This document shows, in pieces, positions 1 through 64,000 of a stretch of 64,000 nucleotides of DNA (position 1 is its first letter; every line of letters starts with the position of its first letter). Both the position numbers and the translations under genes were made by a program. The stretch comes from a virus: positions 45,660 through 109,659 of IMG/VR virus record IMGVR_UViG_3300023179_000039. The stretch is one strand, 5' to 3'. The notes below the pieces were generated by a model. The model saw nothing but the letters and a program-made list of their open reading frames with translations. It was not told where the DNA came from and did not search any database.

Positions 1-363
1 AAAGGCTGCAACCTTAAGATTAAAGTAGAAAAGCAAGGTGAATATCCTACTTATGTTTCATCTAAGTTTACTACACCCAAGGAAATTGAAGGCCTAGATG
101 ATGATTCTTTTAAGAAAGTATATAGCAGCGCCTTTGATCTCGAATCGTATGTTAGTGTAAAGAGTTATGATGAACTTAAGGACATCCTCGATTCACATTA
201 CCATGGCACTAAGGACGTTGAAGATGTAATTGAAGAGCCTGTAGCTAAAAAGACATCAGCTCCAACCCCTTCCGTTAATGTTACAGTCAAGCCTTCGAAA
301 ACAGAAGCAAAAGCTGTTACAGAAGACGACGAGAGCATTAGCGAACTTCTTAAGGACCTTTAA
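1..363 (+). CDS. gp32: Single-stranded DNA-binding protein (T4 gp32-like), C-terminal part, 5' truncated by window edge
   Basis: Frame 1 reads KGCNLKIKVEKQGEYPTYVSSKF...KSYDELK...DDESISELLKDL*; matches the gp32 GxNxKxK...Y.xSxF...KSYDEL pattern and acidic tail. Confidence 0.8.
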   Translation, partial: KGCNLKIKVEKQGEYPTYVSSKFTTPKEIEGLDDDSFKKVYSSAFDLESYVSVKSYDELKDILDSHYHGTKDVEDVIEEPVAKKTSAPTPSVNVTVKPSKTEAKAVTEDDESISELLKDL

Positions 364-366
364 TTA

Positions 367-786
367 ATGGAAATGCAGGAACTTTCTCCTGAAGAGCTCA
401 AATTAACAGCTCTTCAATTTATGGGTCAACATCTCACTGGTGATCTTAAGGAGTTAAATAAAAATATTGTAAGTCAAAATAGAACATTACAGGGCATGAC
501 TATAGACCCTGTGAGAATTATTAACACTATTCCTGCAGGGCATAATAATCAGCATATAAACCCATATGCTAATGTTGTTAACGCTGGTATTAATGTAGCC
601 CAGCAAAGACCAATCAACGTTCAAGCCTCCGCTGTACATCAAATTCAAACTGAACAACCAGCAGTTATTAATGACCCGAATCAGCTTGAATTTGAATTTA
701 ATAACTCAACAATTGCAAAACAAATATTTGAAAAATTAGATATTATTCTCAAAAAAATTGATAGTTTAGAAAACAAGCTTAAATAA
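367..786 (+). CDS. Hypothetical protein
   Basis: ORF track; starts 3 nt after gp32 stop; C-terminal coiled-coil-like segment. Confidence 0.7.
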   Translation: MEMQELSPEELKLTALQFMGQHLTGDLKELNKNIVSQNRTLQGMTIDPVRIINTIPAGHNNQHINPYANVVNAGINVAQQRPINVQASAVHQIQTEQPAVINDPNQLEFEFNNSTIAKQIFEKLDIILKKIDSLENKLK

Positions 787-790
787 GTTT

Positions 791-1471
791 ATGCCTGATT
801 TTGAGAACTTAGTGATTCATACTCATTTAGGTTTAGGTGATCACTTTATTTGTTGCGGATTAGTTAGAAAGCTAGCTTTAAAAGGCGACTATAAAAAGTA
901 TTACGTTGCTGTTAAAAAAAATAATTTTTCTTCTGTAAAACCGCTCTACAGTGATTTAGAAAATATTGATTTTATAGTTGTTACACAGGACAATGAGGTA
1001 GGAGGTAGCTTACCTCCTAATAGCGAATATTTGAGAGTAGGCTTTTTTCAGCGCCCTTGGCTTAGATTTGATATAGGTTTTTATGATCAAGTTGGGTTTG
1101 ATATTAAAGACAAATATGAATATTTTAAAATTAATAGAAACATAGAAAAAGAAAAAGAAGTAATTGATAAAGTTTGCCCACAAGGAGATTTTATTTTTGT
1201 AAATAATACATCTTCTTCTGGTACTTTTGATTTTAAAATAGACAATAATTTACCAGTGGTATTACCAGATCCCAGCTTAGAATTTGCTGCTGTTGACTAT
1301 TTAGGGGTTATTGAAAAGGCTAAGGAAGTTCATCTTCTGCATAGTAGTTTTCTATGTCTTACCGACTTAGCGCTAAATCGCGGCGAGCTGTTTTTTCATA
1401 GAGTTAAAAAGAGTAGTGATGATGAACTTAATCCCGATCTAAGACTTAATTGGACTAAAATTGATTATTGA
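791..1471 (+). CDS. Putative glycosyltransferase-like protein (GT-B/GT9-like N-terminus)
   Basis: HLGLGDHFICCGLVR N-terminus; IEKAKEVHLLHSSF C-terminal motif. Confidence 0.5.
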   Translation: MPDFENLVIHTHLGLGDHFICCGLVRKLALKGDYKKYYVAVKKNNFSSVKPLYSDLENIDFIVVTQDNEVGGSLPPNSEYLRVGFFQRPWLRFDIGFYDQVGFDIKDKYEYFKINRNIEKEKEVIDKVCPQGDFIFVNNTSSSGTFDFKIDNNLPVVLPDPSLEFAAVDYLGVIEKAKEVHLLHSSFLCLTDLALNRGELFFHRVKKSSDDELNPDLRLNWTKIDY

Positions 1472-1495
1472 TATCTTGCATATATAAGCTATTAT
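1468..1495 (+). promoter_or_regulatory. Sigma70-type promoter (gp45)
   Basis: TTGATA-N16-TATTAT-N6-GTG. Confidence 0.75.
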
Positions 1496-1501
1496 AAACA
1501 T

Positions 1502-2233
1502 GTGAATTTAAATGTAAAAGATAAAGATAATTTTTTATTAAATTTTGTTACACCGTTAAGCAAAGTTGCTGATAGCGCAGTTTTAAAAGTTAAGAATGGT
1601 AAAATAACATCATTAATATCGACAAGCGATAATACTATTATTGTATATTCTGAATATAATGACGATGCAATTAAAGCAGATTCTACTCTTAATATTCCTG
1701 ACCTAAAGAAGTTAAGTAGAGTTATTTCATGTGTTGAAGAGCCAAAATTAGATTTCGATATATCATCAAACTATATCGGATATAATTCGAATAATGTAAG
1801 ATTTAAATACCATCTTTACGATGACGGTATTATACCTTCACCTAAACTTAGTATCGATAAACTTAATGCTTTAGAATTTGATGGTAAATTCACCCTCCCT
1901 TTTAGTTCCGTTATTAATCTTATTAAAGGCAGCTCTATTAGTACCGAAACAAATAAAGTTTATATCAGTGTAAAGAATAATTCTGTATTTGGTGAGCTAA
2001 CTGATAAAACTAGAGCTAACATAGATTCATATGGAATTAATATTTCTACAGATTATGAAGGCACACAGTTTGCCATTGCTATACCGTTGAATTTTGAGAT
2101 ATTTAGAATAATTTCTTCTATGAAGTTCAAAGAGCTACAAGCCCACCTTATTACAAAAATGGGCGTAATGACGCTTGATTTAAATCTTGATAATGCAAAA
2201 TTTAAATTTGTTATTTCTGCACTAGCTAACTAA
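1502..2233 (+). CDS. gp45: DNA polymerase sliding clamp (gp45-like)
   Basis: 243 aa; LNIPDLKKL motif resembling gp45 IYDLxxFL; FKYHLYD; FxFxxSA C-terminus; replication context. Confidence 0.7.
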   Translation: MNLNVKDKDNFLLNFVTPLSKVADSAVLKVKNGKITSLISTSDNTIIVYSEYNDDAIKADSTLNIPDLKKLSRVISCVEEPKLDFDISSNYIGYNSNNVRFKYHLYDDGIIPSPKLSIDKLNALEFDGKFTLPFSSVINLIKGSSISTETNKVYISVKNNSVFGELTDKTRANIDSYGINISTDYEGTQFAIAIPLNFEIFRIISSMKFKELQAHLITKMGVMTLDLNLDNAKFKFVISALAN

Positions 2234-2234
2234 T

Positions 2235-2609
2235 ATGAGTAAAAATAAAATTAAAACACCTAGTTACTTTATTAAGCGTTTGCGAGATAACGGGTTTGTT
2301 GTTATTAAGCTTTTTAATGTCTATAGCAAATGTGACCCGCGTAGATGGACAGTAATGGTTAACCCTAGTTTTGAATCTGTTCTTATTACATGCTATACAA
2401 ACAAGGATAATATTGATGAGGTGTTGTTTGAATTTAATGATGGCGATAGAAAAATTCAGCGTAATTTCTCAATTAAGACAGATTCTATTGAAGTAATAAT
2501 AACTTTCTTAATTAGACATGGTATTTCTAATAATGTTGATTACCAAGGACGTAGCAGATACTTGTCAAGGAGACTAAATAATTATGATGAAAAACAAAAA
2601 GTTGCCTAA
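2235..2609 (+). CDS. Hypothetical protein
   Basis: ORF track; coupled to gp45 (TAA-T-ATG). Confidence 0.7.
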   Translation: MSKNKIKTPSYFIKRLRDNGFVVIKLFNVYSKCDPRRWTVMVNPSFESVLITCYTNKDNIDEVLFEFNDGDRKIQRNFSIKTDSIEVIITFLIRHGISNNVDYQGRSRYLSRRLNNYDEKQKVA

Positions 2610-2910
2610 AGACAATAGTTCTGATAAAAACTTTAATCCTAATGAGAATAAAGAAATTAAAGAACTTACTCACAAGGCTTTGCTGTCATTTTTAAAAGAA
2701 CAGATTTCCGAAAGAAACTCAAATAAAAAAGACCTCGACGCGTTACACGCTCAAATACTAGAATTTCTTAATTGCTTTATTTTAATTGGCTACAATTTTC
2801 AAGGCGAGCCAATTTCAATGATATCTGCGCACAATCAGCAAGAGGCCGACTCTTTAGCCGCTTTAATTAATAAATTTATTTTGAACTCTTCTAAAGATCA
2901 AAACGATTGA
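2587..2910 (+). CDS. Hypothetical protein
   Basis: ORF track start 2584; TAAATA ends 6 nt before the second ATG (2587). Confidence 0.65.
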   Translation: MKNKKLPKDNSSDKNFNPNENKEIKELTHKALLSFLKEQISERNSNKKDLDALHAQILEFLNCFILIGYNFQGEPISMISAHNQQEADSLAALINKFILNSSKDQND

Positions 2911-2934
2911 TATAGCTATTTTTTCTATTAAAAT
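2907..2934 (+). promoter_or_regulatory. Sigma70-type promoter (RmlD-like)
   Basis: TTGATA-N16-TAAAAT-N6-GTG. Confidence 0.75.
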
Positions 2935-2940
2935 AATCGA

Positions 2941-3774
2941 GTGAAAGTATTAGTCCTAGGAAAGGGATTTATTGGATCTAAGCTTATTGATTTTTTAAGA
3001 TTAAAAGATGTTGATACTTTTGGTATTGCGCAGAACGAAATTAATTATACTAGCTCTAGAGCGCTTGCTAATCTTTTAAGAGATTACAACTTTACTCACG
3101 TTATTAATTGCTGCGGGTATACAGGTGTACCGAATGTAGACGGATGTGAGAGTAATAAAGAAGACTGTTGGAAATATAATGTAGTTATTGCTTCAAAAAT
3201 TGATAGCCTTGTAAAATACTATAATAAAAAAATGATTCACATTTCAAGCGGTTGCATATACACCGGATATGAAAAAGAATTTGAGGAAACAGATGTACCT
3301 AATTTTGGATTGTTTAATCCGCAGTCGAGTTTTTATAGTAAAACAAAACACGCATTCGAGACAATTATTGACACACATTGCTCTGCAATATTTAGAATAA
3401 GAATGCCTTTTACCGGGTTACGTGAAAATAAAAATTATCTTTACAAGCTTTTAAAATATGATAATTTAATTTCTATGCCTAATAGCTTAACAGGCGTTAA
3501 TGATCTTAATGAACTTGTTTATAAATTTATTTTAGATTTTAGACCAGGACTATATAATGTAGTTAACCCTCAACCTTTGACAGCTAAAGAAATTGTCGAT
3601 ATTATGAAAAAATATAATATTAATAATGTAAATTGGAAGTTTATTGATATATCTAATCTTAATACTGTAGCAAATAGGTCTAATTGCGTGTTAAGTGCTA
3701 ATAAACTAAAGAGCTTAGGTCTATCATTACCAGATACATTAGTTTCATTAGAAAACTGTATAAAGTCCTTATGA
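2941..3774 (+). CDS. NAD(P)-dependent sugar reductase/epimerase, RmlD (dTDP-4-dehydrorhamnose reductase)-like SDR
   Basis: GKGFIG Rossmann motif, INCCGYTGVPNVDGCE, HISSGCIY, YSKTK catalytic YxxxK, RSNCVL. Confidence 0.85.
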   Translation: MKVLVLGKGFIGSKLIDFLRLKDVDTFGIAQNEINYTSSRALANLLRDYNFTHVINCCGYTGVPNVDGCESNKEDCWKYNVVIASKIDSLVKYYNKKMIHISSGCIYTGYEKEFEETDVPNFGLFNPQSSFYSKTKHAFETIIDTHCSAIFRIRMPFTGLRENKNYLYKLLKYDNLISMPNSLTGVNDLNELVYKFILDFRPGLYNVVNPQPLTAKEIVDIMKKYNINNVNWKFIDISNLNTVANRSNCVLSANKLKSLGLSLPDTLVSLENCIKSL

Positions 3775-4061
3775 TATTTGGCTTTAATAAACACCCCAAG
3801 CGTAAAGTTGTCTATGCTATAACCGGCGGCAAATATCTAGGAGAACTATTTGTTTTTATGGAAGAAAAAGATAATAATTTTATTTTTCTATCTTTACCCG
3901 AAATGATTGTTAGAGAAGTTCCTAAAGAAAAATTTATGTTTGGGTTAACCGAAAAAATTATTGATGTCGTCCAAAAGATACCTAGCTATGTTTACAATGT
4001 ATGTAAAGCACAGTATAATAAGAATAAAACACGTGAAACAGCATTAGCTGTTAATAAATAG
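3771..4061 (+). CDS. Hypothetical protein
   Basis: ATGA overlap with upstream gene. Confidence 0.7.
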   Translation: MIFGFNKHPKRKVVYAITGGKYLGELFVFMEEKDNNFIFLSLPEMIVREVPKEKFMFGLTEKIIDVVQKIPSYVYNVCKAQYNKNKTRETALAVNK

Positions 4062-4065
4062 TTTT

Positions 4066-4272
4066 ATGGACTTTATCGTACCTAAGAAAATTGTTTCACC
4101 TATAAGCGGCGAAACAGTCGTTCCTCGTTTACATACATATGTGAGAGAGGGTAAGCAAATCGTAGAAGCAGAATATATTGACCCTGCAAGCGGAGTCTTT
4201 ATTAGAAAAGGCATTGTTTCAGTAACAGATTTGCCTAAACAAAATAAAAATACAGACAAAAAAGCTGAATAA
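4066..4272 (+). CDS. Hypothetical small late protein
   Basis: ORF with TAAATA-N5-ATG. Confidence 0.7.
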   Translation: MDFIVPKKIVSPISGETVVPRLHTYVREGKQIVEAEYIDPASGVFIRKGIVSVTDLPKQNKNTDKKAE

Positions 4273-4280
4273 CTTTTGTC

Positions 4281-4308
4281 TTGTATTTGTTTGTTAAACT
4301 ATTATACT
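4281..4308 (+). promoter_or_regulatory. Sigma70-type promoter (primase)
   Basis: TTGTAT-N16-TATACT-N6-GTG. Confidence 0.7.
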
Positions 4309-4314
4309 TAACTT

Positions 4315-5346
4315 GTGTTAGTTCCTACCGAATATATACTGCAAAAATTCTATCAATATGCAGGCTACCCGCAATTTAAGAAAACAAGCAATACGTATAT
4401 TGCAGGGTGTCCAATTTGTAGGGAGGGTAAATCGTGGGGTAAGAAGAGAAGATGTATTTTTATACCTGAAGATGGTGTTGTATGTTGTCATAATTGCGGG
4501 TGGTATAGTAATGCTGTAAAATGGATAACTGAGGTATCTGGTCTTTCGTTCTCTGAAATAGTAAACGAATCTAAAGAATTTGATGTGTTGCCATTAAACG
4601 TGTATCAAGAAGAAAAAAAGCCTGTTAAAAAACCAGCTGCTACTTTACCTTCTGATTGTATAAATTTGTTTGATTCAAATCAGATAGATTTTTATAAAGA
4701 TAACTCAGTAGTAAAGGATGCCTTAGAATTAATTAAAAATAGAAAATTAGATGTAGCTATTAATAGACCGGATACGCTGTGGGTTACTTGTAAAGACAAG
4801 ATTCATAAGAATAGAATAGTGATACCTTTTTATGATGAAAACAATAATATTATTTTCTATCAAACCAGGCTCATATATAAAAAAGATGAGCGAATGTATC
4901 CAAAATATCTAAGCAAGGTAAACGGTGAAAAGTCACTATATAATGTTAATAAGATTTCATCTAATTTAGAATATATTTTTATTTTTGAAGGCCCTATAGA
5001 TGCTTTTTTTGTTAAAAATGGAACAGCTGTTGCTGGTATTCAAGAGAAAAGTTCTAATACATTTTCTACACTACAAGAGCATCAAATGTTATCTTATAAA
5101 TTTTTTAATAAAATATGGGTATTAGATAGTCAGTGGCAAGATAAAGCTAGCAGAAATAAAACTAATAAATTAATTGAATCTGGTGAAACAGTATTTATTT
5201 GGCCTGAAAACGTTGGTAAAAAATATAAAGATATTAATGAGATGTGCGTGGACAGAGACTTATCTCAAATAGATCCAGAGTTTATAATTAGTAACTCACA
5301 CAAAGATATGAAAGCCAAGCTTTTAATGTCTATTATCTGTCGTTAG
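4315..5346 (+). CDS. gp61: DNA primase (T4 gp61-like)
   Basis: Zn ribbon CPIC...CHNCG; IVIPFYD; TOPRIM FEGPIDA; KDINE. Confidence 0.92.
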   Translation: MLVPTEYILQKFYQYAGYPQFKKTSNTYIAGCPICREGKSWGKKRRCIFIPEDGVVCCHNCGWYSNAVKWITEVSGLSFSEIVNESKEFDVLPLNVYQEEKKPVKKPAATLPSDCINLFDSNQIDFYKDNSVVKDALELIKNRKLDVAINRPDTLWVTCKDKIHKNRIVIPFYDENNNIIFYQTRLIYKKDERMYPKYLSKVNGEKSLYNVNKISSNLEYIFIFEGPIDAFFVKNGTAVAGIQEKSSNTFSTLQEHQMLSYKFFNKIWVLDSQWQDKASRNKTNKLIESGETVFIWPENVGKKYKDINEMCVDRDLSQIDPEFIISNSHKDMKAKLLMSIICR

Positions 5347-5737
5347 CAGAAATAAGATATCCCTTTAACGATTCGCTTAGCGAGCTTAATTCTGAAGCAA
5401 GTCTCGCTATTTTCTTTTTTTCACTTCTAGCAATATCTTCAAAAATAGTATCACAAGCTGCTGTATGTAATTGTACTTGCATGCTTGAAGGTTCTGTACT
5501 ATTTAAAAACTTAATGAATTCATCTATTTGAGAAATCCATTCTCTTAGCTTTTGAACTTGTTCTGTCTTTCTGTGATCCTGTACTTGCTCTCTACCACCT
5601 TGTACATCAAAATCTTCAGGCTTTGCATTAGTTAATGTCTGTGCCATAGCTTCTTTGTCGTTAGCAGGAGCAGCAGGTTCTGGGGTAGTTTCGTCAGCTT
5701 CTAAAAGCGTATAAAATCTTTTAACAAATGAACTCAT
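5333..5737 (-). CDS. Hypothetical late protein, possibly internal head protein
   Basis: TAAATA-N5-ATG; N-terminus MSSFVKRFYTLLEA. Confidence 0.7.
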   Translation of the reverse strand: MSSFVKRFYTLLEADETTPEPAAPANDKEAMAQTLTNAKPEDFDVQGGREQVQDHRKTEQVQKLREWISQIDEFIKFLNSTEPSSMQVQLHTAACDTIFEDIARSEKKKIARLASELSSLSESLKGYLISANDR

Positions 5738-5742
5738 ATTAT

Positions 5743-5762
5743 TATTTATTATTGAATAAATA
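5743..5762. promoter_or_regulatory. Back-to-back late promoters
   Basis: TAAATA on minus (5743-5748) and plus (5757-5762), each 5 nt from a start codon. Confidence 0.7.
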
Positions 5763-5767
5763 ATTTT

Positions 5768-6154
5768 GTGAGAAAAAAGCTTGTTTTTGAAGATATTCTT
5801 AACTATAACAAATGGGTTTCTGGTATAGCTTCAAGAGAGCTTGCCACTCAAAAAGTTACACTTAAAGACATTTTTAACGGACCTTCCACCGAACAAAGCC
5901 CTAATGATGCTAAAGCAGACCCTGTAGTACCTTATCCTTTACAAAATACTGTACAACAGATAGGAGAGCTTTATATTAATGCTACTAATGCAAAACAATC
6001 AGTTCTAAGCTCTTTAAATAACCCTGTATTAAAAGATAATAAAATAGCAAAAGAAGCAGTTAAAGGTGTTTTAGAAAGATTAGATATTATTATAAACACC
6101 GTACAAGACATAATAAAGTTAACTAATAAGCCGGTTGCAAAAAAAGAAAAATAA
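5768..6154 (+). CDS. Hypothetical late protein
   Basis: TAAATA-N5-GTG. Confidence 0.7.
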   Translation: MRKKLVFEDILNYNKWVSGIASRELATQKVTLKDIFNGPSTEQSPNDAKADPVVPYPLQNTVQQIGELYINATNAKQSVLSSLNNPVLKDNKIAKEAVKGVLERLDIIINTVQDIIKLTNKPVAKKEK

Positions 6155-6162
6155 GTTATAAT
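6135..6162 (+). promoter_or_regulatory. Sigma70-type promoter
   Basis: TTGCAA-N16-TATAAT-N6-ATG. Confidence 0.75.
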
Positions 6163-6168
6163 ACTATA

Positions 6169-6609
6169 ATGGCAAAAAGACTCTTGGGTCAACTAATATC
6201 TTTGTTATTAGTTTCAGTTATTTTTAGTGTGTTATTAAAACACTTTGATGTAAGCTATTGGGTGGGTGGGCTGTTCGGTATTGCAGTACAGTTTGCCGGG
6301 TTTTATGCTTTTAAAGCAATTCTCTCTACTTACGCAGCATTACAAGATAAAAAGCTAGAAAACGAGCGCATAAAAGAATTATCGTATCAAGGGCTAAGCG
6401 TAGCCTGCCCTTGTTATAAAGCAGTTAAACAGTTTGTTCCTATTAAGCTTAATGCACCTAACTATTACAAATGCGGCGATTGTAACAAACTAGTAGGCGT
6501 TTATGTAAATGCAGAGACTGCTATTGTAACTGAACCGCAAGAATCTAGTCTAGAAGCAGTAAATAGTTTATTATCTAAGAGCGTTGCTGCAGCAACTAAA
6601 ACCGTATGA
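6169..6609 (+). CDS. Membrane protein with two TM helices and a Cys4 zinc ribbon
   Basis: Two hydrophobic N-terminal segments; CPC...CGDC. Confidence 0.7.
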   Translation: MAKRLLGQLISLLLVSVIFSVLLKHFDVSYWVGGLFGIAVQFAGFYAFKAILSTYAALQDKKLENERIKELSYQGLSVACPCYKAVKQFVPIKLNAPNYYKCGDCNKLVGVYVNAETAIVTEPQESSLEAVNSLLSKSVAAATKTV

Positions 6610-7058
6610 ATGTACCACAAAGCATAAGTTCAATTACAACTGACACATCTCCTGATCCCTTTGCCTCGGTAGTCAAATTACCGGATCTTCCTTTAGATGA
6701 AATTATAGCTGCCTTTAAACGCTCTTTAACCGCTAAAGAGTTAGAAGACTTTCAAACTGGCTTGGCTTATTTTAAAAAAGATATATCTTCAGAAAAAGCT
6801 ATACTAAAAAATATTTTTAATTTGGTATGTGAAATGTTAATTAAAGCTATTAACAATAGCGATTTAGATGTAGATTTAAAACCCACCCTTGCAGTACAGA
6901 TTAAAATGTCAATAGAGAGTCTTTGTAATAATTTTGATGCTTTTTACACGACTTTAATTATTTTAAATAAAAATAAAAATTTACTTGACGTGAAAGGATT
7001 AATCCTGATAATAATAGGATATGCAATCAGTCTTCTCAAAAAAACAAATAACGGTTGA
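6606..7058 (+). CDS. Hypothetical protein
   Basis: ATGA overlap; hydrophobic C-terminal segment. Confidence 0.65.
   Translation: MNVPQSISSITTDTSPDPFASVVKLPDLPLDEIIAAFKRSLTAKELEDFQTGLAYFKKDISSEKAILKNIFNLVCEMLIKAINNSDLDVDLKPTLAVQIKMSIESLCNNFDAFYTTLIILNKNKNLLDVKGLILIIIGYAISLLKKTNNG
6985..7012 (+). promoter_or_regulatory. Sigma70-type promoter
   Basis: TTGACG-N16-GATAAT-N8-ATG. Confidence 0.5.
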
Positions 7059-7323
7059 AACATCTAAAACAAAGCACGTACTAGACGCTGAAGAATATAC
7101 TAGATGGCTTTGTCTTATAGAAGCTTTAGATATCATTTCAAAAAGTGCAGAGCGCTTTAAAGTCGACTTAAACAATAGCGACTGGATTAAGCCGCTATCA
7201 CTACAAAAATATATTGTCGAAAGGTTTGAATCAATGATAGATGAAGTGTCGATGAACGAAGGTATTAAGATAAATATTAAAAAATTACCATGCACTACAT
7301 TGTCGGAACCAGTTTTAGAGTAG
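7021..7323 (+). CDS. Hypothetical protein
   Basis: ORF track; sigma70-like promoter upstream. Confidence 0.65.
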   Translation: MQSVFSKKQITVETSKTKHVLDAEEYTRWLCLIEALDIISKSAERFKVDLNNSDWIKPLSLQKYIVERFESMIDEVSMNEGIKINIKKLPCTTLSEPVLE

Positions 7324-7565
7324 CGCCTAATAGCAAAGTTAATATTAGGGATAAACGTTTTGTTCCTAATCAGAGTTATGTACTAACCTACATTTCTAGA
7401 AAACAAGATAAAGTAATTTATTTCTTTTCTGGTGGAGGTCAAAAATTTCAAATTGAATTTAATAGCTGTCGGGAAGGTGACGCGCTTATTTCAAAATTTA
7501 GAAATGAAAATATTCCTAACTACGAAGAACGTGTAGAAGAAGTAGTAGATGTTTTAAACGATTAG
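7290..7565 (+). CDS. Hypothetical protein
   Basis: ORF track. Confidence 0.6.
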   Translation: MHYIVGTSFRVAPNSKVNIRDKRFVPNQSYVLTYISRKQDKVIYFFSGGGQKFQIEFNSCREGDALISKFRNENIPNYEERVEEVVDVLND

Positions 7566-8287
7566 TATCCGCCGTAAACATTACCGTAGTCTGTCTTAGA
7601 ATAATCAAAAACAGTTTTAGAAGCAACATTTACATCATATTCATAAGGTTTATCTGCACCCGATGCATAAGGGCTTTTTGAATCTTCGAATATTTGCTGG
7701 TTTTGTGCCTCTTGTGTAACACCAGGTTCAAATGAATATTCAAATCGTTTGGCTTTTACCAACCATACGTAATGGCCCATTAGAGGGTTAATCTGTGCAA
7801 TATCTTGATCTAACCTTTGTGTTATTTCGTAAATGTTACCATTTCTTCCCCCGGGTCTGTCACTGCCATATTCAGTTAATTGCATAAGGTCACCCGACTT
7901 AGGCTCTGCGCCAGGGCCAAAGGTAGCATAGAAAGAGCTTATATGAATAAATGCAGTCATCTCATCATCTGAAACAAGACCAAACTTGCTTAACAACAAT
8001 GCATTTTCATTTAAATTTATTCCTATTATTAAGTTTTGAGGGGGAGAGTATTGCTGTGTTGGTTGTTCACCGTAAAGCATATCAGCGCTTAATGTTGTTG
8101 TATTATTAACAATATAACCTATTTTTTGCCCGTATAAATTAATCTGTTCTCTCCAGTAATTAGAAATAGTATTTCTTTCATCAGCATTCTTCTCTTTATC
8201 AGTAAATCTAAAACACGTGTTATCTTCAAAAAAGAAAGGATATGTTTTTGGCTGCTCTAAATTACCTGTATAATATTGTGTAGACAT
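7562..8287 (-). CDS. gp14: Neck/head-closure protein (T4 gp14-like)
   Basis: EQINLYGQ..Y, LYGE, LLSKFGL..DD, EPKSGDL, YEIT, KRFEYS: the gp14 signature order. Confidence 0.8.
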   Translation of the reverse strand: MSTQYYTGNLEQPKTYPFFFEDNTCFRFTDKEKNADERNTISNYWREQINLYGQKIGYIVNNTTTLSADMLYGEQPTQQYSPPQNLIIGINLNENALLLSKFGLVSDDEMTAFIHISSFYATFGPGAEPKSGDLMQLTEYGSDRPGGRNGNIYEITQRLDQDIAQINPLMGHYVWLVKAKRFEYSFEPGVTQEAQNQQIFEDSKSPYASGADKPYEYDVNVASKTVFDYSKTDYGNVYGGY

Positions 8288-8288
8288 G

Positions 8289-8609
8289 TTATTTCTCTAG
8301 AACTGCCTTTCCAATTAATGGATCAAATCTTAAAATTATCCCAGTATTACCTAGTTTTTTTGGTGTAGTACTAGCATATTTTAGATTAAACTCATCTTCT
8401 ATTTGCTTTATTTCGGCTGTATTTAAAACGACTCTACCTTGTGTTTTACGTAATAGACCCTCTACTTTTTGATTTTTATGAATGGTTCTATGTGCTTTCG
8501 GTACAAATCTTGATTGCGAAGGCAGGGTAGCTCCTAGACCTTCATGACGCTTTTTAACAAAATTACCTTTTTTATTGAATTTACGCCAATGGTCTTTAAA
8601 CGTATTCAC
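8289..8609 (-). CDS. Basic hypothetical late protein
   Basis: TAAATA-N5-GTG; Lys/Arg-rich. Confidence 0.65.
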   Translation of the reverse strand: MNTFKDHWRKFNKKGNFVKKRHEGLGATLPSQSRFVPKAHRTIHKNQKVEGLLRKTQGRVVLNTAEIKQIEDEFNLKYASTTPKKLGNTGIILRFDPLIGKAVLEK

Positions 8610-8623
8610 ATTATTATTTAAGC

Positions 8624-8654
8624 AAAAAAAAGGGCCTAATTTGACTTAGGCCCT
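8624..8654 (-). terminator. Rho-independent terminator
   Basis: 9-bp stem AGGGCCTAA/TTAGGCCCT with 6-nt loop, followed by a T-run on the minus strand, just downstream of the 8678-9607 gene. Confidence 0.8.
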
Positions 8655-8677
8655 AATTTTTATTAGCTACTTAACGC

Positions 8678-9607
8678 TTATTTAAGACCGGCTAGATAAG
8701 CTCCAACCTTTGATGTCTTAGAAGCAACTACGTTAGCCTTACCCTTAGGGGATGTGGGAGCGCCACCTTTTACGCCACCACCTACTAGAGCATGGCCTTT
8801 TTCACCATCATTACCGACTTTGTCAGTAACTTTACCATCACCAGCACCGTGAGATGTTAAACTCTTTGTTACATCACCGACTTTATTGTCTTTCTTCTGT
8901 AGGCTTTCACCGGCAGAAGCGGGAAGTTCCTTAAGTTCAGTGGCTTCCTTAGCTACATTCCTGGAATTCTCTTCGTTATCTTCGTCGGAATCCTTCTCTT
9001 CATTATCTTCTTCAGCAGCTTCTTCTTCTTCGTTAGATTCTTCGCTACCAGCAGCTTCTTCACCACCAACTTCATCGCTTGTTTCATCAGCTTTATGAGC
9101 TTCTTCACCGGAGAGCAAATCAGCGAGAACGTCATGAAGCTTTTGAGCTACATCGCGAGGTAATGTTAAAGTTACTTCTTCTTCACCACCCTTATCTTCA
9201 CCAGCATCAACGCTAGGAAGACCGAGTGCGGCGATATCGTCCGACTCAGCGTTCTCGGCCTGTCCGGCCATTACATCTTCAAAAAGTTTATCGAATATTG
9301 ATTTGCTCATAAAAGTATTTATTGTTTGTACTTCCGTTTTTTCAAGGTTTTGTGAGAATTTTTTAGGTTCAAAGAAATTTTCTTTTTTAGAAGAATTAGG
9401 ATCAACGATATCTTTATTAAAGCCATCCGCGTTTTCAGGTCCAGAATTCTTAGGGAGAAAAGCTTTCTTATCAGCCGTTGCTTCAACAGGCTTTTTATCA
9501 TCAGCAACCTTAAAAGTGCCCTTAGGAGGAAAGACTGACTTTTTCTCTTCAATAACTTGCTTTTCATAGAAATCACCGAGTGTTACTAGAGTTCTCGCAC
9601 CGTTCAT
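8678..9607 (-). CDS. Low-complexity acidic late protein (possible prohead core/scaffold or internal protein)
   Basis: Glu/Asp-rich centre, basic ends, TAAATA-N6-ATG, own terminator. Confidence 0.65.
   Translation of the reverse strand: MNGARTLVTLGDFYEKQVIEEKKSVFPPKGTFKVADDKKPVEATADKKAFLPKNSGPENADGFNKDIVDPNSSKKENFFEPKKFSQNLEKTEVQTINTFMSKSIFDKLFEDVMAGQAENAESDDIAALGLPSVDAGEDKGGEEEVTLTLPRDVAQKLHDVLADLLSGEEAHKADETSDEVGGEEAAGSEESNEEEEAAEEDNEEKDSDEDNEENSRNVAKEATELKELPASAGESLQKKDNKVGDVTKSLTSHGAGDGKVTDKVGNDGEKGHALVGGGVKGGAPTSPKGKANVVASKTSKVGAYLAGLK
9316..9321 (-). promoter_or_regulatory. Intragenic late promoter
   Basis: TAAATA-N5-ATG in frame at Met100 of the 8678-9607 gene. Confidence 0.55.
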
Positions 9608-9618
9608 ATTAAGTATTT

Positions 9619-12396
9619 ATGTTATATATGCCTAAAAAACAAGAAAGTCAATTTTATTTAGGAAATCAAAATTTACCCACAACAGATGCTGTATTTGATT
9701 ATGAAGCACATCCAGAATGGGTACAAGATATAGCCAGATGTAGAAAAAATATATTATATTTTGCTGAGAACTTCTTCTATATTACCAATCTAGATGAAGG
9801 TAAGATGAAAATTAAACTTCATACTTATCAAAAGCGTATTTTAAGAAGTTTACGAGATAATAGATTTGTATGTTTATTAGCAAGTCGTCAAATTGGTAAA
9901 GCACTTGCTTTAGACACCCCAATACCTACTCCAGCTGGATGGACTACTATGGGTGAATTAAAAGACGGGGACATTGTATTTGGTTTAGATGGTAAAAGAT
10001 GCAAGGTTGCAAAAGCTCATGATATTTTATTAAATAGAAATTGTTATGAAGTGTTGTTTGATAATGGTGAAAAAATAATTGCTGACGAAGATCATTTGTG
10101 GTTAACACAAACTAGAGCCGAAAGACATAAAGAGATACAAGGTAGTAAAAAGACAACTAAAGAAATTTTCAATACTTTATTAACTAAATCTAAAACAAGA
10201 CAAGAACCAAATCATAGAATTCCGGTTTGTTTGAATGGTATAGAAACGAGTAGAAATTTACTACCAATAGATCCTTATGTTCTAGGATTTTGGTTGGGCG
10301 ATGGAGCTTCTGAAGGCGGTACAATAACTGTTGGTAAAAGAGATTTAGATAATGTTATCTCTATTCTTAAAAATAATCAAATGCAGTTTAACAATTTAAT
10401 TGTACATAAATACAATAAAAATGCTTTTACAGTGCGCATTACAACCAGCAAAAACGTAAAGACTGAAAGTTTAAGCACATTATTAAAGGAAAATAATTTA
10501 GTTTTTAACAAACATATACCGCAAGAGTATATGTTAAGTAGCAGAACACAAAGATTATCTTTACTGCAGGGGTTAATAGATAGTGACGGCTATATAACAA
10601 AACATGGTATAGCTCAATTTTATAATACAAATTTAAATTTAGTAAAGCAGGTAAGAGAACTTATTGAAAGTTTAGGATACAAAGTAACTTACAAAGAATT
10701 TATTCCAAAACTCAGAGGTGTTGAATGCAGTAAAGTAGGCACATTGACTTTTACTCCTTATGAAGAGGTATGTCTTTTAGACTTTAAAAAATCTAGACTA
10801 AAGAAAATAACTAAAAAAGAAAACGTTTCTAAATTAAGAGCTCAATGGCATTACATTAAATCTATAACCCCTGTAAAATCTGTGCCCGTTAGATGTATAA
10901 CTGTAGATAATGAAACAGGGACATTTTTATGTGGAAAACAGTTTATTCCAACAAGTAATACTACATTAATGACAATATATGCTTTGTGGATAGCCTGTTT
11001 TTTTGAAGACCAACGTACTCTCATTGTCGCTAATAAAGAGCAAACAGCAATTAATATTTTTAAGAGAGTTCGTTTAGCTTATGAAAAACTACCAAACTAT
11101 CTTAAACCAGGAACCGTAGAATATGGGAAAACATCAATGTCTTTGGGAAACGGGTCTAGTATTGGTATTTCGACGACAAGTAGTGATGCAGGCCGAGGCG
11201 ATAGCTGTAATGTTTTAATTTTGGATGAGTTAGCATTTATTGACAACCATCTTGTTGAGCAATTCTGGAGTTCAGTATACCCAATTATTTCATCGTCCAA
11301 AAAATCTAAAATATTTGTTGCATCAACGCCAAACGGAACCGGTAATCTTTTTCATGAATTATATTCTGGGGCAATAGAGGGTAAAAATGATTGGCATGCT
11401 GAAAAAGTTGATTGGTGGGAGTTTCCCGGGCGTGATGATGTCTGGAAAGAAAAAACAATTAAAACTTTAGGCAGTAGAGAAGTTTTTGATCAAGAATTTG
11501 GTAATGTATTTTTACAAGCCGGAGAAAGTGCCATCGATGAAAAACTTTTTGAAGAAATGAAAACTGAATGTATTGAACCTAATTTTATTTTTGAAGAAGG
11601 AAAATATTTGATGTGGGAAGAGCCCTCACAGGATAAAATTTATGTCGTCGGAGTCGACATAAGCGAAGGCGTAGGAGAAGCTGCAAGTGTTGTTCAAGTT
11701 TTAGATATTACGGATTTGAGAGAAATAAAACAAGTAGCAGTTTATCATGACCGTACAATTAGCCCTTACAATTTTACAACTAAGTTACACGAAATCTTAA
11801 AGCACTGGGGATCACCTCTTGCCATGATAGAAAGAAATAACTGCGGTGCACAGGTTGTCGATCAACTTAAAAATACTATGGGATATGAAAATATAGTTTC
11901 ATATGGAATTAAATCTGGACCGGTTTCGTTTAATAAAATTGGCGTACAAGCCCATACCAACACAAAATATAAAGGTGTAATGAATATGCGGTATTGGATG
12001 TCAGAATTAAAAGTATTAAAAATTAGAGATTTAAAAACGTTAAACGAATTAAAAGGGTTTGTTCGCTATCCTAACGGCACATGGGCGGCTAAACAAGGTT
12101 CAGATAGCTGGGATGATAGAGTAATGAGTCTTATGTGGGGGCTAATGATTTTAGAAAACGGGTTAGTGGAAAAATATTTTGAAATTGTAGAGTTTGATAA
12201 TAATAAAAAACCATTAAAATTAAAATCTTTAGATTATGGAATTAAGTATTTTCTAAACCCTGCATCAATTTATAACAATGAAAAAAATGGCTTAGAAGGG
12301 TTACCACCTTTACCTATAGTAATACAACAACAAGATAATAATGATTTTAATGAAATAGCTGATTTAGAATCACAAGGCTACCGCCGAATTCAATAA
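9619..12396 (+). CDS. gp17: Terminase large subunit (T4 gp17-like) containing an intein; start may be 9628
   Basis: Walker A SRQIGK/TT split by the intein, LILDELAF Walker B, ASTPNG, VGVDISEGVG nuclease motif, DDRVM. Confidence 0.95.
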   Translation: MLYMPKKQESQFYLGNQNLPTTDAVFDYEAHPEWVQDIARCRKNILYFAENFFYITNLDEGKMKIKLHTYQKRILRSLRDNRFVCLLASRQIGKALALDTPIPTPAGWTTMGELKDGDIVFGLDGKRCKVAKAHDILLNRNCYEVLFDNGEKIIADEDHLWLTQTRAERHKEIQGSKKTTKEIFNTLLTKSKTRQEPNHRIPVCLNGIETSRNLLPIDPYVLGFWLGDGASEGGTITVGKRDLDNVISILKNNQMQFNNLIVHKYNKNAFTVRITTSKNVKTESLSTLLKENNLVFNKHIPQEYMLSSRTQRLSLLQGLIDSDGYITKHGIAQFYNTNLNLVKQVRELIESLGYKVTYKEFIPKLRGVECSKVGTLTFTPYEEVCLLDFKKSRLKKITKKENVSKLRAQWHYIKSITPVKSVPVRCITVDNETGTFLCGKQFIPTSNTTLMTIYALWIACFFEDQRTLIVANKEQTAINIFKRVRLAYEKLPNYLKPGTVEYGKTSMSLGNGSSIGISTTSSDAGRGDSCNVLILDELAFIDNHLVEQFWSSVYPIISSSKKSKIFVASTPNGTGNLFHELYSGAIEGKNDWHAEKVDWWEFPGRDDVWKEKTIKTLGSREVFDQEFGNVFLQAGESAIDEKLFEEMKTECIEPNFIFEEGKYLMWEEPSQDKIYVVGVDISEGVGEAASVVQVLDITDLREIKQVAVYHDRTISPYNFTTKLHEILKHWGSPLAMIERNNCGAQVVDQLKNTMGYENIVSYGIKSGPVSFNKIGVQAHTNTKYKGVMNMRYWMSELKVLKIRDLKTLNELKGFVRYPNGTWAAKQGSDSWDDRVMSLMWGLMILENGLVEKYFEIVEFDNNKKPLKLKSLDYGIKYFLNPASIYNNEKNGLEGLPPLPIVIQQQDNNDFNEIADLESQGYRRIQ
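9901..10959 (+). mobile_element. Intein (353 aa) with LAGLIDADG homing endonuclease, class 3 type
   Basis: Starts ALALDTPIPTPAGW; block B ADEDHLW; LGFWLGDG and LQGLIDSDG; block F VRCITV; ends IPTSN before +1 Thr. Confidence 0.92.
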
Positions 12397-12399
12397 ATA
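12394..12399 (+). promoter_or_regulatory. T4-like late promoter (gp3-like)
   Basis: TAAATA-N5-ATG. Confidence 0.7.
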
Positions 12400-12404
12400 T
12401 TTTT

Positions 12405-13067
12405 ATGGCAAACTTAGTTACATACACCCAAAGCCCTTTTAATAAGGCGCGTAAAGACAAATTTTTATTTGTCTTAAATTTACCCCCTTGCTTAAAAGAC
12501 ATCTCTAGAAAAACCGAACGTAGTAATCAAACAGTAATGCCTGATTCTTTACAATTTTCAGTTTTTGGTGCAATCGTACCAGAAGTAACAGTACCTTCTG
12601 TACAATTAAGATATTCCGGTCAAACTTTACACAATTCGAGTCATTCACGCGACCCCTACCCTCCCGTTACAATTAATTTTACTGTTGACAATAGATTTAA
12701 TAATTACTGGATCATTTATAAATGGCTGGACCTTCTTAATAGCGCAAAGTTAAGTTATTATGATGCAAATAATTTGACAAAATCTAATATTAAGGAAACA
12801 CCGGGAAATATTGATCCTCGCGAAAATTCGAATTCTGCTCTAGCTGCTGTTGGCTATGATTATCTTAAGTTTAGAGCTAACTTTTCATTGTTTGCGTTAG
12901 ATGAATATGATAAAAGAATTATTGAATTTATATACAAAGAAGCGTTTCCTACAGCTATAGGAAGTATTAATTTTAACAATAGAGATGCCTCAGAATTAGA
13001 AACTTCTTTTACGTTTGAATATTCTCAGCTGGAAGTATCTCTTATTGAACAGGTAGATAGTTTGTAA
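12405..13067 (+). CDS. Tail completion/tube terminator (T4 gp3-like)
   Basis: VTINFTVDNRFNNYWIIYKWL and AFPT..G.I.F...F.Y tube-fold motifs; located before sheath. Confidence 0.65.
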   Translation: MANLVTYTQSPFNKARKDKFLFVLNLPPCLKDISRKTERSNQTVMPDSLQFSVFGAIVPEVTVPSVQLRYSGQTLHNSSHSRDPYPPVTINFTVDNRFNNYWIIYKWLDLLNSAKLSYYDANNLTKSNIKETPGNIDPRENSNSALAAVGYDYLKFRANFSLFALDEYDKRIIEFIYKEAFPTAIGSINFNNRDASELETSFTFEYSQLEVSLIEQVDSL

Positions 13068-13096
13068 AAAATTAAAAAGTTTTATCCAAAAAGACA

Positions 13097-13102
13097 TAAA
13101 TA
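13097..13102 (+). promoter_or_regulatory. T4-like late promoter (sheath)
   Basis: TAAATA-N6-ATG. Confidence 0.7.
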
Positions 13103-13108
13103 CTTTAT

Positions 13109-15406
13109 ATGGCACGTACAATTCAGTCACCCGGAGTTGAAATTCAAGAAATAGATTTATCGTTGAGAAACGCTGGTGCACCATCTACCGTGGTGTTTGT
13201 TCCAGGATTTGCATCAAAAGGCCCTTCTTCAGAACCTATTAGCGTTACATCGTTATCAGAATTTGAACAGATTTTTGGTCAGCCTACCAACTCCGCTGAA
13301 AGATATTTTTATCACTCTGTAAAAGCTACTCTACAGTCACCTGCAACTCCTATTGTATATCGTCTACCTTACGGTGCCGGTGCAGGAGTAGATACAAGTG
13401 ATGAATACAGTGCTTTGGTATATCCTGTTAAGACCTACTGCCCTTCCACCGGATATGTAGATACAGATTTAACAAAGCCCGATAGCGTTTACTTTTTTGG
13501 AGCTCCTACTCACTTAAAACTTACACAATCAGAATATCTTTCAATCTTAAAGGGCGATGCTTTTAGCTGGGATAGCAATACATACGGCAGAACAACATTT
13601 AATTCTGTAACAGCTCTAAGCGGCGCAGGAATGATAGTTTTAAATAAAGGACAAACAACAATCAATACAAAGTTTGAAGGTGTATATATTGGTGTTATAG
13701 ATAATACAAACCTAAATCCAGCTACACCTTACAATGATGTTAATGCAGTATACAGTGTCAACAAGGAAGACAAATCAATCGAAGGATCAAACTACGTTAC
13801 AATTCCTGAAGTTCGTCTTAACTTTACTCTTTCCGCTGATTCAACAGGCTTACAGGGCAGTGTATCCGAGGTATTAGAAAATATACCTACATTTGATATT
13901 TCTTCAAATCAGTTTGATGATACCGTAACAATCGGCGTCTTTAAGCTCAGACAATCAGTATTCTCACCAGATACAATTGCTCTCGATTTCGTACTACAAG
14001 AAGGTTATACAGCTTCATTCGACGCCAACCGTCAGATTAATAGTACTAATGGCGGACCCGCTGTTAGCTACTTCATGGAAACCGCAGATCAAAATTCTAC
14101 AAATATTACAACCATTATTAACCCTTATATTTCTAATAAGGGTGCAAATACATGGCTAGATGCAAATGGTGTTCCGGTTAAGAAAGTACGTTTTCTTAGC
14201 ACCGGCCTTGCAACGCCTCTAGATGGTGAAACATCAACACAATATTTAGCCCGCGTCGGTGCACCTCAGGCAACAGTACAGAGCTTACTTGCCTCACTAG
14301 GTACAACAAACGCTCTTTACGCTCTAGGTGATTATAATAGTGAAGATCTTTCTACAAAAATCATTGGTAATGTACCAGCTAAGCTTTCGATAGCTACAGA
14401 AAAGATAACAAATTCTGATCTCTATCCTTTAAATCTAACTGTAGAGGCTGGTCTCGGTACAGTGTACGTAAATTCGTTTAACCCTTCAACATACGGTTAT
14501 TTTGATGATAGTGTACCTTATGATCTAGTCAATGAAACCTTAGCTATACAAAATCCTAGCACAACTTCTGATATTGTACAACAATACAACGCAGTAGTTG
14601 CACCGTTTATTAATTTAACGTTAACACGAAAAGATCATATGTTTATCGCTGATGCGATTACTAACATCTTTATACAAGGTGCTAATCTTAAGACATTAGA
14701 TATTCCGGATAACACATTTTCATCTCATATTTACTGGCCCCTAAAGAATCAATTTGCTGGTGTAGATACTAGCTATGCTTGCACATTTGGTAATGTAGCT
14801 AAAGTAGCTGATCCTTCAACAAACCAACAGGTTTGGGTTCCATTCTCTGGATTTGCTGCAGCATCAATGGCTTCAACTGATACTAACTTCCAGCCATGGT
14901 ATGCACCGGCAGGCTTTACCCGTGGTATTATCAATGGCGTAGTAGATATTGGTATGTATCCTAAGCAGAAACAACGCGATCAGCTTTATCGTATTAATAT
15001 TAATCCGGTAACATTCTTCCCTGCAGAAGGGTTTGTAATCTTCGGGCAGAAGACTCTTCAAAAGAAGCCAAGCGCTTTTGATCGTATTAATGTACGTAGA
15101 CTGTTCTTGAATATCGAAACAGCAACTCGCGATACAGTTAAGTTCTTCTTATTTGAGCCAAACACATTGTTTACCCGTACTCAAATTATCAATAGCTTAA
15201 CACCAATCTATGATAATGCTAAAAATACACAAGGTATATATGATTATCTCTTAATTTGCGACGAACGTAATAATACGCCCGAGACTATTGATGATAATAC
15301 AATTGTAATAGATGTCTATATTAAGCCTGTAAGAGCTGCAGAGTATATACTTTGTAACTTCTACTGCACAAGAACTGGTACAAACTTCCAGGAGATTGTA
15401 ACTTAA
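13109..15406 (+). CDS. gp18: Contractile tail sheath protein (gp18)
   Basis: SPGVEIQEIDLS; PWYAPAGFTRG; GQKTL..KPSAFDRINVRRLFL; CDERNNTP. Confidence 0.96.
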   Translation: MARTIQSPGVEIQEIDLSLRNAGAPSTVVFVPGFASKGPSSEPISVTSLSEFEQIFGQPTNSAERYFYHSVKATLQSPATPIVYRLPYGAGAGVDTSDEYSALVYPVKTYCPSTGYVDTDLTKPDSVYFFGAPTHLKLTQSEYLSILKGDAFSWDSNTYGRTTFNSVTALSGAGMIVLNKGQTTINTKFEGVYIGVIDNTNLNPATPYNDVNAVYSVNKEDKSIEGSNYVTIPEVRLNFTLSADSTGLQGSVSEVLENIPTFDISSNQFDDTVTIGVFKLRQSVFSPDTIALDFVLQEGYTASFDANRQINSTNGGPAVSYFMETADQNSTNITTIINPYISNKGANTWLDANGVPVKKVRFLSTGLATPLDGETSTQYLARVGAPQATVQSLLASLGTTNALYALGDYNSEDLSTKIIGNVPAKLSIATEKITNSDLYPLNLTVEAGLGTVYVNSFNPSTYGYFDDSVPYDLVNETLAIQNPSTTSDIVQQYNAVVAPFINLTLTRKDHMFIADAITNIFIQGANLKTLDIPDNTFSSHIYWPLKNQFAGVDTSYACTFGNVAKVADPSTNQQVWVPFSGFAAASMASTDTNFQPWYAPAGFTRGIINGVVDIGMYPKQKQRDQLYRININPVTFFPAEGFVIFGQKTLQKKPSAFDRINVRRLFLNIETATRDTVKFFLFEPNTLFTRTQIINSLTPIYDNAKNTQGIYDYLLICDERNNTPETIDDNTIVIDVYIKPVRAAEYILCNFYCTRTGTNFQEIVT

Positions 15407-15410
15407 TAGA

Positions 15411-15416
15411 TAAATA
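15411..15416 (+). promoter_or_regulatory. T4-like late promoter (tube)
   Basis: TAAATA-N5-ATG. Confidence 0.7.
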
Positions 15417-15421
15417 CTTTT

Positions 15422-15970
15422 ATGGCAGACGTAAATCAATTAATTACAGACTTCTACAGAGTAGCACAAAATCGCGAGTTCGCTCGTGATTATAACTTCA
15501 GAGTATTATCAATTAATACTGGAGGCGCTAGCAACGTAACATTCGATCAAGACGATCTCGTATATGTTAAGACAGCTTCTTTACCTGCCCGTCAAATAAA
15601 AAACGTCGAAGTACCTTACATGGGATTAAACTTTAACCTTCCTGGTAATGCTACGTATCCCGGTTCTGATGCTTATGAAATGGCATTTTATGCTGATGCA
15701 CAGTCTAAAATTCGTCAGAAATTTGAAACATGGTCATTAGATATCTTTAATGACGCTAATTCAACCGGTAACTATTTTGCACCAAAGCAGACAGCTATTA
15801 TTGATTTAGTTCAACTCGATAACCAGCTTAACAAAGTTGCACAGTATCAATTAGTTGGTGTTTCAGTAAGAAATGTTGGCCCGATAAGCTATAACATTGC
15901 TGCTGGCACTGGCGAAACAATTGAATTTACCGCTACAGTTTCTTATCACTATTGGAGAAATATCGGCTAA
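15422..15970 (+). CDS. gp19: Tail tube protein (gp19)
   Basis: 182 aa directly after sheath; KTASLP, VPYMG, QLD, F.ATVSYHYW. Confidence 0.85.
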   Translation: MADVNQLITDFYRVAQNREFARDYNFRVLSINTGGASNVTFDQDDLVYVKTASLPARQIKNVEVPYMGLNFNLPGNATYPGSDAYEMAFYADAQSKIRQKFETWSLDIFNDANSTGNYFAPKQTAIIDLVQLDNQLNKVAQYQLVGVSVRNVGPISYNIAAGTGETIEFTATVSYHYWRNIG

Positions 15971-15994
15971 TAGTGTCGGGTAATAAATAATTAG

Positions 15995-16903
15995 GTGAAT
16001 AACCCGCTCACCGATGCGCTTAATGGTTTAGGTAAAAATTTTACCGGTTTATTTACAGGTACTAATCCGTCTTTTTCTCCTCAAATTACTGATCTGTTTG
16101 GGTTTAATATACCCGGAGTTCCTTTAATTAGTGTACGTGATTATTTCCTCGTACAAATGGAATCTTGGTTTACTTCAATACCAAATTCTACACAATGGAT
16201 AATTGTAATTGATAGATACCCATCATGTTTGAGCACAAGCGTTATTCAAGGTCTTGAGCGTACTGATGGTGCAAAGAAAGGGTTTAATATAGATACTGCT
16301 GCATCGATTTTAAAAAGTTTTCCTTTTCAAAAAATTATAGGTTGCTTGTTTGCACATGAGGTAACTATTCCTACCGAGCAGTTCGAAGTACAAACGGCTA
16401 ATGTTAATAACAACAGAGGATTTTTACCAGGTATTTTAGGTGGTCCGAGGAGTAATGATTTTCCTTCTCTAGTAATAGATTTTCGCGAAACTAACACTTC
16501 ATTTATAGATTTTGTTATAAGACCCTGGGTTATTTTAGCATCACACTTTGGAATGGTTGCACGACCTGGTGACACAGGTAGATCACGTGATCCTAATAAT
16601 GTTAAATGTAATATGACATTACTTAACTATACCCGTACAAGCGCAGGTATTTCAATGGTACCTCGAAAAGCATTTACATTTTTTAATTGTGTGCCTTATC
16701 AAGTCAGTGAACAATCTTATGACTACACAGATGAAAAATTGTTGTCATATCAAACTAGATGGACATATTCGCATTATACAGTAGAGAATAGTTTGTACTT
16801 GCCTATTGGAGACTTAGTGAATAGAATATCTCAAGGTGAAATACCGAGAGTTACAAGCTTCCAAAACGGACTTAGTATTCCTAATCCGGTAAACTTCTTA
16901 TAA
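15995..16903 (+). CDS. Tube-fold baseplate/tail tube initiator (gp54-like)
   Basis: Position after tube; LVIDFRET, FFNCVP tube-like motifs. Confidence 0.5.
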   Translation: MNNPLTDALNGLGKNFTGLFTGTNPSFSPQITDLFGFNIPGVPLISVRDYFLVQMESWFTSIPNSTQWIIVIDRYPSCLSTSVIQGLERTDGAKKGFNIDTAASILKSFPFQKIIGCLFAHEVTIPTEQFEVQTANVNNNRGFLPGILGGPRSNDFPSLVIDFRETNTSFIDFVIRPWVILASHFGMVARPGDTGRSRDPNNVKCNMTLLNYTRTSAGISMVPRKAFTFFNCVPYQVSEQSYDYTDEKLLSYQTRWTYSHYTVENSLYLPIGDLVNRISQGEIPRVTSFQNGLSIPNPVNFL

Positions 16904-17742
16904 TGTCATTTCATTTAAACTTTACATCTCCAACACTAAACAAAAATTTTAAACTTAAAGAACTAAGTTTCTCTCAATATAGGACGCTGAATAAATTTTT
17001 AATTAACAATAACAATAATCATATTTCAGAATATTTAGACATCATACTACACGAATGTCTAGTAGAAAAAAATGAGTTCTTAGATCTTTCAAGTTTTGAT
17101 AAATTTTGCGCATTGTTCTTACTTAGATGTACATGTATTTCTCCAGAAATAGAATTTTTAAAGAATAATTTAAAATCAAAAGCTTCTTTACTACCTTTTT
17201 TACAGAAATGTCTAGATTTTAAAACAGAGTTTTTTGAAACTGTTAAAGTAGATGAAAATATTGAATTAAAATTATCTTTACCGAAAATATTTTTCTTTGA
17301 AACTTATTTCGATGCAATGTATGAATCTATTGATTCTGTATATCACAATGGCAACCTTGTAGAATATAGCAACAAAAAAGAACTAGTAGAGATTTTACCT
17401 GCAGGGGTTCTTAATTCTTTAAAAGAGTTTAGTGAAAAAATTACTGACGCTTTTAAGCCATTAGTTTTAAATATTGGCGTAAACGAAAAAGATCAATTTT
17501 CTTTGACACCTTATAATTTGTCGTTTTTAGAAATTTTAAAAGCACTTTTCTCTGCTAATTTAAAAAACATATTTGAACTGCAATATGTTTTAGTTAGTAA
17601 ATGCAGATACAATCCTGACTATGTTGACAAAAACACATTGGCAGAAAATTTAATTCTACTAAGCGTTTATGAAGAAGAAGTAAAAAAGATTAACGAAGAA
17701 CAGAGCAAATCAATTGATAAACAAAATTTAGGTAATAAATAG
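16903..17742 (+). CDS. Baseplate hub assembly protein (gp26/gp51-like)
   Basis: LSSFDK..LFLLRC..IS motif; C-terminal gp51-like segment; position. Confidence 0.5.
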   Translation: MSFHLNFTSPTLNKNFKLKELSFSQYRTLNKFLINNNNNHISEYLDIILHECLVEKNEFLDLSSFDKFCALFLLRCTCISPEIEFLKNNLKSKASLLPFLQKCLDFKTEFFETVKVDENIELKLSLPKIFFFETYFDAMYESIDSVYHNGNLVEYSNKKELVEILPAGVLNSLKEFSEKITDAFKPLVLNIGVNEKDQFSLTPYNLSFLEILKALFSANLKNIFELQYVLVSKCRYNPDYVDKNTLAENLILLSVYEEEVKKINEEQSKSIDKQNLGNK

Positions 17743-17746
17743 GCTT

Positions 17747-18496
17747 ATGAGTACTTTTAATTCTGCTTTAAGTTCCTTAGAGTCACTCACAAAAATTTAC
17801 GATATATTTGTACCTTCTCTTAACAAGACTGTCAAATTTAAAGGATTAACTACCAAGCAACAGAAAGAAGCTGTAAAAACCGCTCTAGATAAAAATATAA
17901 CAGGAATTACTTTTTCAAACCTTTTAAATCAGGTTATTATAGAAAATTCTACAGAAAAAAACAAATATCTTCTTTCTGATAGGAGTTATATTGTTACTGC
18001 ACTTCGTGTTACTTCTCTATCTAAAACCTTTACGGTAGATGAAACGGTTGTAGACCTTTCTTTTGTAAGTAACAATAAATTCGCTTTACCTGAGGATTTA
18101 AAAACAAAGGAAATAGTAGATGATAATGTAAAGATATCTGTTTCTATCCCAACCCTAGAAAAAGACACTTACGTTAATAATGAAACTCGTAAGAAATTAG
18201 CAGTACTTCCAGATAATGATAGTTTTGCCAAAGAGTCTATCGGTGAGGTTTTTGTTAATGAATTAGTAAAGTATATCGACTCTTTGACAATAATAGACGG
18301 TCAGCAGCCAACGACTATTGTTTTTAATGAACTAACTTTTGAACAAAAACTTCAAGTTGTAGAAAGCTTGCCTCTTAATATTAATACAAAGCTTGTAGAT
18401 TATATAAATTCAGTAAAACTGTTTGAAAAGAAATACTTTACAGATAACGGTAATACTGTAGATTTTGAGTTAGACCCCACACTTTTTACTGTCTAA
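17747..18496 (+). CDS. Baseplate hub assembly chaperone (gp26-like)
   Basis: VPSLNKTVKFKGLTTKQQK, DRSYI..ALR..S motifs. Confidence 0.6.
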   Translation: MSTFNSALSSLESLTKIYDIFVPSLNKTVKFKGLTTKQQKEAVKTALDKNITGITFSNLLNQVIIENSTEKNKYLLSDRSYIVTALRVTSLSKTFTVDETVVDLSFVSNNKFALPEDLKTKEIVDDNVKISVSIPTLEKDTYVNNETRKKLAVLPDNDSFAKESIGEVFVNELVKYIDSLTIIDGQQPTTIVFNELTFEQKLQVVESLPLNINTKLVDYINSVKLFEKKYFTDNGNTVDFELDPTLFTV

Positions 18497-18522
18497 TTTA
18501 GTTAAATAATTAAATATTATTA

Positions 18523-20445
18523 ATGAATGATGATGGGGTATCTGCTATACTCAATAATAGTGCTGCTATACAACAACAGCTAACTACAATTCTAGCACTC
18601 TTACAAAAGAAAAAAGATGTAGATGGTAATTTTAAACCTGAAGAATTAAAAAATCTTCAAGAAATGCTTTTTCCAGAGCAAAAAAACGATAGAACAGCTT
18701 TTCGCCGTTTAAAGCAAAAACAAAAATCACTTCAAGGTATTCCTGTATCTTTAGACTCTATTTCTCCTGAAGGTAAGAGAGATATTAAGAAGGCTTTTAG
18801 TAACTTATTTTCGTTTAAAATGGAGACAAAAAAACCTGATGAAAAAAGCAGCCCTTGGGCTAAATTATTCTTTGTTATTGCGTTTGTTGTTGGATTTATA
18901 ATTGGTGCTATTCAACAAGTTTTTAAAGATATAAAGTTTTTATTCAGTCTCTTAAAGGGTAAGCTTGCCGGGCTCTTAAAAATGCTAGGCGAAACTAAAA
19001 TTGGTTCTGCTATAAGAGGCCTTTTTAGAGGTGTAAAACTAAAGTTTTTAAATGCTATAAGACAATTAAAAAATACGTCTATAGTAAAATCAATAAGCGG
19101 TTTTTTTAAAGAGCTTAAAGTAGCTCTTAAATCAAAATTTACTAAAATTATTGAAATAAGTAAAAATGCATTAGGTACAGTGGGTAAAAGAATAGGTTCT
19201 ATTTTTAGTAGCGTTAAAAAGGTCATTTCTAAAATAGGCAATTTCTTTAAACCTATTACGAGCTTTTTAAGTAAGTTTAAATCTGTTGGTAAAATTACAA
19301 GTGGTCCCGGCAAACTTATAAAAGGATTTTTAGGCTTTTTTGGTAAAATATCTAAATTTTTTAAACTCGGATTAAAGGTCGGCAAACTTTTTGGTAGGCT
19401 TTTAGGACCATTATTTGCAATTTTTGAGGTGTTTACTGGAATATTTAAAGCATTTACAGATGATAAGCTTACTGATAAATCTTTTATGCAAAAGCTTATT
19501 ACCGGTATTCTAGGCGGTCTAGGAAGCTTTTTTGATTTATTCTCAATTTTCGGTTTGGAATTTTTTAATTTTGATGAAATTAGAGATAGAATAGAAAAAA
19601 TATTTAAACCGTTTAGAGAAGGTAAATGGCTAGAAGGTTTAGGGCAAATTATAAATCAAGTTGTTTCGTGGTTTTTAGCAGTACCTGGTAAAATAGTTGG
19701 CTGGGTTGTAGGCTTCTTTAATAAAGACTTAGGTAAAAAAATAACCGAATATTATCGTAAATTTGATTATTTTGAATGGTTAAAAGGTGTTTTTGCTACT
19801 TTAATGAAGTGGGTAAAAAAATTCGCACACTTTTTTGTTAGTATAAAAGATAAAGTAATAGAAATTTATGATAAAATAAAAGGGTTTTCGTCTACTGTGT
19901 TTGATAAAATAACAAGCTTTATTCAAAAGCTCGTTGATTCGATAGTAAGTATTTTTAGTTTCGGTAAAATTAAAAATTGGATTAAGGAGAAATTAGGATT
20001 TGGTGAAAATAAGCAAGAAGAAACTGGTACCAAGCCTAAGCCTACCGGTGATTTTATTGAAACATCGGAAAGAACATTAACCTCTGGTAGAGGAGCTGTT
20101 AGCTTTGATAAGAATGATGAAATTTTAGCTATGAAAGAAGGCGGACCTATTTCTAATATTTTAAGACGCGCAAGCGACGAAACCTCTGCATCTATAAACA
20201 ATCTTACATCTACCGTAAAGCAAATTAACGATGCTTTTGCAAAATTCGTTAAAGCAGCTACCACTATGCAGCAAAACGAATTAAAATTAATGGCTGAAAA
20301 TATTAACCTTTTAAAAGATATTAGAGAAAAGAAAAATGATTCTAGTGTAATAGTACAAAACAACAACAATAGTAGCATTTTTAATGAAAAAGTAGCTTCT
20401 AATTTAGATTTTAGACGCTCAATGCTTGCTAAAGGAGCATTTTAA
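18523..20445 (+). CDS. Putative tape-measure-like protein
   Basis: Position after hub chaperones; long Lys/Phe/Gly amphipathic helices and a hydrophobic segment. Confidence 0.55.
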   Translation: MNDDGVSAILNNSAAIQQQLTTILALLQKKKDVDGNFKPEELKNLQEMLFPEQKNDRTAFRRLKQKQKSLQGIPVSLDSISPEGKRDIKKAFSNLFSFKMETKKPDEKSSPWAKLFFVIAFVVGFIIGAIQQVFKDIKFLFSLLKGKLAGLLKMLGETKIGSAIRGLFRGVKLKFLNAIRQLKNTSIVKSISGFFKELKVALKSKFTKIIEISKNALGTVGKRIGSIFSSVKKVISKIGNFFKPITSFLSKFKSVGKITSGPGKLIKGFLGFFGKISKFFKLGLKVGKLFGRLLGPLFAIFEVFTGIFKAFTDDKLTDKSFMQKLITGILGGLGSFFDLFSIFGLEFFNFDEIRDRIEKIFKPFREGKWLEGLGQIINQVVSWFLAVPGKIVGWVVGFFNKDLGKKITEYYRKFDYFEWLKGVFATLMKWVKKFAHFFVSIKDKVIEIYDKIKGFSSTVFDKITSFIQKLVDSIVSIFSFGKIKNWIKEKLGFGENKQEETGTKPKPTGDFIETSERTLTSGRGAVSFDKNDEILAMKEGGPISNILRRASDETSASINNLTSTVKQINDAFAKFVKAATTMQQNELKLMAENINLLKDIREKKNDSSVIVQNNNNSSIFNEKVASNLDFRRSMLAKGAF

Positions 20446-20457
20446 TAAGTAAACATT

Positions 20458-21741
20458 ATGGATCAGCTTTTTTCAATTAGTAGGACGCGTTCTTTTTCTG
20501 ATTTTAAGCAAGATAATACTGTTGACGTTGAACCACCAATTTTAGTTGCTCCGCAGAATACGCCTCTTGGTTCTGGCATAGGACAGAGTACTGCAACACC
20601 TTTAGGCGGTGTTGTTGATGTGGTTAGTGGGTTTTACTGGACAAGCTCTAAACTTAATTCTGCAAGAAAAGAAGTACCACGTATTATTTTATCAGAAAAG
20701 AAATTAAAGGCTAACGCGTTGATATCACAGTTAAAATACTCCTTTGGCGCGTCGCGCAATAATGTAAAAGGCATTGTTAACAACTTACCTGATAATCTTG
20801 CAAACCCTCTTCAAAAATGGGTTTCAAAAGCTACAGAAGCTGCAGGCGGTACAGAATTAGGTCAAGCTGCTACTGACGCATACAATCAAGCTGATTACAT
20901 GCAGGATAATAATGATATATACAAAACTAACCCTTATTTAATACCATATCAAAACTTATATATCACCGAGCCTACAGGGTGGGAATTTATTTTACCATAC
21001 TTCGATAATTACAACAACTCTGCACTAAATGCTTTCTCAAACGATATGGGCGGCAGCACAGGACTTAGCTTTCTTCAACAAGCAAGAGATATTGCAACTG
21101 ACATTGCTGAAATAACTAGTGTATTAAGATCACCAACACAAATTACGTTCGTAGAAAAAGCCAAATTTTACAATTACCCATCAGAAGGTGAAGAATTTAC
21201 TTTCGGTTTTCCTCTTATTAATACAGGCGCTGCCACTTTTAATGATGTAGTTAGAAATTGGCAATTATTATTCCTATTATTGTATAATAATAAGCCGTCT
21301 AGAAGAAATGTTTCTGTTGTTGATCCGCCTGTACTTTATCAAGTTGAAATACCTGGAGTAAAATTTCTACCGTTTTGCTACATATCTAATATAGCAGTCG
21401 ACTTTCAAGGGTCTAGAAGAGAAATTAATTTTAATCTATCTACTACAGAAAATTTAAATGTAGATGCTTCTGTTTCATCAATAGGGCCTACTAGAAAAGA
21501 TGAAGTATTACCTGAAAATACTGTTAGATTTTTTAATAATCAATCTTCCACAAAAAATGTAAGCACCATAATACCTGACGCTTACAGTGTAAGAATAACT
21601 ATTAAAAGTTTATTGCCAGAGACTAAAAACTTTATGTATACTGTTCTCAATAAATCAAATCTTGTTTCGACAAATACACTAGGAGCGGGTGTAGAAGGTA
21701 CTTTAAACCCTATAGTTAACGCTAATTTGCCACAAGGCTAA
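20458..21741 (+). CDS. Baseplate tail-tube cap (gp48-like)
   Basis: EFTFGFPL, PP.LYQVEIPG, CYISNI.VDF motifs; precedes gp53-like gene. Confidence 0.5.
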   Translation: MDQLFSISRTRSFSDFKQDNTVDVEPPILVAPQNTPLGSGIGQSTATPLGGVVDVVSGFYWTSSKLNSARKEVPRIILSEKKLKANALISQLKYSFGASRNNVKGIVNNLPDNLANPLQKWVSKATEAAGGTELGQAATDAYNQADYMQDNNDIYKTNPYLIPYQNLYITEPTGWEFILPYFDNYNNSALNAFSNDMGGSTGLSFLQQARDIATDIAEITSVLRSPTQITFVEKAKFYNYPSEGEEFTFGFPLINTGAATFNDVVRNWQLLFLLLYNNKPSRRNVSVVDPPVLYQVEIPGVKFLPFCYISNIAVDFQGSRREINFNLSTTENLNVDASVSSIGPTRKDEVLPENTVRFFNNQSSTKNVSTIIPDAYSVRITIKSLLPETKNFMYTVLNKSNLVSTNTLGAGVEGTLNPIVNANLPQG

Positions 21742-21776
21742 CATAGTTAAATTAATATATTACAATAAGTAATATT

Positions 21777-22142
21777 ATGGACGGCGAATTTCAGAGCCAA
21801 ATTGCTGGATTACCCGGTTTAAAGAGTTTTAGATATGAAAATATTTTTAAACTATACAAAACCGACAACGATCAGTATTATTATAACCTATTACAATCAG
21901 TTTTTTTGCCGGAAAAAATAAGCGAAAATTACATTTACTATCAATTAATTACCACTAAAATGCCTTGGACGATTGTAAGCTTTAATGCTTATAAAACCAT
22001 AGAATTGTGGTGGCTTATTTGTTTAACTAATAAGATTTATAATCCCGTTATTTTTCCCGAAGAAAATACATTAGTAAAAATTATTAAACCGCCCTTTGTT
22101 TCTGCAGTTATTAATGAAATAAGCAATTCTATAAAGAAATAA
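21777..22142 (+). CDS. Baseplate wedge protein (gp53-like, LysM-type)
   Basis: SFNAYKTIELWWLICLTNKIYNP motif. Confidence 0.75.
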   Translation: MDGEFQSQIAGLPGLKSFRYENIFKLYKTDNDQYYYNLLQSVFLPEKISENYIYYQLITTKMPWTIVSFNAYKTIELWWLICLTNKIYNPVIFPEENTLVKIIKPPFVSAVINEISNSIKK

Positions 22143-22143
22143 T

Positions 22144-23745
22144 ATGGCCACGAGTATTATAACTACCGGTACTAATAACAATGCTAATGACACATCTAAC
22201 CGCTTTAAAACGGTTATTAATAATAACCCATACAAGTTTAATATAGGGTTAGCAACCTCTGATGGTAGATATCAAGAACTAAGAGTAGGTGCTATTAACA
22301 ATCTAGTCATTCAAGATACTTTTTTAAATTTTTACACAACCGGATATATCATTATTAATAATACTTTTGATGCTGTTGAAAGATTATCTGAGTTTGAAAA
22401 TTCAAAAAACACACAGACAACAAATAATAACTCTTCTGTTCAAGGATATCTGATGAGGGGCGATGCAAGAGATGTGTTAATTGTCGATATTATGCCTGAT
22501 TTATCTGAAAATGCAAATTACGGTAACGTAAAAGATTCTAATGCCGACAAAGCTTTTAAAATGTCATATATTTTTGCCATATACAATACAGAAGAAATAT
22601 TAGGTAATTCACCAGGACAAAAATTTAAAAAAATGTATTTTTGGGATATGTATTACGAGCTTTTAAGAGAAAAAAATTCTTATTTTTCCACAGCAAATTC
22701 TATTAATAGTCAACAGATATCTTCTTTCGACGATAATGAAAGAGGAGTATTTACTGGAGATGCAGTAAAAGCGTTTTTAACAGACTTTTTTAAAGATGAT
22801 GATGGATGGCCCGTTAAGATAGGTAATACTTTTGATCAAGGATCTACTAAAATATTTTTTTCAGCTCCTGCTAGATACAAAGGTATAGATTGCTTGCACT
22901 ATCTACTCGATAGACACACATCTAGTGTTAAAAATAGTTATGATAAAGCGTTTTTGAGAATTGATAGAAGTGATAGTACGTTTAATCTAGAGAGTTTAAA
23001 TGATATTTTTAAAAACGCATTAAACAACTCGTCAAACAATCAAGCTGTAATTGGATCTAGTTATCTAGAAACGTTTAAATTAGGTGCTTATTCACAGACA
23101 AGGGAAACGTCTTATGAAATAGAGAGTGTAAGCTTTACTCCTTTAAACGCTTTGTTCATGGACAAGTATGGAACAATTAACAATTTTACTGTAGACCCTA
23201 TGCCTGGTGAATTCACACAGGAATTTATTGCTCCTGTATTAGTTCACAGTTACAGTCATAATGAAAAGCTATTTCAAATTGATCAAGAAAGAAATTCTAT
23301 GAATGCTTCACTTAGCGTTTACAAAACAAATTACGTAGACATATTTAAAAATGCAGGTCAAAATACAGGTGAAATTTTTGAAAATTTATTTCCTGGACAA
23401 TATAGGTTAACTAATAAAAATGTTAAAAACGTGTTTTCTATCATAAGTGATGATCCCGATCAACGCCTTTCTCAAGGTAGAAATAAAGTACTATTAAATT
23501 CAGTATTTTTTAATAATACGGTAAATTTTAGAGTTCCTGGTGCTACGTTTAGACAGTCAGGTCAATTTATGGGATTAACGTTTGACGGTGCAGGAATTAA
23601 GAGTGAATTTAATAAAAAACTGCTTGGTGTATATTTTATTATTGATGTTAAACATATTTTTACTGGAAATGAATATTTTAATGAATTAAAGTGCGTAAAA
23701 ACATATAACAGCGATAATCTATTATTGAACCCGGATAGCAAATAA
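22144..23745 (+). CDS. Baseplate hub protein (gp27-like)
   Basis: VPG...RQSG...GVYFIIDVKHIF C-terminal hub signature. Confidence 0.6.
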   Translation: MATSIITTGTNNNANDTSNRFKTVINNNPYKFNIGLATSDGRYQELRVGAINNLVIQDTFLNFYTTGYIIINNTFDAVERLSEFENSKNTQTTNNNSSVQGYLMRGDARDVLIVDIMPDLSENANYGNVKDSNADKAFKMSYIFAIYNTEEILGNSPGQKFKKMYFWDMYYELLREKNSYFSTANSINSQQISSFDDNERGVFTGDAVKAFLTDFFKDDDGWPVKIGNTFDQGSTKIFFSAPARYKGIDCLHYLLDRHTSSVKNSYDKAFLRIDRSDSTFNLESLNDIFKNALNNSSNNQAVIGSSYLETFKLGAYSQTRETSYEIESVSFTPLNALFMDKYGTINNFTVDPMPGEFTQEFIAPVLVHSYSHNEKLFQIDQERNSMNASLSVYKTNYVDIFKNAGQNTGEIFENLFPGQYRLTNKNVKNVFSIISDDPDQRLSQGRNKVLLNSVFFNNTVNFRVPGATFRQSGQFMGLTFDGAGIKSEFNKKLLGVYFIIDVKHIFTGNEYFNELKCVKTYNSDNLLLNPDSK

Positions 23746-26132
23746 TGAATACAAATACAAGCTCATTAACTAATAAGATATTGCTTAGCAATTTAATCTC
23801 TTATGATAATACTAGAAAATACACTACTTTTTATCAAGTTTTAGGCAGTCAAGAACCCACAGAACAGGGGCTAGGAATTGCATCAAGTGCAGGGTTTCAA
23901 CAATCCGGTACTGCAGGCGGAATCTATGGCTCAGCATTTAGCGGCTATTCCACTACTATACCAAGCTCTAAACGTGAAGATGCTGATGCTATCTACAATA
24001 CTTTAAGAGAAAAAATAGCAGTTTCGTCTCTTAATGGGTATATACCTGCAGATGGCGAAAAATATGGTATTAACGGTACGCCTGAATCATGGGCAAACTT
24101 TTTAACTAACCTTGCCTACATAGAATCCGGATTTAAAACTACTGCTGTTGGAGATGTAGGTAGATTTGTAGGTGGTTCGAACGGTCTTTTTCAATTATCA
24201 CCCAACGATGCATTGAATTACAAGATTCAAAGCACACCGTTTACTATTGCACAATTACAAGACCCTAACTTTAACATGGATGTCACAGTAAAAATAGTTA
24301 CTGATTTAACTAAAAAGTCTGGTGTTATTGGATTAGGAGGGCAGGGAATGGCTAGATATTGGGGACCCATTCAGAGAGGATGGACTCCTTCTAGAGACGC
24401 AATTTACGGTGGATTTAGCCCAGCTGCAAGTAAAATTGCGTCTGATAAAATTGCAAATTCAGCCCAAGTAGCATGGGAATATTTAAAAATGAAGGCTTCA
24501 CCTGATCCTTTCACCGGTCACCTTAGTTTTTATGATCAATATGTAAATAATTTTGCGCAAACGCTAGATAATTATCAGCGAGAAGAATACGGTATAGGGC
24601 TTTTTAATTCCACACCAAAATATTTTCAAGATAGCTTAACTGAAATGCTATTTCCTACAGATAAATACCAATCATCTTTTGATACGTTCATAGGACCTGT
24701 GAGTGAAACAGTAGGTTTTTTTGCAACTAATACCTATGGAAAATATACTGACAGTGTGGCGCCTTATTTTGATATACCCTCAATTTCTTTTGCTACAGAT
24801 GCTTTTAGTATAGACCCCAAAAAATATACTATAGGTTTCGGTGGTCCTGATTATTTAAATCCTAGCGATTTAACAAAAACTCCACAATACGTTTTTGATA
24901 GTATAGGCACTAGTTCAGAAATTTTAAAAGGCACTGAAAATGTTAATTTAAAAAATTTCTTAAAACCCGACGATAACGCAAATGTCTATGCAGGTGCTGC
25001 GCAAGACCAAGCAACCTCTTTAGTCGGTACATCTGATATACCCAGCTTTATATCATTTAATGAAAATAAAGAAGTTTATTTAAATGAGTTTAAAAGTCTA
25101 TTTCCAACTACGTTTGACTACATTTCTTATTTTGGCACTATAAATGATACAGTCGGTTACAATCCTCGTGACTATAGAGGTAAAAATTTAGAAAAAATGA
25201 ATGATTTTTATTTTGATATTAATGTAGAAGGTAAAATTATATCAGTAGATTTGCTACAGAAAAAATACAAACACTCTATCAGTAGAAGAAGTATTAAAAA
25301 ATCATTATGTCTAAATACAGGATGTGGTGATAAAGACAATAAAAAACAAGAACAAGCAACAACAGCTTCTATAAACAAGGAATTTTTAGCACAAAACTCT
25401 AACCCCACTTCAACTAGTACAGCAGACACTGCGGTAACCACACCTACAACCCTTGCAGTCAGTAGAGCATCAGCATTAAGATCTGCAAATAATACCGCTT
25501 CTAATAAATCTAGTGGTCCTATTTTTAACTCTTTTTCAGACAAAGCTGTATCCACATTAGAACAAGCAAATCAATTTATGTCTATACCGCAGCAACAAGT
25601 TGCAGAGCTATCTTATCAAGTAAGTAAGATAGGTATAGGTAATCTGCCTGTAGCAGGGCCTTTACTTATGAGCCCAATTCAAGACTTATTTGGTTCTGTT
25701 TCACAGCTAGCTGCGTTTCCTCAACAAGCACTAACTAAGTTTCCTAGTGTATTACCATCTATAAACCCAGGATCATTCCCTCAAATAGCTGGTTTAATGT
25801 TAAATACTAATTGGGAAAATCTTGATGTAAATTCAGCTATAGGTGTTGCGCAGCAAATTAATAAAATAGTATGCGATTTCAAATTACCAATTATAGGTAA
25901 AATAGACTTTAACAATATTACAGATATTAAAATGGATGATTTCGGTGATGAATTTGAAAAGATTTTCCAAGGATTCCAAAAGAAGTTTGAAAAAGCATTT
26001 AAGGACTTACAGAAAAAGATTAAAAATATTATTCCTAACTTTATTAAAAACATTAAAGCGCTGTTTAAGAGTATATTTGAATGTCAAGATAAACCAAACA
26101 TTAAGAATTCAACAAAGAAGACGTCTAGTTAA
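23745..26132 (+). CDS. Baseplate-associated protein with lytic transglycosylase (SLT/lysozyme-like) domain
   Basis: LAYIESGF...GLFQL...L.DP.FN...YWGP; TAATG-coupled to hub gene. Confidence 0.7.
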   Translation: MNTNTSSLTNKILLSNLISYDNTRKYTTFYQVLGSQEPTEQGLGIASSAGFQQSGTAGGIYGSAFSGYSTTIPSSKREDADAIYNTLREKIAVSSLNGYIPADGEKYGINGTPESWANFLTNLAYIESGFKTTAVGDVGRFVGGSNGLFQLSPNDALNYKIQSTPFTIAQLQDPNFNMDVTVKIVTDLTKKSGVIGLGGQGMARYWGPIQRGWTPSRDAIYGGFSPAASKIASDKIANSAQVAWEYLKMKASPDPFTGHLSFYDQYVNNFAQTLDNYQREEYGIGLFNSTPKYFQDSLTEMLFPTDKYQSSFDTFIGPVSETVGFFATNTYGKYTDSVAPYFDIPSISFATDAFSIDPKKYTIGFGGPDYLNPSDLTKTPQYVFDSIGTSSEILKGTENVNLKNFLKPDDNANVYAGAAQDQATSLVGTSDIPSFISFNENKEVYLNEFKSLFPTTFDYISYFGTINDTVGYNPRDYRGKNLEKMNDFYFDINVEGKIISVDLLQKKYKHSISRRSIKKSLCLNTGCGDKDNKKQEQATTASINKEFLAQNSNPTSTSTADTAVTTPTTLAVSRASALRSANNTASNKSSGPIFNSFSDKAVSTLEQANQFMSIPQQQVAELSYQVSKIGIGNLPVAGPLLMSPIQDLFGSVSQLAAFPQQALTKFPSVLPSINPGSFPQIAGLMLNTNWENLDVNSAIGVAQQINKIVCDFKLPIIGKIDFNNITDIKMDDFGDEFEKIFQGFQKKFEKAFKDLQKKIKNIIPNFIKNIKALFKSIFECQDKPNIKNSTKKTSS

Positions 26133-26595
26133 CATCAATAATTTCAGAATCTATTATTTTTGCACTGTTATTTGCACTGTCTATTAACATTTTAAACACT
26201 TGTTCTCTCGTAGCGAGTAATTTGGTAGCATTATCTGCTTGTTTAAGTTCTTTTCTAGATTCAATATCCATTTCTTTTGCTTTAATAACAGTTTGATTAC
26301 GCTTATCCGTTACAATAATCTTGTTTAATGTTTCTATAGCTGTGGCAGTAGCAGCTATTAACTCCGATAAAGAGCTTACGTCCTTATTTTCAGGTGCTGA
26401 AGATATGTAATCCTTTACATTTGACATTACTTCTATGCTTTCTTCTACAAGTCTACCAGCTTTTTCAATAACAAATTTTTCCATATTGTCTTTTGTTAGT
26501 GGTTCAGGTTGTTTCTTTACTTTTTCAGCTTCTTTGTTAGCTGTTTGAAGTTGTTCTAGTAAATCACCTACCATTTCGTTAAGTTCTTCACTCAT
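26125..26595 (-). CDS. Putative terminase small subunit (gp16-like)
   Basis: Helical protein, SAP..DV..LSELI......ETLNK...ATRE; TATAAATA-N5-ATG supports start at 26595 rather than 26613. Confidence 0.45.
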   Translation of the reverse strand: MSEELNEMVGDLLEQLQTANKEAEKVKKQPEPLTKDNMEKFVIEKAGRLVEESIEVMSNVKDYISSAPENKDVSSLSELIAATATAIETLNKIIVTDKRNQTVIKAKEMDIESRKELKQADNATKLLATREQVFKMLIDSANNSAKIIDSEIIDVN

Positions 26596-26600
26596 AATAA

Positions 26601-26608
26601 TATTTATA
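26601..26608 (-). promoter_or_regulatory. T4-like late promoter
   Basis: Full TATAAATA-N5-ATG. Confidence 0.7.
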
Positions 26609-26613
26609 CCCAA

Positions 26614-26641
26614 TTGATATTTTACAATTGTATTATATAAT
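26614..26641 (+). promoter_or_regulatory. Sigma70-type promoter (dut-gp44)
   Basis: TTGATA-N16-TATAAT-N6-ATG. Confidence 0.8.
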
Positions 26642-26647
26642 AGGTTT

Positions 26648-27106
26648 ATGTATACTAATATTGATCCTAATTTACAGTTTTTGCCTGTTTTAAAGTTTGA
26701 AAAGACGCATGATTTAGCTAAACTACCTACTAAAAACCATGAATCAGATACCGGTTATGATGTCTATTCAGTAGAAGACAAAATCATACCTGCAAAAAGT
26801 AGTAATGTTGTCGGTGTAGGGCTAAAATTTGCGTTTATACCTGAAGGGTATTGGGTAAAAGTTGAAAGCCGTAGTGGTTTAGGGTTTAAGCATAGTATTT
26901 TAGCTCATCCTGGTATTATAGACTGCGGATACCGCGGTGATGCCGGTGTAAAACTATACAATTTGTCAGATAAAGACTACGAAATTAAAGCAGGTGATAG
27001 AATTGCACAATTTGTAATATATCTTAACATTTCTACGCCTTTAGAATGGGGTAAAGCAGAAGAATCTGAGAGAGGTGAAAAAGGATTCGGCTCTTCAGGT
27101 AAATAA
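26648..27106 (+). CDS. dut: Trimeric dUTPase
   Basis: GYD, RSGLG, GIIDCGYRG, GDRIAQ, RGEKGFGSSG motifs. Confidence 0.97.
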   Translation: MYTNIDPNLQFLPVLKFEKTHDLAKLPTKNHESDTGYDVYSVEDKIIPAKSSNVVGVGLKFAFIPEGYWVKVESRSGLGFKHSILAHPGIIDCGYRGDAGVKLYNLSDKDYEIKAGDRIAQFVIYLNISTPLEWGKAEESERGEKGFGSSGK

Positions 27107-28041
27107 TGAATTATAATTTTAATAATCTATGGGTTGAAAAGTATAGACCCAGTACTCTAGAAGATTTTATTATTACAAACGATAATAAAAACATTATTGA
27201 ATCTTTTAAAGTAAAGAAAGAGATACCAAATCTATTGTTTTTAGGTACTCCTGGGCTAGGTAAGACTACTCTTGCTAAGATTATAGTAAATGATATTTTA
27301 CAGAGCCAATATCTTTATATAAATGCCAGCGATGAAAACGGAATTGATACAATAAGAACAAAAGTCACAAGCTTTGCACAGACAAAAAGTCTAGACGGTA
27401 CAGTAAAGGTTATTATTTTAGATGAAACAGACGGGCTATCGATAGACGCGCAGCGTGCATTAAGAAATACCATGGAAGAGTTTGCTAAAATAACTCGGTT
27501 TATACTTACAGCTAATTACAAATACAGGGTTATACCAGCTTTGCAGAGTAGATGTCAGAGTATAGATTTAACTCCGCCTCTAGAAGGTGTAGTTAAAAGG
27601 TGCGGTCACATTTTAAAAGCAGAAAAAGTTCAAATTTCAAATGAAGTAAAGCCTCTATTACTAAATTTTATTAGATCTAATTATCCAGATCTTAGAAAAT
27701 GCATTAATGAGCTACAAAAATATTCATCTACAGGTACATTATTGTTAAAAGGCGATAATAATGAAATATTAAAGCTTATTTTTGATGAAATGACTAAAAA
27801 CAACACACTTCAGCTACGAAAAGCATTAATAGAAAACGAAAACCAATTTAATTCCGATTATGTTGTACTGCTTAGAAATCTTTTTAATTATGTAGACACT
27901 TTAGATATTAACTCTAACCTCAAGAAGCAGTATTTATTGACCATTTCTGAATATTTGTACAGAAGTAGTTTTGTAGTTGATCAAGAAATTAATTGTTATT
28001 CTTGCTTTTTAGGTCTTAGCAATATTAAGGCAAGTATTTAG
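27106..28041 (+). CDS. gp44: Clamp loader AAA+ subunit (gp44/RFC-like)
   Basis: WVEKYRP, GTPGLGKTT, INASDE, IILDETD, ALQSRC, DLRK.IN. Confidence 0.95.
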   Translation: MNYNFNNLWVEKYRPSTLEDFIITNDNKNIIESFKVKKEIPNLLFLGTPGLGKTTLAKIIVNDILQSQYLYINASDENGIDTIRTKVTSFAQTKSLDGTVKVIILDETDGLSIDAQRALRNTMEEFAKITRFILTANYKYRVIPALQSRCQSIDLTPPLEGVVKRCGHILKAEKVQISNEVKPLLLNFIRSNYPDLRKCINELQKYSSTGTLLLKGDNNEILKLIFDEMTKNNTLQLRKALIENENQFNSDYVVLLRNLFNYVDTLDINSNLKKQYLLTISEYLYRSSFVVDQEINCYSCFLGLSNIKASI

Positions 28042-28624
28042 CTGTATAGCTAGCGGGATCAGCTTGACCTACCGCCGGAGACGAAGGTATCTTTACATTG
28101 GTATTATTTAACTCTCTATCACCTTTTACTAATTTACCACCCACATCAGAAAGCTTTGTTTGTGCAGTAGAATAAAAAGGTACTTCCTGATTTTCATCTT
28201 TTAATTTCTTTGGCTTAATGTTTACTTTCTTAGAGGGGTCATCTTTCTTAAACACTTCAGGTACTTCAGGTAAATTAGGATAAGAACTCTTAGGTTCTAC
28301 AAGTCTTGAAGGTATAGTTACGAAATCCATATATCTTCCAGGTGCTATTTCAGATGTAATATCGAGATTTACCTCATCACTATTATAATCTGTATTACCT
28401 GCACCACTTACATTAGGTCTTACATTTTTAATCGCAGAAATTCTAAGATTTAACCCACTATTAATCATGCTTTTAATTTTTTCAATAGTATTAGTGCCTT
28501 TATCTTTAAACCAAGGGTCTCTCAATGCACCTTCTTTAAAAACAACAACGTCGCCAGCTAGAAATCCACCTAATGTATATCTTTGCATTGCAGATTCGTA
28601 TAGCTTGACAAAATTACGCTTCAT
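28025..28624 (-). CDS. Hypothetical late protein
   Basis: TAAATA-N6-ATG; N-terminus MKRNFVKLYES. Confidence 0.7.
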   Translation of the reverse strand: MKRNFVKLYESAMQRYTLGGFLAGDVVVFKEGALRDPWFKDKGTNTIEKIKSMINSGLNLRISAIKNVRPNVSGAGNTDYNSDEVNLDITSEIAPGRYMDFVTIPSRLVEPKSSYPNLPEVPEVFKKDDPSKKVNIKPKKLKDENQEVPFYSTAQTKLSDVGGKLVKGDRELNNTNVKIPSSPAVGQADPASYTAKYLP

Positions 28625-28630
28625 TTAAAT

Positions 28631-28688
28631 TATTTATTGTTTGGAGCTCATTAAAATCATTTTTAAAACACGAAATTTAACATAAATA
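28631..28688. promoter_or_regulatory. Divergent late promoters
   Basis: TAAATA on minus (28631-28636, N6) and plus (28683-28688, N5). Confidence 0.7.
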
Positions 28689-28693
28689 TATAT

Positions 28694-29176
28694 GTGGCAA
28701 CGATAAAAGTACAATCTCTTGCAGAGCCTAAGAAAGCATCAAGTAATTTTACATATACAGACCTTATGCTTGATCTTAAAGTAGATTATACGCAGAATAA
28801 TGAATTTTTAAAGAATAAAGAAATTAAAGACCTTAAGATTGATTATGACTATGCAGCAGTTCGTAATTCTATCTTTAATTTGTTTAATACTATACCCGGA
28901 CAACGAATTTTAAATCCTTATTATGGGCTAAATTTACAAAAATACTTATTTTATGTTGCCGACGAAATAAGAGCTCGTCTTATTGGCAATGAAATATTAA
29001 ACGGAATATCTACATTTGAACCTAGAATAAAAATTAATAATATTGACGTTGCTGTTGACACATTAAATCAACAATATGTAATTACTTTAATAGTTTCTAT
29101 AGTTTCTATCGACCCTACCACTGGTTTTAAATTCGTAGGATTATTAAGTAATTCAGGATTTAACTTTGTAAAATAA
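28694..29176 (+). CDS. gp25: Baseplate wedge protein (gp25-like)
   Basis: AVRNSIFNLFNTIPGQRILNP.YG.NL..YLF...FEPRI. Confidence 0.9.
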   Translation: MATIKVQSLAEPKKASSNFTYTDLMLDLKVDYTQNNEFLKNKEIKDLKIDYDYAAVRNSIFNLFNTIPGQRILNPYYGLNLQKYLFYVADEIRARLIGNEILNGISTFEPRIKINNIDVAVDTLNQQYVITLIVSIVSIDPTTGFKFVGLLSNSGFNFVK

Positions 29177-29177
29177 T

Positions 29178-31031
29178 ATGGCAACATTTAACGATTTTAA
29201 TTTATCAAAAGACGGGTATGTAGCGTTCGATGCATTGAGTTTAAAAAGCTTAATTACCACCAGACTTAATACAAATAATGTTTTTACAGATCAGAATTTT
29301 GAAGGTAGTAATATTTCTTCCATTATTGATATTATTGCTTATGCATATCATGTTTTAATTTTTTATCTTAATAGATCTGCAGCAGAAAGTACTTTTACTA
29401 CAGCTGAGCTTTACGAAAATATCAATAAAATAGTAAAAATTTTAAATTATAATCCTATCGGCTATCAAACATCTATTTTATCATTTTTAGCAACAGCTCA
29501 ATCATCTCTACCTGCATCTACTTACACTATTCCTAGATATTCCTACTTTACTATCAACGGTTCGCAGTTTTCATTTAATCAAGACATTACTTTCTCTAAA
29601 AACACTAATGCAACAGAAACTTTAACAAATTTACAGGAAAGCAATCTCTTATATCAAGGTGCCTATACAGAATATCCTACATATGTTGCTACTGGAGAGC
29701 CTTTTGAAGTCGTTACCATGACTCTTGTAGATACCAATAATCAGAATATTTTAATCGATCATTTTAATATGGATGTATACGTGAAAGACAATACTGTTGT
29801 CACACCAGTTTGGGAAAAATGGGAACCATCGCAGTCATTGTTCTTAGAAAGATCAAATTCTAAAGTATATGAAGTAAGACTTAATGAAAATGGAAGATAT
29901 GAATATAAATTTGGTAATAATGTTACAGGTAAAAAACTTAATGCAGGTGATGAAGTAGCTATTTATTATTTAAAATCTAGTGGTAAAAAAGGAGAGGTAG
30001 GTACAGGTCTTCTTAACAATAGTAAGCTCTTCTTCTACAGTACACAAAGATTTACGCAGATTCAAAATGATACTACACCCTCAAATATAACATTAATTAA
30101 CTCTGCACAAGCTAGTAAGATCAATTTCAATAATATAGATGCATCCACTCCGTTTGTAGACAGAGAATCCGTTTCTAGTATTAAATTAAACTCTCTTAAT
30201 ACATTTAGAAGTCAGTATAGATTAATTACCGGTGAAGATTTTACCAATTATGTGCTTAAAAATTATAGCAATATTATTTCTTCTTCAGTAGCCGTTAACA
30301 ACTGGGATTATATTACTGGACATTTAAAGTATTATTTTGATCTAGGTGTAGATAAGCCTAATTATGAAAGCAGAGTACTCTTTAACCAAGTCAAATTTGC
30401 AGATTCGTGTAACTTTAATAACGTTTATGTTTATGCTGTACCTAAACTAGAAAAACTTACATCCCTTACAACTAGAACCAATTACTTAAATTCTGCTCAA
30501 AAGCAATTAGTGTTAAACGACTTACAAAAAGTCAAACTTACTACAGCTGAAATTATAATAAACGACCCTGTTTATGTTGCTATTGATATTGGCGTTAGAT
30601 ATCCCGGTGAACTTTTAACCCCTTCAATTGCTGATAATACATTTTTAGAAATTGAAAGAGAAGTTACTGCCAAACGCAACCCTGAAGCTATTAAGCAGCA
30701 AATTTCTCAAATATTTTCTGATTATTTTTCAACTCTTAAAGATAATTTAGGATTGCAAATAAGCCTTACAGAAATTACAAATAAAATATTAGCCATTGAC
30801 GGGGTAAAAGACATTAGAACAAAGAGAACAGAAGGAGATCAAACTATTACTGTACCTGGCATTAGCTTATTAATCTATAATCCTGTATATCCAGAGACAG
30901 ACATTAAAATTACTACACAGGACGAAAAATTACCATACTTTAAATATCCATTTTTAAATAATCCTCTTGATTTTCAAGCAAAAATCAATGTCGTAACACC
31001 ATCTATACAGACATTACAACGTGAGTTTTAA
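29178..31031 (+). CDS. gp6: Baseplate wedge protein (gp6-like)
   Basis: FTDQNFEGSNIS.IIDIIAY; FGNNVTGKK; QYRLITGEDF. Confidence 0.88.
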   Translation: MATFNDFNLSKDGYVAFDALSLKSLITTRLNTNNVFTDQNFEGSNISSIIDIIAYAYHVLIFYLNRSAAESTFTTAELYENINKIVKILNYNPIGYQTSILSFLATAQSSLPASTYTIPRYSYFTINGSQFSFNQDITFSKNTNATETLTNLQESNLLYQGAYTEYPTYVATGEPFEVVTMTLVDTNNQNILIDHFNMDVYVKDNTVVTPVWEKWEPSQSLFLERSNSKVYEVRLNENGRYEYKFGNNVTGKKLNAGDEVAIYYLKSSGKKGEVGTGLLNNSKLFFYSTQRFTQIQNDTTPSNITLINSAQASKINFNNIDASTPFVDRESVSSIKLNSLNTFRSQYRLITGEDFTNYVLKNYSNIISSSVAVNNWDYITGHLKYYFDLGVDKPNYESRVLFNQVKFADSCNFNNVYVYAVPKLEKLTSLTTRTNYLNSAQKQLVLNDLQKVKLTTAEIIINDPVYVAIDIGVRYPGELLTPSIADNTFLEIEREVTAKRNPEAIKQQISQIFSDYFSTLKDNLGLQISLTEITNKILAIDGVKDIRTKRTEGDQTITVPGISLLIYNPVYPETDIKITTQDEKLPYFKYPFLNNPLDFQAKINVVTPSIQTLQREF

Positions 31032-31033
31032 TA

Positions 31034-34000
31034 ATGGCTAATTCAGTCAATTATACTTACGTATATTTTAATATAGTAGGCTTTACCGGGACAAATACTC
31101 TATCCACATTTACACTTTCTAACACCCCTTTAACATTTTATCCTGATTTTACTACATCACCTACGTTAACATCAACCGATAATATTTCTAACAAAATTAT
31201 TAGGTGGGATTTTGGTGATGGTAATTTTTCTAACTCTCTAACTGCAGTTCATCATTATAAATGGCCGGGTAAATATAATGTTAGGTTGACTATTTACGAC
31301 AAGCAAGGTAATAGTTTTGATAGTTCATTTAGACCTGTAGTTAATGTTTATGATTATGTTTATGATCAATTACAGTTTCAAGATTATTTTAAATTTATTT
31401 ATGATGTACCTGCTAGCAAAATACAAGACCCAATTATTATTCAAAGACAAAATAGCTGGCAATCATACAATGCATTAAGTGCTACAGGCTACACTACCTT
31501 TTTATATGCTTCTGGTGCAAACGGCCAATATCAAAACATTTTTAATTTTTATGATGATAAGTGGTCGCATTTAAGAGCATTGAGTAGATTTTATGAAAAG
31601 GTTAAAATAGGAACATCTTACGAGTTTAAATCCGTCGATCGCGTTACAACATCAAATGAAGAAATATATGTAAAAATACAAAACAAACAACTCGTTCAAT
31701 GTAAACAAACTGATTCCGGTGCCGTATTAGCAGGTACAAAAGGATCTGCTAGCTTTTATTATGTGGATGATGTAGCTAAAAATTATACGTCACGTGAACC
31801 ACCTATCTTCTTATTTGCCACTCTCGATGCATCTAAGATGCAAGACGAGTATACAATTAACCATGATACTTTTAATTATATAAACTACCCTCCTTACAGT
31901 TTTCAAAATTTAAAACCTGCAGTTCTACCTATTATTAAAGTAAGACATAACGATGCAGTAAAGCTATCAGTTACTACTACAGGTATTGATGGTGAAGGCA
32001 ATCTTTCCGCAACAAATTTTAATATACCCGAGATAAGCTGGCAAAAAACAGAAATACCTTTTGTAATAAGATTAAAAGATAAGGATTATTATACCACTAA
32101 AACATATCCTCCTCTTTCTTCCTCTACAATACATACAAATATAAGCTATCTTACCGCTTACGATGTAAATTTTGGTATAATATCTAAAACAGATACCGGA
32201 TTTAAAGAAGTTACCGGTGTTAGTTTTTATGAAGACTTTACTGATGATGCACCACAAAGCATAGGAGCATTTTATAAAGGCTATTTTGTTGCACCTGAAG
32301 TAACATATAACTGTATATTAACTGCATCGGTAAATATTGTTGATCCATTAAACTTTCCTAAAGATTCATTAATAGGTTGGATAGCTATACCACAATATAA
32401 TAAACTAATAAGATTTTTTAGACAGCAAATTTATAGTAACTGTCCAGGCTATCTAGTAGTTAATATTTCTGCATCACAACAGTTTTTTAATTCTTATGAA
32501 AACAGAAATGTTTACGCCATACAAGTAGCGCCCTCTGGCAATGGACCTGGTCGTGATTATGAAACTTGGTTTGCTGACGGTACGCGCAATACTATTTTTA
32601 AATTCGACGCTTACGGTAACCAGATACTTAATATTGACCTTACTAACGCCCCGGTATTGACTGCTGTCGGGGAAATGGGATATTTAAACTTATGCTCTCC
32701 AGTTTTAAGTAGTGCAGGACCCGGAAGTATTACTCTTGATAGATACAACGACGTCTGGGTTGCGTTGTTTGATTCCGTTTCTTGTATAAAAATAGATTCA
32801 GTTGGCGGCTATATTAAATCTACAGCAGTACCTCCCTATCAAAATTTAGTTTACTCCTTAAGTTCTGATTATAATATACCAGAATTACAGGGATTTGCTG
32901 GAGAAAATATACTTTTACCTTCTTCAGTAGATACAGATAGAGATAATAATTTATGGGTTTCATATACACACCCTGTTTCAAACTTTATTATAAAATATAA
33001 TAGTGTGGGTGAACATTTACTAACTGTTCCTATGCCACCCTTACATTCACCGGTAGAAATATGTATTGATAGAAATAGATTTGTATGGGTAACAACATAT
33101 AATCTAGATACATTTGCGCTAGATTTGACTGCTAAAAATGATTATCTTTATAAGTTTAATACTGACGGTACTATTGTGCCGGGATATCCTTTAGACGGGT
33201 TTAGGTTAATTGGAAATATTACTGTAGACGGTAATCAAGATGCTTGGGTAGCGCACGATAAGGATACTATAACAAAAATTGATGGTAAATTTAATACCAA
33301 AACAGACTTTATTGCAGGTTCAGGTAATTCTACAAATTATATAGAAAGTATCGGAGGCATAGCTGTTGATACGAGTAATTATTTGTGGGTAATAAACAAT
33401 TTTAATAATAGATTATATTTTATCGATACGCTTAGACCTCCTGTTTCTTCTCTGGAAAATCTTGATTATGTAGACATTTCATACCCAGTAACTAGTATTG
33501 AAAATAATCGTCCCGAATTTGAAGATATACAAATACAAGCTTATGGTGATTGGCTAGGTAGTAGATGGATCAACAAACATATGTTAGAAGAAACAACTAG
33601 CCGTACAATTACAGGTGAATCAACATTGTTTAATGTCTATCCCCTTTCAGGTGTTTATAACTTGTTTAAAGTTAACGAAGATTTTGATGCCGAAAGCTTT
33701 TACAAATCATTAATCTTTACAGAAAACTTACAGGATAAGAAAGTATTTTTTGAAGACTTTTTAGGCACTATTGTCGGTAAAAAGAACGCAATGCCATACG
33801 AGTTAGGTAAAACGGTTTACGAAAAAATTGCTAATTATGTAAGTAATGTTTCAGATATAGATACGGTAAACCTAGATCAGCTTCTTTCGTTTTGTGATGA
33901 ACTATCAATTCAATTTGAACAATACAACTACCCGTTTCCTCCTCAGCTCTTAAGATTAGTAAACATACTTTCAATTAAACATAAAAAATTATGGGGCGAG

Positions 34001-34471
34001 CAAAACAAATATGATATTTTATTTAAAAATAAAAATACGTCTAATTTAACAGAAATTTCAACTCTAACTAGCTCTATTTCTTGCGGTTATCCGGTCGTTG
34101 CAAGAGAGCTATTTTCCGACATTTACAGCGTAGTCAATCAAAATATTATTAATGATTATCCTTTTGGTTATGTTTTACCCCTATCTGATTTTAATTCTGA
34201 GTGGGGATGGGGATTAGTAGCGCCTAATGCAGTGTCGGGCTTAAAAATTTCAGATTATTATAGGTTTTACGAGTATAACCCCTTATATGACAATAAATTT
34301 TATAATAATATTATAGACTGGAGCAACCCTAACAATACATTATCGTTTACGAATAGTTCTTTTAAAGCTTGGAACGATGATAACGGTATAATGCAAAATA
34401 TGCTAAGCTATGAGCTTACTAAAGGATTAAGATTATTCTTAAGCGCTAGCGACATAGTATACAACAATTAA
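31034..34471 (+). CDS. Large baseplate-associated protein with PKD domain and beta-propeller repeats (gp7 position)
   Basis: WDFGDG...HHY.WPGKYNV.LT PKD motif; repeated D..N.VWV propeller blades. Confidence 0.65.
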   Translation: MANSVNYTYVYFNIVGFTGTNTLSTFTLSNTPLTFYPDFTTSPTLTSTDNISNKIIRWDFGDGNFSNSLTAVHHYKWPGKYNVRLTIYDKQGNSFDSSFRPVVNVYDYVYDQLQFQDYFKFIYDVPASKIQDPIIIQRQNSWQSYNALSATGYTTFLYASGANGQYQNIFNFYDDKWSHLRALSRFYEKVKIGTSYEFKSVDRVTTSNEEIYVKIQNKQLVQCKQTDSGAVLAGTKGSASFYYVDDVAKNYTSREPPIFLFATLDASKMQDEYTINHDTFNYINYPPYSFQNLKPAVLPIIKVRHNDAVKLSVTTTGIDGEGNLSATNFNIPEISWQKTEIPFVIRLKDKDYYTTKTYPPLSSSTIHTNISYLTAYDVNFGIISKTDTGFKEVTGVSFYEDFTDDAPQSIGAFYKGYFVAPEVTYNCILTASVNIVDPLNFPKDSLIGWIAIPQYNKLIRFFRQQIYSNCPGYLVVNISASQQFFNSYENRNVYAIQVAPSGNGPGRDYETWFADGTRNTIFKFDAYGNQILNIDLTNAPVLTAVGEMGYLNLCSPVLSSAGPGSITLDRYNDVWVALFDSVSCIKIDSVGGYIKSTAVPPYQNLVYSLSSDYNIPELQGFAGENILLPSSVDTDRDNNLWVSYTHPVSNFIIKYNSVGEHLLTVPMPPLHSPVEICIDRNRFVWVTTYNLDTFALDLTAKNDYLYKFNTDGTIVPGYPLDGFRLIGNITVDGNQDAWVAHDKDTITKIDGKFNTKTDFIAGSGNSTNYIESIGGIAVDTSNYLWVINNFNNRLYFIDTLRPPVSSLENLDYVDISYPVTSIENNRPEFEDIQIQAYGDWLGSRWINKHMLEETTSRTITGESTLFNVYPLSGVYNLFKVNEDFDAESFYKSLIFTENLQDKKVFFEDFLGTIVGKKNAMPYELGKTVYEKIANYVSNVSDIDTVNLDQLLSFCDELSIQFEQYNYPFPPQLLRLVNILSIKHKKLWGEQNKYDILFKNKNTSNLTEISTLTSSISCGYPVVARELFSDIYSVVNQNIINDYPFGYVLPLSDFNSEWGWGLVAPNAVSGLKISDYYRFYEYNPLYDNKFYNNIIDWSNPNNTLSFTNSSFKAWNDDNGIMQNMLSYELTKGLRLFLSASDIVYNN

Positions 34472-34479
34472 ATACTTAA

Positions 34480-37400
34480 ATGCTTGGTAAAAACAGATTT
34501 ATTGACGAAAAGCTGTCTGTTTCTATTACATCATTAGTAAGACCAGATAACCCAGTAGATAGCATTTCACCCTTGTCATTTCAAGACTGGTTAAAATATA
34601 ATAACGCTCTTTTTACTAATGCAGAGGATTTTTTATATAGATATCAATCTTATCTTAATAATTGGTATGAAGTTAAAAATTTACAAAAACCGGTACGCGA
34701 AAGCATTACTAAATCACTTTATACTCTTTTAATTAATGAAATTGTATTATCTTTTACCACTTCTGATGAAAAGAGATTTTTAAAGAATATTGATTTTAAT
34801 AATAAGCGCGATCTTGCTGTAGCTGTACCATTTTTTGCAAAAAAAATAAAAGATATTTGCATATATTACAGTACATTAAGAGATGACGTAAAAACGTCTA
34901 TAGTAAAATACAACTTAAAAGGCTCGATCTATGGTACTGAAAGCTTAATTTATAATCAAATTTCTAAATCTTTAGAAACAGAAGATTTAACAGAGCTAAT
35001 TTCATCCCTAAGTCTATCTCTTTCAGATATTAGAAATAATATGGTAATAGATATAGAAGAGCTTTTTGATGAATACACAAATTATTATGATATAAGCCCT
35101 AATCTACCCGCATCAGCATACAATGCAACTGATGAAAGAAGTGAATATTTTATTACCAATCAGTATGAAATAGATCCTAAATTATTTTTAAGTTTTGATA
35201 GTTCTATTATAGATGCTATTACAGCATATCCATTTTATCTGGTTGAACTCGGTACAAACAATTTTTTTATTAACTACAATATTATAAATTCTAATAGTTT
35301 AGAGTTTTTAAAAGATAAAGATTACATTAATACGGTTAATACTCAAACAAAAAGTAATTTAAATTTAAATTTAGAACTAGGTGAGATAGTAAAATATATG
35401 GGTAATGATTTTTATTACCTTTCTACTAATTCTACAGGCACTGAATATTTAACTGGAAGGCTTTTTTCTGCAGAAAGCGCATTTGCAAATTATTTGAATA
35501 AAAGATATCCATCTGTTGCAGCTATTCCTTCAAATACCTTTACAAGATCAGCAAAAGAAATAGGTTTATTTTTTAAGCCCGATAAAATAGGGCTTTCTAA
35601 TTTTTATAGCTTTGGCACCTCTTTAACTGTTAATAAATTAAGGCTTAGCGCAGATACTGTTTATGTTTTTCCTGATCCTAACCAATTTGGTAACATTTCT
35701 GGGCTTTCAAAAGAAGAGTTCGACAATCCAATAATTTATAATGATTTATCTTATTTTATAAAAACAGATTTTTCTAATCAATATAAATTTGGCGATCCTG
35801 TTAGCAGCCCGTATTTTCAAACTTTTAGAGCTTATCAGACTAGAGAGCAGTCTTTAAACTATTCTCTTCAAGGGTTGTCGCGTTATACAGACCCACAAGA
35901 CTTTTTTAATGGATATGAAAAAAATGTTTGGTCAAATAAAGATATTTTTCCTATTGTACCGCAGAACGTTTTTCCAATCGACTCTAGAGTTGAAAAGCTC
36001 TACTCTTTAAACAAAACTGCAACACAATTTAAAACAGATATTTACGGTAATGATTATTTTCTTTATAAAGATGTACATCCTAGTAAAAATCTTTCAAACA
36101 CTCCTGTAGATAACAGTGATAAAAAAATTTATTATGCTCTTACTATCGACGGTCATGTATTCTTTGATCCTGTTTCCGGGTTTAATTTTGATTATACGCT
36201 ATATAACCCATTAAAAAACTATACAGGCATATTACTCAAAACAACAACCAATATACCGCCTGGCTCAGGATGGTATAATCAAGGCCCTGACTACTTAACA
36301 CCCACCTCTCTTTCAGCAATATATTATAATAATGGTGCACCTGATTTTAGTCTTGAAGGCGCTTCTGTATCACCAATAGTTTCGTACAGATTTCAACCTG
36401 AAACGTTTGATTCTAAGAAAGTATTGCCAGAATTTGTTTGTAGTGTTGCTGACGGTGTTACCTTTACATCATCTGGCAGCGGGGACTTACCTGACATAAG
36501 CACAGATGACCCTTCATATAACCCAGAAACAGCAATAGTTTATTATGGCGAACTAATAGATGGTGGAGTTAACCCACAAGGACCAGATTTTAGAGCAAAC
36601 TTTGTATTTCCAGGTATATTTACGTTTACACCGCCATATTCTGCATATAAAAGTCTAGATGGCTTTATTTTTGCATATGAAGGGCTTTCTCCTTGCGGGG
36701 GTGATATTATATTTGCTCCTACTTATACAGAAAAAAGTAACTATTTAAATTATAGAATACCTTTAAGGGATACCAAAGTAATTGAGAGTATTTCAAGCCT
36801 TTCAGCTAAAAGATCTCTTTATCAAACTAACTTTATAGATTACGGGCAAGCCTATTATAGAAATTCCAATTCTTCAATTATAATGCCAGTTTCTTCGGCA
36901 TTAAGTGCGATGTTAATAAAGTATAACAACGACATATACAACGAAATAAATGACAATCTAATTAATTTTGATATTATTTCAGATACTATTATTTTTGAAA
37001 CCGAAAATTATTTTATTGCTGATAAAATTTTATTTGACTACGAAACCAACACAAATATTAGCATTACAAAGAATGATAGTTATATAAAAAGAAGAAATTA
37101 TAAAGATTTAGAAAAGATCTCTACTTTATGGTATAATGAAGATGATAATATTGTACTTGTTTGCAAGACAGTACTTTATCCTGAATTAAGCGCAACAAAT
37201 TACAAAATAATTTATCCGGAAATTTATGTTTTAAATCTTGATAGCCTTGCATTTAATAAAATATATCCTCAAATCGACGACAATCAGCTTGATTTTAATA
37301 AATTAAAAATGTTTTCTTTGTCAGGTACCAGTCTAGAGGTTAATATTATTTCAATAGATAAGCCTTTATTTAACTATAATAATGAAACAGGCCTTTATAC

Positions 37401-37617
37401 CATAACATGGCTAGGTAAAGATATAGCTAATTGTTTTTACATCTATAAAACGTTCTTTAAATACATTAATGGCGTTATAACTAATATTAGTAATTCTATG
37501 TTTAAGCTTTTACCAGATGTTAATGACATTAATTTTAGTAATTCACTGCCAAAATACTCGTCAATTAATATTTCAGGCTCTGCATCATCAATTTTAAACG
37601 GAGCTTATAGTTTTTAA
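34480..37617 (+). CDS. Large structural protein
   Basis: 1045 aa; TAAATA-N5-ATG; baseplate cluster. Confidence 0.6.
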
Positions 37618-37618
37618 T

Positions 37619-39910
37619 ATGGTAACGCTCTATACAATGACAACAGCCGATAGGGCTTCAGTTTTATATGATTTTAAGACTATTGACACGTCAAAAGACA
37701 TAATAGTTTCTTTTGACTATAATAGTTCTGGTATTATTGACAATGTAGGGGAGGGATTTAGTTTATTTTTTACCGAAAGTATAAACAATTTTCCCAAAGG
37801 TGGCGCTCTCGGCCCAGGATTAGGCGCAACAAGCTTGGTTGCTATTTCGAGCTTTTGTTACAGTATACCCATTCCTCCTTTTAATATTTGTGTTAATATT
37901 CCGGTTATGTATTCAGGAGTAAGAGAAGCTGCTTTAGTGGTTGGCTTTGATATTACTGGTAAATTTGGTTCTAATAATAGTGGATTAGATGGTCCCTCCG
38001 ATCCAATACCTAACTCAATAGCTATTAGAAGCGGGTACAATCAAAACTTTAATTTCATTTATAGAACACCCGCATTAACAAGTAACGAGATTGCCGAGCC
38101 TTTTAGTCTTTATAGTAATGATCAAACTACATACAACACATTTAGAGCTAGGCTTACAAACTTAGGAAAAAATTTAATTTTAGATCATAAAATAGCTGAC
38201 GGTACATTTTATAATATCTGTAACGTGCAAATACCTTATGATCTACCTGGATATGTATATCCTTGTATCGGCTATAGTTCAGGAATAAGACCTTTTAATT
38301 TAACAGTTAAAAATTTTTATGAAAACGGATTTTTTGTAACACCTACTAATACACCAACAGTTACACCTACGAATACCGTTACACCAACAGTAACACCTAC
38401 GAATACCGTTACACCAACAGTAACACCTTCATTTACTGTCACACCATCTAATACACCGACTTATTCGCCCACACCGTCTATAACACCTACTAATTCGATG
38501 ACTCCTACTATTACACCGACCTATACAGAGACGCCCACAGAAACACCTACAAATACACCTACATTGACCATTACACCTACTAACTCGATGACGCCTTCTA
38601 TTACTCCTACGTATACAGAAACACCAACAGTGACACCTACAAACTCGATGACACCTTCTATTACACCTACAAACACCGTTACACCGTCCTTTACACCTAC
38701 AAATACACCGACCTTAACGCCTACACCTACGGTAACACCTACAGTTACTCTACCTGACTACTTGCCATTCCCATCACAACAAAATAACATTATTATTAAC
38801 GATAATACAATAGCTACACCTTACCCGGTTACATTTAGTGTAGCTGGAATTACAAGAACAGTTTACAAGGTAGTTGTAAAGCTTACAAATTATACCCATT
38901 CATTTGTAGGTGATGTAGGAATGCTTTTAGTTGCACCAGATGGTACATCTACAATTATTGCTGGTAGAATTGGAGATGATCAACAGGCTAACAATACAAC
39001 AGTTGTGTTAGATCAGCGTGCCTCTAAGGCATGGGATGGATACACATCAGGTACATTTAGACCTAATTCTGTCGCTGATGACTTCCCATTCGATGCACCA
39101 GCGCCTACTGGTCCTTTCTCAACTACATTAGATGCATTCTTCTATATGCCAGCTGTAAATGCAAACGGTACATGGAAACTTTACATACAAGACTTTGCTG
39201 CAGACGATGCTGGTACCATGCAGAGTGCAGAGCTTAGGATATATCAATACTCACCTAATGCGTCGCCAACACCTACACCAACAATTACACCTACCTTTAC
39301 TCCTACACCTACAGTTACACCTACTATACCAATTACACCCACACAAACACCTACACTTACACAAACACCTACTATAACACCTTCTATTACTATTTCGCCT
39401 TCTAATATAGACTATACAGCTTTCCCATCTTCAACAACTAATCTAATTATAAATGACTTGACTGTCGCCACTCCTTATCCTCTAGAGATACCGGTATCAG
39501 GCATAACTAATACAACATCCAGAATTTCTATATCCTTGAGTGGTTATGATCATTCTTATCCAGAAGACGTTGTAATGCTATTAGTATCTCCTGTTAATAC
39601 CGCATGTATCATTTCAGGTAGAATAGGACTACAAGCGGCTAACAACATTAATGTAATACTTGACCAAAGCGCTTCGCTTTATTGGGATGGATATAGCCCA
39701 GGAATGTTTAAGCCTAACACATCTGCAAATAATTTTGACATGAGCTTAACTAATGGATGCCCTACCGGTCCGTACAATACATCTATGGCTGTGTTTAATA
39801 ACTTACCATATCCCGATGTTAACGGAACTTGGAAGCTATACATTCAGGATTTCGCCGCTCAGGATACAGGTACATTGTATAGAGCTATACTAAGGCTTCA
39901 TCATTATTAA
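37619..39910 (+). CDS. L-type lectin-like domain + Thr/Pro linkers + two proprotein-convertase P-like domains
   Basis: [17 protein letters not shown] lectin motifs; two copies of ATPYP...H...D..MLLV.P...[16 protein letters not shown]. Confidence 0.75.
38338..38748 (+). repeat. Thr/Pro-rich mucin-like coding repeat
   Basis: About 135 codons of TPTxTPT; a second shorter tract lies at about 39262-39400. Confidence 0.9.
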
Positions 39911-39919
39911 TTAATAAGA

Positions 39920-39947
39920 TTGATTTAAACCGATCTTATTATAAAAT
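39920..39947 (+). promoter_or_regulatory. Sigma70-type promoter (glycosylation operon)
   Basis: TTGATT-N16-TAAAAT-N6-GTG. Confidence 0.75.
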
Positions 39948-39953
39948 ATTCTT

Positions 39954-41240
39954 GTGAAGTCAAAGAAAGCTTTAAAAACATCAAGTACCAAAAAGAATAA
40001 TGAAAAAATATTTATATCTATTGCATCCTATAGAGATCCGCAGTTACTACCCACACTGCGCGATTGTATAGCTAACGCTGTACATCCTGAGAATTTAGTT
40101 TTTTCTATTTGCTGGCAAAGAGACGAGAAAGAATCGCTAGAAGAGTTTGCAAAAGACAGCAGATTTAGAATTATAGATATACCTTATAAGGAAAGCAAAG
40201 GGACATGTTGGGCAAGAAGCAAGATACAAGATAATTATCAGAACGAAAAATACTATCTACAATTAGACAGTCATCATAGATTTGTAAAAGACTGGGATAA
40301 AAAGTGTATAGATATGGTTAAACAGTTACAGAAAAAAGGCCATAAGAAACCGCTACTAACAGGCTACATTTCTAGCTTTAATCCGGATAATGACCCCGCT
40401 GAAAGAATACAAACACCATGGAAAATGAATTTTGATAGATTTATTCCTGAAGGTGCTGTATTTTTTCTACCTGCTTCTATAGACGATTTTAAATCAAGAA
40501 CTGAACCAGTACCTTCTAGATTTGTATCTGCACATTTTATTTTTACGCTAGGTAAATGGGTAGAAGAAGTGCCTTATGATCCTCATTACTACTTTCATGG
40601 TGAAGAGATAAACTTAGCAGTTAGATCATATACGTGGGGATATGATTTGTTTCATCCTCATATTTTGATTGCATGGCATGAATATACAAGAAGAGGAAGA
40701 ACTAAGCATTGGGATGATGTAAAAGAATGGGGTGAATTAAACAGACTATCTCATCTTCGTAATAGAAAGTTATTTGAAATGGATGGCGAAAAGAATGATA
40801 TTAAATGGGGTAAATATGGATTTGGTAAGACCAGAACATTACAAGACTATGAAAAATATTCAGGTCTATGTTTTAAGAGGAGAGCTGTACAGCGTTGGAC
40901 GTTAGATAACAATTATCCACCTAATCCTAATCAAGCTATGACAAAGGATGAATATGAAAAATCGTTCTTAAAAATATTTAAACATTGTATTGATATAGGA
41001 TATGACAGAGTTCCAGAAAAAGATTATGATTTTTGGTGTGTAGCCTTTAAAGATAAAGAAGGTAAAGATGTGTTTCGTAAAGATGCTGATCGCGCTGAAA
41101 TAGATAGAATGTTTGCTGATCCTGACAAATATTGTAAGGTTTGGAGAGAATTTAATTGTGAGGAGATGCCTACCAGCTGGATTGTTTGGCCACATAGCGT
41201 TTCTAAGGGATGGGCAGATCCAATTACTGGTAATATCTAA
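39954..41240 (+). CDS. GT60-family (Gnt1/Skp1-type, GlcNAc) peptide O-HexNAc transferase
   Basis: IFISIASYRD, G.CWAR, LQLDSH.RF...WD, VPYDP..YF.GEE..LA.R.YT.G.D.F.P, WH.Y, RTL.DY. Confidence 0.85.
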   Translation: MKSKKALKTSSTKKNNEKIFISIASYRDPQLLPTLRDCIANAVHPENLVFSICWQRDEKESLEEFAKDSRFRIIDIPYKESKGTCWARSKIQDNYQNEKYYLQLDSHHRFVKDWDKKCIDMVKQLQKKGHKKPLLTGYISSFNPDNDPAERIQTPWKMNFDRFIPEGAVFFLPASIDDFKSRTEPVPSRFVSAHFIFTLGKWVEEVPYDPHYYFHGEEINLAVRSYTWGYDLFHPHILIAWHEYTRRGRTKHWDDVKEWGELNRLSHLRNRKLFEMDGEKNDIKWGKYGFGKTRTLQDYEKYSGLCFKRRAVQRWTLDNNYPPNPNQAMTKDEYEKSFLKIFKHCIDIGYDRVPEKDYDFWCVAFKDKEGKDVFRKDADRAEIDRMFADPDKYCKVWREFNCEEMPTSWIVWPHSVSKGWADPITGNI

Positions 41241-41248
41241 GTCTCTAT

Positions 41249-41914
41249 ATGAAGTTTTTAATTAAATTTCCCTGTAGAGGAAGGCCTGATAAGTTTAAAT
41301 CTACATTTCTCTCTTATTTTAATCTTATGTCTAAAAAACACGATGTGAGGTTTGTATTTACTTTTGATAATGACGATTCTTTAATGAATAGCGATAACAT
41401 AAAAAACTTTTTAGCTGATTATAAAGATATATGTGAAGTTAATTACGGTGACTGTAAGAATAAGATAGAAGCCGTTAATGCTAATATGGAAAATAAAGAG
41501 TTTGATATTCTTCTTTTAGCAAGCGACGATATGATACCGCTATTAACTTCTTATGATGATACAATCTGTAATGACATACAGACTAATTTTCCTGATTTAG
41601 ATGGTAGTGTCCAGTATTATAACCCAATGTGGGCAGAGCGATTAGACGTTGTATGTATTATGGGGTATCCTTATTATAAAAGATTTAACTACATTTATTA
41701 TCCTGGTTATAAATCGATTTACTGTGATAATGAATTTACACAAGTTAAAAATAAATTGAATAAAAACAAATATATACCAGAAACACAAATGTTTAATCAT
41801 AATTTTGTTATGAATGACGATACGGCTGCAAAAAACTGGCATTTTAATACAGAAGATGAACGGCTTTTTAATAAAAGACTAGTTGAAGGCTTTGATTTAC
41901 CATGTTCTCAGTAA
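41249..41914 (+). CDS. GT-A fold (GT2-like) glycosyltransferase
   Basis: KFPCRGRP, D.DD, KIEAVN, ASDDMIP, YCDNE. Confidence 0.75.
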   Translation: MKFLIKFPCRGRPDKFKSTFLSYFNLMSKKHDVRFVFTFDNDDSLMNSDNIKNFLADYKDICEVNYGDCKNKIEAVNANMENKEFDILLLASDDMIPLLTSYDDTICNDIQTNFPDLDGSVQYYNPMWAERLDVVCIMGYPYYKRFNYIYYPGYKSIYCDNEFTQVKNKLNKNKYIPETQMFNHNFVMNDDTAAKNWHFNTEDERLFNKRLVEGFDLPCSQ

Positions 41915-43248
41915 AAGGTATTCCGCTAGCCGACAGAGGCTATTATGTTAATTTAGATTCGTCTACTGAAAGAAAAGCGTTAGTTGAAGAGCAGATTAAA
42001 AAGTTTGATATTATAGATTTAGATAGATTTCCTGCCTTAACCGATCCCTTACACCAGAGCTCTGCCACTAAAAGTCAAAGAGCAGTATTTGAAGAAGCAG
42101 AAAAAAATAACTTTGAAACGATTTTTGTTGCAGAAGATGACTTCTTTATACCTGATACAGTACCGCATTACCCCAATTTAAAGCAAAAGACTTTTGAAGA
42201 GCATTTAAAAGATGTTGCAGAAGATCTTAAGACGTTAAATTGGGATGTTTATATGTTTGGTTGTACTCCCCGCTCATTTCTTATACCCTTTACAAAAAAT
42301 TCTGCTTTAATAGATAGAAGTACAGGTGCCTGGGCTTATTTAATTAAAAAACATGCATGGCGGTTTATATTAGAAAATTTTAGCTACGGTAGAGACTATC
42401 AAGCTATTGATAACATACTACCTTTATTAAATTTTAACAATTTTAGAGTCTTTACTTCACTTCCGCTACTTATACATCATTCTAAAGGCCTTGTTTCTAC
42501 CTTACAACCCGGGCTTGGACCTGTAGATTATACGCATTTAATAGAAGGGTATTATGGTAAGTTTTTATTAGACGGGGTTTTACCCGATGAAGACTATGTA
42601 GGTAAGCATAGCGTTGAAAGAGAAGTTACTATAGTGTTTCTGGATAGTATGTATGAGAGGTTTGTAGATATAATGAGAAAAACGCTTTTTAATCTTCCTA
42701 ATAGCGTTTCAAAATGTAGAATATTAATGTACTATATTGATAGTTATGATCATAAAACACAAGAACTAATAAGCTATTTTAGAGATAGACCCGATTTTTA
42801 TAATGTACATATTGAGCTTTTTAAAGATATGGATTGTTTAATATCAAGAATTGCTCAGATAGCTCAGACGCCCTACGTGCTTTTAATAAACCCAAAACAT
42901 ATTTTTACAAATAAAGAGATAGACTTTAATAACATCATAAAAAACGTTAAGGATAATAATATTGATGCATTAGTTTTTAATAACGATGACCAGTCAATAG
43001 AATTTTTTGATAAATTTGATAATCTTAACAATTTAACAAGCATACCAAACACTATTAGTTTAATAAAAACAGAATTTTTAAAAATTAATCCTACCGCTAA
43101 TCTATTTGACAATACATTAGTAGAAGGTAAAATAATAAAAAATTTAGATTATAAAGTTGGCTATCAAAACACCACTCAAAATAAATGTGTTGCAGATACA
43201 AAAACCGACGAATACATATTAAACAACCCGTTTAAAGATTATTATTGA
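41902..43248 (+). CDS. GT25-like glycosyltransferase with additional C-terminal domain
   Basis: YYVNLD...ER, RFPA, IFVAEDD, WDV.MFG, GAWAYLI, ID. Confidence 0.75.
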   Translation: MFSVKGIPLADRGYYVNLDSSTERKALVEEQIKKFDIIDLDRFPALTDPLHQSSATKSQRAVFEEAEKNNFETIFVAEDDFFIPDTVPHYPNLKQKTFEEHLKDVAEDLKTLNWDVYMFGCTPRSFLIPFTKNSALIDRSTGAWAYLIKKHAWRFILENFSYGRDYQAIDNILPLLNFNNFRVFTSLPLLIHHSKGLVSTLQPGLGPVDYTHLIEGYYGKFLLDGVLPDEDYVGKHSVEREVTIVFLDSMYERFVDIMRKTLFNLPNSVSKCRILMYYIDSYDHKTQELISYFRDRPDFYNVHIELFKDMDCLISRIAQIAQTPYVLLINPKHIFTNKEIDFNNIIKNVKDNNIDALVFNNDDQSIEFFDKFDNLNNLTSIPNTISLIKTEFLKINPTANLFDNTLVEGKIIKNLDYKVGYQNTTQNKCVADTKTDEYILNNPFKDYY

Positions 43249-43886
43249 TGAACTCCAAGATTGATAAAAGTATTAACCTAGAGGCAAATGATGGTCTTTG
43301 CATCTATGTCGACGAGCAATTTGGTCGGTTAGCATGCATGCAAAATAATAACGTTTTTGATGTATTTGATACTTTTATTTCTGATATTAAACCTGCGCGT
43401 GTTTTAGAGATCGGAACCGCATTAGCAGGCCTTACATGCTATATTAAAACCCTCTTACAGAAATATACACCTGACAGTGAAATCGTATCATATGATGTTT
43501 TAGATAGAAATTGGTTTGATGAATTGAGAGAGAAAGGCGTTAATATAAAGATAGAAGATATTTTTTCTGAAAATTATTCAGTTGTAAAAGATAATGTAAT
43601 TGAATTTATTAAGTCACCAGGTACTACAGTAGTATTGTGCGATGGCGGTAGTAAAGCAAAAGAATTTAATATTTTATCTAATTATCTTAAGAAGGGTGAT
43701 TTTATTTTAGCGCATGATTACAGCATTACAATTGATTATTTTTATGAAAATATTAATAAAAAACTTTGGAATTGGTGCGAGATTTTAGAATCTGATATTG
43801 CTGATTCAGTTACAAGAAATAATTTAGTTGACTATAAAAATAAGCTGTTTAACAAAGCTGTATGGACATGCAAGAAAAAAGTATGA
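43248..43886 (+). CDS. SAM-dependent O-methyltransferase (CmcI/rhamnosyl O-methyltransferase-like)
   Basis: VLEIGT..AGLT, LCDGG, LKKGDFILAHD; TGATG overlap supports ATG at 43248. Confidence 0.7.
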   Translation: MNSKIDKSINLEANDGLCIYVDEQFGRLACMQNNNVFDVFDTFISDIKPARVLEIGTALAGLTCYIKTLLQKYTPDSEIVSYDVLDRNWFDELREKGVNIKIEDIFSENYSVVKDNVIEFIKSPGTTVVLCDGGSKAKEFNILSNYLKKGDFILAHDYSITIDYFYENINKKLWNWCEILESDIADSVTRNNLVDYKNKLFNKAVWTCKKKV

Positions 43887-46198
43887 TTAATACAAATAAA
43901 ATACTTTCTTTTAATAATAAAAAACTTGATCCTTCTATAGTTAATACTGATCAAATAAAAAACATAGTACTTTATTTAGCTAGCTGTATTGATAGTAAAC
44001 TACCTGGTGATGTAGTTGAACTTGGCTGCTATGTAGGTGAAACTAGCAAATATATTTCTAAAACTATTGAAGAATCTAAGTCTAATAAAAAATATTATGT
44101 TTATGATTCTTTTGAGGGGTTACCCGATCTATCTAAATTTGAAGAAGGTACTGGGTGGAAGCCACGGACTCTTAATACTACTGAAGATATTCTTGTCTCA
44201 AATTTCGAACTTAATAATGTTCCGCTTCCCATTATAACAAAAACCTGGTTTAAAGATATAAAAAATAAGCAACTACCAAAGCAAATTTGCTTTGCTTTTT
44301 TAGATGGTGATTTCTACACATCAATTTATGAAAGCTTAGAAAAGGTATATGATAGAGTAGTTGACGGCGGTTATATCTTAGTACATGATTATAAAAGACC
44401 CGATCTACCAGGTGTAGAAGCAGCAATACAGGAATATTTTAGAATCAATAAATTAGAACTTAATATTATTGAAGCTTGTGAACAATTAGCAGTAATTAGA
44501 AAAAACAAAAAACCTGAAAAAATTAATACGCAAAAATCATGTTATACGATTGTAACGGGTCTTTGGGATATAGGACGCGATAAGTTAAAAGAAGGTTGGT
44601 CACGTGGTTATTCACATTACTTAGAAAAATTAGAAGAACTATTAAAAGCTGATTTTAATCTTATTATTTTTGGCGATAAAGAATTGGAGAAGTTTGTTAG
44701 CGAGCGTAGATCTGACTACAATACACAGTTTGTCTTAAGAGATATCGACTGGATTAAAAATATGCCATTTTTTGATAAAATTCAAGAAATTAGAACTGAT
44801 CCTGACTGGTATACGCAAGCAGGTTGGTTAGCAGATTCAACCCAAGCAAAGCTAGAGCTTTATAACCCCTTAGTAATGTCTAAGGTATTTTTATTACACG
44901 ACGCTAAAATTCTTGATAAGTTTGATTCTGAATATTTGTTTTGGCTTGACGCAGGCATTACAAACACAGTGCATTATGGTTATTTTACACATGATAAAGT
45001 TTTAGATAAGCTACCTTCAATACTAGAAGATAAGTTTTTGTTTGTCAGTTTCCCCTATCCTGATGGCGCAGAAATTCATGGTTTTTCGCGTAATAAAATG
45101 AATGAAATAGCTCAAGCAGAGAATGTTGAGTATGTTTGTAGAGCGGGATTTTTTGGCGGGCCTAAGAATGTAATTTCTGAAATTAATAGTATTTATTACG
45201 GGCTATTGAACAGTACTTTAAGCGAAGGTTATATGGGTACAGAAGAAAGTATCTTTACCCTAATGACATACTTACACCCTCATTTATTTACAAGATTTTC
45301 AATAGAGGGTAACGGGCTGCTAGGTAAATTTTTTGAAGATTTAAAAAATATTAAAGTAGAAGATAAAAAGAAAGCAATTGATACAAATATCTTATCCGGC
45401 GTAACTCTTTATGTAATCACATTTAATTCACCTAAACAGTTCGCTACATTGTGTGAAAGTTATTTAAAGCAACCAGGTTTTATAAAGGAAACAACTAATT
45501 ATCTTCTTGACAACAGCACAGACGCGTCTACATTTGATGAATATAAAGCTCTTTGCGATAAATATAACTTTGTTCATATAAAGAAAGATAATCTTGGTAT
45601 TTGTGGTGGTAGGCAGTTTATTGCTGAGCATTTCCACGAAAGTAATTCTAAATACTGCATTTTTCTAGAGGATGACATGACATTATGTACCAAAAATTTT
45701 GCACCATGTAAGAATGGGCTATCGCGCTTTACTAATAATTTATTTTATAAGATAGTAAAAATTATGGATAAAGAAAAATTTGACTTTCTCAAGCTATCTT
45801 TTACAGAATTTTTTGGCGATAACTCTATTCAATGGGCATGGTATAATGTACCTCAGCATGTAAGAGAGAGTTTTTGGCCAAACAATAAAAAACTACCTCA
45901 GATGGGATTGGACCCTAATGCACCTAAGACAGAATTTAAGCATATCAATAATATAGACGGTCTTAGCTATATTAATGGCGATATATACTATTGTAATTGG
46001 CCGCAAATAGTCTCAAAAGCAGGTAATAAAAAAATGTTTATTGATACTAAATGGGCATCGCCTTTTGAACAGACATGGATGTCATATATGTTTCAGCTTA
46101 CTAAACAAGGCGATTTAAAAGGCGGGCTTCTATTATTATCTCCTATAGAACATAATAGATTTGATCATTATTCTAATAAATTACGTAGAGAAAACTAG
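43883..46198 (+). CDS. Fusion: TylF/MycF sugar O-methyltransferase + HtrL/YibB-like glycosyltransferase + GT-A domain
   Basis: GDVVELG..G, YDSFEGLP, LDGD.Y.S, GG.I.VHDY; TIVT.LWDIGR, MSK, WLDAG, GFFGG, GTEE; GICGGRQ, FLEDDM. ATGA overlap suggests start 43883 (ORF track 43862). Confidence 0.8.
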   Translation: MINTNKILSFNNKKLDPSIVNTDQIKNIVLYLASCIDSKLPGDVVELGCYVGETSKYISKTIEESKSNKKYYVYDSFEGLPDLSKFEEGTGWKPRTLNTTEDILVSNFELNNVPLPIITKTWFKDIKNKQLPKQICFAFLDGDFYTSIYESLEKVYDRVVDGGYILVHDYKRPDLPGVEAAIQEYFRINKLELNIIEACEQLAVIRKNKKPEKINTQKSCYTIVTGLWDIGRDKLKEGWSRGYSHYLEKLEELLKADFNLIIFGDKELEKFVSERRSDYNTQFVLRDIDWIKNMPFFDKIQEIRTDPDWYTQAGWLADSTQAKLELYNPLVMSKVFLLHDAKILDKFDSEYLFWLDAGITNTVHYGYFTHDKVLDKLPSILEDKFLFVSFPYPDGAEIHGFSRNKMNEIAQAENVEYVCRAGFFGGPKNVISEINSIYYGLLNSTLSEGYMGTEESIFTLMTYLHPHLFTRFSIEGNGLLGKFFEDLKNIKVEDKKKAIDTNILSGVTLYVITFNSPKQFATLCESYLKQPGFIKETTNYLLDNSTDASTFDEYKALCDKYNFVHIKKDNLGICGGRQFIAEHFHESNSKYCIFLEDDMTLCTKNFAPCKNGLSRFTNNLFYKIVKIMDKEKFDFLKLSFTEFFGDNSIQWAWYNVPQHVRESFWPNNKKLPQMGLDPNAPKTEFKHINNIDGLSYINGDIYYCNWPQIVSKAGNKKMFIDTKWASPFEQTWMSYMFQLTKQGDLKGGLLLLSPIEHNRFDHYSNKLRREN

Positions 46199-46240
46199 AT
46201 CAAGCACGTTTAAATAGCTGTAATTTAAGTAAATAATAAT

Positions 46241-46969
46241 GTGAATTACGTTTATTATGTGCTTTCTAGTGTACAAACTTCAGGAACACCTTCTTTATTA
46301 AATCACTATCTATTCACCGACCCCGTTTACGGTACTAATATTGTTTACCCTAATAGCGCTAATGGCTATATTTTTGACATACCTACAAGCTATGTATTCG
46401 ATGCTTCTGCTAACGGAGGCAAGTACTTTCCGTGGGGATATTCAGTTGAAAACACATATCTAAGTGCAGATTTAGGGTTTTTTAAAGGGCAATGTACACT
46501 CACCTTTATACCTTCTGGTATTGATAACAAATATTACACAACATTAAAAATAGTTTATGATTTTAATGATAATGAAATTATAGACATTGAAAAAGGTATA
46601 GTACAAAACATTTTACCCGGTAATGTTGCTTTTCTGGACAATGGCTCACCTAACAACACCAATGTTTCTCATGTTTATACTTCTAAATCATTAAGTAAGA
46701 CGACTTATTTTCCAACAGTTACTGTTTTAAATGGAAATATGGTATTAAACGTTTTTAATTTTAAATTAACCATATTACCCGGTACTGTTTTTGATTTTGA
46801 AGACTTTCATTTAATAAATTCTGCACAACTAACAAAATTTGATAATACGCAATTTAAGTCATTAGAAGTTTTTGAATTTAACGAGACTAGCGATGATGAA
46901 AATTATTTAACTAATTTCTTATTAACCAGTGCAAACGCGACTATAACTACATCTAGCTCATCAGCGTAA
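46241..46969 (+). CDS. Hypothetical late structural protein
   Basis: TAAATA-N5-GTG; degenerate PKD-like YDF.D...SHVY..YFPTVT. Confidence 0.6.
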   Translation: MNYVYYVLSSVQTSGTPSLLNHYLFTDPVYGTNIVYPNSANGYIFDIPTSYVFDASANGGKYFPWGYSVENTYLSADLGFFKGQCTLTFIPSGIDNKYYTTLKIVYDFNDNEIIDIEKGIVQNILPGNVAFLDNGSPNNTNVSHVYTSKSLSKTTYFPTVTVLNGNMVLNVFNFKLTILPGTVFDFEDFHLINSAQLTKFDNTQFKSLEVFEFNETSDDENYLTNFLLTSANATITTSSSSA

Positions 46970-46974
46970 AAATG

Positions 46975-46982
46975 TATAAATA
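46975..46982 (+). promoter_or_regulatory. T4-like late promoter
   Basis: Full TATAAATA-N6-ATG. Confidence 0.7.
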
Positions 46983-46988
46983 TTTATT

Positions 46989-49900
46989 ATGGATGTAATT
47001 AACTTAGCCTCAACAAATTTTGTTGGACTATCATCTAGGTATAAGGAAGATGAAACATTAAAATTTAATGAGAATGTTATTTTTTCGGAACAAAATATTT
47101 TACTTCCTATTAATAACATACTAAAAGAAATTAATGATAATAAAATTAATAATTTTTCTAATTTATTTTTAACCGAAAAAAATACTCTATCAAACGCTTT
47201 TACTGTCGAAAAGCTAGACCCATTATCCGATGAAGGATTTTCTACCTATTTTGCTGCAAACGCTGCAGGTTCTATTACGCCGTCTACAAAGTTTTGGGTA
47301 GTAGAAGAACCTAATATCTTAACAAATATTGCTCAAGTTACTGTTGATGGTGAGTTTACAAATATTAATAATCAATACTTTTTTGATGTTGAATTAATTT
47401 CTGATAAGCTTTGTAAGATTTCGCATGAAAATGAAAATATAGTAAGATATTTAACAGTAGATTATACCGGCAACCTTTCTTTTACAAAAGATGCACAGTT
47501 AGATATTATCGGCCCGTTAAGCCCGCAAATATTTTATTATGTTTATGATAGAGGTTATAATTACATGGTTCTTATAAAAAATATTAATGATATACCTAAG
47601 TTTGTTACGTTCAATGCTAATGCAAGCGATTTATCATTAACCGATCCAATTACTGGTACAAGCGTTCCATACTCAATATCATCTATTTTTAGAGTGAGAG
47701 AACGAAATCCTATTCCTAATAAAATTGATTTATTTGATCCTTGGGTTAGCTATAATAAAAATTTTAAAACAAATTCGCAAGATATTAATTTGGATAGAAG
47801 CTTTAATAAAATAAATAATAATTTTCTTTTAAGTAATGAATTTTATAATATTTCATCAAACTTTATAGATTTTAATATTCTTTCACTTAAAAATAATTTT
47901 ACCCCTGAGTATAATTTATCTAGAGGCAATCCATTTTTTGATGAATCAAATGTAGAATTGCGTGACTATCAAAAAATAAACTCTGGCACCTATCAAAATT
48001 TAGGTAACGATAATATTACACTAAGCTATGAAAGCTATACATCGAATATTATTCTTAAAAAAGATAAGATAACATATTTTCATATACCTCAAATTTTTTA
48101 TCCATTTGAAAGGCTTAACATTAATGATTCAAATTTAGTTAATGCAGGGGCTATAGCAGGCGATCACCCTCTTAAATCGGATAAAATATTTAAAAAGAAA
48201 GCTGATTACAAATATACTTCTAATTATGGTAATACTATAGAAGAAAATTCTGGTGAATTTTTATGTGCATGGCTTTCAGGTAGCATAGATCCTACCACCA
48301 GGCCTATATGGGTAGACAGATATTATAACCCTAAAAAGATATCTGGCTATCAAGCATTAACCGCTTCTGATTTTAAAGCTATTAAATACATTTCTAATTT
48401 TGACTGTTTAGTAGATAAAGCATTTGAGACGTTTGCGAAAGATGTTCCTGTTTTCGACAAACCTTCAGATTTAATCTTTGAGAAGGGTACCTATTATGCA
48501 TATCATCATTATGGCCCTAGAGATGTAGAAAAATTTATAAATTCATTTTCTAAAAATTTAGCAGTTAAAAACATTCCTAATTATAAATTTTATAATGGCT
48601 CAGACGCTACATACTTTTCTACTGTTATTGATAATAGTAATAATATCTCAGAATATATCTTTAATGGTCAAACATACGGTATAACATCGCCTTTATCATC
48701 AATTCAAGAATCAAATCAATTTACTCTTATATTTGATGCGCATAGTAATGATTGGTCTGCACCACTAGGCTATCAACTAGTAGGAAATTATGATAGAGAT
48801 GGGTTTGGAATATTTAATGAAAACATTGTAACCCCTACTTTGTTTATACCGTACTTAAGCGGTACCTACGTTACAAATTTAAATTATAAAAAACTTAATA
48901 CTCTAGCATTTAACAGCAATCTAAAAGCAATTATTCGACTACAAGGTATGAATGACTTTTACGGTGTATTTGAAGATAATAGCTTTAGACGTTTTAATTT
49001 AAATTACTCTGAAACAAGAAGAAATTATCCCTCAGATCCTTCCGATCAATTGGGTAAAGTAAGAGGGTACGATTACAGTGAAACAGATGTTAGAGTCTTA
49101 ATAGGCGATAATCCAGGCGCTAAGAAAATAATGTTATTAGATTTAAAATCTCAAGAAATAACAGATATTACTACTGGTACTTTAAATCTTGCTAGATATC
49201 CTAGAAGATACCCCACAGATGTAACAAATATTAACTCCGCAAATTCTTTAATTCTCTATAATGATACAATGTATTTGTTAAGAGGCTCTAAAGCGTTTAG
49301 AGCTAATGATTCTATTTTTTATAGCTATGATAGCAAGAGAATATTTTTATGGGAAAATATTTCAGACATCACAAGCGTTACGCCGACTACAGCATTTGCC
49401 TCTTCTACTGTTATAAATGATTTTTCTATCGATTTCGATCATAATTTATGGATATTATTTGACGACAATAAATTTGCAAAATATTCATATGATAGAGTAT
49501 TTTTACTTTCAGGCCATTTTACTGATACTATAGATAAAAACTACACCAACTTTAAAGTAGATTTTACTGCAGATTTTGATAAGGGAAATTACAATACCTA
49601 TGCAGTAATTACCAGGCAATCTTATACTGGGGAAAAGAAAAACTTACAATTTGTAAAAATGTCATTAAGCGGTAATAACGTAGAAAGATCATTATTTAAC
49701 AGAAATGTACCGCTTGGTGATAATTATATTATACAACAATATATTGATGGTACAGTATTTTCTACTTCACAGACGCTTTCAAGTAAATATGCAACAGGAT
49801 TAGATGTAGGTAGAATTATACCACAATCTGATTTTAATACTATTTTATCGTTTAACCCTTCACTTGCTTCTTACGCCTCATTTATGTCAAACAACACAAT

Positions 49901-50582
49901 TAATTTTTCTAATAGTAAGTTTTTATCATCTTTTATAAAAGATAAATACCCACCCTCAAGTATAAATGTAAAATCACAACTCACCAATATTTTTAATATA
50001 AACGATACTTCATCTGCAGAAATAATTTTTGATTTAGCAAAACTCGATCCTGGATATCATAATTTTGCTGTTAGATTTGACGCTGATAACGGACTTATGC
50101 ATTTGTTTGTCGATGGTCAATTGCAAGGTTTTAGCGAATTTACTCCTAGAAAGTATAAATTTAGCGATTTAATAAACAGGCCTTTCTTAATAGGTAGCTC
50201 TAGTTATGCTTATTCACTACCACTATTTTCATATTTAAAAAATACATCATTTATAGCATCTGATATCACTATCAAGAATTTTTATTTATATGATAAACCG
50301 CTTTTTGATTTTGACATTTTGTTTCATGCTAGAAAAGGTATGAGGATTCAGGATTTAATTTTTGATGTTGCTTGTGGTAGACGTAATTATACTGAAGAAA
50401 TAGAAAGATATTTTAAATTAAGACCACCCGGCTCTAAGTCTACTAAATACAACCTCATTATTAAAAACACAGGTATAAGCGATAAAGACTTACAATATGC
50501 ATTAGAACAAAGAATATATGATATTATAAACAGCACTGCCCCCGCCTATACAAAGTTAAATAATATTAAATGGGTAGGATAA
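46989..50582 (+). CDS. Large structural protein with C-terminal LamG/ConA-like motif
   Basis: YHNFAVRFD...HLFVDGQ...IG...FYLYDKPL; TATAAATA-N6-ATG. Confidence 0.65.
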   Translation: MDVINLASTNFVGLSSRYKEDETLKFNENVIFSEQNILLPINNILKEINDNKINNFSNLFLTEKNTLSNAFTVEKLDPLSDEGFSTYFAANAAGSITPSTKFWVVEEPNILTNIAQVTVDGEFTNINNQYFFDVELISDKLCKISHENENIVRYLTVDYTGNLSFTKDAQLDIIGPLSPQIFYYVYDRGYNYMVLIKNINDIPKFVTFNANASDLSLTDPITGTSVPYSISSIFRVRERNPIPNKIDLFDPWVSYNKNFKTNSQDINLDRSFNKINNNFLLSNEFYNISSNFIDFNILSLKNNFTPEYNLSRGNPFFDESNVELRDYQKINSGTYQNLGNDNITLSYESYTSNIILKKDKITYFHIPQIFYPFERLNINDSNLVNAGAIAGDHPLKSDKIFKKKADYKYTSNYGNTIEENSGEFLCAWLSGSIDPTTRPIWVDRYYNPKKISGYQALTASDFKAIKYISNFDCLVDKAFETFAKDVPVFDKPSDLIFEKGTYYAYHHYGPRDVEKFINSFSKNLAVKNIPNYKFYNGSDATYFSTVIDNSNNISEYIFNGQTYGITSPLSSIQESNQFTLIFDAHSNDWSAPLGYQLVGNYDRDGFGIFNENIVTPTLFIPYLSGTYVTNLNYKKLNTLAFNSNLKAIIRLQGMNDFYGVFEDNSFRRFNLNYSETRRNYPSDPSDQLGKVRGYDYSETDVRVLIGDNPGAKKIMLLDLKSQEITDITTGTLNLARYPRRYPTDVTNINSANSLILYNDTMYLLRGSKAFRANDSIFYSYDSKRIFLWENISDITSVTPTTAFASSTVINDFSIDFDHNLWILFDDNKFAKYSYDRVFLLSGHFTDTIDKNYTNFKVDFTADFDKGNYNTYAVITRQSYTGEKKNLQFVKMSLSGNNVERSLFNRNVPLGDNYIIQQYIDGTVFSTSQTLSSKYATGLDVGRIIPQSDFNTILSFNPSLASYASFMSNNTINFSNSKFLSSFIKDKYPPSSINVKSQLTNIFNINDTSSAEIIFDLAKLDPGYHNFAVRFDADNGLMHLFVDGQLQGFSEFTPRKYKFSDLINRPFLIGSSSYAYSLPLFSYLKNTSFIASDITIKNFYLYDKPLFDFDILFHARKGMRIQDLIFDVACGRRNYTEEIERYFKLRPPGSKSTKYNLIIKNTGISDKDLQYALEQRIYDIINSTAPAYTKLNNIKWVG

Positions 50583-50583
50583 T

Positions 50584-52200
50584 ATGAATATATTACAAGA
50601 AACATTGAAAGAAGGGTTTATATATGATCGCTATTTAGGCGAATCGCTTACTCTGCCTTACGATATAAATCAAATTAAAATACAAGCTAATGAAACTGTA
50701 TCAGCAGATGTTTTAAATTTAAAACTAGAACATCTTTATGATAATTTTATCTATATTTATAAAAATACGTTACTAGCGTCTAATGTAATCCCCGTTTCAT
50801 CCACTGCAATTGCGGGTGTTACAGCATCATCTACTAATTTTACTTGGTATAGAGGGTTAAGTTCTAGAGATTTTATATCTCTTTCTAACAATTTAACTTT
50901 AGGTGGTTTAGATAGTACTGAAACCTCATTTTTAATAAAAAATAGGGATATAGATAGATATTCGCTACTCACTTCATCAGGACCATCCATTAATGTGTTT
51001 AATTTTGACTATAATGCATCTTATATAAAGAAAGTACACACTCAAACACAGATTGATCAAAATTACGGCGTACCGTTTGCAAATATTTGTTCATTTGACT
51101 TGTATGAAAACAATCTGTATGTTTTAGACTGCGAATTAAATAGATTAGTAAAATATGATGTAAGCGGACTTACTGAATTAAACACAGTTACAAATAACAG
51201 GCTTTCTTATGTTGACTCGATAGGCAATTTTGGTGATTTTAATTCTAAAACAGATTTTAATAACCCCGAAGGCCTTACTATTGCAGGTGAATATATTTTT
51301 GTTTTAGATTCAGGAAATTCCTGTATTAAAAAATATGATTTAAATTTAAATTGGGTTTACACATATAGACTTTATAAAGACTTTCTAAAAGATTACCCTA
51401 TAGATATAGCATCTGACTTTAACGGCAGTATCTATGTTTTAACGCAAAGCAATAAAATTTTTATTTACAATAATGAAATTTCTGATAAAAAAATTATAGA
51501 TTTATCTACATTAAAAGAAAGTGATGAATATTTTAAAAGATTAGTTTTTTCTCAAACAGATAATAATGTTTTTTATGTTTATTCTAATAAAAATATATAT
51601 AAAAAATTAGTTAATAAGCCATACGACACTATTGGCAAATATTTGTTGTACTTATTTAAGTATGACATACCTGACGAAGAAATAAATACGTTTTGTTCTG
51701 CTCCATCACAAGATTTTACAAGCGATGTAAATATTATGTTTTCTGCTTCTGGTAATGTAGGTAAATTTGGTTATTTTCTAGATAATTTAAATTTATTTGA
51801 TGTACTAGCTGTAAGAAATTTTGACATCTATGATTTTAATGAAATAAAATTTAACAGTAATGAATACCTGCAAAATTGGGTCTTTAATAAAAATATTTCA
51901 AAGCTCTTATTAAATCATATGAGATTAAGAGATCAAATAATAGGCAAATTTATTGCTTCTCGAGACTATTTAAATAATATCTTTTTTAAAGGTACAAGAT
52001 ATCTTTTACCCGATGAATTAGACGCTATATATTTTTCACAAGATATAACTAATTTTATAGGCGGTAACGAGATAATTTCAAATAGTATAGTTAATAGGCC
52101 TTTTGAAAAAATTTACGATATTCAAGTAAAATTACTTAAAGTTTTAAGTTCTGAAATTATTAAAACACCCTTTAATACTAACCCTATATTTTTAAACTAA
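50584..52200 (+). CDS. NHL/beta-propeller repeat structural protein
   Basis: FNNPEGLTI...IFVLDSGNSCIKKYD; LYVLD..LNRLVKYD. Confidence 0.7.
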   Translation: MNILQETLKEGFIYDRYLGESLTLPYDINQIKIQANETVSADVLNLKLEHLYDNFIYIYKNTLLASNVIPVSSTAIAGVTASSTNFTWYRGLSSRDFISLSNNLTLGGLDSTETSFLIKNRDIDRYSLLTSSGPSINVFNFDYNASYIKKVHTQTQIDQNYGVPFANICSFDLYENNLYVLDCELNRLVKYDVSGLTELNTVTNNRLSYVDSIGNFGDFNSKTDFNNPEGLTIAGEYIFVLDSGNSCIKKYDLNLNWVYTYRLYKDFLKDYPIDIASDFNGSIYVLTQSNKIFIYNNEISDKKIIDLSTLKESDEYFKRLVFSQTDNNVFYVYSNKNIYKKLVNKPYDTIGKYLLYLFKYDIPDEEINTFCSAPSQDFTSDVNIMFSASGNVGKFGYFLDNLNLFDVLAVRNFDIYDFNEIKFNSNEYLQNWVFNKNISKLLLNHMRLRDQIIGKFIASRDYLNNIFFKGTRYLLPDELDAIYFSQDITNFIGGNEIISNSIVNRPFEKIYDIQVKLLKVLSSEIIKTPFNTNPIFLN

Positions 52201-52201
52201 T

Positions 52202-52384
52202 GTGGCTAGGTTTATCTTTAAAACTCTATCAGGGGGCAATGGATCAAATATTGTACCAGAATTTCCTACACCAACACCTTCAATTACAAATACACCGACA
52301 TACACACCTACCCCTACTGTCACCCCTACAAACACACCTACACAAACAGTTACACATACAGTAACGCCAACAAATAAAAAGTAA
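52202..52384 (+). CDS. Small Thr/Pro-rich protein, paralogue of the N-terminus of the downstream mucin-like protein
   Basis: Coupled on both sides (TAA-T-GTG, TAA-T-ATG); N-terminal similarity to the 52386 product. Confidence 0.7.
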
Positions 52385-52385
52385 T

Positions 52386-55300
52386 ATGGCAAAATTTGTT
52401 TTTAAAGCTAACGTAGGTGGGGCAGGGTCAAACGTAGTACCAATATTACCCACACCCACGACTACACCTACAGAATCACCTCCCCTGCCTTCTGAGACAC
52501 CTACACAAACGCCTACCGCTACACCTACGAAAACTACAAATTTAGCTGTATCACAGACACCCACTCAAACACCTACCGTTACAAAGACGCCTACTAATAC
52601 ACATACGGTAACCCCATCCATCACCTTAACACCTACATCGACGCTGACGCCTACCCATACACCTACTTTATCTCCTACAGTTACTCAAACGCCTACTAAT
52701 ACACCTACTGTTACTGTAACAAATACACCTACTAATACTTTAACTCCTACAAATACCCCCAACCCCACTCCTACAGAAACACCTACATTGACACCTACAG
52801 TTACAATGTCGGAAACGCCTACTAATACACCTACCTTAACTCCTACTTTGACGCCTACAGAGACACCGACTAATACACCTACCGTTACTGTTACTAATAC
52901 GACTACTGTTACGCCGTCAGAAACACCAACAAATACACCAACAGTAACAAACACCGTTACACCGACAGAAACGCCAACCGAAACGCCTACTAATACACCG
53001 ACAAATACTGTTACACCTTCATTTACATTTACACAGACACCTACAGAAACACCTACTCTTACCCCAACATGTACAGAAACCCCGACAAATACAGTTACTC
53101 CAACTGAAACTCCGACTGAAACTCCGACAAATACACCTACAGTAACTTCAACAGTAACACCTACAAATACTGTAACAGAAACACCTACACAAACACCAAC
53201 CGTCACACCGTCCTTTACACCTACAGAAACCCCGACAAATACCCCTACTGTAACGGTAACTAATACTGTAACGCCATCGTTTACTCTAACTGAAACACCT
53301 ACAAACACCGTTACGCCGACATTTACACCAACTGAAACCCCTACTAATACACCGACCAATACTTTAACTCCAACTTATACACCTACCGTCACAGTAACAA
53401 ATACACCTACTAATACTTTAACCCCTACTTATACGCCTACCGTCACAGTAACAAATACACCTACTGTGACACCTACCTATACTGTAACGCCTACTAATAC
53501 AGTTACACCGACTACCACATTAACATATACACCTACCTTTACTCCTACTAATTCACCTACAACTACAATGTTCGATACAATGACACCGACACCCACTTTA
53601 ACGCCTACCAATACACCTACCAACACAAAAACGCCGACAGTTACACCAACTAACACAGTATCTCCTACACTGACAATGACATCAACTGTTACACCTACTG
53701 TTACACCTACAGTTACGAAAACAGCAACACCTACTTTAACACCAACTAATACACCCACAGTTACTGTAACAAACACACCTACAAATACTCTTACTCCAAC
53801 CCCGACAAATACCCCTACTGTAACGGTAACTAATACTGTAACGCCATCGTTTACTCCTACACTTACACCTACAGTAACACCTACAGTAACGCCTACTAAT
53901 ACACCAACAGTTACGGTGACAAACACACCAACTAATACCGTAACGCCTTCGTTTACATTTACTCAAACTCCTACTATAACACCGACCAACACACCAACTA
54001 ATACCGTTACGCCTACAATAACGCCTACTGTTACCGTGACAAATTCACCAACTAATACAGTTACGCCTACTAATACTGTAACTGTCACGCCTACCAATAC
54101 ACCTACCAACACAGTTACACCCACTAATACTGTTACTGTAACACCTACAAATACTGTTACACCAACTGTAACACCTACAGTAACTCCGACAAATACCGTT
54201 ACACCTTCGTTTACATTTACACAAACACCTACAGTTACACCGACCAATACAGTAACGCCTACTGTAACGCCTACTGTAACGCCAACAGCAACACCTACTT
54301 ATACTGTAACGCCTACTAATACCCCTACACTTACAGTTACAGGCACACCTACCCCTACACTTACAGTTACAGGCACACCTACTAATACGCCAACAAATAC
54401 AAGAACACCTACTTTAACACCTACCGTTACGCCAACAGTAACTCCGACAAACACGGTAACACCATCATTTACATTTACACAGACTTCTACCGTTACACCG
54501 ACCAATACAGTAACGCCTACTGTTACACCTACAGTTACGAAAACAGTAACACTAACACCCACCGTTACACCTACTAATACAGTTACCTCAACTGTTACAC
54601 CAACTATAACTCCTACAAAAACCGTAACACCGTCCTTTACGTTTACGCCAACAAATACGTTAACACCTACAATTACACCTACCAATACACAGACTCCTAC
54701 CGTTACACCAACTAATACTATTACACCTACTGTTACGCCGACTGTAACCCCTACAAAGACGTTAACACCTACTTTAACGTTAACACCTACAGTAACACCA
54801 ACTAGTACGCCGACACCAACACAGACGCCAACACCTTCTATTACTCCTACCACATCTCTAACTCCTACTATTACACCAACAAATACTGTTACACCAACTG
54901 TAACACCCACAGTTACACAAACAATAACACCTACTACAACGCAAACACCTACTTATACACAAACGAGCACAGTGACGCCAACTATTACGCCTACCACATC
55001 TGAGACACCCACTATTACGCCTACCACATCTGAGACGCCTACCTTAACACCAACAGTGACACAGACACCTTCTTTCACATTTACACCTACGGTAACAATA
55101 ACACCTACTACTACACAAACACCTACTGTAACAATAACACCTACTACTACACAAACACCAACAAATACCCCAACAGTAACACAGACGCCAACATTAACAC
55201 CAACAATAACACCTACATATACACCAACTAAAACACCTACGCAGACTTTGACACCTACTAATACGCCCACCGTTACACCTACACCTACTAAGACGCCTAC

Positions 55301-55841
55301 AGTAACACCAACAATAACGCCCACGGTAACTAAGACACCTACACAAACACCTACAACTACATTAACACCAACAATAACGCCCACGGTAACTAAGACACCT
55401 ACACAAACACCTACAACTACATTAACACCAACAATAACGCCCACGGTAACTAAGACACCTACACAAACACCTACAACTACACCTACAGATACGCCAATAC
55501 TAGCAAATTATATGAATACTTCTGTTGTATGTGATGGTACTGCACAGTCTGCATGTATAGGTACAACTCCTTACAGTACCTTAAATATTAGTGGAGTTGC
55601 AGGGCTTATATTTAAGTTTAATTGTAGTACAAATTATAATACTGCTGTTGATACAGGGTTAACTAATCAAATCTATATTAATGGCGTACAGGTTGCTACT
55701 ATTAACTTCCAGAGAAGGTCACCTACATCATCATATTATGAATTATTCTCCGTACAGAACGGTGTAGGTGCACCTGTATATTATGGTAAGTTTAGATCTA
55801 ATCTTACTAAGATATATTTCCCTGAGGATAACCAGACTTAA
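52386..55841 (+). CDS. Giant mucin-like Thr/Pro-rich protein with small Cys-containing C-terminal domain
   Basis: About 1,000 aa of T-x-T-P repeats; about 110-aa non-repetitive C-terminus. Confidence 0.85.
52450..55495 (+). repeat. Mucin-like coding repeat tract with VNTR units
   Basis: Degenerate repeats plus exact 30-bp x2 (54321-54380) and 60-bp x3 (about 55303-55481) units. Confidence 0.9.
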
Positions 55842-55868
55842 AGCTTAAAGTAAGTAGTTGTACTTTAA

Positions 55869-55874
55869 TAAATA
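55869..55874 (+). promoter_or_regulatory. T4-like late promoter
   Basis: TAAATA-N5-ATG. Confidence 0.7.
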
Positions 55875-55879
55875 ATATT

Positions 55880-58800
55880 ATGGCAGTTAATGCGCGTTTT
55901 CATAATAAATGGCATAGAAGAAACCATCATTCTTCTCCATCAATAGGTTATCCGGATTCAGGCTCTGATCCTATTGCCTCTAAAAATGAACCGTTTCAAG
56001 GCGAGTTTGTTTTAAATGGTTATTTAAGTGCTCACGGTGATGCCTATATTGACGGCGATACTTCTATACAAGGTAGCTTGTCTGTTTACGGTGATTTATC
56101 ATATTTTGACACGTATGTTTCGGTAACGAGTTCATTAAGTGTAGTTAATCATGGCCCAGGTCCTGCTGTTGTTGTAGAGCAATATAATGATGAATCTATT
56201 GCAAGGTTTATTGATCCTGATGCGGTAGGTGGACCTAAAATTGCTTTAGGTATAGAAAATGATGGTTATGTAGTGTCTAACGGGTCAGTACCCGCTACAA
56301 AATTTGACAAGCAGTCACAGACACAAGAAAAAATGCAGCTTACTGTTAATGGTAACATTTACGCCTCTAGAGGCGTAATTTATGAAGCACCAATGGCCAA
56401 TACAATTTATGTTAGTACTACCGGCTCTGATACAAACAGTGGATTAAACCCTTCACAAAAAGTAAAAACTATTAAGAAAGCTGCAAAAATTGCTTTTGAT
56501 ACCTACGGGGTTAATAAATGCACAATTCAAGTTGAGGCAGGCGATTACACTGAAATAAATCCAATTTATATTCCTGCAGGAACTTCTATAATTGGTGAAG
56601 CATTTTTACGTAGAACAAATATTCGTCCCTATCACAGACAGTTAGATATTTTTTGGCTTAATAATGGTTGCTATATGTGGGGGTTTACTTTTAGAGACCA
56701 TCTTGAACCTAGCGCTGCTACAGCATTTCCAAATTTACTTTCTGGTACCCCTGCATACGAGGTAGCATTTAATACACCAGGGTATGAAATTGATGTTACT
56801 AGACCAGGAGGGCCGTTTGGGTTTCCTATAGTTTCAAAGCCTTATATTACTACCAGTCCCTATACCCAGGGCATGAGCTCAATTAATCGTTATCTTGCTG
56901 TACCTATTCAACCAAGCATTTATATAAGTGGAATGACTCCCGGTACACAGCAGTATGATTATACAAAAACAACTGGCGGCCATACTTCTGCAGCAATACT
57001 AAGCTGTTTTGATATTATTACAGATATTATAAAATATGGTCCGACAAGTGCTCCTTCTGTTGCAACATACCCTGTGCCCTACGGTGCAACCGATGCAAAA
57101 GACTTAATAGATTTAAACAAATTAGCAATTCAAGATGCTGTTGTTACATATGTTAATAGAAAATATCCAACATTTGTTTACAATCAAAGTCTATGCTATC
57201 GTGATGTAGGGTTAATTTTAGATTGTATAACATACGATATTACAAATGGTACAACATTAAGCTCAGTTGGCGCGGGTAAATATTATTTTATAGGTAATCA
57301 AAGCTTAATATCTGGACAAGAAACACAAACAATAGATGCGTTAGAATATGCAAATTATCTAATTAATTATGTAGTAACTAACTCTGCTGTTCCTATTTAC
57401 GAACAGCAATTTGATCCTTCTGCTACTTCTGCATATAATGAATCTGCTAATATAACAAATTGTGTTAATTATATTAATTCAAAAATTAGAACAGGTATAT
57501 CTCCATCAGTTGTTAATTGGTCAGTAAATGTTACTTCTGCTTCCGAAGCAAGCAATTTATTAAACACTAATAAACCTTACATTGGTAAAACTGTAATTAA
57601 TTATGTCGATAAAAACTTCCCCGGGTTTGCTTACAATAGATATTATTGTGAAAGAGATACCGGATTAATAATCGACGCAATAATACATGATATTACTAAC
57701 GGTAATAATCTAAGTTCAATTGATGCTGGTAATGCTTACTTTAATAATGGTAAAAGTATTATTACCGGTCAAGAAGTGCCTACTATTGCAGCTTTAAACT
57801 ATTTAAACTTTTTAGCTCAAAATATTATTACCAATACAATTGCAATAACCTCACAGGCATTTAATCCATATCTTTCTTCTGGTAATTACGCTATAGATGA
57901 TGTTAATAGATCTTTTGATGTCATTACCAGAATGATTATTACAAAAGAAATACCTACCGTAATTTATGACGCCGAACAATTTTATAATTATAGCTTAACA
58001 GATGGCGCTAAAACCTCCGCTTTTATTACAGATACGTACGATATAGTTACAAGTATAATAAGCGGGGGGCCAGGAGCTGCGCCTTCAGTAGCACCAAGAA
58101 CTGCACCTGCAGGAGCAATCGACGCAAAACTATTAATGTCAGGTAACCGTACTTATATTCAAGAACAAACAATAAAATACATCAATACTAGATATCCTGA
58201 TTTAGTTTATAATATTGACAAATGCTATCGTGATACTGGTTATATGGTTGATGCTGTTTATAGCGACTTAACTTACAACACAAATTATAGTGCAGTAAAT
58301 ACCGGGCTATTTTATTGGGATGGTAATCAAAGCCGTATTAAAGGTCAACAACTTCAAACTATTCAGTCAATAAAATATATAGATTCTCTACTACAAAATG
58401 TAGTAAACAATGAATTAATAGATTCCAAGCAAAATGCCGTATGGCTTCTCTCAGCTAATAAAGTCTTTATTCAAAAGGAAGTCATACAATACATGGGTAA
58501 AGCCTATCCTACGTTTGTTTATAATAAAGAAAAATGCGAAAGAGATGTAGGGTTTATTATTGATGCTGTTATATACGACGTCACACACAGTACAACAGAG
58601 AGCGCAGTTAATGCCGGTAATTTTTATCTTTATGGCGCAATAAATGGTCAAGAACTACAAACAGTAGCTGCAATTAATTATGCAAAATATTTGTGCAAAT
58701 ACATCATAGGTAATAATCCTGTAGAAAATATTGGTGCAGGGTGTGGTATTAGGGTTGACGGAGAGCTAGCATTAGGGTTTTTAAGAAGTTTTGTTACTGA

Positions 58801-59635
58801 CTCCTTTACGCAATTTAATCAAGGCGGTAAAGGTATTCATGTAATTAATTGCGGATATGCACAGCTTGTAAGTACGTTTACTATTTGTACCACAGAGGGT
58901 GTAATGACTGAATCTGGCGGTCAATGCAGTATCAGTACTTCAAATTGTTCTTTTGGCTTGTCAGGCTTAGTTGCAACCGGTAAATCTAAATTCCCTGTCC
59001 TTACAGGATACCAATATCAAACTACACCCTTAGCTGAAAACTATATAGTTGTACAAGATGTAACGCCAAGACCGTTATCAGCATTTGTTGCTGCCCTTCA
59101 ATCCGGTTATGAATTAAAGGGTATTCCAGTAGACTCACCTTACAACGGCTTAATAGTAAAAGTAGAGGACGATCCTGCCAGCGATTATGATGTATTATTA
59201 AATCCTAAAGGGTTGACAAAATATCATGGTATTAAATCAGTTACAGCTTTAAATGAGCCTTACCCTCCATTTTCTTATAAATTAATACTTGAGAAAAATA
59301 TTCAAGCACCATTAACTGCTGCTCAAATTGAGCCAAAATACGTTGAATTCTATCTAAGAAGTCAAATTGCATCGAGCTCTCATGCATTTGAATATATAGG
59401 TACCGGTATTGAGCTTGAAAAAGCAGTACCTGCTTTAGGAGGCAAGCCAGTAAACGCAAATGAAGCTGTATATTCAAACAATGGAATTGTTTATTATTCA
59501 AGCACTAATGAAAGAGGCGACTTTAAGGTAGGTGGTGGGTTTACTATTAAACAAGAGAAAGGAACAGTAGAAGGTGTCGACTTTAATAAGTCAATTCTTG
59601 CATTAGTTACACCTTTAATACTAAGTCTAGATTAA
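55880..59635 (+). CDS. Tail appendage protein, beta-helix-like, with four inserted CxRD helical repeats
   Basis: IYVSTTGSD.NSG...KTIKKA..GDY.E; SFVTDSFTQFNQGG.G....GYAQLVS; SSSHAFEYIG.G; repeats at C439, C590, C782, C886. Confidence 0.75.
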   Translation: MAVNARFHNKWHRRNHHSSPSIGYPDSGSDPIASKNEPFQGEFVLNGYLSAHGDAYIDGDTSIQGSLSVYGDLSYFDTYVSVTSSLSVVNHGPGPAVVVEQYNDESIARFIDPDAVGGPKIALGIENDGYVVSNGSVPATKFDKQSQTQEKMQLTVNGNIYASRGVIYEAPMANTIYVSTTGSDTNSGLNPSQKVKTIKKAAKIAFDTYGVNKCTIQVEAGDYTEINPIYIPAGTSIIGEAFLRRTNIRPYHRQLDIFWLNNGCYMWGFTFRDHLEPSAATAFPNLLSGTPAYEVAFNTPGYEIDVTRPGGPFGFPIVSKPYITTSPYTQGMSSINRYLAVPIQPSIYISGMTPGTQQYDYTKTTGGHTSAAILSCFDIITDIIKYGPTSAPSVATYPVPYGATDAKDLIDLNKLAIQDAVVTYVNRKYPTFVYNQSLCYRDVGLILDCITYDITNGTTLSSVGAGKYYFIGNQSLISGQETQTIDALEYANYLINYVVTNSAVPIYEQQFDPSATSAYNESANITNCVNYINSKIRTGISPSVVNWSVNVTSASEASNLLNTNKPYIGKTVINYVDKNFPGFAYNRYYCERDTGLIIDAIIHDITNGNNLSSIDAGNAYFNNGKSIITGQEVPTIAALNYLNFLAQNIITNTIAITSQAFNPYLSSGNYAIDDVNRSFDVITRMIITKEIPTVIYDAEQFYNYSLTDGAKTSAFITDTYDIVTSIISGGPGAAPSVAPRTAPAGAIDAKLLMSGNRTYIQEQTIKYINTRYPDLVYNIDKCYRDTGYMVDAVYSDLTYNTNYSAVNTGLFYWDGNQSRIKGQQLQTIQSIKYIDSLLQNVVNNELIDSKQNAVWLLSANKVFIQKEVIQYMGKAYPTFVYNKEKCERDVGFIIDAVIYDVTHSTTESAVNAGNFYLYGAINGQELQTVAAINYAKYLCKYIIGNNPVENIGAGCGIRVDGELALGFLRSFVTDSFTQFNQGGKGIHVINCGYAQLVSTFTICTTEGVMTESGGQCSISTSNCSFGLSGLVATGKSKFPVLTGYQYQTTPLAENYIVVQDVTPRPLSAFVAALQSGYELKGIPVDSPYNGLIVKVEDDPASDYDVLLNPKGLTKYHGIKSVTALNEPYPPFSYKLILEKNIQAPLTAAQIEPKYVEFYLRSQIASSSHAFEYIGTGIELEKAVPALGGKPVNANEAVYSNNGIVYYSSTNERGDFKVGGGFTIKQEKGTVEGVDFNKSILALVTPLILSLD

Positions 59636-59643
59636 ATAATATT

Positions 59644-60006
59644 ATGGCTGACATACCTCTTAATCATTTTCTAAGAAAATCATATACTTTAACTAGTTCG
59701 CCTAGTGCAGTTTATATTGCACCGTTTGATAGAGCTGCTATTATTCTTGGTGCATATGCGTCCAATACTACCTCGAGTGATGTATCTGTTACAGTTTCTA
59801 TATCAGGTGTAGGCGGTGCATTTGTTGATCCTAAACCTAAGTTTGATTACGCTAAAGATATTTTAATTTGCGGAAGCGACACAACAAATCTTGCTCCTTC
59901 TAGACTAGTATTAGAAGAATACGATTGTTTAATAGCATCATGTACTGTACCTGGTGCAGTAGTATTAAACTTAGCATTACTAGAAACCGTTAATACAGTG
60001 GTCTAA
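59644..60006 (+). CDS. Small structural protein
   Basis: TAAATA-N5-ATG; Y.AP...AII....N...LVLE..D pattern. Confidence 0.65.
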   Translation: MADIPLNHFLRKSYTLTSSPSAVYIAPFDRAAIILGAYASNTTSSDVSVTVSISGVGGAFVDPKPKFDYAKDILICGSDTTNLAPSRLVLEEYDCLIASCTVPGAVVLNLALLETVNTVV

Positions 60007-60011
60007 AAATT

Positions 60012-60899
60012 ATGGATAGAGCTATTTCTACCATAACCGGTAAAGTAAAGACCAGAACACCTACACAGGCAGAAGCATTATCTTCTAGATATGTATTTTT
60101 AAATTTACAAAACGCTGAACCCAATTTAGGTATACCTACACCTCCAGGAATAAAAGAAGAATATGCTGGTGACCCGGGTTATAGATATGCATTACTTTCT
60201 AATAACGTAGCAAGCCCTTCTGCATGGCGCGTTTGGGCTTATGATAACCCTAAGATTGCTACTTTTAGTAAAGAAGGGTCTATTGCCTTAGGCAATAATC
60301 CTAACCCCATTAATAAAAATAGTATAGTTTACAGTAATTACACTTATGAAATAAACAACATTTATAACAGCCAATCTTTTGCTGATAATACGTTTAATGT
60401 ATTTTCTGTTAGCGGTATTTATTTATATGATGCTACTACCATTGGTGACCCTGCAAGTGCTACAGCGTTTGTTGTTACAGAAGAAGGAAGAGTTGGTATT
60501 AATACTGACTCACCTAGTGAAGTATTAACATTAGTAGGCAACATAAGCGCTACCGGAGGTATATTTACAGATGGTAACAGTACTTTAGGTAATTCAAAAA
60601 GCGATATAAATGTAATTAGAGGCAATGTAAGAATAGGCGATAGTTTTTCTTCACCATTAACATTTGGCAATGGTAATGCAAATTTTGATACTAATTTATA
60701 TAGAATAAAATACAAAACCCTTAATACTGATAGTACATTTACTTGCAATGGATTAAGCGGAAGAAATGCTCTTAGCGGAGCTGATATTGTGCTTACTAAT
60801 GCCAATGTAACAAATTTAACATCGGCTACAGCTTCTGGTGATTTTATTATATTAAATATTAACGGTGCAAATCGCGCTCTAAGATTATGGGATTATTAA
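60012..60899 (+). CDS. Tail fibre-associated protein
   Basis: RY.FL.L..AEPNLG; GRVGINT.SP...L...GNISA fibre motif. Confidence 0.65.
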   Translation: MDRAISTITGKVKTRTPTQAEALSSRYVFLNLQNAEPNLGIPTPPGIKEEYAGDPGYRYALLSNNVASPSAWRVWAYDNPKIATFSKEGSIALGNNPNPINKNSIVYSNYTYEINNIYNSQSFADNTFNVFSVSGIYLYDATTIGDPASATAFVVTEEGRVGINTDSPSEVLTLVGNISATGGIFTDGNSTLGNSKSDINVIRGNVRIGDSFSSPLTFGNGNANFDTNLYRIKYKTLNTDSTFTCNGLSGRNALSGADIVLTNANVTNLTSATASGDFIILNINGANRALRLWDY

Positions 60900-60900
60900 T

Positions 60901-63414
60901 ATGGGGTTAAACATACTTACACAAGATCATAAATTTACAGGAGCAGTTTATATTAATAATCTGTCCTTAAGTGCTATTAATAGTGATTCCTTAATAGTAA
61001 ATTCAGATTCATTGTCAGCTAACAGCTTGAAAACATCTTTTAATACAGGAGTTGCAACAAATAATTATAGTTTTGCAGAAGGGTATAATACTTTAGCATC
61101 TGGAGAGAGTAGCCATGCTGAAGGTGATTCTACCATTGCCTCTGGTGATCAAAGCCATGCAAGTGGTATCAGTACGGTAGCTTATGGAGCAGGGTCATAT
61201 ACCGAAGGTTATGCTACTAGTGCAACTGACTACTACGCACATGCTGAAGGTGATACCACTATTGCTTCTTATTATGCTACTCATGCAGAAGGAGGTAATA
61301 CTAAAGCAATTTATACATATGCTCATGCTGAAGGCCATGATTCGTTAGCATCCGGTCTAGTTTCACACGCAGAAGGCGAAGATACAGTTGCCTCTGGCAA
61401 TTATTCACATGCTGAAGGTAGATATACATCTACAGGGTATAGAGTGCCTTTTAATACCTACACATATACAACAAAAACATTTACCTTTACATCAACTACA
61501 AGTGCTAATTTTGCCTTTTTAAATGATCCCGGATATGAAAATTTCGTTTTAAAAACGCTTGCTAATGGTTCATTAAAGTTTATAACTGTTTCGTATAGAG
61601 ACGCCGTAGACGGTTATATTATAATACAGGACGATGTTATCGGGGTAGATATTGCTCCGGGATCAGGAGGTTGGATAGTAGATAAGAGTGGTAATACAGC
61701 TCACGCTGAAGGTAACTCTACGCAAGCCTATGGAAATAGCTCACATGCTGAGGGAGAAGGTACAATAGCTTCTGGAAATAGAGCACATGCCGAAGGATTA
61801 TCTACACAAGCAACTGGCAATCAAGCACATGCTGAAGGCGATACTACTATTTCTTCAGGTAGAGCAAGTCATGCAGAAGGAAGAGATAATACTGCTTCCG
61901 GTGCTTCTTCTCACGCCGAAGGCCGTAATAATATAGCTTCAGGTGAGAGCTCTCACGTAGAAGGTAAACAATCCAACGCATTTGGAATTGCATCTCATGC
62001 AGCAGGCTATCGTGCTCAAGCAAAACAAAATTATACATATGTATGGACGGATGGTAATTTAGGTACAGCAACACAAGATGTTTCTTCAACTATAACTGGT
62101 CAATTCTTAGTTTCTGCATCTGGTGGAATGTTTATACCAGGTAATTTAGGTATTGGAACAAGCGCAAATGATCAAGCACTCACCGTTGTCGGGACAATTT
62201 CTACAAATAATAATATGTCTAGTAAAGAATGGGTATCTACTTATACCACAGTACAGGGTAATAGCGGTACCTGGGGAACAGTTCCTTCTAGTTATAGTTC
62301 AATTTCTATATCAGATAATAACTTCTCTACTTTGCAGCTTTCTGCAGTATCGGTAACTGTAAATTCCGGAACACCTGGCTCGCCTACAACTACAAATTAT
62401 ACTGCAGGTGCAACAACGTGGGTATGCCCGGCTGGTGTTAATAGTGTAACTATTGAAGGGTGGGGAGGTGGAGGAGCAGGAGCCGGCGCTCAAAGAACTG
62501 GTGCTAGCGGTGTATGTTATGGTGGTGGTGGTGCTGGTGGTGGCTATGCTAAATCCGTTATAGCTGTTACCCCGGGCGCAACCTACTATATAAACGTAGG
62601 TTCCGGTGGTACTGCTACAAATCCACCTGTTAATGGAACAGTTAATTCTGGAGGCGATACTTGGTTTAATAGCGTAAATTCTTCTGCAGGCGCACAAATT
62701 ATTGCCCGAGGCGGTGTTGGTGCACCTGATGTAGTTACTGCAAGTGGTACCGTAGGTACAGCAGGTATTGCACTTAATACCAATGTAGGTAATGTTATAA
62801 CATATACCGGGGGCAGTGGTTCAATAGGTGTAGCGTTAAACGGGTTTTCAGGCGGTGGAGGTGGTTGTGCAGGATCTACAGGTAATGGTAATACCCCGAC
62901 TAATGGTACAGGTCTTGGCGGTACAGCAACTGCTAGTAACGGTGGCCCTGGTGGTAATGGTAATTTTGCAGCAGGAGCTGGAAACTCCGGGCCCGGTGCA
63001 GCGCCTGTTTCAAATTATGGCGGTGGTGGTGGAGGCGCAAGAGCATCTGCTGCAGCACAAATAGGTGGAAACGGTGCGCCGGGGTATATGACACTTACTT
63101 ATACAGTACAACCTCTCACTAAAACAGTAAGTAATTTAATTCCTGCAGGTAGCTTAGGTTATGGTGTTGTAGTTAATGTAATTGCAAAAGGATCTGCTAC
63201 TGCAACTACATTTGATATATATGATTCAACCGGTTTTTATTGGGGTAAAAGCATAAGTACGGCTACTGGAACTAAGACAAACTCAACAAATTATAATTTA
63301 TCTAGCATACCGTTTTATACTGCTTCTCCTACCGTCACGCTTTCTTCTAATAATACGTTCAACAATACAGACTTTAGAGTAACATCATATTTTCAGAATG
63401 TAATTAGCTTTTAA
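60901..63414 (+). CDS. Tail fibre/adhesin with 14-aa (S/A)HAEG YadA-head-like repeats and Gly-rich domain
   Basis: Two blocks of HAEG..T.ASG repeats; W..PAGV.SV..E.WGGGG Gly-rich domain. Confidence 0.8.
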   Translation: MGLNILTQDHKFTGAVYINNLSLSAINSDSLIVNSDSLSANSLKTSFNTGVATNNYSFAEGYNTLASGESSHAEGDSTIASGDQSHASGISTVAYGAGSYTEGYATSATDYYAHAEGDTTIASYYATHAEGGNTKAIYTYAHAEGHDSLASGLVSHAEGEDTVASGNYSHAEGRYTSTGYRVPFNTYTYTTKTFTFTSTTSANFAFLNDPGYENFVLKTLANGSLKFITVSYRDAVDGYIIIQDDVIGVDIAPGSGGWIVDKSGNTAHAEGNSTQAYGNSSHAEGEGTIASGNRAHAEGLSTQATGNQAHAEGDTTISSGRASHAEGRDNTASGASSHAEGRNNIASGESSHVEGKQSNAFGIASHAAGYRAQAKQNYTYVWTDGNLGTATQDVSSTITGQFLVSASGGMFIPGNLGIGTSANDQALTVVGTISTNNNMSSKEWVSTYTTVQGNSGTWGTVPSSYSSISISDNNFSTLQLSAVSVTVNSGTPGSPTTTNYTAGATTWVCPAGVNSVTIEGWGGGGAGAGAQRTGASGVCYGGGGAGGGYAKSVIAVTPGATYYINVGSGGTATNPPVNGTVNSGGDTWFNSVNSSAGAQIIARGGVGAPDVVTASGTVGTAGIALNTNVGNVITYTGGSGSIGVALNGFSGGGGGCAGSTGNGNTPTNGTGLGGTATASNGGPGGNGNFAAGAGNSGPGAAPVSNYGGGGGGARASAAAQIGGNGAPGYMTLTYTVQPLTKTVSNLIPAGSLGYGVVVNVIAKGSATATTFDIYDSTGFYWGKSISTATGTKTNSTNYNLSSIPFYTASPTVTLSSNNTFNNTDFRVTSYFQNVISF

Positions 63415-63419
63415 ATTCA

Positions 63420-63820
63420 TGGAGCTGGAGGGATTTGAACCCTCGTCTTGAAAAGTTTCATTTATAAGCCCTACAAGTTTATCTTAATTTAAAGTTCATA
63501 ATACTATAACTAAGAAAATTGTATTATATATGGTAATTCTATACGCCTGATAACCAATTACCCAAACACGTCAGGTCAGGAACTTGTAACACGCTTTACC
63601 TTACCAGCTCCACTCTACAGTAAAACGATCGAGTTAAACTAACTCGAGTTCGGCTTCTGCGTCAACAAAGCCATGCTGAGCAAGGATTGCATCAGCCTCT
63701 TCGAGACTCATAGCCATGTCGAAGTTATCTTCGGCATTTAATAGTTTTGCTATTAGTAACCGGACTGCCCCGGTACTTGCTCTCATAAACCACACCATTC
63801 AATCGAATCCATTCAGCCCC
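63420..63820 (-). ncRNA. ssrA: tmRNA
   Basis: 5' GGGGCTGAATGGATTCGA; 3' GACGAGGGTTCAAATCCCTCCAGCTCCA; G3-U wobble acceptor stem; TAAAT-GCC resume site; tag ORF 63735-63634; CCA not encoded. Confidence 0.95.
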
Positions 63821-63833
63821 ATGTCAAAGAACA

Positions 63834-63904
63834 TGGCGGGTGAGAGAATCGAACTCTCGTCTGTGGCTTATGAGACCACCAACTTACCACTTGTCCAACC
63901 CGCG
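63834..63904 (-). tRNA. tRNA-Met(CAT), initiator-like
   Basis: Cloverleaf CGCGGGT/ACCCGCC-A, anticodon loop CTCATAA, T arm GAGAG-TTCGATT-CTCTC; C1 mismatch and A11-U24. Confidence 0.9.
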
Positions 63905-63914
63905 ATAATTACTT

Positions 63915-63942
63915 ATTATACCGGTAGATTTTATATAGTCAA
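63915..63942 (-). promoter_or_regulatory. Sigma70-type promoter (tRNA-tmRNA)
   Basis: TTGACT-N16-TATAAT, 10 nt before the tRNA 5' end. Confidence 0.8.
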
Positions 63943-63957
63943 GCTATAAATGTTCTT

Positions 63958-64000
63958 ATGTCAACACCAGCAAAAGTAGGATCCGGAGCACCAGGTACTC
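63958..64000 (+). CDS. Possible CDS start (MSTPAKVGSGAPGT...), 3' truncated by window edge
   Basis: TAAATG-N5-ATG variant; open to window end. Confidence 0.4.
   Translation, partial: MSTPAKVGSGAPGT

Follow-up and report, generated by a model that had tools for sequence, protein, structure and literature searches.

Every characterised GT60 enzyme glycosylates polypeptides (PMC6939170). Virions of the phage XacN1 carry at least two Schiff-positive glycoprotein bands, in which the proteins were not named, and the authors suggested that the phage's own glycosyltransferases (GTs) glycosylate its virions; that paper neither ties the glycosylation to Thr/Pro tracts nor names GT60 (PMC5852040). For the cluster F1 actinobacteriophages Che8 and Rita, phage GTs are described as glycosylating the phages' own structural proteins (Freeman et al. 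2023, as related in PMC11256854). A paper linking GT60 with Thr/Pro tracts in phages was not found in the literature.

Here we analysed a 64,000-nucleotide window (positions 45,660 to 109,659) of IMG/VR record IMGVR_UViG_3300023179_000039, an uncultured T4-like lake phage whose contig of 109,659 bp is approximately 51% complete. The window contains a cassette for five enzymes: a GT60 enzyme, two GTs of weak assignment, a methyltransferase resembling CmcI, and a protein in which a TylF methyltransferase is joined to two GT-A domains. Comparisons of sequence, predicted structure and gene content make it fairly likely that the cassette encodes a cytoplasmic system for protein O-glycosylation acting on the phage's own Thr/Pro tracts, and that the phage thereby coats its appendages with sugar.

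The cassette and its enzymes

The five genes are closely packed at 39954-46198, all on the + strand, and their successive spacings of +8, -13, -4 and -25 nt (gaps and overlaps) are compatible with a single operon. The cassette is flanked by a gp6-like wedge gene (29178-31031) on one side and a tail-fibre gene (55880-59635) on the other, and Thr/Pro proteins are encoded on both sides of it (genes at 37619, 52202 and 52386). An earlier note on this DNA had described a five-gene operon within a baseplate/tail cluster, and the genes were confirmed at its coordinates and in that setting.

39954..41240, + strand: GT60 (PF11397) glycosyltransferase (PF11397 E 1.2e-69, AF2 model, Foldseek)
41249..41914, + strand: probable small glycosyltransferase, 221 aa (phrog_14945 'glycosyltransferase', E 1.2e-8)
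41902..43248, + strand: probable GT25-related glycosyltransferase, 448 aa (PF01755 E 0.0076, below cut-off)
43245..43886, + strand: CmcI / rhamnosyl O-methyltransferase-like SAM methyltransferase (PF04989 E 2.5e-5)
43862..46198, + strand: three-domain protein, TylF-type sugar O-methyltransferase plus tandem GT-A pair (PF05711, PF09612, AF2, Foldseek)
2941..3774, + strand: RmlD-like sugar-nucleotide reductase/epimerase (PF04321 E 1.7e-18, PF01370 E 1.4e-13)

The first enzyme matches PF11397 with 235.9 bits against a Pfam cut-off of 21, in agreement with its earlier assignment to GT60, and matches phrog_24687 with E 6e-168. It is composed of a GT-A catalytic domain (approximately residues 15-337) and a C-terminal β domain (338-428) without family assignment. 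Across homologues 44-87% identical, 118 positions and the DxH motif (D105-S106-H107) are invariant. The AF2 model (pLDDT 94.9) was compared with the PDB by Foldseek, and each of the approximately 30 matches listed (ranks 1-50) is a GT27 GalNAc-T. An independent all-against-all search gave VIA-align Z scores of 21.6 for GalNAc-T1, with 280 residues aligned at an rmsd of 3.8 Å, and 20.1 for TgGalNAc-T3, versus at most 17.5 for generic GT-A enzymes. The supposed kinship to the mucin-initiating GT27 enzymes is thus visible in the nearest solved folds, and we propose that the phage GT60 may function as an initiating polypeptide HexNAc-transferase.

Gnt1, the best-known GT60, modifies one cytoplasmic regulatory protein, Skp1, in protists, and the phage enzyme might similarly modify a host cytoplasmic protein to take over its physiology. 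We consider this very improbable. Gnt1 requires a prolyl 4-hydroxylase, whereas PF13640 is absent from the contig and from five complete GT60-positive phage genomes, which makes a Hyp acceptor unlikely for the phage GT60. Modifying a regulator with a multi-enzyme, methyl-capped chain would also be improbable, the cassette is located in a structural module, and the association with Thr/Pro tracts described below would be left unexplained.

The constant partner of GT60 is the tandem GT-A part of the fusion protein, found in 73 of 80 GT60 loci, with homologues in XacN1 (ORF330, 44% identity) and in RAS14 (40%). The fusion consists of a TylF domain (residues 26-204, E 5e-21; PDB matches NovP and MycF), an HtrL_YibB domain (229-478, E 2e-13) and a C-terminal GT-A domain with an invariant DD motif. 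The AF2 model of residues 229-778 has a pLDDT of 87.7, and Foldseek matches of the tandem part are K4CP, LARGE1, Mimivirus R699 and COLGALT1. The methyltransferase encoded just upstream scores 24.5 bits against RMNT_CmcI (PF04989), narrowly over the cut-off of 23.2, and has homologues in many GT60 loci. Both proteins accordingly keep the description they had been given, an O-methyltransferase and a TylF+HtrL+GT-A fusion.

The labels GT2-like and GT25-like for the two remaining GTs, by comparison, were overstated. The 221-aa protein is weakly supported as a glycosyltransferase by phrog_14945, and its neighbours in the ESM Atlas are viral clusters with GT names, but PF00535 occurs in only 12% of these neighbours and the protein has neither a Pfam nor a PDB sequence match. 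The 448-aa protein itself reaches 16.6 bits against PF01755, under the Pfam cut-off of 24, while its homologue in locus L034, 40% identical, exceeds the cut-off with 34.3 bits and so supports a relationship to GT25. Both are variable members of the cassette, the 221-aa protein being found in some relatives only. The RmlD-like enzyme, if tied to the cassette, could possibly supply a 6-deoxyhexose donor.

Soluble GT-A enzymes can also use lipid-linked or nucleic-acid acceptors, and two alternatives follow this line. In the first, the cassette would glycosylate a hydroxymethylated or hydroxylated pyrimidine in the phage DNA, as in T4 and other phages. This phage is T4-like, and residues 554-647 of the fusion weakly match a β-glucosyl-HMC α-glucosyltransferase (PHROG, E 1.3e-6). 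No thymidylate-synthase-type hydroxymethylase, however, was found on the 51% complete contig, the relatives of TylF and CmcI methylate natural-product sugars rather than DNA, a 2026 survey of systems with glycosylated 5-hydroxycytosine does not include GT60, and the Thr/Pro association is again unaccounted for; we rate DNA as the least probable target of all.

In the second, the cassette would remodel a glycan of the host envelope (in LPS, in the capsule or on a surface glycoprotein) for superinfection exclusion or avoidance of re-adsorption, in the manner of auxiliary glycan genes in cyanomyovirus hypervariable islands. The HtrL/YibB and GT25 family names come from LPS loci, methylated sugars are frequent in LPS, and the inner cassette genes differ among relatives in an island-like manner. 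Yet all five cassette enzymes lack membrane segments and signal-like N-termini, and no flippase, polyprenol-phosphate GT, membrane-bound GT, polymerase or ligase is encoded within the cassette block. The characterised GT60s and the nearest folds are polypeptide transferases, the cassette keeps its place in the late structural module across relatives, and the Thr/Pro link spans very different hosts, with two Xanthomonas jumbo phages having neither feature. Host-glycan remodelling is therefore quite unlikely in our estimation.

Thr/Pro proteins and promoter-like elements

The candidate acceptors and the elements around them are as follows.

37619..39910, + strand: modular Thr/Pro protein, 763 aa (translation; Thr/Pro scan; PF01483 E 1.5e-12)
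39920..39953, + strand: conserved bipartite promoter-like element, TTGATTT-N14-17-TA(T)TAAAATA, 4-7 nt ahead of the GT60 GTG start
46241..46969, + strand: 242-aa protein with a Ser/Thr-rich C-terminal tail (translation; ATAAATA-type motif upstream)
46989..52200, + strand: two conserved structural-module genes, 1197 aa and 538 aa (NHL repeat), with TATAAATA at 46975 (synteny; PF01436)
52202..52384, + strand: mini Thr/Pro protein, 60 aa (translation; Thr/Pro tract at residues 20-59)
52386..55841, + strand: Thr/Pro filament protein, 1151 aa (translation; TRF)

A scan of the whole 109,659-bp contig located Thr/Pro tracts only in the 763-, 60- and 1151-aa proteins, the same three that had been picked out before, including the approximately 1000 repeat residues of the last. 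The 763-aa protein is composed of an N-terminal domain without a family (residues 1-246), a Thr/Pro tract (247-387), a P-domain, a second Thr/Pro tract (550-603) and a second P-domain. Its gene is translationally coupled to the upstream gene for a 1045-aa structural-module protein, and its homologues lie directly upstream of GT60 in 15 related loci. We regard it as a candidate, adhesin-like acceptor. Homologues of the 242-aa protein, encoded immediately downstream of the cassette, end in Thr/Pro tails of 41-221 residues, which makes the 242-aa protein a possible acceptor as well.

The 1197-aa and 538-aa genes (NHL repeat in the latter, PF01436 E 1.2e-5) stand between the cassette and the filament genes, with the same gene order in relatives (L003-L021, L427-L431). 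In all five relatives read, a Thr/Pro gene of 91+ to 1151 aa follows the NHL gene, and in both loci that extend far enough a tail-fibre gene comes next. The 1151-aa protein has a 22-aa N-terminal motif, approximately 1000 residues of degenerate TPTx repeats (24-1046) and a globular C-terminus of approximately 105 aa with neither a family nor an ESM Atlas match. An N-terminal [KR][YF][IV]F[KR] motif is common to the 60-aa and 1151-aa proteins and to the genes that occupy this position in relatives. The 1151-aa protein is the main candidate acceptor, while the 60-aa protein may be either an acceptor or a paralogue that has been truncated. With matches of 63-99% and many periods (TRF), the repeat DNA is too degenerate to be an assembly artefact. 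Neither a hydrophobic or signal-like N-terminus nor a membrane segment is present in any of the three Thr/Pro proteins; with the soluble cassette enzymes, this agrees with the cytoplasmic setting assumed in the earlier note.

The sigma70-type promoter proposed for the cassette held up in part. The element TTGATT-16-TAAAAT (39920-39947) is retained ahead of GT60, in place and in sequence, in 14 of 14 close relatives although its flanks diverge, and it has no second copy on the contig's coding strand; a generic sigma-70 scan, however, gave 89 matches versus 94.8 expected from shuffles, hence no excess. At least 12 structural genes carry an ATAAATA motif 5-12 nt upstream of their ATG. The enzymes might be made early and their substrates late, but this order is suggested solely by the difference between these motifs, and there is no terminator between the cassette and the upstream late unit.

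In the mechanism that we envisage, the soluble GT60 would place a first HexNAc from a UDP-sugar on Thr (or Ser) hydroxyls of the TPTx tracts in the 763-aa adhesin-like protein and in both filament proteins (60 and 1151 aa), and perhaps in the Ser/Thr tail of the 242-aa protein. One or two further sugars would then be attached by the tandem GT-A enzyme, and the small GTs, both variable cassette members, would diversify the chain. The TylF-type and CmcI-type methyltransferases would O-methylate sugar hydroxyls. If this is correct, virions would carry stiff, protease-resistant, mucin-like stalks that keep lectin-like or P-domain heads off the baseplate.

Co-occurrence of GT60 and Thr/Pro tracts

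The association of GT60 with Thr/Pro-rich genes, raised earlier as a way to examine the proposal, is strongly positive in both directions and extends to a distant cultured clade (XacN1, RAS14). PF11397 was found in 21 of 73 IMG/VR records chosen solely by a (TPTx)4 DNA pattern versus 1 of 77 random records (Fisher p 7e-7), and at 90 kb or more in 14 of 21 versus 0 of 11. Conversely, of 44 records with a GT60 62-73% identical to the window's enzyme, 19 contain (TPTx)3, versus 0 of 40 random records; among complete records the counts are 9/9 versus 0/12. Within the T4-like lineage, compared across loci that have the 1045-aa structural-module protein in common, Thr/Pro ORFs occur in 20 of 20 GT60-positive and 5 of 25 GT60-negative loci. 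GT60-positive XacN1 and RAS14 have 51 and 22 TPTxTPT matches, respectively, while five GT60-negative jumbo relatives, two of them also infecting Xanthomonas, have zero. The association is correlative: the GT60 state changes three times on the tree of the structural-module protein, giving three independent pairs (not significant), and with the XacN1 clade approximately four independent contrasts are left after ancestry correction.

Synteny was more restricted than had been supposed. The order Thr/Pro protein, GT60, variable GTs, tandem GT-A, Thr/Pro-tailed protein is conserved in 15 loci, but adjacency is not general: of 55 GT60 loci that are more distant, only 15 have a Thr/Pro gene within 10 kb, and in the other 40 GT60 is accompanied by genes for proteases, a nuclease and an actin-like protein. 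The complete genomes among these distant loci all have Thr/Pro tracts elsewhere. In other GT60-positive phages the tracts join unrelated domains (FGE-sulfatase, ConA-like lectin, P-domain), which suggests that the tract itself travels with GT60, not one protein family.

This distance between genes bears on a further alternative, in which the cassette would glycosylate other phage proteins (capsid, sheath or decoration proteins; compare mycobacteriophages) and the Thr/Pro tracts would be unmodified spacers common in the same phages. Thr/Pro tracts are also found in phages without GT60 (8 of 12 complete Thr/Pro-positive records, plus five Thr/Pro-positive relatives with no GT60 on their incomplete contigs), the XacN1 bands are not matched to named proteins, and the phage glycosylation described in PMC11256854 is of capsid proteins. 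Nevertheless, Thr/Pro tracts occur in 11 of 11 complete GT60-positive genomes and in 0 of 17 complete GT60-negative ones (12 random IMG/VR records and the five jumbo relatives), a distribution that is difficult to account for with the tracts as bystanders. The enzymes whose solved folds come nearest use Thr/Pro-rich mucin peptides, and Thr/Pro genes bracket the cassette on both sides in the 15 loci. We therefore judge this alternative unlikely, though somewhat less so than the others, and favour the Thr/Pro tracts as acceptors.

Comparison with known glycosylation systems

The phage GT60 shares its Pfam family, with a score well over the cut-off, and its DxH motif with the characterised GT60s. 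Gnt1 is likewise soluble and cytoplasmic, and the T. cruzi GT60 acts on Thr/Pro-rich mucin tracts (PMC6939170), as is proposed for the phage enzyme. The latter differs in being bacteriophage-encoded and working in the bacterial cytoplasm, in its additional C-terminal β domain and in its pairing with a tandem GT-A enzyme. With GT27, which initiates mucin-type O-glycans in animals and Toxoplasma, it has in common the DxH metal site and, as proposed, an acceptor Thr near Pro, but identity is only 12-16% and the CAZy/Pfam family is separate; in contrast to GT27, it has no ricin-type lectin domain detected by Pfam search and is not a type II membrane protein of the Golgi.

The giant viruses (chlorovirus PBCV-1, Mimivirus fibrils) likewise encode their own soluble, multidomain GTs and methyltransferases, with which they build glycans on virion proteins independently of the host machinery, and the best fold matches of the tandem GT-A part include Mimivirus R699. 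They are, unlike this phage, eukaryotic viruses; PBCV-1 glycans are N-linked and atypical, and we know of no giant-virus machinery with GT60 initiation.

As far as the account in PMC11256854 extends, the actinobacteriophages make a glycan coat in the bacterial cytoplasm with phage-encoded GTs, as proposed here, using other GT families and capsid targets, whereas the likely targets in this phage are long mucin-like Thr/Pro tracts of tail-associated modular proteins. Phages of the present type further differ in having GT60 as the putative initiating enzyme and, where identified, Gram-negative hosts. XacN1 is a Rak2-like Xanthomonas jumbo phage, not a T4-like one, and in its cassette the methyltransferases are replaced by a carbamoyltransferase and a GT9; it nevertheless encodes the same pair of GT60 (ORF334, 47% identity) and tandem GT-A (ORF330), together with many Thr/Pro linkers in large proteins adjoining the tail sheath gene.

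GT60 and the other cassette enzymes

The five closely packed genes at 39954-46198 (+), described in the earlier note as an enzyme operon, proved to be real. The GT60 assignment of the first gene, proposed from its sequence, was borne out by profile search: PF11397, equated with GT60 following PMC6939170, matches the product at 235.9 bits (cut-off 21, E 1.2e-69) in two segments that span profile positions 2-44 and 94-350, and phrog_24687 matches at E 6e-168. The DxH metal-binding motif (D105-S106-H107) is invariant across 12 homologues; among 44 representatives with identity down to 36%, D105 and H107 never vary and S106 hardly does. An AlphaFold2 model built on 44 homologues (at least 36% identity) has a pLDDT of 94.9 and shows a GT-A fold. 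The PDB matches listed by Foldseek for this model (about 30, ranks 1-50) are all GT27 polypeptide GalNAc-transferases, among them GalNAc-T1, T2, T4, T10 and T12, PGANT9 and TgGalNAc-T3. A non-Foldseek structure search placed mGalNAc-T1 first (Z 21.6, rmsd 3.8 Å over 280 aligned residues), followed by TgGalNAc-T3 (Z 20.1), with generic GT-A enzymes at Z 17.5 or below, while comparison of the sequence with PDB sequences returned nothing useful.

Although the GT27 enzymes are the nearest fold (Z 21.6), the family differs. GT27 is defined by a catalytic domain, a C-terminal ricin-type lectin domain and a type II membrane anchor, and the phage enzyme falls outside this definition; it has no match to PF00535 or PF00652 at E ≤ 0.01 and no membrane segment. 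The C-terminal domain of the phage enzyme (residues 338-428; window 40965-41237) is confidently predicted, β-rich and without an assigned fold, and may be an acceptor-binding module because it occupies the position of the GT27 lectin domain in the model. GT60 matches comprise more than 7,700 proteins in a 90%-identity collection and 189 IMG/VR contigs, and the phage and bacterial pool forms more than 4,500 clusters at 50% identity. Four giant public-data proteins of 1,600-2,460 aa (P0127, P0128, P0130 and P0134) each match GT60 in three or four stretches.

In the product of the fifth cassette gene, a TylF sugar O-methyltransferase domain is joined to an HtrL_YibB domain and one more domain at the C-terminus. 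The TylF domain is well supported (PF05711, 75.7 bits, cut-off 23; PDB sequence matches to NovP, E 2e-10, and MycF, E 8e-6). Residues 229-778 were modeled by AlphaFold2 at pLDDT 87.7 as two GT-A domains with invariant acidic motifs at D135 (domain 1) and D376-D377 (domain 2), and Foldseek gave full-length matches to 2z87, 7zvj, 9e92 and 9evj (E 1e-9 to 5e-7). The predicted tandem GT-A architecture is that of E. coli K4 chondroitin polymerase, LARGE1, Mimivirus R699 and COLGALT1. The fourth gene product is rhamnosyl O-methyltransferase-like, matching RMNT_CmcI (PF04989) marginally (24.5 bits, cut-off 23.2) and no PDB sequence. The two small enzymes between these and GT60 were labeled less securely. 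The "GT25-like" label for the 448-aa protein (41902-43248) falls short of the threshold for the window protein itself, which scores 16.6 bits against PF01755 (cut-off 24), and stands only transitively through a 40% identical homologue from a related phage locus, L034, which passes at 34.3 bits. The "GT2-like" label for the 221-aa protein (41249-41914) derives from a "glycosyltransferase" PHROG match (E 1e-8) and from language-model neighbors. Neither protein gave anything useful against PDB sequences.

We examined 80 loci out of the 189 IMG/VR relatives of the window GT60, and a tandem GT-A homologue lies within 10 kb of GT60 in 73 of them, mostly as a stand-alone protein of about 555 aa and sometimes fused to TylF as in the window. 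Among cultured phages, GT60 occurs only in XacN1 and Xoo-sp13, which infect Xanthomonas, and in CM1 and RAS14, which infect Stenotrophomonas (GT60 identity 44-47%); of these, XacN1 (ORF330, 44% identity) and RAS14 (40%) were confirmed to carry the tandem GT-A partner. The genes between these two core enzymes differ by locus and include small glycosyltransferases and CmcI-like methyltransferases, with a carbamoyltransferase and a GT9 enzyme in XacN1. In the XacN1 neighborhood (L327; ORF333, ORF328, ORF325) the 765-aa carbamoyltransferase and the GT9 replace the methyltransferases, and a 3,313-aa hypothetical protein with short Thr/Pro (T/P) tracts adjoins it.

T/P proteins, gene order and regulatory signals

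The three T/P proteins are as the earlier note described them, and they contain every T/P tract of the whole contig. Their tracts are mucin-like (PTS), being long, low in complexity and dominated by Thr/Ser and Pro:

52386-55841, 1151-aa protein: T/P tract at residues 24-1046
37619-39910, 763-aa protein: T/P tracts at residues 247-387 and 550-603
52202-52384, 60-aa protein: T/P tract at residues 20-59

The 1151-aa protein is essentially a TPTx stretch of about 1,000 residues between a short N-terminal motif and a small globular end, whereas in the 763-aa protein T/P linkers join two proprotein-convertase-type P domains and an N-terminal domain without a family match. Neither that N-terminal domain nor the C-terminal domain of the 1151-aa protein has a match in Pfam, PHROGs or the ESM Atlas. 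The repeat region of more than 1 kb is a mosaic of degenerate repeats, which rules out an assembly artefact. Four minus-strand ORFs of 149-224 aa inside the repeat gene (52685-55444) were rejected as low-complexity by-products, and the phrog_15511 match of the 763-aa protein was set aside as T/P low-complexity similarity to the XacN1 ORF232-237 family. Other phages with GT60 encode proteins of 500-2,500 aa in which T/P tracts link FGE-sulfatase-type and ConA/laminin-G-type lectin domains, suggesting that what travels with GT60 is the tract and not one particular protein family. One IMG/VR record (L336:4266-18999, the record behind locus L046) encodes two neighboring proteins of about 2,440 aa, each with up to nine T/P tracts and FGE-sulfatase-like domains, one of them with an additional ConA-like lectin domain.

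The window makes up the last 64 kb, at the 3' end, of a linear IMG/VR contig of 109,659 bp with 33% GC and a CheckV completeness of about 51%, and its marker genes identify the source as a T4-like myovirus:

9619-12396 (+), large terminase
13109-15406, tail sheath
27106-28041, gp44-like clamp loader
29178-31031, gp6-like baseplate wedge
55880-59635, tail-fibre protein

The terminase is unusually long (925 aa); its N-terminal ATPase part has additional DnaC-like and primase PHROG matches, and a separate C-terminal "terminase" match covers residues 724-841. Megablast of the cassette against GenBank phages gave no match, and no close GenBank relative of the phage was found; its relatives are metagenomic, some coming from Lake Lanier MAG contigs.

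Gene order is kept in 15 loci: the gp6-like wedge, two large structural-module proteins, the T/P-linker protein, GT60, variable genes, the tandem GT-A enzyme, and homologues of the 242-aa and 1197-aa proteins that follow the cassette. The 242-aa homologue carries a T/P tail in the relatives and a Ser/Thr-rich tail in the window. In all five extended relatives an NHL-repeat gene is directly followed by a T/P filament gene, and a tail-fibre gene comes next in the two loci reaching that far. The filament proteins share the N-terminal motif [KR][YF][IV]F[KR], and their sizes differ widely (at least 91 aa to 1151 aa). From these positions the T/P proteins are probably virion components, and a "virion structural protein" PHROG is matched by one T/P protein of XacN1. 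In distant loci, where GT60 is 62-72% identical, the neighbors are different, namely a subtilase, a trypsin-like protease, a nuclease and an actin-like protein, and a T/P gene lies within 10 kb of GT60 in only 15 of 55 more distant loci. Recurrent among these neighbors are the actin-like "Volactin" (PF25216, E 5e-65), an S8 subtilase and the trypsin-like protease (L042:10124-11128, L072:13994-14932 and L075:12573-13343, all on the minus strand).

The σ70-type promoter claimed before GT60 was only partly upheld. The match itself is weak (9/12), and generic scans for σ70 promoters, like those for terminators, did not exceed shuffled sequence; a conserved element does occupy the position. This bipartite element, TTGATTT-N14-17-TA(T)TAAAATA (39920-39953), has no second copy on the coding strand of the contig, and its distance to the GT60 start is shared by the window and 14/14 close relatives (L003-L016, L025; just before position 10001 of those loci). 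As it is conserved while its flanks have diverged, the cassette may plausibly have a regulatory signal of its own. The layout of the element loosely resembles a T4 middle promoter. No terminator separates the cassette from the upstream late unit, so read-through into it is likely. The window contains fewer copies of the exact T4 late motif TATAAATA than expected (6 against 19), and what recurs is a shorter motif, ATAAATA, at a fixed short distance of 5-12 nt before the ATG of structural genes, with motifs of this type upstream of the starts at 12405, 13109, 15422, 15995, 17747, 18523, 28694, 34480, 46241, 46989, 55880 and 59644. If ATAAATA is the -10 element of a late promoter, structural-gene mRNAs would be almost leaderless. 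The T/P genes, proposed to lie in TAAATA late units, have no such motif of their own and are translationally coupled to upstream structural-module genes.

Co-occurrence of GT60 with T/P tracts

The predicted association of GT60 with T/P genes was tested in both directions with controls and was found each way. Records chosen solely by a (TPTx)4 DNA pattern contain PF11397 in 21/73 cases, against 1/77 (a weak match) in a random set chosen by a neutral 14-base pattern (Fisher p 7e-7); among records of at least 90 kb the counts are 14/21 and 0/11 (p 4e-4). In the other direction, a (TPTx)3 pattern occurs in 19 of 44 records with a GT60 62-73% identical to that of the window and in none of 40 random records (p 5e-7), and for records at least 90% complete in 9/9 with GT60 against 0/12 random (p 3e-6). 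A reversed-pattern control had zero matches across the GT60-positive records. Within the T4-like lineage, sampled as homologues of the 1045-aa structural-module protein at 26-70% identity, T/P ORFs were present in all 20 GT60-positive loci with at least 8 kb downstream and in 5 of 25 GT60-negative ones (p 2e-8). This sample was collected via an alignment, since a single-protein search with the 1045-aa protein gave only six loci.

The cultured jumbo phages follow the same pattern. XacN1 has 51 TPTxTPT matches and RAS14 has 22 (reversed control, 0), which fall in large proteins encoded next to the tail sheath gene, in a series of six paralogous genes and in one giant protein of 2,800 aa, while five GT60-negative jumbo relatives (RsoM2USA, XbC2, RaK2, XaC1 and SCTP-2) have none. 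XbC2 and XaC1 also infect Xanthomonas, and host genus and genome size therefore do not explain the trait.

Related phages are not independent samples. On a tree of the structural-module protein the GT60 state changes three times, giving three independent pairs, of which about two show T/P tracts changing in the same direction and none in the opposite, and three contrasts are too few for significance; adding the XacN1 clade gives about four. The most serious rival reading concerns the acceptor, with the cassette glycosylating other phage proteins and the T/P tracts being bystanders. The association also looks one-sided, in that GT60 nearly always occurs with T/P tracts, which also occur without it; only 4 of 12 complete T/P-positive records have GT60. 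Such a pattern fits an enzyme requiring these tracts, which can themselves stay bare or be served by different enzymes.

Proposed glycosylation and known systems

Taken together, the family, the fold, the synteny and a strong but phylogenetically shallow co-occurrence best support the reading that the phage encodes a cytoplasmic system for mucin-type O-glycosylation of its own T/P tracts, a reading that we regard as probable on sequence and model evidence. The earlier observation that the T/P proteins have no obvious signal peptide was confirmed and extends to the cassette enzymes, with no signal-like N-terminus or membrane segment in either group. Remodeling of a host glycan by the cassette is disfavored, since all its enzymes are soluble, no lipid-carrier machinery is present, and the link to T/P tracts would be left unexplained. 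Glycosylation of phage DNA is unlikely: the enzyme families are unsuitable, no hydroxymethylase was found on the contig, and GT60 is missing from a recent survey of such systems.

Characterized GT60 enzymes attach α-GlcNAc to one of two acceptors, Thr in trypanosome mucins or hydroxyproline in Skp1 (PMC6939170). A putative transfer by the phage enzyme from UDP-GlcNAc to a polypeptide hydroxyl (Thr or Hyp) is supported indirectly, by the co-occurrence with T/P tracts. The Skp1-type pathway (PhyA and Gnt1) has a partner prolyl 4-hydroxylase that makes the hydroxyproline acceptor, whereas no phage-encoded counterpart (PF13640) was found in the window contig or in five complete GT60-positive phage genomes; a host enzyme is possible. 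A Gnt1-like hydroxyproline acceptor is consequently not our first choice, and Thr or Ser is the more likely acceptor because the phage genomes searched do not encode the hydroxylase. Remote from the cassette, an RmlD-like NAD-dependent sugar-nucleotide reductase/epimerase (2941-3774 (+), PF04321, E 1.7e-18) may supply a 6-deoxyhexose donor and, with the CmcI-family enzyme, speculatively hints at a methylated 6-deoxyhexose in the chain.

A more ambitious proposal, which we consider improbable as a whole, is that many large phages build genuine mucin-like filaments in the bacterial cytoplasm. GT60 would prime Thr, the LARGE/K4CP-like tandem GT-A enzyme would lengthen each site to an oligomer or repeating polymer, and methyl or carbamoyl groups would cap it, giving hundreds of residues of densely O-glycosylated TPTx repeats that could reach about 300 nm at most if extended. 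The resulting phage glycocalyx would set host range, particle stickiness and survival, and the phage and bacterial GT60 pool would be a possible evolutionary source of eukaryotic GT60/GT27 mucin-type initiation.

Were the association causal, it would provide a predictive rule, with the T/P tracts of GT60-positive phages being glycosylation sites, as well as a route to mucin-type glycoproteins in the bacterial cytoplasm relevant to glycoengineering. It would also mean that receptor-binding appendages carry a new kind of variable layer, with possible effects on host range, aggregation and protease resistance and on how the immune system recognizes therapeutic phages. The cultured XacN1-clade phages (XacN1, Xoo-sp13, CM1 and RAS14) make the reading directly testable.

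To our knowledge, phage-encoded glycosylation of a phage's own virion proteins has been demonstrated in only a few actinobacteriophages, and in the searchable literature we found no paper linking PF11397 or GT60 to phages or to T/P tracts. In cluster F1 mycobacteriophages, glycosylation of the capsid by phage glycosyltransferases is established, according to work cited in PMC11256854. XacN1 virions have at least two Schiff-positive bands, which the authors proposed to be made by the phage's two glycosyltransferases, in a paper that neither names GT60 nor remarks on T/P tracts (PMC5852040). Virus-encoded glycosylation of virion proteins is already known; the putative system described here differs in its very widespread enzyme pair, GT60 and the tandem GT-A protein. 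In T4-like phages and jumbo phages of lake, soil and sewage origin, this pair tracks TPTx tracts.

Follow-up and report, generated by a model that had tools for sequence, protein, structure and literature searches.

Cyanobacteria and algae use phycobiliproteins (PBPs) as antenna pigments. The alpha-beta monomer of these proteins forms through Asp13/Arg93 and the X/Y helices. The Cys/Arg/Asp triad of PBPs makes a thioether with the bilin and hydrogen-bonds it (PMC10151467). Paralogues of PBPs outside photosynthesis, the bacterial BBAGs, were described only in 2023 and are linked to heme oxygenase (HO) and FDBR genes (PMC10151467); BBAG-1 and BBAG-3 of nonphotosynthetic bacteria carry a CXRD motif and attach bilin without a lyase (Rockwell et al. 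2023, PMC10151467). In phages of nonphotosynthetic hosts, hemO together with pcyA/X has been found, its purpose unknown and BBAG-type globins only a possibility (PMC11480375). The adsorption of cyanophages can depend on light: P-HM1 and P-HM2 fail to adsorb in darkness, adsorption of S-PM2 depends on light regardless of host photosynthesis, and dark adsorption occurs in P-SSM2 and P-SSP7 (PMC6628666). Light-sensitive receptors and/or tail fibers may be the cause of this dependence (PMC6628666). Our literature search found no paper describing PBP-like domains in phage structural or fiber proteins.

Here, we analyzed a window of 64,000 nucleotides taken from the 3′ side of a 109,659-bp IMG/VR record of an uncultured T4-like phage, with completeness estimated at 51%. 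Its protein P0001 is a tail-fiber-type virion protein in which four globin-fold domains lie between N- and C-terminal fiber parts (Table 1). The flanks of P0001 match PHROG tail-fiber families (phrog_5342, E = 3e-77; phrog_17885; phrog_4527), and genes for terminase, tail sheath, tape measure, and baseplate wedge lie upstream; this homology and the position in the tail gene cluster argue for membership in the tail-fiber proteins. The C-terminal flank is common to many phage tail-fiber proteins and matched cyanophage fiber and "endosialidase" genes by tblastn. For a beta-helix in the flanks, the ESM Atlas gave weak leads: Beta_helix clusters at 0.77-0.80 for the C-terminal flank and, as a lead only, a nearest cluster with DUF1565 in 11% of its members for the N-terminal flank. 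The neighbors of P0001 encode a Gly-rich-domain protein, an NHL-repeat protein, and unknowns, with no lyase-like gene adjoining. The terminase of the record shares no more than ~34% identity with the terminases of cultured phages, and megablast against phages returned no match, nor did a phmmer search of the PDB with the whole of P0001 as the query. Neither further repeats outside P0001 nor PF00502 matches elsewhere were found in the 109,659-bp record. A relative of P0001 with 63% identity, P0008, is encoded on a 208-kb contig.

Table 1. Coordinates of the P0001 gene and of its parts within the window
Feature	Position	Strand	Basis
P0001 gene, 1251-aa tail-fiber-type protein with four domains	55880..59635	+	ORF list, translation
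N-terminal flank, residues ~171-362, possible right-handed beta-helix start	56390..56965	+	PHROG tail-fiber/baseplate-wedge matches at 173-281
PBP-like unit 1: spacer helix 366-386 ("SCFDII") and globin-like core 403-499, C439-Y-R-D	56975..57376	+	AF2 single-unit model, Foldseek, VIA
PBP-like unit 2: spacer helix 518-538 and core 551-650, C590-E-R-D	57431..57829	+	AF2 601-residue model, repeat alignment A2
Extra helix between units 2 and 3, residues 669-688 ("RSFDVI")	57884..57943	+	Motif position, model helix 310-329
PBP-like unit 3: spacer helix 709-729 and core 746-842, C782-Y-R-D	58004..58405	+	Motif, alignment, AF2 model
PBP-like unit 4: core only 848-943, C886-E-R-D	58421..58708	+	Motif, alignment, AF2 model
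C-terminal flank, residues 950-1251	58727..59632	+	phrog_5342 at 969-1229, phrog_17885 at 1155-1250

Exactly four C-x-R-D motifs occur in P0001, two of them CYRD (C439 and C782) and two CERD (C590 and C886), and four units of ~104 aa could be aligned (residues 403-506, 554-657, 746-849, and 850-953). The alignment was easy, with pairwise identities of 41-47% and 25 invariant columns, and the repeat nature of these units is therefore far beyond chance. An initial annotation of this DNA had described four CxRD helical repeats, and all four were recovered at ~100 aa each; the FD[IV]I helices that it had noted were located at residues 377 and 679, and the start that it gave for the repeat region, 57085, proved to be off by one base (the reading frame begins at 57086). 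Units 1 to 3 follow a plan of spacer helix plus core, and unit 4 directly abuts unit 3 without a spacer helix of its own. The full set of site residues (Cys, Arg, Asp, Tyr67, and Thr82) is kept in all four units.

The repeats of P0001 belong to a large family. A search for related loci returned 1 locus with a single-protein query and 565 with an alignment query, and 1594 members were found at E ≤ 1e-3 among 1.84 billion representative proteins (50% identity representatives). The set of 120 homologues used below contained 778 copies of the repeat, of which 604 were full length. The dominant repeat period in 78 IMG/VR loci was ~160 aa, indicating that the natural unit is a long spacer helix plus a 100-aa core. 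Across the family, the domain occurs almost only in arrays within fiber proteins of 1-6 kaa, with maxima of 36 repeats and 6382 aa. Short proteins with the domain were also recovered (16 proteins, 100-345 aa); nearly all lie on contigs of 1-2.7 kb and are thus regarded as fragments, and no convincing stand-alone single-domain form was found among the 1594 members. The same repeat family includes the cyanomyovirus giants labeled "tail fiber" or "short tail fiber" (S-PM2 p091, the T4-like GC 734 protein, Syn1_032, and SRSM4_214), and the flanks of P0001 are shared with proteins of this kind. With 1251 aa and 4 units, P0001 is far smaller than these giants, and it comes from a divergent phage. 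The repeats had initially been attributed to "aquatic T4-like phages"; cyanomyoviruses do carry them, but this scope is too narrow, since many carriers are jumbo-phage records of ~330 kb without psbA.

To which proteins are these repeats related? When the PDB was searched by hmmsearch with profiles of 4, 106, and 122 repeats, almost all matches were phycocyanin, phycoerythrocyanin, and related chains (best E = 0.002); with the A3 repeat profile, PBPs made up 28 of 29 matches. In these matches the repeat Cys falls on the K-C-x-R-D of CpcA, at Cys84. Comparison of A3 by hhalign with CpcA/CpcB (the cpcA and cpcB genes of Acaryochloris marina plasmid pREB3) gave 91% probability and an E value of 1e-6 over 90 columns, covering PBP residues 39-142, and the extended unit gave 80% probability and an E value of 1.5e-5. 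In the resulting mapping, repeat positions P28, Y32, C37, R39, D40, and G55 correspond to Pro64, Tyr74, Cys84, Arg86, Asp87, and Gly102 of PBPs, in agreement with the CxRD register that the initial annotation had proposed; the helix upstream of the Cys, which it had likened to that of PBPs, aligned to PBP residues 39-64. Among 106 single repeats compared with Pfam, PF00502 was matched by 14 and every other family by at most 1. P0001 itself scored 12 bits on PF00502 (E = 0.2, residues 822-901), below the gathering cutoff of 22.2 bits, which four homologues exceed (P0062, P0067, P0073, and P0120; 25.9-35.4 bits). Because this cutoff is an operational threshold, we file P0001 as a distant PF00502 member by way of its family, not by Pfam's rule.

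Structure prediction pointed to the same family. In an AlphaFold2 model of the four units (601 residues; pLDDT 84), each core consisted of five helices and a small hairpin. Foldseek with this model returned only noise, mostly GPCRs and transporters (E of 0.16 or weaker), and therefore a single unit was folded instead (residues 363-545, with 122 homologous units; pLDDT 87, pTM 0.82). The N-terminal spacer helix of this model was confident (pLDDT ~95) and the C-terminal one was not (~60), indicating that each spacer helix forms a unit with the core C-terminal to it. With the single-unit model, the check proposed in the initial annotation, all of the top 50 Foldseek matches were PBPs (E 0.02-0.3; probability 0.8-1.0; TM 0.34-0.48), with the caveat that helical models can attain such Z scores from arrangement alone. 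PBPs ranked above heme globins in both structure searches. These predictions support a globin-like fold of the phage units. Structural alignments to PBP chains begin at model residue 30-38, and the FD helix (model residues 5-24) lies outside the aligned ranges; the parallel with allophycocyanin initially suggested for this helix was not borne out. AlphaFold packed the FD helix confidently on the following core.

Profile searches, hhalign, and Foldseek thus all give PBPs, as the suggested globin-fold kinship had anticipated. The individual statistics are modest, but sequence and structure point to one family in one register, and homology is well supported: the phage repeats are very probably distant but real homologues of phycobiliproteins (bilin-binding globins).

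We next compared the phage domain with the described members of this group. Like CpcA/CpcB, ApcA/B, CpeA/B, and the bilin-binding domain of ApcE, it has the predicted globin-like helix order A-B-E-F′-(F)-G; the CxRD motif of helix E sits at Cys84/Arg86/Asp87, Pro64, Tyr74, and Gly102 are common to both, and PBPs and the ApcE domain are its best sequence and structure matches. Unlike PBPs, it is devoid of the X/Y helical hairpin (no counterpart of PBP residues 1-38 was found in the repeats, the alignment beginning at residue 39), and the position of PBP Arg93 is taken by Asp46 (Asp in 81% of repeats). A short hairpin stands at the place of helix F, and an extra N-terminal spacer helix lies on the core. 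PBPs are free, disc-forming subunits of ~165 aa, whereas the phage domains, known from sequence, form tandem arrays in virion fiber proteins. The phage domain is not a canonical alpha/beta light-harvesting subunit. BBAGs, compared here by description, are linked to HO and FDBR genes, and such genes are also present in three jumbo-phage relatives. Unlike BBAGs, which are cellular globins encoded in gene clusters and adjoining pre-PcyA, the phage domains are fused in structural proteins and, carried in proteins of 1-6 kaa, are not free-standing globins.

To which extent the ligand site is maintained can be read from its conservation. Across the repeats of the 120 homologues, the Cys is conserved in 96%, the Arg in 97%, the Asp in 99%, and Gly42 in 92%; other conserved positions in the same repeats are Asp51 (99%), Tyr67 (~100%), Thr82 (96%), Asn11 (91%), and Tyr32 (94%). 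In a set of 1034 unique repeats, the Cys is absent from 38 and kept in 96%, one per domain. The initial annotation had named a nonconserved Cys as evidence against its reading; with this level of conservation, such contrary evidence was not encountered. Repeats that have lost the Cys have often lost the other site residues as well: Arg39 is missing from 21 of 38 Cys-less repeats versus 8 of 996 Cys-bearing ones (P = 3e-27), Asp40 from 12 versus 0 (P = 9e-19), Tyr67 from 9 versus 1 (P = 4e-13), and Thr82 from 17 versus 59 (P = 8e-11), P values that are overstated, because related repeats are not independent, although the direction is clear. In contrast, losses of Asp51 (0/38 versus 6/996; P = 1.0) and Asn11 (5/38 versus 65/996; P = 0.17) did not differ significantly. 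Across about 1000 divergent copies, retention and loss of Cys, Arg, Asp, Tyr67, and Thr82 go hand in hand, the behavior of a maintained ligand site.

We then asked where the repeats occur relative to genes for bilin supply and attachment. Among 19 complete cultured genomes, repeats and CpeT were both present in 12 (S-PM2, P-HM1, P-HM2, S-SM1, P-RSM4, Syn33, Syn19, Syn1, S-SSM5, P-SSM4, Syn9, and S-RSM4) and both absent from 5 (P-SSM2, S-SM2, S-SSM7, P-SSP7, and HTVC008M); two genomes carried repeats without CpeT (S-ShM2 and P-SSM7), and none carried CpeT without repeats. The co-occurrence was significant (Fisher P = 0.0018; 0.018 for cyanomyoviruses alone), with statistics inflated by shared ancestry, as the three cyanomyoviruses without repeats might represent a single lineage. 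In S-PM2, Syn1, and S-RSM4, a repeat-bearing giant "short tail fiber" gene has cpeT upstream of it in the same orientation, at a distance of 0.7-1.4 kb, and a 2OG-Fe(II) oxygenase gene separates the two in two of these phages. The light-requiring phages S-PM2, P-HM1, and P-HM2 have the repeats and P-SSM2 and P-SSP7 lack them, a comparison that amounts to about four independent points. In cultured phages, the presence of FDBR did not follow that of the repeats: FDBR occurs without repeats in P-SSM2, and repeats occur without FDBR in S-PM2.

Consistent with the initial annotation, which saw no bilin biosynthesis or lyase gene in the window, no HO, FDBR, or CpeT gene was found in the window or in the whole 109,659-bp record (51% complete); unlike in cyanomyoviruses, psbA was likewise not seen in this record. 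None of 48 repeat-bearing IMG/VR records carries psbA, and these records are therefore not ordinary cyanomyoviruses. An adjacent HO-FDBR pair (operon) was present in 3 of the 48, all psbA-less jumbo records of 245-328 kb, and one repeat-bearing record that is 93% complete has neither gene. Of eight FDBR-bearing contigs of at least 128 kb, seven carry repeats, but these represent one clade (FDBR 78-91% identical). CpeT was found in 0 of 30 large uncultured repeat-bearing records, and an exclusive tie of the repeats to CpeT was therefore rejected outside the cultured cyanomyoviruses. The idea that the repeats are, as a general rule, acceptors of phage-made bilin was set aside on account of the 93%-complete carrier and the lack of tracking by FDBR in cultured phages.

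Homology to PBPs, the fold matches, the conserved site, the precedent of bilin-attaching CXRD globins, and the gene context speak for bilin binding by the fiber repeats; the absence of HO, FDBR, CpeT, and psbA from the 51%-complete record, the 93%-complete carrier, the lack of CpeT in the 30 uncultured records, the behavior of FDBR in cultured phages, and the 12-bit PF00502 score of P0001 speak against it. We regard bilin binding as reasonable, its case evenly poised for the family and weaker for the phage of P0001. If the repeats do bind bilin, the ligand would be a linear tetrapyrrole attached to the Cys while the fiber is made in the infected cell. Attachment could be autocatalytic, as in the CXRD-bearing BBAG globins, or could be performed by a lyase, and the bilin may be supplied by the host or, in certain relatives, by an HO-FDBR operon of the phage. 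Released virions would then have pigmented fibers. The most attractive use would be control of adsorption by light; alternatively, the bilin might serve in photoprotection or as a purely structural cofactor.

The main rival is a chromophore-free module, that is, an ancestral bilin-binding globin captured by phage fiber genes that now serves as a spacer or adhesion domain; its conserved site would bind a metal or a ligand on the host surface, or would keep the fold or the fiber subunits together. We regard this as a plausible, though somewhat doubtful, explanation. Arrays of up to 36 copies in fiber proteins of 1-6 kaa are typical of structural repeats, many carriers, including the record studied here, have no bilin gene, lyase, or psbA found in them, and the PBP assembly residues (X/Y helices and Arg93) are gone. 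However, the residues that are kept and lost together are exactly the bilin-contacting triad of PBPs and not generic core positions, and a single free Cys in each extracellular domain, conserved at 96%, is hard to explain structurally alone. The adjacency and co-occurrence of cpeT in cyanomyoviruses also speak against a chromophore-free module, as does the binding of bilins by CXRD globins outside cyanobacteria (PMC10151467).

Binding of another cofactor (heme or a corrinoid; compare globin-coupled sensors and photoglobins), or a role of the Cys as a redox or disulfide switch between fiber chains, seems improbable. No conserved His or Met column that could serve the heme iron exists in the 1034 repeats, the best His column reaching 146 of 1034, and the repeats lack the conserved proximal His by which heme globins and globin-coupled sensors are recognized; a heme-globin reading was dropped for this reason. 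PBPs also stand above heme globins structurally and are the sole family found by sequence, and a disulfide role would leave the co-conserved Arg and Asp unexplained. Chance or convergence, with an unrelated helical repeat carrying CxRD, is very improbable: although the statistics are modest (HMM versus PDB, E = 0.002; Foldseek, E of 0.02 or weaker with TM < 0.5) and P0001 falls below the Pfam cutoff, independent methods converge on one family in one register, with hhalign at E = 1e-6 over 90 columns, PBPs in 28 of 29 PDB sequence matches and in 50 of the top 50 Foldseek matches, and four homologues above Pfam's curated cutoff.

Returning to bilin-carrying fibers, it is a further and unlikely step that fiber biliproteins would be the phage's own photoreceptor, gating adsorption by light. 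If true, this reading would account for the light-dependent adsorption of S-PM2 and P-HM1/2 and would supply a role for phage CpeT and for the HO-FDBR (PcyX/PcyA) operons in phages of nonphotosynthetic hosts. More broadly, a third, large branch of phycobiliproteins appears here, with 1594 representatives, situated in phage fibers and with a bilin-type site under selection; this would put a tetrapyrrole-binding fold on virus particles. The finding makes three questions testable: the light sensor in the light-dependent adsorption of cyanophages, the substrate of phage CpeT, and the purpose of bilins in phages of nonphotosynthetic hosts.

The gene that adjoins the P0001 gene (encoding the 1,251-aa tail-fibre-type protein with four phycobiliprotein-like units) on its upstream side specifies Thr-Pro-x repeats, mucin-like in character, over nearly the whole length of its product, ending in a globular C-terminus of ~110 aa. 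Across this stretch the GC skew was -0.51, compared to about 0 elsewhere. Two further proteins encoded near P0001, one matching NHL repeats and the other Gly_rich_2, are additional fibre or adhesin candidates (see the table). The large terminase of the window much exceeds that of T4 in length. Over its residues 32 to 897 it aligns to genes that certain T4-like phages of E. coli carry, with annotations that vary between terminase and "DnaB helicase"; the top cultured match was Synechococcus phage B3/B23 (34%).

Coordinates of features in the window and in related phage records
Feature	Record	Position	Strand	Remarks
Large terminase gene	Window	9619-12396	+	925 aa
Gene for protein with NHL repeat match	Window	50584-52200	+	538 aa
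Thr-Pro-x repeat protein gene	Window	52386-55841	+	1151 aa; adjoins P0001 gene upstream
Gene for protein with Gly_rich_2 domain and weak YadA-head match	Window	60901-63414	+	837 aa
Adjacent HO and FDBR genes	L089 (IMGVR_UViG_3300032307_000369)	35743-39264		
cpeT/oxygenase/giant fibre region	S-PM2 (NC_006820)	163952-177267		
cpeT/oxygenase/giant fibre region	Syn1 (NC_015288)	19938-33236		

Adjacent genes for heme oxygenase (HO) and ferredoxin-dependent bilin reductase (FDBR) were found in the uncultured record L089 and also in G022 and G040, all jumbo-phage records (245 to 328 kb); a search of these three for psbA found none. Giant proteins with CxRD repeats are encoded in the same records as the pair.

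In the cultured cyanomyoviruses S-PM2 and Syn1, a conserved gene order was observed, running from cpeT through a 2OG-Fe(II) oxygenase (T4-like GC 104) to the gene (GC 734) for a giant "short tail fiber" protein that bears the repeats. The S-PM2 RefSeq record (NC_006820, 168556-173383) places 16 tRNA features within the span of the CDS for the giant fibre protein, all bearing the single locus tag S-PM2t009, and this overlap looks like an annotation clash. The oxygenase, lying between cpeT and the giant fibre gene, might modify the fibre or a pigment.
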